A stretch of DNA of 40,334 bases from Candidatus Nomurabacteria bacterium (GCA_903862255.1 CAIOXK010000026.1:1-40334); one strand, 5' to 3'. Counted from the first letter of the stretch, positions 1 to 40,334 are shown. Notes: a model not told the origin generated them from the sequence alone. Program-made: numbers and translations.

Positions 1-30
1 AAAAGAAAACCACCCTGTAGTAGGATGGTT
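1..30 (-). terminator. Rho-independent terminator, minus strand
   Basis: Minus strand reads AAACCATCCT-ACTAC-AGGGTGGTTT then TCTTTT; the stem has a G-U pair only in this orientation. Confidence 0.6.
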
Positions 31-305
31 TATATATGTTGAGTTAGAAGGTTTTAGTTTTTGAGTTTTAGTTTTTTGTTTGGAAAGAACAACTAGTGTT
101 GTACGGAGTTAAATGGATTAGTTTGTTTATTCACAAGGAATGATTACGAACAAGTATTTGTAATCGAATGTGTGATGATCTGTATAGGATCTATAATTGT
201 AAAGGCCTTTCGGTCTTTTGTGGAGAAATTATTTAATTGAGAAAGATCTCTTACCTACAAGTATAGTGCAGACAATTAATTATGCAAAGAGGGGGCAGTG
301 GATAA

Positions 306-1232
306 CTATCTTTTACTATGAAATTTCTTATGCACATCGCGTAATTGTTTATCGGTGATGTGTGTATAAATCTGTGTAGTAGCAATGTTTGCATGACCAA
401 GCATTACTTGCACACTACGAATATCTGCACCGTTAGATAGGAGGTCTGTTGCAAATGAGTGGCGCAATACGTGGGGTGTAACTTTCTTTGAAATACCTGC
501 CTTAATTGCATATTCCTGAACAATGCGTTCAATTGATCGAGGTGTGAGCCTTGCAGCGGCACTGTTGCGTGAATTGTTAACAAACATCGCTTCTTCCATA
601 TCTTTTCGTGCTTTTAAATATACCTTGATAGCATCCTTGGCTTCTTCTGAAAGAAATACTACACGCACCTTTTCCCCCTTACCGCGAATAGAAAATTCAT
701 CTCGAGTCAGGTCGAGATCTCTATTAAGAGAGCAGAGTTCTGCTAGGCGCAACCCTGTCGAAAAAAATAATTCTAGTAACGCTTTGTCACGAAATGCTTT
801 AAGTCGGGCTTCGTCCGACATAGCCTTGGCGGAGTCGGGAGCTTTCAATAGACGAATAAGCTCATCTGTAGAAATAAGATCAAGATCACGGGCGCCAACT
901 TTTGCCAACTCAATAACGTCAGGACTAACCGAAATAATATTGATCTTCTTTAGATATTTTAAAAATGAGCGCAACGCTATCATATGATAGTTCTGCGTTG
1001 TTTTTTTCATCGTATTACCACCCTGCCCCTTTGTTTTCATCCCGGGAGCACGATTTAATTGAACGCGAAACTGGCGAATAGCAGATTCTGTGATATCTGA
1101 TGGCTTTTTAACACTCATTTGTTCAAAAAACTTAGTAAGGTAATGATCGTAGTTTCGACTCGTCAGAGGACTACGCCCTTTTTCAATTTCAATGTATTCC
1201 AAAAATTGAGCTTTTGCGTCTGAGATAGTCAT
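306..1232 (-). CDS. Tyrosine recombinase, XerC/XerD family
   Basis: N-terminal SAM-like domain ([19 protein letters not shown]); catalytic motifs [32 protein letters not shown]. Confidence 0.92.
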
Positions 1233-1325
1233 ATATTACATATAGTATATCTCACTATTGCCATATTTTACGACTATAGTGCCCTGCTTGCTTTTTATAG
1301 CTGGTTGTGGTATGATACTTACATC

Positions 1326-1586
1326 ATGTTAACGACCAAGAAAAAACAATCAGTAATCAAGAAGCACCAGGAGCATACTACAGACACTGGATCAAAGACA
1401 GTTCAGGTAGCCATGCTTACACAGCGCATCGAAACATTAGCTGATCACTTGAAGACACACAAGAAGGACAATCACTCTCGCCGTGGACTTATCAAGATGG
1501 TAGCAGATCGTCGCGGTCACCTAAAGATTCTTGAAAAAACCAGTCCTGAAAAGCACAAAGCTGCTCTAAAGATTATCAAAGCTTAA
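1326..1586 (+). CDS. rpsO: 30S ribosomal protein S15
   Basis: [13 protein letters not shown]...[15 protein letters not shown] signature; ATG 1326 preferred, downstream of TTGCTT-17-TATGAT (1288-1316). Confidence 0.97.
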
Positions 1587-1611
1587 GTAAATCCCTCAAC
1601 ATAGCTCGGGA

Positions 1612-1658
1612 TAAAATATAAAGACCTCTCATAATATATGAGAGGTCTTTATATTTTA
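1612..1658. terminator. 22-bp perfect inverted repeat after rpsO, likely terminator
   Basis: TAAAATATAAAGACCTCTCATA-ATA-TATGAGAGGTCTTTATATTTTA. Confidence 0.7.
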
Positions 1659-1674
1659 GGTGTATAATCAACAC

Positions 1675-2184
1675 ATGGCAGTTATAAAACAAAAAGATCA
1701 GCGTGTGGGAATTTTCATAGATGCACAAAACCTGTACCACACAGCAAAAAATCTTTATAAAAGAAAAGTAAATTTTGGTAACGTAGTAAAAGACTTATTA
1801 GCCGGACGAACACTTATTCGTTCAATAGCATATGTTATCACCACTGAGAACGGTGACGAAACAGCATTTTTGAGTGCGCTTATTAAAGCAGGAATTGAAA
1901 CAAAATCTAAAGATCTGCAAATTTTTTATGATGGTAGCAAAAAAGCAGACTGGGACATCGGACTAACGATTGATGCTGTATCGATGGCACCAAAACTCGA
2001 TACTATTATTATAGTATCCGGTGACGGTGACTTTGTCCCACTGTGTAATTATTTGCGTTATCACCATGGTGTTCAAGTCGAAGCAGCAACTTTTGGAAAG
2101 TCTGCATCATCAGCCCTAAAAGAAGTAGTTGATGAATTTGTCGACCTATCTGATAATCATAAAAAATATTTAATTGGTTACTAA
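1675..2184 (+). CDS. NYN domain protein (LabA/DUF88, PIN-like)
   Basis: IFIDAQNL, KKADWDIGLTID and SGDGDFVPL acidic motifs; ATG 1675 follows TATAAT. Confidence 0.9.
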   Translation: MAVIKQKDQRVGIFIDAQNLYHTAKNLYKRKVNFGNVVKDLLAGRTLIRSIAYVITTENGDETAFLSALIKAGIETKSKDLQIFYDGSKKADWDIGLTIDAVSMAPKLDTIIIVSGDGDFVPLCNYLRYHHGVQVEAATFGKSASSALKEVVDEFVDLSDNHKKYLIGY

Positions 2185-2201
2185 TATATAACAACTACGT
2201 A

Positions 2202-3092
2202 ATGGACCCAATTAAGCCCAATATAATAATCGAAACTCCTGAAACTGATCTCGCGAAAGAAAGGCAGCATGCAATGTCACATACATATCAAGACGATTTG
2301 GCTAAGGCTATGAATGCGACTGAGGTAGGGGACGTACAAAAAATGCTAACAGAAGCTCGCGAACAAGAAACAGAGGCAGCAATTGAAGTAGAGGAGTTGC
2401 AAGAAAAAAAATGGTACAGCACGACAAGTCTTATCTTAATCCTATTAACCCTTGGAGTAATAGCATACGGTGCATATTACTATATGCACCTTACAGTACC
2501 AGTACAGCCAGCTATTTCAGTTGGCGTATTTCAAAATAGCGACCCTATTGTTGTAAGCACAACAACAATTAAAGACGTAATTGCTTCACTCAAAACTTCA
2601 ACTAGCCTAACTGTGGGAAAGCCAACACTAGTTAATCTTATTACCGACGCACAATCGAAGACTCCAATCTCAACAGCACAACTATACTCATTTATTGGAG
2701 CATCGCTTACAGAACCATTGGCAGCATCAATAAATAGTGCCCGCCTTGGTGTAGTAAATACTGGACAAGATGTACTACCATTCATTGTGGCATCAATCTC
2801 TGATCCAGAAAAAGCTTCAAATGAATTTACTATTGCAGAGCCAATACTTCTTAATATGTTTGCACCGGCACTTAATATTAATACCGCTACAATTCCTCAA
2901 CAGCCAGCACAGGTATTCAGGAGCCAATATTTTTACAATCTTCCTGTACGAAGCCTATATACTACTGACACTACTACAAATCAACCAAAAATTATTTTCC
3001 TATACGGGTATGCAACAAATAATGTATTAGTAATAACAACAGCCCCTGAAGTATTAAAGGCTGTATACGATACAGTAATTTCCCAACATTAA
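2202..3092 (+). CDS. Hypothetical single-pass membrane protein
   Basis: 296 aa ORF; acidic N-terminus, one hydrophobic segment (LILILLTLGVIAYGAYYY), soluble C-terminal domain. Confidence 0.75.
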   Translation: MDPIKPNIIIETPETDLAKERQHAMSHTYQDDLAKAMNATEVGDVQKMLTEAREQETEAAIEVEELQEKKWYSTTSLILILLTLGVIAYGAYYYMHLTVPVQPAISVGVFQNSDPIVVSTTTIKDVIASLKTSTSLTVGKPTLVNLITDAQSKTPISTAQLYSFIGASLTEPLAASINSARLGVVNTGQDVLPFIVASISDPEKASNEFTIAEPILLNMFAPALNINTATIPQQPAQVFRSQYFYNLPVRSLYTTDTTTNQPKIIFLYGYATNNVLVITTAPEVLKAVYDTVISQH

Positions 3093-3141
3093 TTAACATT
3101 GTCATCTTGTGCTTTTGCTCTAGCATGTTAGTATACGGGGT

Positions 3142-3495
3142 ATGAATACACAGTCTTTTAAAGAAAAGCTAGAAATTGAAAAGAAGAGTTTGGAAGAGGA
3201 ATTGAGCCAAATTGGAATTTTCAATACAGAAACCAATGTATGGGAAGCTACTCCTGATCAAGACATGATGGGTGAAATTGATGATAATGATGCAGCTGAT
3301 CGCTTTGAAGACTTCGAGGAGCGTACAGCAATGGTAACAACACTTCAGTCTCGTCTTGGCGATATCAACATTGCACTAGGTAAGATTGAAAGCAATACTT
3401 TTGGTATGTGCGAAGTATGTAACAGTCCGATTGAAGATGATCGTCTTAATGCAAATCCAGCCGCGCGTACCGATAAGGCTCACATGAACGAATAA
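3142..3495 (+). CDS. DksA/TraR family transcription factor
   Basis: Coiled coil with acidic tip DDNDAAD, then ALGKIESNTFGMCEVC...IEDDRLNANPAART. Confidence 0.85.
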   Translation: MNTQSFKEKLEIEKKSLEEELSQIGIFNTETNVWEATPDQDMMGEIDDNDAADRFEDFEERTAMVTTLQSRLGDINIALGKIESNTFGMCEVCNSPIEDDRLNANPAARTDKAHMNE

Positions 3496-3535
3496 CTTTA
3501 GTTTTTATTGAATATGAAAATGCCATACTACACGT

Positions 3536-5044
3536 ATGGCATTTTCTATTATTAACAGTGCACAGCTTACAGGACTAGGAGCCTCGGGGGTGGCCGTCGA
3601 GACTGATATTAGTAGGGGGTTGTATCTATTTCAAATCGTAGGACTACCTGATAAGGCTGTCGAAGAAGCAAGAGAGCGGGTAACTAGTGCCTTAAGAAAT
3701 AGTCTTAACAAAAATCCAAAATCAGAAAACGCAAAGATTATAGTAAGTCTTTCACCTGCAGAAATTAAAAAAGAGGGCTCGTATTTCGATATCGCTATTG
3801 CATTAGGATACCTGACTGCCAGTGAAACGATACATTTCGATGCAACAAACAAAGTATTTGTTGGAGAACTAGGGCTAAATGGAGATGTTAGACCTATTCG
3901 TGGATTATTGTCCATTGCCTTATGGGCTAAACAAAAAGGCGTTGCTGAACTATATATACCAATAGGAAATGAGAGGGAGGCGCAACTTGTTGAGGGTGTA
4001 ACTTTTTTTCTTGTGCCTACACTATCTGCACTAGTTGATCATCTACTAGGAGCCGAGTATTTGAATACTGTTTCACCATCAATACGTATTGAGACGCATG
4101 AACATAGGGGTATTGATTTTGGTGATGTAAAAGGACAAGTAGTAGCAAAGAGGGCTCTAACTATCGCAGCTAGCGGTGGACACAACATAGTACTATATGG
4201 ACCACCTGGTACAGGCAAGACAATGCTCGCAAAAGCTTTTCATGGCATATTGCCCGCTCTATCTAATGAACATTTCTTGGAGGTCGCAACAATATATTCT
4301 AGTATCGGACTAATTGATACAGTACTTAGCGGGAATCCTCCATTACGCAACCCTCACCATAGCGCATCACATATCGCCATCATTGGCGGCGGTTCAAATA
4401 TTCGACCGGGAGATATTACACTTTCGCATCGTGGTATTTTATACCTAGATGAATTTCCCGAATTCGATCGACGCGTGATCGAAGCATTACGTGAACCACT
4501 TGAAGATGGCAGTATCACTGTTGCCAGAGCAAAAGGTAGTGTACGATTTCCCGCAGAATTTATTTTACTTGCAGCTATGAATCCTTGTCCGTGTGGATAC
4601 CGAGGAAGCGGTATCAAACCTTGCAGTTGCACAGGAGTAGAGATTGCTCGATACAATAAAAAACTTTCTGGACCGATCATGGACCGTATCGACCTATGGG
4701 TACCAGTGCAACACATTGAGTATGAGTCATTGCACGAAGTAGGAAATAATAATGAAAGTATTCGAGTACAACAAAAAGTCCGTGAACTGAGATCACTGCA
4801 AGAAGTACGGGTAGGGAAACTCAATGGCGCAATGTCGTCACAAGAAGTTCATACAAAAAGCAATCTCACAGAAAGCGCCAAGAAACAATTACAACAGTTT
4901 GCAGAGCGTATGAAATTATCCCCACGATCATATCTTCGAACTATAAAAGTCTCGCGCACTATCGCGGATTTAGATGGATCTCCAACAATAGAGGAGAGGC
5001 ATGTTTTAGAGGCACTTCAATATCGTCCAAAGTTGGATTCGTAA
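3536..5044 (+). CDS. comM: ComM/YifB Mg-chelatase-like AAA+ ATPase
   Basis: IVGLPDKAVEEARERV, Walker A GPPGTGKT, PHHSAS, LYLDEFPEF, AAMNPCPCG, RTIADL. Confidence 0.93.
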   Translation: MAFSIINSAQLTGLGASGVAVETDISRGLYLFQIVGLPDKAVEEARERVTSALRNSLNKNPKSENAKIIVSLSPAEIKKEGSYFDIAIALGYLTASETIHFDATNKVFVGELGLNGDVRPIRGLLSIALWAKQKGVAELYIPIGNEREAQLVEGVTFFLVPTLSALVDHLLGAEYLNTVSPSIRIETHEHRGIDFGDVKGQVVAKRALTIAASGGHNIVLYGPPGTGKTMLAKAFHGILPALSNEHFLEVATIYSSIGLIDTVLSGNPPLRNPHHSASHIAIIGGGSNIRPGDITLSHRGILYLDEFPEFDRRVIEALREPLEDGSITVARAKGSVRFPAEFILLAAMNPCPCGYRGSGIKPCSCTGVEIARYNKKLSGPIMDRIDLWVPVQHIEYESLHEVGNNNESIRVQQKVRELRSLQEVRVGKLNGAMSSQEVHTKSNLTESAKKQLQQFAERMKLSPRSYLRTIKVSRTIADLDGSPTIEERHVLEALQYRPKLDS

Positions 5045-5178
5045 TTAAAAAATTTTCATCCCCAATACCACCATAGTCACATCATCACAGATAGCTGGGC
5101 GCAAGAGATAAAAATAAAAGGTCCGTTTCAGGACTTTTTATTTTTGTCTCTGCAGCATGGGTACGGGAGGTACGTACC

Positions 5179-6315
5179 TTAAATTGAATACACAGTTCCT
5201 TTCGCGTCTGACCCCCATGGATTTGTTGCTCCACGAATTTCGAAGTGCAGGTGAGCGCCAGTAACTTTTCCAGTTCTTCCAGAAAAACCAATCGGTTCAC
5301 CTTGAGTAACTACTTCACCGAGAGTAACAGAAACTTGTGAAAGGTGAGCGTACAAAGTTTGTGTATTGTTTGGATGAGAAACAACAATATAGTTACCGTA
5401 CCCTCCATTATATTTTCCATCACCACTTGCAACAATGATCGTACCGTCAGCAGCTGCATGCACAGTTGTACCAACTGGGGCGGCGATATCGATAGCATTC
5501 ACATCATGAATACCTTGACTTAACCTTCCTGAAATAGGCTGTGCATAATATCCACGAATGTCTTCTGAGGGAATAGCATATTTTGCGGCCGCTGGGGTTT
5601 GTTTCACTACAATAGAATATGTATCTTCAGTTACAGGATTTGTCACAGTCATAGTTGTTCCTGGTGTAGGTGTAAGTACTGGAGTAACTGGTATTTCAAT
5701 CTGAGAAATATTTTCTGGAACAGTTGCCACATCATGAGTAGATGACGCAGTTGAAGTAGTATCAAGAGGCTCTACATTTGGAATATGTAACTTCATCCCG
5801 AGTTTCAGGCTATCCGCATTGTCCAGATCATTTGCATTCAAAATATCATTTTGATCTGCGCCGAATTTTTCAGCAATCTGACTAAGAGTGTCCCCGTTTT
5901 TTACCTCGTAAATAATTCCACTAGTAGGGAGAATAGTAAGAGTATCGCCAACCTTAATTGTTGCTTTACTACTGATGCCGTTTGACCAGCGAATAGTGTT
6001 CACAGAGATATCAAATTTCTGAGCAATACTCGAAAGAGTGTCACCTTTCTTAACTGTATATCTAGAGATAGTATTGTCACCGACAACAGAAACACTGTTG
6101 GCAGTTATTTTCTCACCCTTCACTAAGACTTTAGTTTTTGAAACATTTTTTTTATTTTTCGCAGCAGTCTTTTTTACTACAGCTGGGACAGGCTTAGAAA
6201 CTTTTGCTGGGCTTTTTTTGGTTGCAGCAAAGGCTGTCGTCGAAGCGAAACTAAGAAGTGCGATTGTTATAATAAGGAACGCGATGCGTTTCCTTGGTAA
6301 ATCGATAGGTACCAT
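5179..6315 (-). CDS. Exported LysM x2 / M23 peptidase
   Basis: Signal-like N-terminus; LysM repeats YTVKKGDTLSSIA and YEVKNGDTLSQIA; M23 motifs H-x4-D, YAHL, HLHFE; start moved from 6375 to ATG 6315. Confidence 0.9.
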   Translation of the reverse strand: MVPIDLPRKRIAFLIITIALLSFASTTAFAATKKSPAKVSKPVPAVVKKTAAKNKKNVSKTKVLVKGEKITANSVSVVGDNTISRYTVKKGDTLSSIAQKFDISVNTIRWSNGISSKATIKVGDTLTILPTSGIIYEVKNGDTLSQIAEKFGADQNDILNANDLDNADSLKLGMKLHIPNVEPLDTTSTASSTHDVATVPENISQIEIPVTPVLTPTPGTTMTVTNPVTEDTYSIVVKQTPAAAKYAIPSEDIRGYYAQPISGRLSQGIHDVNAIDIAAPVGTTVHAAADGTIIVASGDGKYNGGYGNYIVVSHPNNTQTLYAHLSQVSVTLGEVVTQGEPIGFSGRTGKVTGAHLHFEIRGATNPWGSDAKGTVYSI

Positions 6316-6566
6316 AAGGTTATGCAGATAATCATAGCAAGGATTATAGGGTAATTTATATAACACAACACCCATATAATGACGTCAATCGTTTTTAGTA
6401 AAAATACCTTGAAAATACTAGGGATTGACACTTTTTAAGATAATTTGTGAAATCTAGTATGTCCTGAAGCCCTTATAGAATATGGCTAATTTTCCATTCT
6501 GATTTCTTCGCCCGCCGTAGATTTATCGAAGGAGGGTGGGTGTTCTTTAGGTGTTACAATTGAGGG

Positions 6567-8534
6567 ATGCAATTTCTAGAAGGACTAAATGACGCCCAAA
6601 AAAAAGCTGTACTAACAAAAGAAGGGCCTTTATTAATAGTGGCAGGAGCTGGGGCTGGTAAGACAAAAACAATTGTTCATCGTATTTGTAATTTAATCGA
6701 GGGAGGCGTTTCACCGAGTGGAATCCTTGCCGTTACATTTACCAACAAGGCTGCGAAGGAAATGCGAGAGAGAGTAATCTCACAACTTGAAACTATTCCT
6801 TCTGCGCTTCGCACTCCTGGTATACCGTTCGTTAGTACGTTTCATAGCCTTGGAGTATTTTTACTCAGAAAGTTTGGAGCATACGATACTCAGGTGAAAC
6901 GTTTCACCATTCTTGATGATGGAGACACAATGTCTCTAATAAAAGAATCATTGCAATACTTTGGACTTGATCCAAAAATGAACGAACCGCGTGCAATACG
7001 AAGTCTAATCAGTCGTTCAGCCAATGCACTGCAAGACCCTGATAAACTTCTGAATGATAGTAATCCGCGAAACAGAATCACAGGACAAGTATGGAAACGT
7101 TACACAGCACTTAAGCGTGAACAAAAATCACTCGACTTTGATGATTTGTTATTGGAAACAGTGAAACTACTTGAAGGCAATGAAACGGTTCGTGCCTGGT
7201 GTCATGACACATGGCAGTACATCCACATCGATGAGTACCAAGATACCAATGAGGTGCAGTATCGCATTGCTAAAGCACTCGCGGGTAGTAGAAAAAATTT
7301 ATGTGTAGTGGGAGACTCTGATCAAAGTATTTATTCTTGGCGCGGAGCAAACATCAAAAATATTTTGGAGTTCGAGCGAGACTATCCTGAAGCAACAGTG
7401 GTACTACTTGAAGAAAATTATCGATCAACAAAAACTGTCATTGCTGCCGCAAACGTGATCGTGAATAAAAATACGTACCGTACTCCGAAAGAACTTTTTA
7501 CCAACAATGCCGAAGGGGAGCTGATCTCTGTGTACTCAGCATATGACGAAAACGATGAAGCAAAATTTATTGCAGAACAATGTATCGAAAAAATTGATCA
7601 GGGCGAGAAACCAGAAGACATCGCGATTTTGTTCCGTACAAATTTCCAATCTCGCGCACTCGAAGAAGCGCTACTGTCGTACAGCGTTCCTTACCAAGTA
7701 CTCGGTGTGAAATTCTTCGAACGCAAAGAAGTGAAAGATGTGCTTTCATACATTCGCGCCGCCCAATATCGTGACAGTATTGTTGATATCAAACGTACCA
7801 TCAACACTCCTGTTCGAGGTATTGGAAAAGTAACGATTGATAAATTATTTTCTACTCGATCAGTAGAACTTCCATATGGTGAACTTTCTGGTAAGGGATT
7901 GCTTTCTGTAAAAACTTTTTTTGAACTTCTTGATCGTGTGAAAGATTTTTCTGAAATTCATTCTGTATCAGAAACTATTAAATACATCATTGTAGAAAGT
8001 GGCATGCAGAAGGCATATAAAGAAGACAAGGTTGATGGGGAAGAACGTCTTGAGAACCTGGAAGAATTAGTGACACTTGGTTTGCGGTACGATCACTATG
8101 ATGGATTCGAGGGGTTAGAAAAATTATTGGAAGATGCAACGCTAATGAGCGACCAAGATAATTTGGACAAAGATAGTGGTAGTGATAAAAATAAAAAAGG
8201 TGCTGAAAAAAATGGTGTGAAGTTGATGACAATTCACGCGGCCAAAGGATTAGAGTTCGGAACAGTTTTTGTAACTGGACTTGAGCATGGATTATTTCCA
8301 CACCAGCGTGATGCAAAGCTCACTGGAGCAGATGCAGAAGAAGAGCGCCGACTCATGTATGTGGCAGTGACTCGTGCTCGTAGAAAATTATATTTGACCT
8401 ACGCAAGTATGCGAACAATTTTTGGCATGCGTGACGTTCGACTTCCATCTGAATTTTTGATGGATGTGCCAGATGAATATATTCAACGTGAAAGTCGCAG
8501 CGGTTCTGAGTCGGGCTTTACTGTCTTCCTCTAG
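6567..8534 (+). CDS. pcrA: UvrD/PcrA ATP-dependent DNA helicase
   Basis: AGAGAGKT, TFTNKAAKEM, IDEYQDTN, VGDSDQSIYSWRGA, ENYRST, TIHAAKGLEF, YVAVTRA. Confidence 0.95.
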   Translation: MQFLEGLNDAQKKAVLTKEGPLLIVAGAGAGKTKTIVHRICNLIEGGVSPSGILAVTFTNKAAKEMRERVISQLETIPSALRTPGIPFVSTFHSLGVFLLRKFGAYDTQVKRFTILDDGDTMSLIKESLQYFGLDPKMNEPRAIRSLISRSANALQDPDKLLNDSNPRNRITGQVWKRYTALKREQKSLDFDDLLLETVKLLEGNETVRAWCHDTWQYIHIDEYQDTNEVQYRIAKALAGSRKNLCVVGDSDQSIYSWRGANIKNILEFERDYPEATVVLLEENYRSTKTVIAAANVIVNKNTYRTPKELFTNNAEGELISVYSAYDENDEAKFIAEQCIEKIDQGEKPEDIAILFRTNFQSRALEEALLSYSVPYQVLGVKFFERKEVKDVLSYIRAAQYRDSIVDIKRTINTPVRGIGKVTIDKLFSTRSVELPYGELSGKGLLSVKTFFELLDRVKDFSEIHSVSETIKYIIVESGMQKAYKEDKVDGEERLENLEELVTLGLRYDHYDGFEGLEKLLEDATLMSDQDNLDKDSGSDKNKKGAEKNGVKLMTIHAAKGLEFGTVFVTGLEHGLFPHQRDAKLTGADAEEERRLMYVAVTRARRKLYLTYASMRTIFGMRDVRLPSEFLMDVPDEYIQRESRSGSESGFTVFL

Positions 8535-8551
8535 TAGTGCACTATGGTGAG

Positions 8552-9346
8552 ATGAAAGCAAAGAAACATCTTGGGCAGCATTTCTTAAAATCTGAAAGTG
8601 CTCTTAGAAAAATTTTAGAGGCAGGACAAGTAAATACTGAAGACAGTATTCTTGAAATCGGACCGGGCACTGGAGCACTAACAGACTTTCTTGTAGGTAA
8701 ATCAAAGAAGGTAATTGCTATTGAAAAGGATCGCGACTTGATTCCACTATTGGAGGAAAAATATTCAAAGGAAATTGCGGGGAATGGCTTTGAATTAGTA
8801 GAGGCAGATATTTTGAAGTTTGATCCATCATTACTCTCCGGAAGATTCGATACACCTCACTACAAACTAATTGCTAACATTCCGTATTATATTACTGGTG
8901 CTATCATCGAAAAATTCCTTAGTACACCATTTCAACCGACATGTATGGTTGTACTCATTCAAAAAGAAGTGGCTGAGCGCATTATTGCTCGTGACCACAA
9001 AGAAAGTATTTTATCGATTGCTGTGAAAGCATACGGTATTCCAAAACTTGTTGCAAAAGTGCCGCCAGGAGCTTTTGTGCCGCCACCATCAGTTGATTCA
9101 GCCATTCTTTCAATTGAGGGAATTACTCGTGATTTCTTTGTTGATGCAGATGAAGCGCTCTTCTTTAAGGTATTGAAGGGTGTATTCGGTAAAAAACGTA
9201 AGCAAATTGGCGGTAGTCTAGCAGAACTACTCGGTAATAAAGAAAAAACTACACTAGCTTTAGAAAAATCTGGCATCGATGGTAAAACTCGCCCGGAAGA
9301 TATTTCTCTTGAAACTTGGAAAAAACTGACACAAGCACTGCAATAG
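8552..9346 (+). CDS. rsmA: 16S rRNA m6(2)A dimethyltransferase
   Basis: KKHLGQHFL, LEIGPGTG, ANIPYYIT, FVPPPSVDS. Confidence 0.96.
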   Translation: MKAKKHLGQHFLKSESALRKILEAGQVNTEDSILEIGPGTGALTDFLVGKSKKVIAIEKDRDLIPLLEEKYSKEIAGNGFELVEADILKFDPSLLSGRFDTPHYKLIANIPYYITGAIIEKFLSTPFQPTCMVVLIQKEVAERIIARDHKESILSIAVKAYGIPKLVAKVPPGAFVPPPSVDSAILSIEGITRDFFVDADEALFFKVLKGVFGKKRKQIGGSLAELLGNKEKTTLALEKSGIDGKTRPEDISLETWKKLTQALQ

Positions 9347-9384
9347 CACTAGGTTGAAAAACTGGAACACGCTATAATAAAAAA

Positions 9385-9756
9385 ATGAAAAAACATATGA
9401 TCATTAGTATTGCAATCGTTGCCATACTATTAATAGTACCAATGGTGGCCCACGCAGCATTTACTAGATCTTTTGGTGGCAAAGTAAAACTAACATCAGT
9501 CCCACTTATTACTTGTACAGGTAGCGGTACAGGCCCAGTAGTAATTTCAAATACTAAAGGATTTCCGCTGTATGCAACAGATGAATCAAATGCTCCTGCA
9601 GTAGGCGATTTCATTCTTGGCAAAGTGAATATCATACCAGAATTCAGCACATGCCAGCTCCAAGTAGGAACTTTTAAAATTCCTTTTCCAGTCACAGATA
9701 CGAGTAAATACAAAATTTCTGGGGGGTCTGGTCGCTTTGGCGGTTTTGGATTTTAA
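9385..9756 (+). CDS. Hypothetical secreted protein
   Basis: Signal peptide ending AHA; two Cys; TATAAT 6 nt upstream of ATG. Confidence 0.7.
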   Translation: MKKHMIISIAIVAILLIVPMVAHAAFTRSFGGKVKLTSVPLITCTGSGTGPVVISNTKGFPLYATDESNAPAVGDFILGKVNIIPEFSTCQLQVGTFKIPFPVTDTSKYKISGGSGRFGGFGF

Positions 9757-9767
9757 CCTTATATAAT

Positions 9768-10676
9768 ATGCCTCCTGTAACTACATCATCTGGCCCAAGT
9801 AAACAATTTATAATTCGAGGAGTAATTGCTATTACCCTGATTGCAGTTATTCTTGTAGTGCAAACTACATGGTTCTATAACATTTTTCATAAGACAAAAA
9901 AAGTTGCCAAGACAGATATCGGCAATCTGACCATAAACGATGTTACTTCAAAAGACTCGAATGGTAATGGTATTCCTGACTGGGAAGAACAACTCTGGGG
10001 ACTTGACCCAACAGTCTTATATACAGAAGGCAAGACAAATGAAGAAATTATTAAAGAAAAAAAACTTACTCTTGGTATTACCGACTCGAATGCCGGGGTA
10101 CCGCAAAATCAAACTGACGCTATAGCACAAAAACTCTTTAGCATTACTACAGCATTGAGCCAAAATGACAATATTGATGATACCGAACTGCAAAATGTTG
10201 CAAACCAACTAGGCTCTTCTGTAAATGTTGACTCTATTAGTAATAAGTATTCATTAAAGAATATTCATACAGTACCGACATCAACAGCCTCACTAACAGC
10301 TTATTACAAAGCTCTGAGTGCAATAACGAACAAATATAATATTAATCAAGGGGATATTACTATTATTGTGCAAGCGGCAGAAACAGGGGATTACAGTCAA
10401 CTAACCCAACTTACACCAATGGGTGTTGCATATACCACTATGGCAAAAGAACTCACAGCAGTTAAAGTACCTGTGGGGGTGGCCCAATACCATCTCGATA
10501 TTATTAATAGCTTTGCTGGTGTAGCAACATCATTTGGATACTTGCAACAAATGGAAGACGACGGTACACAAGCCCTTGTTGGGGTTGCGTTATATAAAGT
10601 ATATTTCACAAGAGGACAAAGTGCTTTGTATGATTTAGATATTTATTTAACAAAATACGGTATACTTAGTTCATAA
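9768..10676 (+). CDS. Membrane-anchored hypothetical protein with TSP3-like Ca-binding loop
   Basis: N-terminal TM helix; DSNGNGIPDWEEQLWGLDP motif. Confidence 0.72.
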   Translation: MPPVTTSSGPSKQFIIRGVIAITLIAVILVVQTTWFYNIFHKTKKVAKTDIGNLTINDVTSKDSNGNGIPDWEEQLWGLDPTVLYTEGKTNEEIIKEKKLTLGITDSNAGVPQNQTDAIAQKLFSITTALSQNDNIDDTELQNVANQLGSSVNVDSISNKYSLKNIHTVPTSTASLTAYYKALSAITNKYNINQGDITIIVQAAETGDYSQLTQLTPMGVAYTTMAKELTAVKVPVGVAQYHLDIINSFAGVATSFGYLQQMEDDGTQALVGVALYKVYFTRGQSALYDLDIYLTKYGILSS

Positions 10677-10680
10677 CATT

Positions 10681-13014
10681 ATGTCATTCTGGAAAAAAAG
10701 TATTATAACCTTCACACTAGTCGGCATTGTTGCTTTTTCACTACCAAAAAATGCAAATGCTTTGGATTGTGCCCCTGGTCAACAGCCAGATATAACAGGT
10801 AATACTTGTGTTGCTGTACCTGTTAAAAGCTATACTATCCCACTTCCACAGGCCACTACCGTTAATTGTAACTATCTCACCGGTGCAGACAAAAGCAAAT
10901 GCTTAAATGATGCCGCTTCACCAACAGTACAGAAATTTAACCCTAATGTAAAAATCAACTCAGGTAACTCTTACCAAGGTATTTCTATTAGTGGGGTAGG
11001 TGGCGCTATTGCTAGTTGTACAAATGTAGGTGGGTTTTTAATAAATACAGCAAGTAAATTTCTTGAAAAAACTACGTTTGTAAAAAGTATTAAATCTGCC
11101 TTTGGTTTCGGGGGAGACGATGACAAAGTAAGTACTACTGATACCACAACCCAAGACAAAATTGACGCCACAAACAAAACAACTAACTGTTTGAACGGTA
11201 TTGCATATGCTGTTGCAAAAAACACATTGGCACAGGTTACCAACAAGACACTAAACTGGGTAAATACTGGACTAAACGGTAATCCACTATATGTGCAAAA
11301 CAAAGGGTCGTTTTTGACTACTATTGCAAATAAACAGGTTAAATCATATCTTGCAGCACTGCCACAGACTGATTCAATCTTTGGTAATGCCCTTGAGTCA
11401 GGTATTAGACAAGGAATTACCGGCCGTTCAGATGGCATGCTTAATGTATATCCAAATACCCCACAAGCACAATCATACAAATCTTTTCTTACCGACTTCA
11501 CTTCTGGTGGATGGGACTCATTTCTCAACCCTTCATATAATGCTATCGGGGCACTATTTACAGCTACTGATACCTTAGATAAGAGTATTGCTTCTCAAAA
11601 ACAAGATGCTTCTGATGAGATTCAACGCAATAACGGCTTTCTTGATATGAAACACTGCGTGAAATATGCTGACAGCAATTTTACTCAGACAAGTACAGCA
11701 ATATCAGGAGGGCTTTCAAGTAATCCTACTTGCGTACAATGGCAAACCGATACTCCTGGCTCTGTAATTGCAGCTCAAGTACAAACAATAACAACTTCAC
11801 CTGTCAGACAACTAGAGTATGCTGACAAGATCAATGAAGTACTTGGTGGATTTTTTGATAGTTTTGTAAACAGTTTGCTACAAAAAGGCTTGCGCGGCAG
11901 CGGTACACAAGGTAGCACTGTTGATTTCGGCTTTAGCTCATCTGGAGATAACGTAGTACTAGACCCAAATGGTAATGCATTAAATACATCGGCAACAGAC
12001 ACTGGGTCATTGGGATACCAATCATCACAAGGAGGCAATGGTATCGATCAAAATTTTGACATATCTCGACCGCAACAATTTCGCCTTATTTTACAAACAC
12101 AATACGACTTCCTCGTCCGTACGAAAGATTCTCAGGCAGCACTAAACAGAATCATGCCTGATCTCGGCGCTCTTGATTATTGTATTCCTGGACCAAACCC
12201 TAACTGGTCAGCTGGCGCGTCCTCAAACCTAGAAGCAATGTTTGGCTCTTTGTCACAAGCTGACCCAACAAAAACAAATACATACCACACAGTGATAGAG
12301 AACATTCCGGTCGTTGGGTCATTCATAGGTACAATACTCGGGATCTTCGACCATGCAGGGCAAGCGCCTCCTATTTGGGAGTCCCCAGGGTATCTTAATG
12401 ATCCTGTAACAGGTACTACAATTCAAGTACCGCGTGTCTTTTTCACCTCTTGGGCACATGCATCTGATAGTCTAAGCGTAGCATCAATCTCATCAGCGTA
12501 TCACCAGGCATTCACATATGTAGCAGATCAATACTCATATTGGAACAATCCTCAGCCATATACAGATGCATTTTCACCAGTCACTTACTCAGCCACACCT
12601 GTCGAGCATGCATTTCTTGCTGCGGCACAAAATGACACCGATAAGAGCTATGTTGAAGGATTTTTGGCAGATACAAAAACAAACCTATATAGTATTTTGA
12701 GCTATAACAAGGCTGCCTCTGCTATTGATACCCAATACGATACAAATATCGGTCAAACAGAAAACAATATTCGTCAAATGTTAGTAATACAGAAACAAAT
12801 TGATGATATTGTTAGTAAAGCAAAAGCAGACTATATCAAAAAACGAGCGGCTGAAGGCAATCCTGTTGATATGCAGTGTATTAATAACGCTTACCAAATT
12901 GACGGTAGCCCAATCGTACCAATTGCACCACAAGAACAAACAGGGGGGCAAGATCCTATCGAGGCACATGCATCTGAATCAAGTAATTTCTTCTATAAGA
13001 ATATCGCTATATAA
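10681..13014 (+). CDS. Large exported Cys-containing hypothetical protein (T4SS-like cluster)
   Basis: 777 aa; signal peptide ending ANA; about 10 Cys; helical segments. Confidence 0.75.
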   Translation: MSFWKKSIITFTLVGIVAFSLPKNANALDCAPGQQPDITGNTCVAVPVKSYTIPLPQATTVNCNYLTGADKSKCLNDAASPTVQKFNPNVKINSGNSYQGISISGVGGAIASCTNVGGFLINTASKFLEKTTFVKSIKSAFGFGGDDDKVSTTDTTTQDKIDATNKTTNCLNGIAYAVAKNTLAQVTNKTLNWVNTGLNGNPLYVQNKGSFLTTIANKQVKSYLAALPQTDSIFGNALESGIRQGITGRSDGMLNVYPNTPQAQSYKSFLTDFTSGGWDSFLNPSYNAIGALFTATDTLDKSIASQKQDASDEIQRNNGFLDMKHCVKYADSNFTQTSTAISGGLSSNPTCVQWQTDTPGSVIAAQVQTITTSPVRQLEYADKINEVLGGFFDSFVNSLLQKGLRGSGTQGSTVDFGFSSSGDNVVLDPNGNALNTSATDTGSLGYQSSQGGNGIDQNFDISRPQQFRLILQTQYDFLVRTKDSQAALNRIMPDLGALDYCIPGPNPNWSAGASSNLEAMFGSLSQADPTKTNTYHTVIENIPVVGSFIGTILGIFDHAGQAPPIWESPGYLNDPVTGTTIQVPRVFFTSWAHASDSLSVASISSAYHQAFTYVADQYSYWNNPQPYTDAFSPVTYSATPVEHAFLAAAQNDTDKSYVEGFLADTKTNLYSILSYNKAASAIDTQYDTNIGQTENNIRQMLVIQKQIDDIVSKAKADYIKKRAAEGNPVDMQCINNAYQIDGSPIVPIAPQEQTGGQDPIEAHASESSNFFYKNIAI

Positions 13015-13026
13015 TACCAACGCCAT

Positions 13027-14136
13027 ATGAAACGAATTTTTAAAATTATCCTCATTCTTATTGCAGTATTCTTCCTTATTTTGGGGATGATGTGGCTTAT
13101 TGGTCGCAACAAAGCAATTAAAAATGGCAAGCAGCCATTGACTTTCCGTCAATTTCTAGGGCTGAGCACAAAACAAAATTCAGCAAAAACAGCTGCCGGC
13201 GAAGGAACTTCACAATTCAATGCTGACGGAACACCTAAGAACACAAGCGGGGGGGACGGCTCAGGAGCAAATGGTCTTGGAGGGAACGGTATAGACACAA
13301 GCGGCTTAGGAGGTATCGGCATTGGCGGAGCTGGAAATGTAAATATTAGTAATTTCACTAATGGTATAAGTAGCCCTGGAGGCAACTTAAACGGAAATAC
13401 TAATCCTATTACTAGCACTAACAATAGCGGCAACAGTACATCTGGTAATGGTACTGGAGCAAATAGCTCATCGGGTGGTGATGCAAACTCACCGGGGAAT
13501 TCTGATTCCGGCAGTAGCGCTGTATGTAGTGATGACGACACAAATATTCCTTTCACCCCAGACCAGTTAGCACAGCTTAACATTCTACAAAGTAGATTTT
13601 ATACACTAGCACAAACTTTACACAACGATACTGATGTTGAAACAGAGCTAGCAAACCACGACGCGTTTAAAAACAAAGCTGACTCTATCCTTGAGCTCTA
13701 TGCGTATTGTGAATCAAAACTACCGACAATTAACAGTGATCCGTCAAATGACAATAAATTGAAGCTTCATATAGCTACACCATTCTGGCGGTCATATTAC
13801 AGTAATTCAGATATTGCTACATATGTTAAACAGCAAACAGGGATTACTATTCCAGCAACAGACCCAGCACAAGACAGTTTGTCATTCCTAACATTTACGG
13901 GGGATACTCTAAATCATGTAACTACTGTTCACGATACTAGTACTGACAATCCTGAATCACCACTTCCTCGAAGTAATATTGACCAGCTTTTACCTGGCGT
14001 AGCACTTATTCGTGGACCATACGGACTTGTAACATTTTCTTCACCTCAATCAGTTCCAAATACAGGATCTTCATTGCATGATTTCGGTATCATGGAACCT
14101 GTTGTAGAAAAGTTTTTGCGCGTGAATTTGTGGTAA
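13027..14136 (+). CDS. Membrane-anchored protein with Gly/Asn/Ser-rich linker
   Basis: N-terminal TM, low-complexity G/N/S stretch, then helical domain. Confidence 0.7.
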   Translation: MKRIFKIILILIAVFFLILGMMWLIGRNKAIKNGKQPLTFRQFLGLSTKQNSAKTAAGEGTSQFNADGTPKNTSGGDGSGANGLGGNGIDTSGLGGIGIGGAGNVNISNFTNGISSPGGNLNGNTNPITSTNNSGNSTSGNGTGANSSSGGDANSPGNSDSGSSAVCSDDDTNIPFTPDQLAQLNILQSRFYTLAQTLHNDTDVETELANHDAFKNKADSILELYAYCESKLPTINSDPSNDNKLKLHIATPFWRSYYSNSDIATYVKQQTGITIPATDPAQDSLSFLTFTGDTLNHVTTVHDTSTDNPESPLPRSNIDQLLPGVALIRGPYGLVTFSSPQSVPNTGSSLHDFGIMEPVVEKFLRVNLW

Positions 14137-14166
14137 AAAATAACGTTGACGTGATACACTATACGA

Positions 14167-17100
14167 GTGTCCGCACGTCTACTTCGTCGCATAAAAACTT
14201 CTTTTTCTCGTTTGAGTAAAACATTCTTTTTCACTATCGCAACATTGCTGCTAGTGATTCTTTTACCGTCAAAAATCCTAGCCGCAGTACCTGATGCAAC
14301 TACGCAAAACAACTATCCGACATACTTAAACCTCTTTGATGCACCAGGAAGCGGACTTGTTATACCTGACGGTGGAGCACTTGTACAAGACGCTACCACA
14401 AAATCTATTACTGGATTAAAGGTAAACATAAATGTTGGTTTTACTTCAGTAGATACCAATCTAGTACAGGCGCGCTGGGATCATATTCAGAATGACACAC
14501 TAACAGGAAACTATTCAACTAATGATAGTTTTATTATTCGTGTCTGTGACACACTTAGCCCAACAAGCTGCTGGCTCAACAACATTCCGTATTACGATAA
14601 ACTCGATGACAGTTCCGGTATTTTAAATGTACTCACATCTGTAAAAGATGGTGCAGTAAAACAAAGCGCCTTACTTAGTAACCTAAGTATTCTTAGCTCT
14701 GATTCTGTCGGTAAAAAATGGAAATACACAAAAGTAGCCGGGAAGAACGAAGGCACTATCAGTGATTTCACCTCATTAGTATTACCAAAAGGCTCAACCG
14801 TTGAGGCGACTATGTGGTATTGTGCTGACAAAGTTGATGGCGGCGAAAAAGATGGCAGTGCTGCATATGCAAACAGTCCAAACAATGACAATATGGCAAC
14901 TTTCGGAACTCTCTGTGGAGGTGATACATATTTCCGTGTTGGCACTCCGTTACAAATATCAATTCCAACCAACGATGCTGCAGTGCAAGCACAGGTAAAT
15001 ACACAACAAGCAACAACTACAGGGTCAGGTATTACTGATAACCTTCCTCGCTGTGGAATACTTTGGGGGCAATCGGGTACTATTAATGGTTGTGCAGCTC
15101 GTATTGCATACGGTATTTATTGGCTGACTGCGACTATAGCCGGACTGCTTGGCAAAATGTTTGACTTCTTCTTAGGGTATTCATTAAGCGATACATCATA
15201 CCGCTTCGCATTTGCTATTACTGGATGGAAACTGGTACGAGATATTGCCAATGTATTTTTCATCATTCTGATGGTTTGGGCAGGGTTCTCAGCTGTGATC
15301 GATACAAATACCGGTGCAATGCGTAAGGTAGTAGTAAACCTTATTGTTAACGCATTACTGATTAACTTCAGTCTTTTTGCTACACACGTCATCATTGACC
15401 TTTCAAATGTGACTGCTCGTATGTTCTACAGTCAGATGATTGTTTGTGATCAAGTAAATATAGTAGCAGGGAAGTGTGATGCGGCGCATGCCAAAACAGG
15501 TACTGGTGGGTATTGGCCATTGTCAGAAAAAATTGTCTCTGCTTTCAACCCGCAACAGCTTTTCCAAGCTTCTATTTTGCAAAGCACTCCTGGGACATCA
15601 AGTTCAAGCAATCAACTCAACGTCAACTCTCAAACCGTCGGTACTGCTAACCCAAACTCTGAAACAGACCAAGCCAATTATTTTGGTATCGTTTGTATTG
15701 TTGCTGCCATTATTATGGTGGGTGTTGCTATCATGTTTTTCAAGGTAACATTTCTTTTTGTTGGAAGAATAGTAGGCCTCTATATATGTATGATCTTTTC
15801 TCCATTCGCGTTTTTGAGTCGAGACATTCCACTACTGGGAGGTATTGCGAAACTACGTTGGGGCGATTGGGTTAAAGAAGTTACATCATACGCACTGATG
15901 GCACCATTGTTTATGTTTTTCCTTTATATTATCTATACATTTCTTTCTAGTGATTTCGCGGCGCAGATCGGATACAAAGACCCTTCTGGAAGTTTCTTTG
16001 CTCTAGCCTTAGGAGTAGCTATCCCGATGATCATTATTTTTCTACTACTTGAACAGGCACAATCTACGGCAGAGAGCTATGCTGGTGATATCGGTAAAAA
16101 AATTCAGGGGTGGGGAAGTGCAGCAACAAGCATGGTTGCAGGTGCCGCATTAGGTGTAGCTACAGGTGGAGCGGCTTTGGCAGGGAGAAACGTTGTAGGC
16201 AGACTTGGTGCTCGACTTGAAAACTCTGAAACACTACAAGGAGCGTCAGCTAAGGGAGGAATATTAGGTTGGGCCGCTGACAAAACTATAAGCAGAGGTA
16301 GTGCGCTTTCAAAAAATACTTTTGATTTAAGAAATACTGAAGCTGGTAAAAATATACAAAAAAGAACAGGTATTAATCTTAATAATAAACTAACAAGCTT
16401 CGTTGGTGCTGGTACAAAAAATACTGACGGTGGCTTCAAAGGAGCTGTTAGTAGGGAAGAGAAAACAATTAATGAGCGTGCCGACCGCTTCCGTTTGAGC
16501 AAGGCTGCAGAAGGTGCTCAAAACGAAAAAAATAAAAACTGGGAAAAAGATTATCAAACTCACCGTGATGCGGCAGAGAGTACTGCAATTAGTAATGATA
16601 CTGTTTTTGACGAACTGCAGACAAGACGTGATTATGAAGAAGCACAAAAAAATGCAAAAAATGCTCGTCCTAAGAGTGCTGCAGAGATTAATCTTGAGCG
16701 TGAAAAACAGTTCAAAGATTCACTGGAAAAGCGAAGTGTACTTTCTAATCCACTTGCTGCAGTTGCGGAAGTTGTTACAAATCGTTTCACTGCTCCGACA
16801 GGCGCAGCTGGTACGGCAAGTGCCGCATATGGCGCTGCAACTGCAGCTACAGGAGCAGTTCTTGGTGGGGTTGGTGCCGTTGCAGCAGCGGCAGTTGTTG
16901 GGCAAGGAGCTATTCAGAGTGCTGCTCTTAAAAACGTAGTTCTCTCCCGAGCTGATAAAAATAAAGATGCACTTAGTTCAACTCAGCGAACAAAGGCTGA
17001 GGCAAAACTTCAAAACAGTCAGGCCGAACTTACAAAACTGGGCGGTAAACTCAAAAAAATTGGTGAAGAACTTGGTGGATTCAGAGGAGGAGCTCAACAC

Positions 17101-17478
17101 AATGTCCCATATAACAAAATTACCAGTGCAGATATTCTGGAATACCAAAATGAAAAGAAGGTGAAAATTGAAAGAATACAGGCTATTACTGTTACTAAAC
17201 AAAACGAAATGGCTCATCTGCAAGAAGGAATTGATGATGATAAAGAATACATTAAAAATAATGCTGGTAATCCTGCAATGGCAGCCCTGGTTGCAGCTGC
17301 TCAAGCCCGTATTGCTACAAAACGCGCAGATCAAAATACCATTCGTACTACTATTGCTGAAAATAAAAATGATGAATCTAAACTTAATAAAGAAATGGCT
17401 GACGCGCGTTCTGCATTAACAGAATACAACCGCACACAAAGCGATATTGCTACCATTCGTGGCGAATTAAAGATATAA
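14167..17478 (+). CDS. Extended VirB6/TrbL-like polytopic membrane protein
   Basis: Multi-TM core (GWKLVRDIANVFF, ALLINFSLF, RIVGLYICMIFSPFAF, ALMAPLFMFFLY); long N-terminal exported domain; C-terminal coiled coil; upstream of prgI-like and virB4. Confidence 0.7.
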   Translation: MSARLLRRIKTSFSRLSKTFFFTIATLLLVILLPSKILAAVPDATTQNNYPTYLNLFDAPGSGLVIPDGGALVQDATTKSITGLKVNINVGFTSVDTNLVQARWDHIQNDTLTGNYSTNDSFIIRVCDTLSPTSCWLNNIPYYDKLDDSSGILNVLTSVKDGAVKQSALLSNLSILSSDSVGKKWKYTKVAGKNEGTISDFTSLVLPKGSTVEATMWYCADKVDGGEKDGSAAYANSPNNDNMATFGTLCGGDTYFRVGTPLQISIPTNDAAVQAQVNTQQATTTGSGITDNLPRCGILWGQSGTINGCAARIAYGIYWLTATIAGLLGKMFDFFLGYSLSDTSYRFAFAITGWKLVRDIANVFFIILMVWAGFSAVIDTNTGAMRKVVVNLIVNALLINFSLFATHVIIDLSNVTARMFYSQMIVCDQVNIVAGKCDAAHAKTGTGGYWPLSEKIVSAFNPQQLFQASILQSTPGTSSSSNQLNVNSQTVGTANPNSETDQANYFGIVCIVAAIIMVGVAIMFFKVTFLFVGRIVGLYICMIFSPFAFLSRDIPLLGGIAKLRWGDWVKEVTSYALMAPLFMFFLYIIYTFLSSDFAAQIGYKDPSGSFFALALGVAIPMIIIFLLLEQAQSTAESYAGDIGKKIQGWGSAATSMVAGAALGVATGGAALAGRNVVGRLGARLENSETLQGASAKGGILGWAADKTISRGSALSKNTFDLRNTEAGKNIQKRTGINLNNKLTSFVGAGTKNTDGGFKGAVSREEKTINERADRFRLSKAAEGAQNEKNKNWEKDYQTHRDAAESTAISNDTVFDELQTRRDYEEAQKNAKNARPKSAAEINLEREKQFKDSLEKRSVLSNPLAAVAEVVTNRFTAPTGAAGTASAAYGAATAATGAVLGGVGAVAAAAVVGQGAIQSAALKNVVLSRADKNKDALSSTQRTKAEAKLQNSQAELTKLGGKLKKIGEELGGFRGGAQHNVPYNKITSADILEYQNEKKVKIERIQAITVTKQNEMAHLQEGIDDDKEYIKNNAGNPAMAALVAAAQARIATKRADQNTIRTTIAENKNDESKLNKEMADARSALTEYNRTQSDIATIRGELKI

Positions 17479-17485
17479 TAACTGA

Positions 17486-18046
17486 ATGGACCCGGTACAA
17501 AACCAAGAAGAAGTTTCTGGCATAGCCGCACTTGCCCAAACACAAGAGGGCATGGCTGCATTGGTTGCATCTAATGCATTTATGGAAGATCTTAATAGTG
17601 ATATTACCCTAACTGATGAGCAATACATTATTATTGATGGCGAGATAACTATGTACTTTTCAGAAAATAAGAGTGCTGAAGATGTTATCAGTACTGTGCG
17701 TGAACATTTATTATTTTCACTTCGTCCAGAAATAGCTGAGAGATTAGTTCATCGTGTCGACTCATTTCTGCAATTACATAAACATGTACTACCAGAAACC
17801 ATAGAAACAAAGAATACTGCTGAACCTGCAATACTGCACCAAGCAGAACCAGCATCAAACCTTTCAAGTATAACTAGCCGCCTACAACAACCATCAGCCA
17901 CAATACCAAGTACTCGCGACTACACACTACAGAAAGGAATAGTGCCAGACAACCTACCAATTACAGAACCAGCAACAGAATCAGCTGACCCTACAATAAA
18001 ACCATTGCTGATTGACCCTTACCATGAATCAATAGACAATATATAA
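17486..18046 (+). CDS. Hypothetical cytoplasmic protein
   Basis: 186 aa acidic ORF tightly packed in the cluster; ends DPYHESI. Confidence 0.65.
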   Translation: MDPVQNQEEVSGIAALAQTQEGMAALVASNAFMEDLNSDITLTDEQYIIIDGEITMYFSENKSAEDVISTVREHLLFSLRPEIAERLVHRVDSFLQLHKHVLPETIETKNTAEPAILHQAEPASNLSSITSRLQQPSATIPSTRDYTLQKGIVPDNLPITEPATESADPTIKPLLIDPYHESIDNI

Positions 18047-18048
18047 GT

Positions 18049-18447
18049 ATGCAATTCAAAGTGCCACAATTCATTGATATCGAAGATAAAGTTTTCGGAC
18101 CATTAACTTTTAAACAGTTCGTTTATATTGCTGGCGGGGCAGGATTAGCATATTTGGCATGGCATTTTTTACCAACAATTATCGCGATTGTAGTTGCTCC
18201 AGCAATTGCAATCTTTGCAGTAGCCCTGGCATTCATGAAATACAACGATAAGCCGTTTATTAATGTAGTTGAGTCGTATATCAATTTCTATAGTCATGCT
18301 CGTCTTTATTTATGGCACAAAGACTCAGACAAAAATGACGCACTCACTCGACCACACACTACACTTTCTGGTGACCGTGCTACAATGAGCGAGAGCAAAC
18401 TCAAGACACTATCTTGGAGTGTCGACGTGATTGATCCTAAAAAATAA
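18049..18447 (+). CDS. PrgI family (VirB3-like) membrane protein
   Basis: MQFKVPQFIDIEDKVFGPLTFKQF followed by two TM helices; upstream of VirB4. Confidence 0.85.
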   Translation: MQFKVPQFIDIEDKVFGPLTFKQFVYIAGGAGLAYLAWHFLPTIIAIVVAPAIAIFAVALAFMKYNDKPFINVVESYINFYSHARLYLWHKDSDKNDALTRPHTTLSGDRATMSESKLKTLSWSVDVIDPKK

Positions 18448-18462
18448 TCACCTTAAAATCTC

Positions 18463-19101
18463 ATGGCTTCAGTATCATCAACTCCTGCACAACAATTTGT
18501 TCCTGTACAAGAAGTACGCGATGGTGTCGTGGTATTAAAAGACGGGTCACTTTGTACTATATTACTGGTTTCATCGATCAACCTCAGTCTTAAATCGTAC
18601 GATGAGCAGCGCGCAACACTAATGCAGTTTCAAAACTTTCTTAATACGCTCGATTTTCCTGTACAAATCGTAGTTCAGTCTCGTCGATATGATGTTCGTC
18701 CTTATATTTTAACATTAGAAAATCGCCTCAAACAACAAGAAGAGCAGTTACTACAAGTCCAAACTCGTGAATATATCCAATTTATTCAGACATTTACGGA
18801 TCAAGTAAATGTAATGCGTAAATCATTTTTTGTTATTGTTCCATATGTTCCTGCTGTATTGAAAACAAATTCAGGTCTTGGTAAGTTTTTTTCATTTCTA
18901 CAAAGCAAATCAAGAACAGAAGGTGGTGCGATCAGTGATTTCGAAGAAGAGCGCACTCAACTAGAACAACGCGTTAGTGTTGTTGACCAAGGGCTTTCAG
19001 GTGTTGGCTTGCGTCTTGTACAACTCGGCACACAAGAGGTGATTGAAGTACTCTACAAAACATTCAACCCAGGTGAGAGCACTTCTCAATCTAACGGATA
19101 G
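18463..19101 (+). CDS. TraC-like / VirB4 N-terminal-like accessory protein
   Basis: VRDGVVVLKDG, SINLSLKS..EQ, FQNFLNTLDFPVQIVVQSR; between PrgI-like and VirB4 genes. Confidence 0.75.
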   Translation: MASVSSTPAQQFVPVQEVRDGVVVLKDGSLCTILLVSSINLSLKSYDEQRATLMQFQNFLNTLDFPVQIVVQSRRYDVRPYILTLENRLKQQEEQLLQVQTREYIQFIQTFTDQVNVMRKSFFVIVPYVPAVLKTNSGLGKFFSFLQSKSRTEGGAISDFEEERTQLEQRVSVVDQGLSGVGLRLVQLGTQEVIEVLYKTFNPGESTSQSNG

Positions 19102-19126
19102 TACCCACTGATGATATACTATAGCC

Positions 19127-20914
19127 ATGAAAGATAACGGCGGACTCCTACCAATCTCAAATGACCAGGTTCATGAGTGGGAAACAATGGAATTGGCGGA
19201 CAAAATTGCCCCTTCTGCTATTGAAATAACTCCGAAGTCGATGCGTATCGGCGACAAAATCGTTCGTACTTTTTTTGTTATCTCATACCCCCGATACTTA
19301 ACTGATAACTGGCTAACACCTATCATCAACCTTGATAAGATTTTTGACATAGCTATTTATATTAACCCGATTGAAACAGGGGAGTTATTAAAACACTTCC
19401 AAAAAAAGATTGCTGAAGTAGAAAGCCAGATCATTGTTCGCCAACAAAAAGGTCTTGTGCGTGACCCAATGCTTGATACTGCACGAGAAGATCTCGAGGA
19501 GCTTCGTGACAACCTCACACAAGCACAAGAAAAAATGTTTGATCTAGGCATGTATATTACAATCTATGCCGATAATGAAACTGATCTTTTTCGTACAGAA
19601 AGTGAAATCAAGTCGTTGTTGGAATCAAAGCTTATCTATATAAAACCAACACTATTTCAAGAAGAAGACGGCTTCAAAACCGTTGCACCGCTTGGTACAG
19701 ATAAGTTGCAAGTAACTCAAAAACTTAATTCTGAACCAATTTCTAGTATGTTTCCATTCGTTTCGTTCGACCTAACTAGCGAAACAGGTATTCTATATGG
19801 AGTAAACCGTCACAATTCTAGTCTAGTTATATTTGATCGCTTCAGTTTAGAAAACTACAACTCTATTATTTTCGCCAAATCTGGTGCGGGTAAAAGTTAC
19901 GCGACTAAGCTTGAAATCATTCGAACATTGATGTTTGATACTGATGTTATTGTGATCGACCCTGAAAGAGAATACGAATACCTTGCCGAAGCAATTGGTG
20001 GGCGTTATTTTAATATTTCACTTTCATCAGACCACCATATTAACCCTTTTGATCTTCCTATTCCACGCGAAGACGAGTCTGCTGCTGACGTATTACGCAG
20101 TAACATTATTAACCTAGTAGGACTCTTCCGTATTATGCTCGGTGGGTTAAGTGCCGAAGAAGACTCAATCATTGACCGTGCAATTACAGAAACATATTCA
20201 TTGAAAGATATCAGTGCTGACTCTGATTTTACTACAATTGAACCGCCACTATTATCCGACTTTGAAATGGTACTTTCTGGTATGGAGGGGACTGACTCTC
20301 TCTTACAGCGCCTTACAAAATATACTCATGGTTCATGGGCAAGCTTTATCAACCAGCCAACAAACGTTGATATTAATAAGAAATTCGTTGTATTCTCTGT
20401 GCGTGATATGGAAGACGACCTTAAACCTGCTGCTATGTATATAGTTACGCACTTTATTTGGAATGCTGTTCGCAAACAGCTCAAAAAGCGCTTACTCGTA
20501 GTGGATGAGGCGTGGTGGATGATGAAATCAGATGACACTGCTTCATTCTTATATTCAATTGCAAAACGTGGACGTAAGTATTACCTTGGTCTTTGTACTA
20601 TTACCCAAGACGTTGGCGATTTCATGAAAAGCCCATATGGCGTGCCAATTATCACTAACTCATCTATTCAATTGCTTCTGAAACAATCTCCATCAACAAT
20701 GGATGTACTACAAAAAACATTTAACCTGACTGACGAGGAAAAGTATTTATTACTTGAATCTGGAGTAGGGGAAGGAATTTTCTTTGCTGGACTTAAACAT
20801 GTAGCTATTAAAATCATTGCCTCATACACCGAAGACCAGATCATCACCTCTGACCCATCACAGGTTATTTCTATCCAAAAAGCCAAGCAGGAATTTTCTC
20901 AACAAAGAGCATAA
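19127..20914 (+). CDS. virB4: VirB4-like type IV secretion ATPase
   Basis: Walker A AKSGAGKS, IDPEREY, INPFD, Walker B LLVVDEAW, KRGRKY...ITQDV. Confidence 0.88.
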   Translation: MKDNGGLLPISNDQVHEWETMELADKIAPSAIEITPKSMRIGDKIVRTFFVISYPRYLTDNWLTPIINLDKIFDIAIYINPIETGELLKHFQKKIAEVESQIIVRQQKGLVRDPMLDTAREDLEELRDNLTQAQEKMFDLGMYITIYADNETDLFRTESEIKSLLESKLIYIKPTLFQEEDGFKTVAPLGTDKLQVTQKLNSEPISSMFPFVSFDLTSETGILYGVNRHNSSLVIFDRFSLENYNSIIFAKSGAGKSYATKLEIIRTLMFDTDVIVIDPEREYEYLAEAIGGRYFNISLSSDHHINPFDLPIPREDESAADVLRSNIINLVGLFRIMLGGLSAEEDSIIDRAITETYSLKDISADSDFTTIEPPLLSDFEMVLSGMEGTDSLLQRLTKYTHGSWASFINQPTNVDINKKFVVFSVRDMEDDLKPAAMYIVTHFIWNAVRKQLKKRLLVVDEAWWMMKSDDTASFLYSIAKRGRKYYLGLCTITQDVGDFMKSPYGVPIITNSSIQLLLKQSPSTMDVLQKTFNLTDEEKYLLLESGVGEGIFFAGLKHVAIKIIASYTEDQIITSDPSQVISIQKAKQEFSQQRA

Positions 20915-20941
20915 CGCATATACTTTTGCTATACTAAATAC

Positions 20942-21913
20942 GTGAAACGTTTCTCTCTCATAATAGCCACTGTTCTTACTAGCATCACAATCGCTGTATT
21001 TTTTGTTGCACATATTGTACATGCTCAAAGCGCCCAAATCGACCTTAATATTACCAGCGTTCCAGTAAACCCATTACCATTACAAAAAACAGTTATTTCT
21101 TTACAAAGCTACAGTGCTGATATTACACAAGCAGATATTTCTTGGAAATATAACAGTAAGGTTATCAGTAGTGGCAAAGGGCAAACAAGTATCACCATTA
21201 CTGCGCCAGCAAGCGGTGTCACTGGAACCATTATTGCCACTGTTTCTGGGGGTAGTTTTGATACTACCTCTAGTACATTAATACTTCGTCCTGCAAGTGT
21301 TGATATGCTATGGGAGGGGGCTGATAGCTATACACCACCATTTTATAAAGGATTACCACTACCCTCGATTGGGGGAGTTATTCGTATTATGGCAGTACCT
21401 TCAATTAATGCACCTAAGTCGATGACTTACTCATGGAGTCAAAACGGTGAAGCACTACAAAATGCTTCCGGGTATGCAAAAAATGCAATTTTAATTCAAA
21501 ACGATGGACTAACCACTACTGAACATATAGAAGTAACAGAAAAAAATGGCTCTTTCACCGGTAATAATAATGCCGATATAACACCCGGAGACCCTGTTAT
21601 AGCAGGATATTTTAACAACGATGGTTTTATAGACTATGCAAATGGTTCTACTAGCGATCTTTCTACTACTGCGCCGGGTGTGCTTATTCACTTTGAACCG
21701 TACTATTTTTCAACACCTATTAGCTTGAGCCATGACCTTACCTTCACATATGAAGATGATACTGGTGCAGAATTGACTCCTAATACTTTGAAAAATGAAC
21801 TGCCACTTTCTCGCCCAGATAATGGCGGTCAGTCTGCATTCAAAACAACAATTAGTACTATTATATTTAACCTGCAAAACGTTACTAAGCGATTTACAGT
21901 AAATTTCAACTAA
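20942..21913 (+). CDS. Exported beta-rich (Ig-like) hypothetical protein
   Basis: Signal peptide ending VHA; Thr/Ser-rich beta pattern; SYTPPFYKGLPLP. Confidence 0.72.
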   Translation: MKRFSLIIATVLTSITIAVFFVAHIVHAQSAQIDLNITSVPVNPLPLQKTVISLQSYSADITQADISWKYNSKVISSGKGQTSITITAPASGVTGTIIATVSGGSFDTTSSTLILRPASVDMLWEGADSYTPPFYKGLPLPSIGGVIRIMAVPSINAPKSMTYSWSQNGEALQNASGYAKNAILIQNDGLTTTEHIEVTEKNGSFTGNNNADITPGDPVIAGYFNNDGFIDYANGSTSDLSTTAPGVLIHFEPYYFSTPISLSHDLTFTYEDDTGAELTPNTLKNELPLSRPDNGGQSAFKTTISTIIFNLQNVTKRFTVNFN

Positions 21914-21934
21914 CTTTCGTGATAAACTAATGGT

Positions 21935-23584
21935 ATGAAAAAAATACTGTGGCTGACATTTATTTTTGTACTACTTTTTGTAGGTCATAGTTTTGCCGAC
22001 TACACCCTTAGTGTTGTTCCAAAAGGAGTAAATATAACAGCGACACTTAGTGGTGTACCTAGTGGGCGTGATATTTATAAACTTGTATTACAGACAGATA
22101 ATTTTGATGCAACAAATACCTATAGCGGAAAAACACCCTCTAGTGTTCAAATAGCAGGGGATAGTACATTATCACAAGTAACAATAACACCTCCACAAAC
22201 CACAGGTTCTGTAAAATGGACATTGGTTAATCTTAAAGCAAATACGACATATTATGCTCGCGTTGTAGATTTCCCAGCACTTGGAGGAACAGGTAAATTT
22301 ATTACTTCAGCAGTATTAATTAAAACAGGTACCATTAGTATCCCTATACAACCCCTAAGTACAACCCTTGGAGAGGGTGGGAGTATTACCGTTTCTGGTA
22401 AAGTAAATATCAATAGTATTCCTGGTTTCAGCGCTAGTAATTTCACAGCAGTACTGTATTACACAGAAACACCGGTAGCAGCATCAGCGACATCACTCCC
22501 TGACGGTAAGGGTCCATTGCGAAGTGAAGATAGTAATGGTAAGGATGGTATTAATGATGATGGAACATATTATTGGCATATTAACTCTCTCAGTCCGAGT
22601 ACAACATACTATATTCAACAAGTTGTAACACTGTATGGTAACTCAACAAGCGATACAATTGATCACTTCAATAGTAGTACTGGAAATATTATTGCATCCT
22701 CTGCTGACCAGGCAAGCTATGATGTAAAACATAGTTACACACTACTTTCCGGCTTTCCAGATCTAACAGTACTTCCAGACCCCGATCTTTGTGCACAACA
22801 GCGAGCAACAGCTGCAGCATCAGGAACAGCTGGGCCGAAGTTTTGTGATATGAATGATGTTATTAATTATTTTCTTAGTCTATTAATTGCTCTTTCTGCT
22901 GTTTCATTAGTATTTCGTCTAATGTATGAAGGCTATAAATACATGACAAGTGATGTTCCTTTTCTTAAAGCCTCTGCAAAAAGTGGTTTCTTCGCAGCAT
23001 TAGGAGGATTACTTATTGCAATGACTTCATATATTATTTTAAATACAGTAAATCCCAAATTAGTAACAAATGCTAATATCGGACCTACAACACTCGCAAT
23101 CGGAGTAACCCAACCTGATGAAGATACTGTCCCTATTATTAACCAAGGAAGCATTAGCGCCCCTGGCGGACCTATTGGGGCATGCCAAGTCGGACTAGTA
23201 AAAGTAACAGTACAAAAATCGTCATTTATTGCATGTAAATCGATTTCATCAAATCTAAGCTTAATGCTCACAGCAGCATATGCCCAAGGAATTACACTTG
23301 AGGGCGGTGGGTTCAGAACAAAAAATGAACAAATTGCCTTGCGTACCGCCCATTGTAATGGTGACTTAACTAGTCCAAAGGCTATATGTAAACCACCAAC
23401 AGCAGTACCAGGACACTCAAATCATGAAAGCGGCCTAGCATTCGATTTCACTTGCGATAATGCTTCTAATACAATTCAGACACATGACAATAAGTGTTAC
23501 ATCTGGCTATCAAATAATGCTGCAAACTATGGCTTAAAAAACTTTTCTAAAGAACCGTGGCACTGGTCAGTCGACGGCAGATAG
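21935..23584 (+). CDS. Fusion: FN3-like repeats + pilin-like TM hairpin + M15 (VanY-like) Zn peptidase
   Basis: LKANTTYY and LSPSTTYY FN3-like motifs; two-TM segment ending YIILNTVNPKL; GFR..EQ, PGHSNHESGLAFD (SxHxxGxAxD), EPWHW. Confidence 0.8.
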   Translation: MKKILWLTFIFVLLFVGHSFADYTLSVVPKGVNITATLSGVPSGRDIYKLVLQTDNFDATNTYSGKTPSSVQIAGDSTLSQVTITPPQTTGSVKWTLVNLKANTTYYARVVDFPALGGTGKFITSAVLIKTGTISIPIQPLSTTLGEGGSITVSGKVNINSIPGFSASNFTAVLYYTETPVAASATSLPDGKGPLRSEDSNGKDGINDDGTYYWHINSLSPSTTYYIQQVVTLYGNSTSDTIDHFNSSTGNIIASSADQASYDVKHSYTLLSGFPDLTVLPDPDLCAQQRATAAASGTAGPKFCDMNDVINYFLSLLIALSAVSLVFRLMYEGYKYMTSDVPFLKASAKSGFFAALGGLLIAMTSYIILNTVNPKLVTNANIGPTTLAIGVTQPDEDTVPIINQGSISAPGGPIGACQVGLVKVTVQKSSFIACKSISSNLSLMLTAAYAQGITLEGGGFRTKNEQIALRTAHCNGDLTSPKAICKPPTAVPGHSNHESGLAFDFTCDNASNTIQTHDNKCYIWLSNNAANYGLKNFSKEPWHWSVDGR

Positions 23585-23601
23585 TGTAGTACAATATTCA
23601 T

Positions 23602-24852
23602 ATGCGAAAAGCGCTCATAATCTTATTGATACTTATTTTTCTTGTTGCAGGGGTATATTTTTTCTATATCAAACCAAATACACAAGCAGGGAAGCCTGTG
23701 CCAAATATACTTACTTCTTTCTTTCCAAAGACAACAAGTATTGGTAGTAACTTTGGTTCAGACACTAACCCTGATGGAACAGCTACCAACACCACTATCG
23801 CACCAGCAATAGAGCCCGCACTAAAACAACTCTCACCACGACCAATCGCTGGATATACTGTTTATAGTCTTAGTAATACCGTTTCAACACCATCAACAAA
23901 CCCGAAGGTGAAACCAGTAATAACTGTTACTATTGATCATTTTATTCGATATGTTTCTCGAATAAATGGTTATGTATATGAAATAAAAAACAAAGATATT
24001 CCTCTACAGATCAGTAATATTTTTATTCCCAATATCTATGAGGCATCTTTTGCTGACAACAATAATACAGCTATTTTACGATTCTTGCGTGCTGACAACA
24101 ATACAATCGCGACATATACAGTACCTATTCCAGCACTAAATTCAGATGGTACCCGCACACAAATTCCCGGTATTTACTTACAAGACAACATATACAACTT
24201 AACTGTATCACCTGACCAAAAAAATCTGCTTCGTGTCACTCGAGATAGTACTGGAACAATACTTAGCACATCAACTACAAGAGGCGCATCTGTTAAAAAA
24301 TTGTTTACCTCTACTTTTATGTCATGGTTACCACAATGGGTGAATTCTGGTATTTATTTACAAACAAAAGCAGCCTCAAAAGTTGATGGGTATGTTTACC
24401 TATTAGATCAAAAAAACTCTCGATTAAGCCGTATTACGGGAAATATTAAAGGGCTTACTACTTCTATAAGCCCTAGTGGTCAATATATATTATATTCAGA
24501 AAGTTCAGGCTCAGGTTTTTCTACCAAGCTCTATAACACCAAAACAAGCACTGTTTCTACCATTAGTTTAAATATTTTACCTGAGAAATGTGTATGGTTA
24601 AAAAATGAAGATCTCATCTGTGCAGGAAGTGATTCAGTTGACCCTGCCATTTATCCAGATGGATGGTATGCCGGCATTAATCATTTTAGTGACAACCTTT
24701 ATCGTATTAGTACTGCTTCAAATAATTTCAGCACAATCTATACAGCAGGTACACCAACATATGATATGACAAACTTACAAGTAGACGAAGACCGAGGGTT
24801 GGTATTCTTTATCGACAAAAATACAGGGTTACTTTGGCAATATAGATATTAA
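23602..24852 (+). CDS. Membrane-anchored probable beta-propeller protein
   Basis: N-terminal TM; TolB/PD40-like blades VSPDQKNL and ISPSGQYILY. Confidence 0.7.
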   Translation: MRKALIILLILIFLVAGVYFFYIKPNTQAGKPVPNILTSFFPKTTSIGSNFGSDTNPDGTATNTTIAPAIEPALKQLSPRPIAGYTVYSLSNTVSTPSTNPKVKPVITVTIDHFIRYVSRINGYVYEIKNKDIPLQISNIFIPNIYEASFADNNNTAILRFLRADNNTIATYTVPIPALNSDGTRTQIPGIYLQDNIYNLTVSPDQKNLLRVTRDSTGTILSTSTTRGASVKKLFTSTFMSWLPQWVNSGIYLQTKAASKVDGYVYLLDQKNSRLSRITGNIKGLTTSISPSGQYILYSESSGSGFSTKLYNTKTSTVSTISLNILPEKCVWLKNEDLICAGSDSVDPAIYPDGWYAGINHFSDNLYRISTASNNFSTIYTAGTPTYDMTNLQVDEDRGLVFFIDKNTGLLWQYRY

Positions 24853-25565
24853 AGAATTAATTTATTACGCACTGTCTTACGAAGATATAATTCCTGTAAG
24901 ATAGAAAAGAGGTTCGCTACTGACCAGTACAGTGCGACAGCGGCTGCAAGGCGACTAGCGATCACTATGATGATAATTGGGAGGACATACTTAGTTTGTA
25001 CAGCAAGACTCTGTGCGAGTTGATTTTGCATATTATTATCACCCTTGCGTGAAGGAGCAGAAGGGGATGGAGCAAGAAATGCCTGAATACCTTGTGTAAT
25101 ACCAGCCAATATCGCAAGAGGAAGAAATGGTTTAGTGATATCGATCAAACCAATAAACATATTTTTAAGATTGTCAGTACTCAAAAATGAATATAGGTGT
25201 TGCGGTTGAACGATTCCGTTTGAGAATGTGCGATACAGTGCAAGAAGGATAGGGATTTGAATGATCAAATATAAACAGCCTGAAAAAGGATTAATCTTTT
25301 CATCCTTGTAGAGTTCCATTGTTGCCTTAGCCTCTTCTTCTTTAGTTAAGCCCTTGTCTTTAATAGATTGAAGTTTTGGTTCCAATGCACGCATTTTGTA
25401 TTGACCAATAATACTCTTCTTACTAAGAGGGAAGAGTACAAGACGTATAATAATCGTCACAACAACAACAGCTAGACCTACATCCTGACCGGTTATATGT
25501 TGAGCAATAAAGATCAGTGCATTATAGATTGGCTGGTAGATAACAATATTCCAAAGGGTAATCAT
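24849..25565 (-). CDS. yidC: YidC/Oxa1 membrane protein insertase (short form)
   Basis: GLAVVVVTIIIRLVLFPL, INPFSGCL..IIQIPIL..LY, ALYW..NLFSILQ. Confidence 0.94.
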   Translation of the reverse strand: MITLWNIVIYQPIYNALIFIAQHITGQDVGLAVVVVTIIIRLVLFPLSKKSIIGQYKMRALEPKLQSIKDKGLTKEEEAKATMELYKDEKINPFSGCLYLIIQIPILLALYRTFSNGIVQPQHLYSFLSTDNLKNMFIGLIDITKPFLPLAILAGITQGIQAFLAPSPSAPSRKGDNNMQNQLAQSLAVQTKYVLPIIIIVIASRLAAAVALYWSVANLFSILQELYLRKTVRNKLIL

Positions 25566-25582
25566 GGAGCGATTATAGCATA

Positions 25583-25813
25583 TTATGGTAGGTCAACTTG
25601 CGGATCATTGCCTGGGTGGCAACGGCTAATTCTATATATGGTTTTTCCTAATGCTTTCCAAAAAGGGAATTTTTTAAAACATTCTTGCCCATATTGGGAG
25701 CATGTGGGGTAAAAAATACAATGAGATCGTGTGTAGAATGGGGCAATAAATGTCCGATATAACCAGATTATTGCCAAAGCTATGTAATTAAAGGGATTTT
25801 TGTACCAACGCAT
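25583..25813 (-). CDS. yidD: Membrane protein insertion efficiency factor
   Basis: CIFYPTCSQY...RISRCHP; canonical position between rnpA and yidC. Confidence 0.93.
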   Translation of the reverse strand: MRWYKNPFNYIALAIIWLYRTFIAPFYTRSHCIFYPTCSQYGQECFKKFPFWKALGKTIYRISRCHPGNDPQVDLP

Positions 25814-26114
25814 CTAAATTAGTCTTAAGTTCTATATAAGACATATCATATACCTGTTTTGACACATATAGTATGCCTATAAAGGCTATTTTTTCATTTT
25901 TATCAAACAGGGTATATAACTGCCGACGAATCTTATTACGTAAAACCGCTCTTTTTTGATGTTTTGACCCGGTAACTACAGTAAAAGCTGTCTTATCCTG
26001 TGTAGTTTTAATATATTTCAGTGTCCCTAAACGATTAAAAACCACCTTTAAACCAGGGGTTTCCAATAGGGAACTAACTTGTCTACGGGTAAGCCGTTTA
26101 GTTGACGGCAGCAT
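25788..26114 (-). CDS. rnpA: Ribonuclease P protein component
   Basis: KRAVLRNKIRRQL (RNR-motif variant); rpmH-rnpA-yidD-yidC synteny. Confidence 0.88.
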   Translation of the reverse strand: MLPSTKRLTRRQVSSLLETPGLKVVFNRLGTLKYIKTTQDKTAFTVVTGSKHQKRAVLRNKIRRQLYTLFDKNEKIAFIGILYVSKQVYDMSYIELKTNLDALVQKSL

Positions 26115-26117
26115 AGG

Positions 26118-26255
26118 CTAAACAGTAGTGAGCTGAGCACGACCTTTACGGCGACGTGCAAGCAATACTTTTCGGCCAGTAGCACTAGCACTTCGAACTA
26201 AAAATCCGTGTGTTGTTGCTCGCTTTTTCTTTTTTGGCTGGTATGTTTGAGACAT
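26118..26255 (-). CDS. rpmH: 50S ribosomal protein L34 (absent from ORF track)
   Basis: Manual translation [45 protein letters not shown]. Confidence 0.96.
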
Positions 26256-26267
26256 ATAGTAGGAGCA

Positions 26268-26352
26268 CTATACACAAAATGGTTCTACAAATCAAGTAGT
26301 CAAAAATACTTTAATATCTGCTATAATCCACTCAATCCACAGCTTATCCACT
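26268..26352 (+). promoter_or_regulatory. DnaA-box-like cluster upstream of dnaA
   Basis: CTATACACA 26268, TAATCCACT 26324, CAATCCACA 26333, TTATCCACT 26344 versus consensus TTWTNCACA. Confidence 0.6.
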
Positions 26353-26390
26353 TTTATTAGATAATGGGAAAAGTCTGTATGATGTAATCA

Positions 26391-27752
26391 ATGGAAAACA
26401 ATCTCTCTCAACTATGGAATACCTGTCTCGGTGTGATTGAATCACAACTAACTAAGGCTACTTTTACGACTTGGTTTAAAAATACTGGTATTAATAAAGA
26501 AGAGGAGGGGATTATTTATGTCAGCGTACCTAATGAATTCGTTCGTGAATGGTTAATGACAAAATACCAAAAACTTATATTAAAAACTATTGTTGAAAAT
26601 GCCCCCCATATTCGTGCTGTAGAATTCATCATCAGTCGGCTTACCACTCCGGCACCAGTTAATGAAAACAATCTCTTTTCTTCATCAACGACAGAGCATC
26701 CTTCTACACTCCCATTACAAAATCTTTATATAAATAGAGATGACAACCTTAACCCTCGATATACATTCGATACGTTCATCGTAGGCCCTTTTAATGAACT
26801 AGCGTGTGCATCTGCCCAGGGTGTTGTTAAGCGTCTCCAGAACGCATATAACCCACTTTTTATCTATGGTTCAAGTGGTCTTGGAAAGACACACCTAATT
26901 CAGGCTGTGGGCAATGAAATTAAAAAATTATATCCAGACAAAAAAGTTCTTTATACCAGTTTAGAGAAATTTATGAATGAATATGTTTCTTCTGTGCAAA
27001 ACAACCGCCAGCAATCTTTTCAAGACAAGTATTGTAAATTCGATGTATTAATCATGGATGATATTCAATTCATTTCTGGCAAAGAGGGTACACAAAACGC
27101 ATTATTTCATATATTTAATGTGTTGTATGAGCAAAATAAAAATATTATTTTTTCATCAGATAAACACCCTAACCATATAATTGGCTTAGAGGATCGTCTC
27201 AAAACTCGCTTTAATGCTGGCATGACTATTGACATTCAAGAGCCAGATCTTGAGTCACGAATGGCTATTATTAAAGAAAAGAGTACTCATCAAGAATTTC
27301 CGCTTGAGCCTGAAGTGTTAGCTTATATAGCATCTGTTGTAACAGGTAGTATTCGTGAAATAGAAGGAGTATTAAATCTCATATCTATGCATTCTGGCAT
27401 GCGCCAAAAAGCTATTAGTTTGAGTGAGATCAAGCTTTTAATTAAAAACAGTGTTAAGCCAAAACGTGTTATTTCGATTGATTCAGTAGTGAAAATGGTT
27501 TCTGATTATTACAACCTAGACGAACAAGTCATTTATGAAAAGACTCGTAGAAAAGAAATCGTGCGAGCCCGTCAAATCATCATGTTTGTTCTCCGTGAAG
27601 ATTTTAACGAGTCATATCCATCAATTGGTGCGAAACTTGGTGGCAAAGACCACACTACAGTTATTCACTCTTATGAAAAAATTAAAGGCGAACTCGTTAG
27701 TGATCCGCATTTAATGAAAGAATTGGAAGATATCCGTATTCTGTTTAAATAA
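26391..27752 (+). CDS. dnaA: Chromosomal replication initiator
   Basis: LNPRYTFDTF, YNPLFIYGSSGLGKTHL, DVLIMDDIQF, GGKDHTTVIHS. Confidence 0.98.
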   Translation: MENNLSQLWNTCLGVIESQLTKATFTTWFKNTGINKEEEGIIYVSVPNEFVREWLMTKYQKLILKTIVENAPHIRAVEFIISRLTTPAPVNENNLFSSSTTEHPSTLPLQNLYINRDDNLNPRYTFDTFIVGPFNELACASAQGVVKRLQNAYNPLFIYGSSGLGKTHLIQAVGNEIKKLYPDKKVLYTSLEKFMNEYVSSVQNNRQQSFQDKYCKFDVLIMDDIQFISGKEGTQNALFHIFNVLYEQNKNIIFSSDKHPNHIIGLEDRLKTRFNAGMTIDIQEPDLESRMAIIKEKSTHQEFPLEPEVLAYIASVVTGSIREIEGVLNLISMHSGMRQKAISLSEIKLLIKNSVKPKRVISIDSVVKMVSDYYNLDEQVIYEKTRRKEIVRARQIIMFVLREDFNESYPSIGAKLGGKDHTTVIHSYEKIKGELVSDPHLMKELEDIRILFK

Positions 27753-27951
27753 TTGGGGAAAACTTTCGGATAAAACTATGAATAACTCAATGATAACTTT
27801 TCCAAATTTTCATAAACATAAAAACTCTGCATTTTCGGTATATATAATCCACAGAGGCACTCATAAAAATCAATTGAAAATAAAGAAGAATCTAGACTTA
27901 TCCACAATCCACACCCTATATAGACTAACTTAAAGAAAAAGATAAAAAAAT
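27753..27951. other. Probable oriC (dnaA-dnaN intergenic)
   Basis: Perfect TTATCCACA at 27898-27906 overlapped by CAATCCACA; TAATCCACA 27845; reverse near-boxes at 27754 and 27777; AT-rich. Confidence 0.75.
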
Positions 27952-29049
27952 ATGAATATAACTTGTACAACAGAAAAGTTGAAAAACGCCGTTAGTCTTG
28001 CAGAAAGAATGACAGGAAAAGCACTGACATTACCCACCCTTCATGCAATCCTTTTAATTGCATCAGGAAAAAGCATTAAGGTTCGATCAACAAACCTTAC
28101 ACTTGGTATTGAAATAGAAATTCCAGCTAATATTGAAGAAGAAGGAACAGTACTTATTAAAGGTGAAGTTCTTGCAAGTGTTTGTAATCACCTAAATGAT
28201 GCCAGTGAGGTACGCCTTACTCTTGAACATGATAATCTAACTATTTCAACACCTCAACATACGACAGTGATTAAATCACTTCCTGCTGATGATTTTCCTA
28301 CACTTCCTGCTGTAGAGGGTGAGCAGGTTGAAATTAAAACCTCTGTATTACAAGAAGGTATTCGTTCTGTCTACTTCTGTGCAGCTATTACAGATATTAA
28401 GCCAGAAATTGCTAGTATTTTTATTTACAGTGAAGAAAATAATCTTTGTTTTGTGGCTACTGACTCATTTCGCCTGGCTGAAAAGAAGATTTCAGTGAAA
28501 GGTATTCCAGAGATCTCTAAGATCCTTGTTCCTTTTAAGAATATTGCTGATATTCTTCGCGTTCTTGATGTAGCTCCGGAAACTATTCGCATTATGTATA
28601 GTCGCAATCAGATTGCTTTCTTTGCTAATGGGTTATATCTAACATCTCGCTTGATTGACGGCGGTTTTCCACCATATCAGCTAATTATCCCCAAAGAGAC
28701 AGTGACTAAGGTGGTACTTCTTAAGCAAGAGCTTTTGAATACATTACGTCTTTCAACTATTTTTGCTGATAAATTTTTCCAAGTTTCATTTGCTATACCA
28801 GAAGATAAAAAGACTATTACACTAAGTTCGAAGAATAGTGATGTAGGCTCCTCAGTGTCTACTGTAGATGCAGCTATTGAGGGTGAACCTATTGAGGTGG
28901 ACTTCAACCTTAAATACTTCCTAGATGTATTCCAGGCGCTTACAGGGGATAGTCTTACTATTTCCTTCACTCAACCAAATAAGCCAATAGTTGTTCGCAG
29001 TGTAAGTGATCCATCGTTTCTCTATTTATTAATGCCAACCAATCGTTAA
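27952..29049 (+). CDS. dnaN: DNA polymerase III beta clamp
   Basis: Follows dnaA; STNLTLGI, DDFPTLP, VATDSFRLA, SRLIDGGFP, YLLMP. Confidence 0.96.
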   Translation: MNITCTTEKLKNAVSLAERMTGKALTLPTLHAILLIASGKSIKVRSTNLTLGIEIEIPANIEEEGTVLIKGEVLASVCNHLNDASEVRLTLEHDNLTISTPQHTTVIKSLPADDFPTLPAVEGEQVEIKTSVLQEGIRSVYFCAAITDIKPEIASIFIYSEENNLCFVATDSFRLAEKKISVKGIPEISKILVPFKNIADILRVLDVAPETIRIMYSRNQIAFFANGLYLTSRLIDGGFPPYQLIIPKETVTKVVLLKQELLNTLRLSTIFADKFFQVSFAIPEDKKTITLSSKNSDVGSSVSTVDAAIEGEPIEVDFNLKYFLDVFQALTGDSLTISFTQPNKPIVVRSVSDPSFLYLLMPTNR

Positions 29050-29050
29050 T

Positions 29051-29302
29051 ATGGATCTCTTTCAATCTATCCTTTCTCAATTAAAAGATAAGATTGCTAA
29101 AGATGGTGCTGTAACTGAAGATAGTGCCAAAATCATTAGCGATATTGTGAAGACAACTATTACCCCTAATCAAATTACTATAGTAAAAGGTGTATTAAGG
29201 ATTAAGGCATCTCCAACACTCAAAATGGTATTACTGCTCAATAATACTAAAATCTTGAAGGCATTACAGGAATCAGGAGTAAATATCCATCAAGTGCAAT
29301 AA
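29051..29302 (+). CDS. Small protein, possibly DciA/DUF721-like
   Basis: 83 aa, 1 nt after dnaN stop; KGVLRIKASPTLKMVLLLNNTKILKAL resembles the DciA beta-helix pattern. Confidence 0.6.
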   Translation: MDLFQSILSQLKDKIAKDGAVTEDSAKIISDIVKTTITPNQITIVKGVLRIKASPTLKMVLLLNNTKILKALQESGVNIHQVQ

Positions 29303-29327
29303 AACCGCGTCAGACGCGGTTTTATTG
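29297..29327. terminator. Bidirectional terminator
   Basis: CAATAAAACCGCGTC-A-GACGCGGTTTTATTG between convergent genes. Confidence 0.85.
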
Positions 29328-29336
29328 TTTCATTAC

Positions 29337-31859
29337 TTATGTTCCTTGAGTGAATGTCACTATTTTTGAAATGGTACTTTTACCGTAGACACTATTTGTA
29401 GCATTAAAGGTAATAGTATGGAGTCCTGGTTTTAATCCGTAATCATTAGGGGTAAAGACAAAATGAAATGGATCGGGGAGTGTTGCGATGAAATTATTAT
29501 CAATTAATACATCTACGCTTGTTAGTGGGTATTGTCCAGAAGTTGTTACGGTTACTTCTGCATTATCTGAAGTACTCATTGTTTCCCCTATACCACTAAG
29601 GTTTAAAGGTGAGGTAGTACCGGTCGTGCTGCCAGTATCATATCCAGCAGGAAGATCTGCCGTTGTAGTTGTTCCATATTTACTAGCGTTATTTGCCCAC
29701 CATGTTTGCACAGAAGGTTCCCATAGGTGGAACTGCAGGTCACTGCTAGGATTGGTTGGTATTGCTCCACGAGGATTGGATTTAGTTACCCAGTAAAGGA
29801 TATCATGGACATCTGTGATTACTTTTTCAACTGTTGCATCAGCGGGGGTACTATCTGTTGCACGAAGTCCTGTAACTTTATCAATTTTTACTGTTTGATT
29901 ACCCATCCAAACACCTCGTAAAATTGGCTTCATTGTTGATGCATCAGGGTCAGGTATTGGTTCTTCGAATGGCGCACTCGGATATTTTGTTAATGCGTAT
30001 TGCATAAACATTTTCCATGTCGGACCAGAGATAGCAGAACCCCCACTTTTCATAGGTGTATTATCGTTATTTCCTGACCAAACACCAACAGAAATTGAAG
30101 GAGTATATCCAACAGTCCACGCGTCACGATCATTGTTTGTAGTACCAGTCTTTACCGCAACCCCAGGGATAGTAATCAATGTAGTACCAAATGTAGGAAT
30201 ACGGGCAGTTGCATCAGCAAGTACATTATTCATAGTAAGTGCAACATTTTTATCCATCACAGTTGTTGGATTTGGTTGGTATTGTTCCAATACATTTCCA
30301 TTATTATCATCAACCTCAAGAATGCCAGTCACTGGATTACGCACACCGCTATTTGCAAATACACCGTAAGCACTGGTCATATCAAGAAGTTTCACCTCAC
30401 CACCACCAAGTACAAGTGATAGGCCAATTTCTGAGGGGTTAGTAAGAGTAGTAATACCCATTGCGTGTGCAGTATCAACTGCTGTTTGTACACCAACTAG
30501 ATATAGGAGTTTCACTGACGGTACATTACGTGATTCAGCAATTGCACTACGAAGTGATATTGGCCCTTTAAATTTATTATCAAAGTTGTCAGGGTTGTAA
30601 CAATCTTTTGAAGTAAATCCAGGAAGTGGTTGTTCAGCGGCGGTACAATTGGTAGAAAATTCAGTCGGTACATCAAATAATACAGTATCAGGTGTATATC
30701 CTTTTGCGAAAGCAGTTGCATATACAAATGGTTTGAATGAAGAGCCAGGCTGACGTAGTGCTGTAGCTGTGTTATATGCACCATCTATTTGCTTGTCAAA
30801 GTAATTACGAGAACCAACCATAGTCAAGATTTGTCCTGTTGTCGGGTCAATTGCTACAAGACTAGAATTGGAGGCATTATATTGTTTTTCATTACTCGCT
30901 ACTTGTGTCGCAATAAGCTGCTCTGCTTTTTGCTGTAAATCATAATCAAGAGTGGTTTTGATAGTGTAACCATCATTATCTAAAACATCTTTACCATATT
31001 TCTGTTCTAGTTGATCGAGTATGTAAAATACAAAGTGAGGAGCCTTAATGCCAGTATTACTTGCCTGACTGAATGCAACTACTTCAGATTTTGATGAAGC
31101 TAGTTGGGCATCAGTGATATAACCATACTCTTTCATTTTTGAAAGAACGAGATTTTTTCGATTATCAAGATCTTTTTTATGAGAACCAAACGGGGAATAA
31201 TATGTTGGAGCAGGAAGCATTGCGGCAATATATGCTGCTTGTGCAATGTCGAGCTGTGCAGCCGGGATACCGAAATATGATTGTGAAGCTTGCTCAACAC
31301 CATATACTGTTCCACCAAGTGGTGCGTCATTAAGATAGATTTCCAAAATCTGATTTTTGCTAAATTGACGAGTAAGACGAATAGCCAATACCCATTCTTT
31401 TAATTTGCGGGCAACAGATTTATCGCCATTGAGTAATGTGTTCTTGATAATTTGTTGGGTAATAGTAGAGCCACCTTGAACATAACCACCATGGATAATA
31501 TTTGTAAATAATGCACGCAAGATCGAAGTTGGGCGAATACCACTATTATGATAAAAATCCTGATCTTCAATAGAAATTACGGCTTTTTGGATAGGATCAC
31601 CCATGCTTGCTAATGGGATTTGTGTACGTTTTACAGACTGGTGTGCATCATAAAGAACAATTTGACCTGTACGGTCAGTGATTTTTGACGAATTTGCAAT
31701 CTGTCTTGCTTCAAATGTAGAGATGTCAGGAAGTTTGATAAAACTTGCCCAGATTAGTACCGCCCCGACCACTAATAAAATAAGTGCCAATAGTGCAAAT
31801 AAGATTTTTTTCCATGGAAATCCATCGCGGTGTTTATGTTCTTTCATACCTTCAATCAT
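29337..31859 (-). CDS. Class A penicillin-binding protein with C-terminal Ig-like domain
   Basis: TM anchor; EDQDFY, GGSTITQQ, RKLKE (transglycosylase); SSFK, SRN, KTG (transpeptidase). Confidence 0.93.
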   Translation of the reverse strand: MIEGMKEHKHRDGFPWKKILFALLALILLVVGAVLIWASFIKLPDISTFEARQIANSSKITDRTGQIVLYDAHQSVKRTQIPLASMGDPIQKAVISIEDQDFYHNSGIRPTSILRALFTNIIHGGYVQGGSTITQQIIKNTLLNGDKSVARKLKEWVLAIRLTRQFSKNQILEIYLNDAPLGGTVYGVEQASQSYFGIPAAQLDIAQAAYIAAMLPAPTYYSPFGSHKKDLDNRKNLVLSKMKEYGYITDAQLASSKSEVVAFSQASNTGIKAPHFVFYILDQLEQKYGKDVLDNDGYTIKTTLDYDLQQKAEQLIATQVASNEKQYNASNSSLVAIDPTTGQILTMVGSRNYFDKQIDGAYNTATALRQPGSSFKPFVYATAFAKGYTPDTVLFDVPTEFSTNCTAAEQPLPGFTSKDCYNPDNFDNKFKGPISLRSAIAESRNVPSVKLLYLVGVQTAVDTAHAMGITTLTNPSEIGLSLVLGGGEVKLLDMTSAYGVFANSGVRNPVTGILEVDDNNGNVLEQYQPNPTTVMDKNVALTMNNVLADATARIPTFGTTLITIPGVAVKTGTTNNDRDAWTVGYTPSISVGVWSGNNDNTPMKSGGSAISGPTWKMFMQYALTKYPSAPFEEPIPDPDASTMKPILRGVWMGNQTVKIDKVTGLRATDSTPADATVEKVITDVHDILYWVTKSNPRGAIPTNPSSDLQFHLWEPSVQTWWANNASKYGTTTTADLPAGYDTGSTTGTTSPLNLSGIGETMSTSDNAEVTVTTSGQYPLTSVDVLIDNNFIATLPDPFHFVFTPNDYGLKPGLHTITFNATNSVYGKSTISKIVTFTQGT

Positions 31860-31905
31860 AATAAAAATCCTTTAAAAAACAAAGGAAAATGGTACAATCG
31901 TACTA

Positions 31906-33111
31906 ATGGATAAAAAACTAGAAAAAGACGAATTATTAGATATTTTATTGAACAAAGGTGTAGCAGATATTTTGCCAAACAAAGGATTTCTTGAAAAAGA
32001 ACTTTCTACTGGTCGTAAACTATCTATTTATGCAGGATTTGATCCAACAGGGCCAACTCTTCATATTGGTCATACTATTAGTTTGCGTAAACTTCGTCAT
32101 TTTCAAGATCTTGGACACCAGATTATTTTCCTCGTTGGGGACTTCACAGCACGTATTGGTGATCCAACTGACAAAACTTCTGCACGCAAACAATTAACTG
32201 AAAAAGAAATCAAGGTTAATTTGAAGCAATATAAAAAACAAGCAAGTAAATTTATCCGCTTCACAGGTAAGAATGCAGCGCAAATTAAATTCAATAATGA
32301 CTGGCTAGGTAAAATGAAATTTGCAGATGTATTAGCATTGGCTTCAAATATGACAGTTGATCAAATGCTAAAGCGCGACATGTTTGCACGCCGTATCGAA
32401 GAAGAGAAGCCAATTTATATTCATGAATTTATGTACCCGTTGATGCAAGGGTATGATAGTGTCGCTATGAATGTTGATGGAGAAGTAGGTGGTAATGATC
32501 AGCTTTTCAACATGTTAGCAGGACGTACACTTCTTAAACAGTTGAAAAATAAGGAGAAATTTGTGATCACCATGAAGCTCTTGGAAGATAATAACGGCGC
32601 GAAAATGGGGAAGACGACTGGTAATATGATCAGTCTTGTTGATACGCCAGAGGATATGTATGGCAAAATTATGAGTTGGACGGACGGGCTTATTATTCCA
32701 GGTTTTGATTTGTGTACAGATTATACTCCTACTCAAGTTACATTTATTCAGGATGAATTAGATGCAGGTATCAATCCCCGCGATATTAAAATGCGCTTAG
32801 CGTTTGAAATAGTTGCTTCTTGTACAGATCAAAAAAGTGCACAACGGGCGGAAGAGTCATATGTGTCACTTTTTCAGAAAAAAGAAATTCATGAAAATAT
32901 ACCCGAAATCAAGGGTGGTAATAAAACACTCGAGGCAATTTTGATTGATGAAAAAATTGTCTCATCAAAAGGAGAGCTTCGCCGACTCATTGAATCAAAA
33001 GCTGTAACAAACTTTGAAACAAAAGCAGTCGTAACTATTGAGGACACAAAGAAAGAAGCACAGCTAATTGTTTATAAAATCGGTAAAAACCGTATTATAC
33101 GTATTGTTTAA
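31906..33111 (+). CDS. tyrS: Tyrosine--tRNA ligase
   Basis: GFDPTGPTLHIGH, YPLMQGYD, GGNDQLFN, KMGKT. Confidence 0.97.
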   Translation: MDKKLEKDELLDILLNKGVADILPNKGFLEKELSTGRKLSIYAGFDPTGPTLHIGHTISLRKLRHFQDLGHQIIFLVGDFTARIGDPTDKTSARKQLTEKEIKVNLKQYKKQASKFIRFTGKNAAQIKFNNDWLGKMKFADVLALASNMTVDQMLKRDMFARRIEEEKPIYIHEFMYPLMQGYDSVAMNVDGEVGGNDQLFNMLAGRTLLKQLKNKEKFVITMKLLEDNNGAKMGKTTGNMISLVDTPEDMYGKIMSWTDGLIIPGFDLCTDYTPTQVTFIQDELDAGINPRDIKMRLAFEIVASCTDQKSAQRAEESYVSLFQKKEIHENIPEIKGGNKTLEAILIDEKIVSSKGELRRLIESKAVTNFETKAVVTIEDTKKEAQLIVYKIGKNRIIRIV

Positions 33112-33254
33112 AGCTTAAATAAGTCACCAAGCATTTTGGACCATGTCGCTTGAAGATAGTTTACGACAAGAAAAGAAGGGATAAAGACAATAGTCAAAAG
33201 AAAAAACAGAAGCATTCTGCCTGCAAATACAAATAGTTTTTCTATGAAATCCAT
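33108..33254 (-). CDS. 48-aa small membrane protein (absent from ORF track)
   Basis: MDFIEKLFVFAGRMLLFFLLTIVFIPSFLVVNYLQATWSKMLGDLFKL*; AGGTAGGA and TACAAT upstream; stop overlaps the tyrS stop. Confidence 0.6.
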   Translation of the reverse strand: MDFIEKLFVFAGRMLLFFLLTIVFIPSFLVVNYLQATWSKMLGDLFKL

Positions 33255-33349
33255 AACCGGTATCCTACCTGATAGGAGTGTATTGTAAAGTAGACGTTTT
33301 TATTGTATGTAGCGAAATGTATAAAATATCGTGCTACTATTAGTTCTAT

Positions 33350-34249
33350 ATGACTATAGTACTTACAGGAGGGAGTGGATTTATTGGTACAACACTATCG
33401 AAACGACTATTGGCACAAGGACATACAGTAGTGGTTATTGCCTTAACTCCTCCTTCTTTTACTCATCAAAACCTCTTTTTTATACAGTCTGATGTTGCCA
33501 CACAGCCATTACCATATAATGTTCTGGAACACACAGATGCCATCATTAATCTTATAGGCGCTCCTATTAATGTAAAATGGACCGATCAAAACAAAAAAGC
33601 AATTCATGATAGTCGCATTAAGAGTACTGCCTCAATTGTCGCTGCGATTGCTGCGGCAAAAAGCCGTCCAACAGTATTTATCTCTGCTTCAGCCTCAGGG
33701 TTTTATGGCAATACCGGAGAAGTGATAACTGATGAACAATCTCCAAACGGAACAGGTTTTCTTGCTGGGGTGGTAATGGATTGGGAGGCAGAAGCGCGTA
33801 AGGCCACAGAATTTGGCGTCCGAGTTGTTTGTATCCGTACTTCACCGGTGATTGGTCATGGTGGACTAATGGCAGTAATCAAAAAATCTGCTTCCTGGGG
33901 GATTTTGCCGCGTTTGAAAAAAGAAGACTTCTGGTTTTCATGGATTTCTGAAATGGATATTGTAAATGCATATTTATTTGCACTAGAAACAAATACATTA
34001 CAAGGTGTCGTGAATGCTTCGGCACCAGAACCGGTGCTGTATAGTACATTTTTGCAATCACTAAAAACAATATGGAATCATCGTATCGTTATTACAATAC
34101 CAAAATGGTTAGGTAAAAAACTTTTCAAGGATGGGTATATAGAAATGACTAACGATAGTCGAGTAGTACCAAAAAGATTAGTAGATAAAGGGTTTGATTT
34201 TATATACCCAACAATAGAATCTGCAATAGCTGCATATGAAGAAAAATGA
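33350..34249 (+). CDS. NAD-dependent epimerase family (TIGR01777/YfcH-like)
   Basis: LTGGSGFIG, DAIINLIG, DSRIKST, ISASASGFYG, WEAEA. Confidence 0.9.
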   Translation: MTIVLTGGSGFIGTTLSKRLLAQGHTVVVIALTPPSFTHQNLFFIQSDVATQPLPYNVLEHTDAIINLIGAPINVKWTDQNKKAIHDSRIKSTASIVAAIAAAKSRPTVFISASASGFYGNTGEVITDEQSPNGTGFLAGVVMDWEAEARKATEFGVRVVCIRTSPVIGHGGLMAVIKKSASWGILPRLKKEDFWFSWISEMDIVNAYLFALETNTLQGVVNASAPEPVLYSTFLQSLKTIWNHRIVITIPKWLGKKLFKDGYIEMTNDSRVVPKRLVDKGFDFIYPTIESAIAAYEEK

Positions 34250-35096
34250 TGTACTCACAACAGGGTGGAAGTCGTACGAACTCCTTGATTCAGGAGAGGG
34301 TAGAAAGCTAGAACGCTTTGCTGGTGTTATTCTTGACCGTCCAGATCCTCAAGCACTTTGGAAAAAAACAGCACCAGAAAAATGGCAGCAAGCCGATGCT
34401 CAATTTGTATGGGCAGATAAAGGCGATCGCTGGAGTGTAAATAAGGGTATTGCTGAAGATTGGAATATTGATTGGCAAGATATAAGCATCAACCTTTCTT
34501 TTAAAGGGTTTAAGCATGTCGGCATTTTTCCAGAACATTCAACACAGTGGGCTGAATTACAATCCTTAGGTAAAAAATATGATGGATTAAGAATGTTAAA
34601 CCTTTTTGGTTATACAGGTGCGGCTAGTGTTGCTGCGGCACGATCTGGTATGAAGGTAACGCATGTTGATGCGTCGAAACAGACTATTCAAACAGTAAAA
34701 GATAATGCAGAATCGTCTGGACTTAAGGGTGACGCGATACGAGTGATTACTGATGATGCACTCAAATATGCAAAACGTCTCATACAAAGAGGTGAACAAT
34801 TTGAAGTGATTGTGATGGACCCGCCAGCATTTGGTCGTGGACCAAAAGGGGAGGTGTGGAAGATTGAAGAAAAGATTCTAGAGCTAATGGCGTTATTGCC
34901 AGAATTACTTTCTGAAAATGCAAAGCTCGTTATTATGAATGGGTATGCTTCAGGATTTAGTGCTCGGACATTTGGAGAACTACTTTTTGACGTATTACCA
35001 AAAGGCTCAATTACATATGGCGAAATTGGTATTCAACAACAATCATCTGACCGACTTTTAACTACAGGTATTTATGCCAAATGGCAAGATCGATAA
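34236..35096 (+). CDS. Class I SAM methyltransferase (RlmI/RlmK-related)
   Basis: YELLDSGEGRKLERF, KHVGIFPEH, LNLFGYTG, VDAS, MDPPAFGRG. Confidence 0.85.
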   Translation: MKKNDVLTTGWKSYELLDSGEGRKLERFAGVILDRPDPQALWKKTAPEKWQQADAQFVWADKGDRWSVNKGIAEDWNIDWQDISINLSFKGFKHVGIFPEHSTQWAELQSLGKKYDGLRMLNLFGYTGAASVAAARSGMKVTHVDASKQTIQTVKDNAESSGLKGDAIRVITDDALKYAKRLIQRGEQFEVIVMDPPAFGRGPKGEVWKIEEKILELMALLPELLSENAKLVIMNGYASGFSARTFGELLFDVLPKGSITYGEIGIQQQSSDRLLTTGIYAKWQDR

Positions 35097-35120
35097 TATC
35101 TCTATGATATAATTTAAATT

Positions 35121-35564
35121 ATGGCTGCTATAAAAACTGAACCAAAGTATTCTTACCCAGGGGATCTTAAGGTTAAAAAAGGAATTAATGGTCTGGGATT
35201 ATTCACCACAGTACCAATCAAAAAAGGGGACTGCATTATTGAATATGTAGGAGATATTCTTACGACTCAAGATGAAGTAAATGAACGAGGAGGGCAATAT
35301 TTATTTGAGGTTTCATCAAAAAAAACTATAGATGGAACTGCTCGTACAAATACCGCTCGGTATATCAATCACGCATGTACGCCAAATTGTGAAGTAGAGA
35401 TTCACAAAACACGAGTATTTATATATGCCAAGCGCAATATCAAAGAAGGGGAGGAGCTCTTTTATGACTATGGAAAAGATTTCTGGAATACACACATTAA
35501 ACCAAAAGGATGTCGCTGTATGAAATGCACACTAAAGAGAGAAAAAGCTGCCATCACAGTATAA
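35121..35564 (+). CDS. SET domain protein-lysine methyltransferase
   Basis: GLGLF, IIEYVG, RYINHACTPN, EELFYDYG, post-SET CRCMKC. Confidence 0.92.
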   Translation: MAAIKTEPKYSYPGDLKVKKGINGLGLFTTVPIKKGDCIIEYVGDILTTQDEVNERGGQYLFEVSSKKTIDGTARTNTARYINHACTPNCEVEIHKTRVFIYAKRNIKEGEELFYDYGKDFWNTHIKPKGCRCMKCTLKREKAAITV

Positions 35565-35598
35565 ATAAAAAACCGCATATAAAGCGGTTTTTTTATTT
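35564..35598. terminator. Bidirectional terminator
   Basis: AAATAAAAAACCGC-ATATAAA-GCGGTTTTTTATTT between convergent genes. Confidence 0.85.
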
Positions 35599-35600
35599 GC

Positions 35601-35828
35601 TTAAAATTGATCGTCTTCTCCGTAGATTTCTTGAAGGATGATATCTTCAATTTCTTTTTTATCATCTGGTTCACCATCGTCAACTGGGTCAGCTAGTGGG
35701 TCTATCTCTGCAAGAGGGTCAATTACGTCAACATCATCTGTAAGATCAACTTCGTCTTCTACGACTAGTCCTACTGCGTCTTCTTCGTTAAGACCATCCT
35801 CTCCTTTTACATCATCAAATTCGCTCAT
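35601..35828 (-). CDS. Small, highly acidic hypothetical protein
   Basis: 75 aa, about 31 Asp/Glu; ends at the terminator. Confidence 0.7.
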   Translation of the reverse strand: MSEFDDVKGEDGLNEEDAVGLVVEDEVDLTDDVDVIDPLAEIDPLADPVDDGEPDDKKEIEDIILQEIYGEDDQF

Positions 35829-35917
35829 GTGTTATCTAAATACAAATTAATTTTTATAGCATATTTGTAGCAGATACTCTTTTACTTTGCAATAGTCTAT
35901 CTTGATTTTGGTGCAGG

Positions 35918-36418
35918 TTATAGATAATTATTTAAACGCATTGTACCTACTGCTGCCATACCTAAGGCAATTGCATCAATTTCATCATCTAATTTCTTTG
36001 AAATATCAATCTTTAATGTCAAAGCTACCATCTTTTGAACAGAAGTTTTGTCGGCATTGCCACTACCTGTCATACCTAACTTCACCGCTTGGGGGGATAA
36101 TTCAATAAGTGGAATGGTATGAATACCAGCTAGTACTACTATTACTCCGCGAGACTCAGCAACAGCCATCACAGTTTTTTTATTAACTGAGAAAAAGAGC
36201 GTTTCAAGAGCTATAGCATCAGGTGTATATGTCGCAATTGCTTCGTCAATATTTTTGAATATAACCGCTAATCGCTGGGCATTACTTTCTTTTTTATCGG
36301 TAGTGATACACCAAGAGTGTTCAATGGTGGTTACGGTACCTGTTTTTATAACTGCAACACCGCAACGGTCATATCCAGGGTCGATAGCAAGGATGATTTG
36401 TTCAGTATTACTTTTCAC
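35918..36418 (-). CDS. ruvC: Holliday junction resolvase
   Basis: ILAIDPG, ALETLFF, VAESRGVI, GSGNADK, DDEIDAIA. Confidence 0.94.
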   Translation of the reverse strand: MKSNTEQIILAIDPGYDRCGVAVIKTGTVTTIEHSWCITTDKKESNAQRLAVIFKNIDEAIATYTPDAIALETLFFSVNKKTVMAVAESRGVIVVLAGIHTIPLIELSPQAVKLGMTGSGNADKTSVQKMVALTLKIDISKKLDDEIDAIALGMAAVGTMRLNNYL

Positions 36419-37379
36419 GAATATAATCCTTACCCTTTTCTGTTAATTGTCGTCCGCGAGGAGTGCGTTCCAATAATCCAAGCTGGATCAAGTATGGCTC
36501 AGTTACATCTTCGATAGTACCATCGTCTTCACCAGTTGCTGCTGCAAGATTTTTTACACCAACTGGACCACCACTAAATTTATCGCGAATAGTTTTTAAT
36601 AAATTAATGTCGTGTGCACTGAGACCGTTTTCATCAAGGCCAAGTAAGTTAAATGCTTCTGTCACATTTGCAGTATCAATTGCTTGATTATTCATTTGTG
36701 CATAGTCACGAACACGGCGAAGAAGGTAGTTGGCAATACGTGGGGTTTTGCGACTGCGCGCCGCAATAGCTTGATGTGCAATTTCAGGAAGATCAATATC
36801 AAGTAATTGCGCTGAACGTCCAAGGATACGAGCAATTTCTTCATCAGTATAAAATTCTAAACGATATGTCCCTCCAGAAAAACGAGAACGTAATGGGGCA
36901 GATAGCATACCGAAACGAGTTGTTGCACCAACTAGAGTAAATGGAGGTAGGTCAAGTTGTACAGTACGAGCAGAGGGGCCTTTACCAATCATGATATCCA
37001 TCTTACCTGTTTCCATAACAGGGTAGAGCACCTCCTCAATAGTTTTGTTGAGTCGATGAATTTCATCGATGAATAACATGTCACCAGGTTGAAGGTTTGT
37101 CAGAATAGCAGCAAGGTCACCAACGCGTTCAATCGCTGGTCCTGATGTAAGTTTCACCTGGGCATTCATCTCTTTTGCAATCACATGTGCCAATGTAGTC
37201 TTACCAAGTCCTGGTGGGCCATAAAAAAGAATATGTTCAGGTGCTTGTCCGCGCGTTTTTGCAGCCCCAATAAGTATGGAGAGTGATTTTTTAATTTGCT
37301 CTTGCCCAACATAGTCTACAAAGGTTGTAGGGCGGAGCAGTGAGTCACTAAATTGTTCTTCGGGGGGTGTACTTGACAT
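36408..37379 (-). CDS. ruvB: Holliday junction branch migration ATPase
   Basis: LRPTTF..YVGQ, GPPGLGKTTLA, FIDEIHRL, GATTR, EPYL..G.LERTPRGR. Confidence 0.97.
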   Translation of the reverse strand: MSSTPPEEQFSDSLLRPTTFVDYVGQEQIKKSLSILIGAAKTRGQAPEHILFYGPPGLGKTTLAHVIAKEMNAQVKLTSGPAIERVGDLAAILTNLQPGDMLFIDEIHRLNKTIEEVLYPVMETGKMDIMIGKGPSARTVQLDLPPFTLVGATTRFGMLSAPLRSRFSGGTYRLEFYTDEEIARILGRSAQLLDIDLPEIAHQAIAARSRKTPRIANYLLRRVRDYAQMNNQAIDTANVTEAFNLLGLDENGLSAHDINLLKTIRDKFSGGPVGVKNLAAATGEDDGTIEDVTEPYLIQLGLLERTPRGRQLTEKGKDYIREK

Positions 37380-37480
37380 AAGTTGGTATCCATGCTATCC
37401 TATTATCAGATCAATAACAGATACATTCTACTACATATCTCCTGGAAAGAGGGTGAGTAAAAAATCTACTAAAAGAAGGT

Positions 37481-37610
37481 ACTAATCTCTAAGCAGTCAG
37501 CCACAGGTTCTAAGTGTTTGCGCAGGACGTTTTGGTTTCGACTGGGGCTATCCTATAATCATGCTTTACTTATATGTCAACGCACATATAAGGACTGTTT
37601 AGAGATTAGT
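37481..37610 (+). ncRNA. Structured RNA candidate, 6S-like architecture
   Basis: 18-bp closing stem 37481-37498/37593-37610, internal bubble, UUCG-capped arm, 9-bp side hairpin; G-U pairs favour the plus strand. Confidence 0.5.
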
Positions 37611-37653
37611 GAATTTTTTGTAACAATCGTTGTTGATAAAACATAAGCAATAA

Positions 37654-37695
37654 AAACAAAAACACCTCCTTGTATGGGGGTGTTTTTGTTTGTTT
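37654..37695 (+). terminator. Rho-independent terminator
   Basis: AAACAAAAACACCTCC-TTGTAT-GGGGGTGTTTTTGTTT, T-rich tail. Confidence 0.75.
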
Positions 37696-37724
37696 AATAA
37701 ATTAGGGGACAGTCCCTATTTATT
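37696..37724. repeat. REP-like palindrome, left of RAYT
   Basis: AATAAATTAGGGGACAGTCCCTATTTATT, core GGGACAGTCCC. Confidence 0.75.
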
Positions 37725-37765
37725 CTTCAAATAAAATTGATGATCAATAATAGAAAATGGTAAGT

Positions 37766-38299
37766 ATGCCCAGAAAACCCAGAAACGATAGTGGTGGAAA
37801 GATTTATCATGTATTAAATAGAGCAAATAATAAAGCTAAGATATTTAACAATCACTCGGATTATGCACTTTTTGAGAACTTGTTAATAAAGGCTGTAAAA
37901 CGTTTTAATATAAAATTATTTGCATATATAAATATGCCTAATCATTTTCATTTTGTTTTATATACACAAAACGCCGGCGATATGTCTAGGTTTATGCATT
38001 GGTTTTCGACTACATTTACTCAAACATGGCATGTTCATCACGGTACAACAGGAAATGGTCATGTATTTCAAAGCAGGTACAAATCTTTTCTTATTAAAAA
38101 CGATGAACATTTACTACAAGTTTTATTGTATATTGAAAGAAATGCCTTAAAAGCCGGATTGGTTCACCGGGCCGAGTCATGGAGGTGGGGCAGTGCCTTT
38201 ATAAAAAAATATGGAAACAAAAAGCAAAGAAATATGTTAACTGACTTGCCTATTCAAATTTCAAAAAATTATCAAGATATTTTAAATAATATACAGTGA
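37766..38299 (+). CDS. REP-associated tyrosine transposase (RAYT, IS200-like HUH Y1)
   Basis: MPRKPR start (alternative ATG 37757), YHVLNR, HUH motif MPNHFHF, HVFQSRYKS, YIERN..KAGLV, WRWGS. Confidence 0.88.
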   Translation: MPRKPRNDSGGKIYHVLNRANNKAKIFNNHSDYALFENLLIKAVKRFNIKLFAYINMPNHFHFVLYTQNAGDMSRFMHWFSTTFTQTWHVHHGTTGNGHVFQSRYKSFLIKNDEHLLQVLLYIERNALKAGLVHRAESWRWGSAFIKKYGNKKQRNMLTDLPIQISKNYQDILNNIQ

Positions 38300-38311
38300 T
38301 TTTTTTAAACA

Positions 38312-38336
38312 AAAAACAGGGACTGTCCCTGTTTTT
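38312..38336. repeat. REP-like palindrome, right of RAYT
   Basis: AAAAACAGGGAC-T-GTCCCTGTTTTT, perfect 12-bp arms. Confidence 0.75.
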
Positions 38337-38342
38337 CCATAT

Positions 38343-40046
38343 TTATTTTCTTTCGCTTAGGTCTACTACGGAAGCGAGTTCTTCGAAGTCGGTAATACCT
38401 TGGAGGATTTTCACAATACCATCCTCGCGCATGTCGAGGGTACCTTGCTTATCTGCTATTGCTTTGATGTCACGCTCTGTAGGGTTAGAGAGAATGATGT
38501 GTTCAATATTTGCATCCATTTCTACTACTTCGAATACACCGAGTCGTCCTTTGTATCCTGTCTTACCACAAATATCACAACCTTTGGCTGCCCATACTGT
38601 AGACACATCACGGTGTACTCCGAATTGCTCCATATTTTTTCCTAGAGCAACAGCATTGTTCCAGATCATATCAACAGTGGTTTTTTCTTCAGAGGTAATA
38701 GGTCGTTCGTATTTACACTTTTTACAAAGTACACGCACTAGACGTTGGGCAATAGAAAGCGAAAGTGCTGATACAAGAATCTTTGGATTAACATCAAGGT
38801 CAATCAAGCGGGGGATCACACCAGAAGCATTATTGGTGTGTAGTGTTGAAAATACGATGTGGCCAGTCAACGCAGATTCAACTGCAATTTTTGCTGTTTC
38901 GGAGTCGCGTATTTCTCCGACCATGATTACGTCTGGGTCCTGACGAAGAGCAGAACGAAGTCCTTCCAAAAAGGTATAGCCCTTTTTATGGTCTACTTGT
39001 GTTTGTGTAATACCAGTTAGGTGATATTCAATAGGGTCTTCAATGGTAATAATTTTTAATTCGTCACTAAAGATTTTTTGTAGGAAGGCATAGAGTGTTG
39101 TTGTTTTACCAGACCCTGTAGGACCAGTAAGAAGCACCATGCCGTTTGGTTTTTTAATACCCTTCATGAAGATGTCATACAGTGGTGCAGAAATACCAAG
39201 CGCATCGAGTTGTACGCGAATAGATTTTGGATTCAATATACGCAATACAATTGACTCACCATATGCCCCGGGAATCATTGATGTACGGAAACTAATTTCG
39301 TCTGTACCAAGAAAAGCACTGAAGCGCCCATCTTGAGGAACTGAGCTAATAGTAAGCTTCAACCCTGAGAGTAATTTGATACGGGTATTGATTTGTTTAT
39401 ATGTATTGAAATTAACTTTTGTAATGATGTGTAATACACCATCCAAACGAAAACGGATTTCTACATCATCTTGCATTGGTTCTACATGCACATCAGATGC
39501 TCCGATACCGATACCTGCTCCTAAAATAATTTCCAAAATACGAGAAAGATGGTGGACAGAGCTACTTTCATTAACTGCTTCAACAATTACACGCATTGCA
39601 TCATCTATTGTTTTCACAGTTTGACTGAGGTTTAGTAGGACATCAGGAGATACATCAAGACCGCCTGCACGAGAACGTGTAGCATACGAAAGATCGGTAT
39701 AGTGAGACCATACTTTCTCAATACTTTTTTCACTAGTCATTACCATTACTACTTCGTAACCCTCGCCTTCGATGAGTGTTTTGGCTTGCTGTGCCCCAAG
39801 CGCATTTGGCGAACGTACAGCAAGAAACAATTTTTTGTCGATAAGTTTATAGGGACCAACATCAAAAGACCGAGCCTGCTCTTCTGTTAATAGGCGAATA
39901 GCATCATTGTCGATTGATTGAGAGAGTAGGTTCACATACTGAAGGCCATATTGTGATTGTGCTAGCATCGCAACAACATCTTCCTCTTCTTCTTCACGAA
40001 GATTTTTTATTCTTTTGAGTTGATCAGTTTCATCGAATTGCACCAT
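38343..40046 (-). CDS. pilB: Type IV pilus assembly ATPase, PilB/GspE family
   Basis: ASDVHVEP, PQDGR, GPTGSGKTTTLY, TIEDPIEY, LRQDPDVIMVGEIRD, TGH..FSTLHTN, CxxC pairs; start moved from 40175 to ATG 40046. Confidence 0.92.
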   Translation of the reverse strand: MVQFDETDQLKRIKNLREEEEEDVVAMLAQSQYGLQYVNLLSQSIDNDAIRLLTEEQARSFDVGPYKLIDKKLFLAVRSPNALGAQQAKTLIEGEGYEVVMVMTSEKSIEKVWSHYTDLSYATRSRAGGLDVSPDVLLNLSQTVKTIDDAMRVIVEAVNESSSVHHLSRILEIILGAGIGIGASDVHVEPMQDDVEIRFRLDGVLHIITKVNFNTYKQINTRIKLLSGLKLTISSVPQDGRFSAFLGTDEISFRTSMIPGAYGESIVLRILNPKSIRVQLDALGISAPLYDIFMKGIKKPNGMVLLTGPTGSGKTTTLYAFLQKIFSDELKIITIEDPIEYHLTGITQTQVDHKKGYTFLEGLRSALRQDPDVIMVGEIRDSETAKIAVESALTGHIVFSTLHTNNASGVIPRLIDLDVNPKILVSALSLSIAQRLVRVLCKKCKYERPITSEEKTTVDMIWNNAVALGKNMEQFGVHRDVSTVWAAKGCDICGKTGYKGRLGVFEVVEMDANIEHIILSNPTERDIKAIADKQGTLDMREDGIVKILQGITDFEELASVVDLSERK

Positions 40047-40063
40047 ATGGTTATAGTATACAT

Positions 40064-40097
40064 GAAAAAGCCCTCTTATTTTTTGATAAGAGGGCTT
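40064..40097 (-). terminator. Rho-independent terminator upstream of pilB
   Basis: Minus strand AAGCCCTCTTAT-CAAAAA-ATAAGAGGGCTT followed by TTT. Confidence 0.75.
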
Positions 40098-40334
40098 GAA
40101 GTACAGTAGTGCGTTTGTATTAATGATGTACACCTGAAGGGGGTGGTGTGGGTGGTGGTTGATAGCCACCGCCACTTTTTATTACCCTCGGTGCAGTTTT
40201 TAGAATGGGGTGAAAAGTTTTCGCAGTATCCTTTTTTATAGCAGGACTAAACGAGGTATTGTTTGTTGTAATAAAACCAAGCTTTTTTTTAATTGCAGTA
40301 ACTACAGTATGGTAGTCAAGTACAATCGCGTAAC

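What the first reader, a model, noticed from the sequence alone, without database searches (positions are those of the whole stretch)
9385..24852. Chromosomal, relaxase-less T4SS-like machine abutting the origin operon
Seen: 12 co-oriented genes between rsmA and yidC, including PrgI/VirB3-like, TraC-like, VirB4, VirB6-like and pilin-like components plus six unassigned exported or membrane-anchored proteins. No relaxase, VirD4, VirB11, integrase or att repeat was seen at the borders. Known: minimal VirB4/PrgI/VirB6 systems resemble monoderm conjugation channels, and T4SS-like loci are reported in Patescibacteria with unresolved function. Inference: a domesticated, non-conjugative apparatus for host attachment, effector delivery or DNA/nutrient uptake, whose unknown genes may be undescribed structural subunits. 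Strongest system-level candidate in the window.
Basis: partly seen in the sequence, partly recalled or inferred. Interest (0 to 1): 0.8.

Follow-up and report, generated by a model that had tools for sequence, protein, structure and literature searches.

The report
Chromosomal Patescibacteria type IV secretion locus
This is the chromosomal, non-conjugative type IV secretion machine already described in ultrasmall Patescibacteria, here in a Nomurabacteria-like genome, and one of its genes joins a pilin module to a cell-wall-cutting enzyme whose type changes rapidly between relatives.

Summary
Twelve tightly packed, co-oriented genes (9385-24852) lie between rsmA and a convergent yidC-yidD-rnpA-rpmH | dnaA-dnaN block. 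Recognisable parts are PrgI/VirB3, a split VirB4 (TrsD-like piece plus a CD1110-type ATPase) and a weakly supported VirB6/TrbL-like membrane protein.

The locus is not an ICE. No match to five relaxase Pfam families was found in the 89%-complete genome. No flanking repeats were found. The order is syntenic in up to 80 related species, and VirB4 is present in 145 of 151 phylum genomes sampled.

"No VirD4" is true only for the window. Two soluble T4CP-like ATPases and two VirB2-like pilin arrays lie on other contigs.

The system as a class is already published (PMC12102498, PMC10633639), including its lack of a relaxase and its position near dnaA. Its function remains unknown.

New here are fold-level assignments: gene 10 has three Ig-like domains, gene 12 is a membrane-anchored beta-propeller, and gene 6 belongs to a conserved soluble family. 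Also new is the near-random swapping of the hydrolase head on the pilin-fusion gene across the VirB4 tree.

The parts
9385..9756 (+). g1: 123-aa protein with an N-terminal signal-peptide-like segment. No family assigned. Lineage-restricted.
   Evidence: Translation. No Pfam or NCBIfam hit. tblastn found it in 2 of 50 related loci with enough flank. The signal peptide was read by eye; no predictor was run.
9768..10676 (+). g2: 302-aa protein with one N-terminal TM segment. It has a conserved acidic D-x-D-G-D-G-I-x-D-W-E-E motif followed by a helical ectodomain.
   Evidence: Alignment A3, 29 sequences, with D63, W72, E74 and L76 invariant. Detected in 37 of 52 loci. No PDB or Pfam match.
10681..13014 (+). 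g3: 777-aa exported protein with conserved cysteines. It belongs to a family of unnamed hypothetical proteins whose recorded members are mostly Minisyncoccota (= Patescibacteria). Fold unknown.
   Evidence: Alignment A7. Detected in 46 of 54 loci. No consistent Pfam family among 29 members. No PDB match. ESM Atlas gave only unnamed clusters, commonest phylum Minisyncoccota, and a model with pLDDT 0.36.
13027..14136 (+). g4: 369-aa TM-anchored protein with a G/N/S-rich low-complexity spacer. It occupies a variable slot.
   Evidence: Translation. No family. Detected in 8 of 56 loci. The slot holds unrelated or no ORFs in other loci.
14167..17478 (+). g5: 1103-aa extended VirB6/TrbL-like polytopic membrane protein. 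It has an exported N-domain, several TM segments and a long C-terminal coiled-coil tail.
   Evidence: NF046089 CD3337/EF1877, E 0.0023, below the cut-off. Among 29 orthologues, 4 match NF046089, 4 match MMCAP2_0566 conjugal transfer protein and 1 matches ICE_Mbov_0396_TM. Atlas features for aa 280-700 place it next to clusters carrying TrbL_3 (scores 0.96, 0.95, 0.92). No Pfam hit. Detected in 59 of 60 loci. The Atlas record starts at residue 16, so the start codon is uncertain.
17486..18046 (+). g6: 186-aa soluble protein of a conserved slot family. It has a helical N-domain, a disordered linker and a C-terminal D-P-Y-[RH]-E motif.
   Evidence: All 63 loci examined have one or more ORFs between g5 and g7. 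An iterative HMM joins 76 of the 89 sequences searched (88 slot ORFs plus g6 itself) into one family. Alignment A8 has D177, P178 and Y179 nearly invariant. No hydrophobic segment.
18049..18447 (+). g7: PrgI / VirB3-like small membrane protein.
   Evidence: PF12666, 6e-12, 46.4 bits against a cut-off of 27. Detected in 76 of 76 loci.
18463..19101 (+). g8: TrsD-like protein, a free-standing N-terminal domain of VirB4.
   Evidence: NF045975, 5.5e-11, matching VirB4 residues 104-233. NF041427 TrsD, 1.2e-6. Both are below their cut-offs. Detected in 78 of 78 loci, always as a separate ORF.
19127..20914 (+). g9: VirB4 ATPase of the CD1110 / MPF-FATA type. Walker A (GAGKS) and Walker B (VVDEAW) are intact.
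   Evidence: NF045971, 6.5e-114, 381.8 bits against a cut-off of 325. PF19044 and PF12846 also match. Motifs are visible in the translation. 74-97% identical in 80 of 80 related loci. Mean column identity is 86%.
20942..21913 (+). g10: 323-aa exported or anchored protein made of three tandem Ig/Fn3-like beta-sandwich domains.
   Evidence: AlphaFold2 on A2: pLDDT 90.0, pTM 0.68. Foldseek against PDB hit NCAM Ig1-3, titin and phage Hoc; the matches are generic, with TM-scores normalised to the query (TMq) of 0.18-0.38. Detected in 75 of 75 loci.
21935..23584 (+). g11: signal peptide, then a variable Fn3-like ectodomain, then a VirB2-like pilin hairpin (about aa 268-376), then a C-terminal VanY peptidoglycan peptidase.
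   Evidence: VanY PF02557, 2.9e-11. The window's own hairpin scores only 13.4 bits against PF18895. However, 56 of the 67 proteins in the alignment (66 orthologues plus window g11) match PF18895 and 17 match TrbC. hhalign of A4 against this genome's own pilins (A9) gave 96.4%, E 1.2e-9, over aa 309-372. Detected in 65 of 69 loci.
23602..24852 (+). g12: 416-aa protein with an N-terminal TM helix, a disordered linker and an extracytoplasmic beta-propeller.
   Evidence: AlphaFold2 on A1: pLDDT 86.4, pTM 0.79. Foldseek hits were generic propellers, including TolB 7mx5 at 4.2e-8. The profile against PDB hit TolB at E 0.0099. Detected in 66 of 66 loci.

Best explanation
This is the core operon of the Patescibacteria-type type IV secretion system (T4SS). 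That system descends from the monoderm MPF-FATA conjugation machinery. It is now a vertically inherited chromosomal organelle in a Candidatus Nomurabacteria-like (Paceibacteria) genome.

Shown:
- The locus encodes a VirB6/TrbL-like protein and a PrgI/VirB3 membrane protein.
- It encodes a split VirB4 ATPase (g8 plus g9) with intact Walker motifs.
- It encodes a pilin-hydrolase fusion (g11).
- It encodes conserved extracytoplasmic accessory proteins: g10 (three Ig-like domains), g12 (beta-propeller), g2 and g3.
- It encodes a conserved soluble protein, g6.
- VirB2-like pilin arrays and two TM-less T4CP-like ATPases lie on other contigs.

Inferred mechanism:
- VirB4 on the VirB3/VirB6 platform extracts VirB2-like pilins from the membrane and assembles a pilus or conduit.
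- g11 brings a peptidoglycan-cleaving head to that site through its pilin hairpin, opening the wall of the cell itself and/or of the host.
- The Ig-like and propeller proteins form the wall-spanning scaffold.
- The machine serves the epibiotic lifestyle, not conjugation.

The cargo and its direction are not shown. My odds, given that the machine works at all, are uptake of host macromolecules about 45%, export of proteins about 35%, and attachment only about 20%.
For: Family assignments are.

Vertical inheritance:
- VirB4 was found in 39 of 41 relatives at 71-98% identity, in 80 of 80 related loci at 74-97%, and in 145 of 151 phylum genomes.
- The gene order rsmA-g2-g3-...-g5-g6-g7-g8-g9-g10-g11-g12-yidC-dnaA is kept, with the k-of-n counts.
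- VirB4 is more conserved than DnaA (51-90%) in the same loci.

Not conjugative:
- No match to PF03432, PF03389, PF01076, PF13814 or PF02486 in the genome.
- Only one tyrosine recombinase was found, 8 kb away among housekeeping genes.
- No flanking repeats.

Pilins: six PF18895 genes score over the cut-off on C11 and C19.

Literature:
- The same system is described phylum-wide, without a relaxase and near dnaA, rnpA and ksgA (PMC12102498, sections 12-14 read).
- It is essential for epibiotic growth of S. epibionticum, while the t4cp gene is not (PMC12102498 section 13; PMC10633639 passages; PMC12857230 passages).
Against: - There are no expression data.
- The VirB6 assignment rests on sub-threshold matches and language-model neighbours.
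- The window's own g11 hairpin is below the Pfam cut-off; only the orthologue profile is significant.
- The genome is 89% complete.
- Only five relaxase Pfam families were searched. TrwC/MOBF, MOBH, MOBB and MOBM were not.
- No tree with outgroups was built to place this VirB4 inside the published Patescibacteria clade.
- No pilus, cargo or host is known for this organism.
Confidence: 0.8

Rival explanations
1. It is an ordinary integrative conjugative element or plasmid-derived conjugation module that still moves DNA between cells.
For: VirB4 is of the CD1110 type found on Gram-positive conjugative plasmids. The best plasmid hits are 29-36% identical. A Brevibacillus plasmid has the same PrgI-VirB4-hydrolase order. 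T4CP-like ATPases exist in the genome.
Against: - No match to five relaxase Pfam families in the genome.
- No integrase or repeats at the borders.
- Fixed position beside yidC/dnaA in 63 of 64 loci.
- Present in 145 of 151 phylum genomes.
- GC content (36-44% per kb across the cluster) stays within the range of the rest of the window (33-43% per kb).
- The T4CP-like genes are unlinked, lack TM segments, and sit among clpP and rny.
Confidence: 0.02
2. It is an import machine, analogous in function to H. pylori ComB or the archaeal Ced system. It would pull host DNA, RNA or other macromolecules into a cell that cannot make nucleotides.
For: - The locus has no relaxase.
- There is a weak CedB match (NF041017, 8.9e-9, 34.5 bits).
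- Reviews propose this role because comEC is dispensable while the T4SS is essential in S. epibionticum (PMC11665869 and PMC12857230, passages read).
- A 2026 preprint reports host-RNA feeding and possible T4SS pili in a cultivated relative (10.64898/2026.06.21.733656, passages read).
Against: Nothing in the sequence gives direction. The CedB score is far below its cut-off of 700. No nuclease or nucleic-acid-binding domain was found in the 12 genes.
Confidence: 0.35
3. It is only a pilus-assembly and adhesion apparatus. VirB4 builds VirB2-like pili for host attachment and nothing is translocated.
For: Pilin arrays are present. A pilin module sits in the core operon. Ig-like and propeller ectodomains are typical of adhesion or scaffolding. 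No coupling protein lies in the locus.
Against: The extended VirB6-like channel protein and the strictly conserved VirB4 (86% mean column identity) would also fit translocation. The genome also has a type IV pilus ATPase for adhesion and motility (38343-40175).
Confidence: 0.15

Closest known systems
Patescibacteria-clade T4SS (Quinonero-Coronel et al. 2025, PMC12102498; S. epibionticum SEML1_0006-0019, Wang et al. 2023, PMC10633639)
   Same: It shares the TrsD-like piece plus VirB4, PrgI and a VirB6-like protein. VirB2-like pilins are present, no relaxase is found, and T4CP homologues are unlinked. It has the same chromosomal position near dnaA, dnaN, rnpA, rpmH and ksgA, and peptidoglycan hydrolases lie just downstream of virB4.
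   Different: In this Paceibacteria lineage the pilin arrays lie on other contigs. The only pilin module in the operon is fused to a hydrolase. The g10-g11-g12 trio was found by my HMMs in only 1 of 20 loci from other lineages each for g10 and g12. I found no mention of the fusion or its head swapping in the main text. The supplements could not be read.
MPF-FATA conjugative T4SS of Gram-positive plasmids and ICEs (CTn2/CD1110 type; the pGO1 Trs and pCF10 Prg subtypes are named from PMC12102498)
   Same: The VirB4 family is the same (NF045971, over its cut-off). The PrgI-VirB4-hydrolase order matches Brevibacillus plasmid NZ_CP144923.1. The split TrsD piece matches the pGO1 subtype.
   Different: There is no relaxase, MobC or membrane-anchored VirD4 in the locus. 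VirB2-like pilins are present, which Gram-positive systems lack. Inheritance is vertical. The plasmid's 817-aa NlpC/P60 protein shows no pilin hairpin with my HMMs (one comparator only).
VirB1-like T4SS cell-wall hydrolases (PrgK, TraG of pIP501, CD419/TrsG), as described in PMC12102498 section 13
   Same: g11 is a membrane-anchored peptidoglycan hydrolase encoded just after virB4. In another Paceibacteria family the fusion carries two lytic domains, M23 plus SLT_3, as the multidomain PrgK does.
   Different: The anchor is a VirB2-like pilin hairpin. The catalytic head is not a fixed SLT/CHAP pair. At least ten head classes are shared by two or more species, and they turn over almost at random on the VirB4 tree.
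DNA-import T4SS-like systems (H. pylori ComB; Sulfolobales Ced)
   Same: They are relaxase-less, chromosomal, and VirB4-dependent.
   Different: No membership can be claimed: CedB scores 34.5 bits against a cut-off of 700. ComB is a diderm MPF-T system; that point is recalled, not tested.

Membership tests
Patescibacteria-clade T4SS (PMC12102498) | VirB4 ATPase related to MPF-FATA | tested here: met
   NF045971, 381.8 bits against a cut-off of 325. Walker A and B are present.
Patescibacteria-clade T4SS (PMC12102498) | VirB4 falls inside the monophyletic Patescibacteria clade | tested here: inconclusive
   No tree with outgroups was built. Indirectly, it is 42-58% identical to VirB4 in 145 of 151 phylum genomes, against 29-36% for the best plasmid hits.
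Patescibacteria-clade T4SS (PMC12102498) | Separate TrsD-like gene next to virB4 | tested here: met
   g8 matches NF041427 at 1.2e-6 and NF045975 at 5.5e-11, both below their cut-offs. It is a separate ORF in 78 of 78 loci.
Patescibacteria-clade T4SS (PMC12102498) | VirB3/PrgI homologue next to virB4 | tested here: met
   PF12666, 46.4 bits against a cut-off of 27.
Patescibacteria-clade T4SS (PMC12102498) | VirB6-like polytopic protein | tested here: inconclusive
   Only sub-threshold NCBIfam matches and Atlas feature neighbours carrying TrbL_3. Pfam gave nothing.
Patescibacteria-clade T4SS (PMC12102498) | VirB2-like pilins (PF18895 / PF04956) | tested here: met
   Six genes score over the cut-off on contigs C11 and C19. 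The g11 hairpin is homologous at profile level.
Patescibacteria-clade T4SS (PMC12102498) | No relaxase; chromosomal, near the replication-origin genes | tested here: met
   No match to five relaxase Pfam families (genome 89% complete; other MOB classes not searched). dnaA lies 1.5 kb beyond the cluster.
Conjugative ICE / plasmid T4SS | Relaxase plus linked, membrane-anchored coupling protein | tested here: not met
   Searches found no relaxase match. The T4CP-like genes are unlinked and have no hydrophobic segment.
Conjugative ICE / plasmid T4SS | Integrase and att repeats at the borders; patchy distribution | tested here: not met
   for the borders. Distribution: 39 of 41 relatives and 145 of 151 phylum genomes.
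Ced / ComB DNA-import systems | CedB-type or ComB-type ATPase at equivalog level | tested here: not met
   NF041017 CedB, 34.5 bits against a cut-off of 700. CedD, 20.8 bits against 600.
VirB2/TrbC pilin family (for g11, aa ~268-376) | Two-helix hydrophobic hairpin matching PF18895 / PF04956 | tested here: met
   The window copy scores 13.4 bits, below the cut-off. Of the 67 proteins in the alignment (66 orthologues plus window g11), 56 match PF18895 and 17 match PF04956 at E<=0.01. hhalign gave 96.4%, E 1.2e-9.
VirB2/TrbC pilin family (for g11, aa ~268-376) | Polymerises into a pilus | not testable with these tools
   Needs pilus purification or cryo-EM.

The most novel reading that the evidence does not exclude
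The g11-type proteins are pilin-borne wall-breaching warheads. Their VirB2-like hairpin would load them into, or at the tip or base of, the T4SS pilus. Their interchangeable catalytic head (VanY, NlpC/P60, YkuD, SLT, M15, amidase and at least four unnamed types) would be swapped to match the peptidoglycan chemistry of each lineage's host. Head type would then be a genomic predictor of host range in uncultivated Paceibacteria. This rests on near-random head turnover on the VirB4 tree, set against a strictly conserved pilin module and neighbourhood.
Probability: 0.25. Interest if true: 0.75.

Novelty: new member of a known kind. Interest (0 to 1): 0.4.

Why it matters
The Patescibacteria T4SS is essential for epibiotic growth in the one species tested. 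Its function is called completely unknown in a 2024 perspective (PMC11665869, passages read).

This locus adds a clean Paceibacteria example with a gene-by-gene parts list. It shows which of the unknown genes are conserved partners of VirB4 (g2, g3, g6 family, g10, g12) and which are not (g1, g4).

It also points to one testable handle on mechanism. A pilin module is fused to a peptidoglycan hydrolase whose catalytic type changes between species that share 97% identical VirB4. If that head acts on the host wall, it links the machine to host penetration and host specificity.

Tried and rejected
- Promoter and terminator scans were uninformative: 46 promoter-like sites against 57 expected.
- DnaA boxes are not enriched: 17 against 13.7 expected.
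- PDB profile searches gave nothing usable for g10, g2, g3 and g5.
- Pfam across orthologue sets gave no consistent family for g5 and g3.
- The ESM Atlas search for g3 returned only unnamed clusters (commonest phylum Minisyncoccota) and a poor model.
- Complex prediction with g9 + g8 + g6 returned no verdict (score 0.08 against a mark of 0.32). This is not evidence either way.
- The look-up of sequencing runs listed no RNA holder.
- The Pam pilus preprint (PMC13278184) was checked as a possible identity for the Ig-like g10. It does not mention a T4SS or Paceibacteria, so the idea was dropped.
- The ICE reading was considered and rejected (see rivals).
- The search of earlier findings returned nothing for this place.
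- Not run: MacSyFinder/CONJScan, VirB11 (PF00437 would also hit the type IV pilus ATPase at 38343-40175), TrwC/MOBH/MOBB/MOBM relaxase profiles, and a VirB4 tree with outgroups.
- Note 5 in the notebook miscounts the 20 phylum loci. The recount is g9 19, g8 18, g7 18, g5 11 of 20. L114 lost its VirB4 to an overlapping opposite-strand ORF in my ORF caller.

Full report
**Observation.** The window is one whole 40.3-kb contig of a 670-kb, 43-contig genome estimated 89% complete. Twelve + strand ORFs fill 9385-24852, with gaps of 2-38 nt. Upstream lie uvrD/pcrA and rsmA (RrnaAD, 1.6e-51). Downstream, and convergent, lies yidC (1.2e-42), whose 3' end overlaps gene 12 by 4 nt. After yidC come yidD, rnpA and rpmH on the minus strand, then dnaA and dnaN. 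Cumulative GC skew reaches its minimum at about 24-29 kb, which fits an origin there. No tRNA is present, and no direct repeat of 15 nt or more brackets the cluster.

**Recognisable parts.** g7 is PrgI/VirB3 (46.4 bits against a cut-off of 27). g9 is a CD1110-family VirB4 (381.8 bits against 325) with Walker A and B visible in the translation. g8 matches only the N-terminal 100-230 residues of VirB4 proteins and TrsD, below the cut-offs. PMC12102498 (section 13) reports this TrsD arrangement as the most abundant component in Patescibacteria.

g5 (1103 aa) has an exported N-domain, several hydrophobic segments and a coiled-coil tail. Support for calling it VirB6 is weak but consistent:
- NF046089 at E 0.0023.
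- Among 29 orthologues, 4 match NF046089, 4 match a Mycoplasma conjugal-transfer family and 1 matches ICE_Mbov_0396_TM.
- Language-model neighbours of aa 280-700 carry TrbL_3 (scores 0.96, 0.95, 0.92).
- Pfam found nothing.

g11 carries a C-terminal VanY peptidase domain (2.9e-11). Aligning its orthologues shows that the only conserved core is a 'Y-x-L-L-A-P-L-P' motif plus a two-helix hydrophobic hairpin. Of the 67 proteins in the alignment (66 orthologues plus window g11), 56 match PF18895 T4SS_pilin and 17 match TrbC/VirB2 at E<=0.01. The window's own copy scores only 13.4 bits. The orthologue profile nevertheless aligns to this genome's own bona fide pilins with 96.4% probability, E 1.2e-9, over g11 residues 309-372. 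g11 is therefore a VirB2-like pilin module with extracytoplasmic domains on both sides.

**Head swapping.** The C-terminal domain differs between orthologues. Pfam finds NlpC/P60 in 13, VanY in 11, YkuD in 5, SLT_2 in 4, Peptidase_M15_4 in 3, SLT in 2 and Amidase_2 in 1, among others.

blastp clustering of the tails gives 21 classes among 67. Nine tails form an unnamed class with no Pfam hit. Three further unnamed classes also exist.

On a VirB4 tree of the same 67 loci (quick IQ-TREE; 21 of 64 inner forks unresolved), the class changes at least 44 times. The minimum possible is 20. Shuffled labels gave a mean of 48.9, and 7 of 300 shuffles reached 44 or fewer. Using only the ten classes with two or more members, there are 33 changes in 56 rows, against a minimum of 9 and a shuffled mean of 37.8.

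Of 13 well-supported two-tip forks, 9 have different heads, 3 the same and 1 is unclear. The window has VanY. Its nearest relative, with 97% identical VirB4, has NlpC/P60.

A 701-aa protein in another family of the same class combines T4SS_pilin, Peptidase_M23 and SLT_3, so the fusion is not confined to one family. One Gram-positive plasmid with the same PrgI-VirB4-hydrolase order has an NlpC/P60 protein in which my pilin HMMs find nothing. That is a single comparator.

**The unknowns.**
- g10 folds confidently (pLDDT 90.0) into an N-terminal helix plus three Ig/Fn3-like sandwiches. The Foldseek matches are generic.
- g12 folds (pLDDT 86.4, pTM 0.79) into a TM helix, a disordered linker and a beta-propeller. 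The matches are generic propellers, including TolB.
- g6 has no hydrophobic segment. Every one of 63 loci has one or more ORFs between g5 and g7. An iterative HMM unites 76 of the 89 sequences searched (88 slot ORFs plus g6 itself) in one family. The family has a helical N-domain, a disordered linker and a C-terminal D-P-Y-[RH]-E motif.
- g2 has a conserved acidic D-x-D-G-D-G motif.
- g3 belongs to a family of unnamed hypothetical proteins whose recorded members are mostly Minisyncoccota (= Patescibacteria). No fold could be assigned.
- g1 and g4 are lineage-restricted.
- Signal peptides and TM anchors were read from the sequences and from a crude hydropathy script. No predictor was run.

**Not an ICE.** Five relaxase Pfam families give no match in the genome. 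The only tyrosine recombinase found is a XerC/D-like gene 8 kb upstream, separated from the cluster by comM-like, M23/LysM, uvrD and rsmA genes.

VirB4 occurs in 39 of 41 relatives and 145 of 151 phylum genomes. In 80 loci from named Nomurabacteria and Paceibacteria assemblies, the neighbours are found on the expected side as follows:

| Gene | Found / loci with enough flank |
|---|---|
| g7 | 76 / 76 |
| g8 | 78 / 78 |
| g10 | 75 / 75 |
| g12 | 66 / 66 |
| g11 | 65 / 69 |
| g5 | 59 / 60 |
| g3 | 46 / 54 |
| g2 | 37 / 52 |
| yidC | 63 / 64 |
| dnaA | 57 / 59 |

VirB4 (74-97% identity) is more conserved than DnaA (51-90%) in those loci.

In 20 loci from other lineages of the phylum, the core survives. 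My recount gives g9 19, g8 18, g7 18, g5-like 11, pilin genes 10, and dnaA or dnaN 10, each of 20. g10 and g12 are each hit in one locus only, so the downstream trio is lineage-specific.

**Parts outside the window.**
- Six PF18895 pilin genes score over the cut-off on C11 (next to gyrA) and at the end of C19.
- Two T4CP-like ATPases lie at C32:4361-7069 and C5:23287-25410. The first scores over the Pfam cut-offs for T4SS-DNA_transf, TrwB_AAD_bind and TraG-D_C.
- Both T4CP-like proteins lack hydrophobic segments.
- 41 of 41 relatives have at least one, and usually two.
- 'No VirD4' is therefore true of the locus, not of the genome.

**Literature.** PMC12102498 (sections 12-14 read) describes this system across 3,035 Patescibacteria genomes. 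It reports a monophyletic VirB4 clade nested in MPF-FATA, TrsD, PrgI, VirB6, VirB2-like pilin arrays, unlinked T4CPs, and relaxases in only 103 genomes. It also notes proximity to dnaA, dnaN, rnpA, ksgA and rpmH. Wang et al. 2023 (PMC10633639, passages read) showed the cluster SEML1_0006-0019 to be essential in S. epibionticum. Reviews call its role unknown (PMC11665869 and PMC12857230, passages read). A 2026 preprint reports possible T4SS pili and host-RNA feeding (10.64898/2026.06.21.733656, passages read).

The main text of PMC12102498 does not contain NlpC, VanY or YkuD, and mentions 'fusion' only for VirB3-VirB4. Two full-text searches turned up no paper describing pilin-hydrolase fusions. 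Supplementary tables were closed and may list them.

**Verdict.** The locus is a new member of a known kind. The added value is the parts list and the pilin-hydrolase fusion with rapid head turnover. That pattern is what would be expected of a component under host-driven diversification. It could equally reflect relaxed non-orthologous replacement of a self-wall hydrolase.

Noticed in passing
window 9385-24852 relative to 24000-29000: Cumulative GC skew bottoms at about 24-29 kb, so the origin lies just right of the cluster. The whole 15-kb operon would then be transcribed towards the origin, head-on to the leftward replication fork. The same orientation is kept in related loci. PMC12102498 discusses gene dosage here, but I saw no mention of orientation in the sections read.
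   Followed up: partly
related loci L018-L097: The VirB4 C-terminal piece is more conserved (74-97% identity) than DnaA (51-90%) and DnaN (38-91%) in the same loci. Its mean column identity is 86% across 25 species.
   Followed up: partly
genome contigs C32:4361-7069 and C5:23287-25410: There are two paralogous T4CP-like ATPases without any hydrophobic segment. One is flanked by clpP and rny. The C5 copy has a long, low-complexity (apparently disordered) C-terminal tail. 41 of 41 relatives have at least one.
   Followed up: partly
genome contigs C11:12-2306 and C19:11383-12048: VirB2-like pilin arrays (4 and 2 genes) both sit at contig ends. They may be one array broken by assembly. One member (310 aa) has a long Cys- and Thr-rich N-terminal extension.
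   Followed up: no
window 37757-38299 and 38343-40175: An IS200-like Y1 transposase (3.3e-12) lies next to a PilB-type T2SSE ATPase with an MshEN domain (7.6e-116). The latter is probably the type IV pilus motor.
   Followed up: no
phylum genomes G046, G049, G052, G096, G136, G169, G170, G187: The primary VirB4 matches in these eight genomes contain 1-2 in-frame stops, mostly TAA. Second, weaker VirB4 copies in G068 and G123 also carry one stop each. This could be frame errors, match ends running past the ORF, or recoding. It was not examined.
   Followed up: no
window 14167-14211: The ESM Atlas record of g5 starts at residue 16 of my ORF, so the true start may be 45 nt downstream of the GTG at 14167.
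   Followed up: no
window 5179-6375 (-), 29337-31859 (-): A LysM-M23 peptidase and a class A PBP (transglycosylase plus transpeptidase) flank the region. The organism therefore makes peptidoglycan, which keeps a self-wall role for g11 plausible.
   Followed up: no
loci L120, L121, L123: In some other Patescibacteria lineages the PrgI-like domain sits in much longer proteins (547-691 aa) directly upstream of the TrsD-like gene. This suggests fusions of VirB3 with another component.
   Followed up: no
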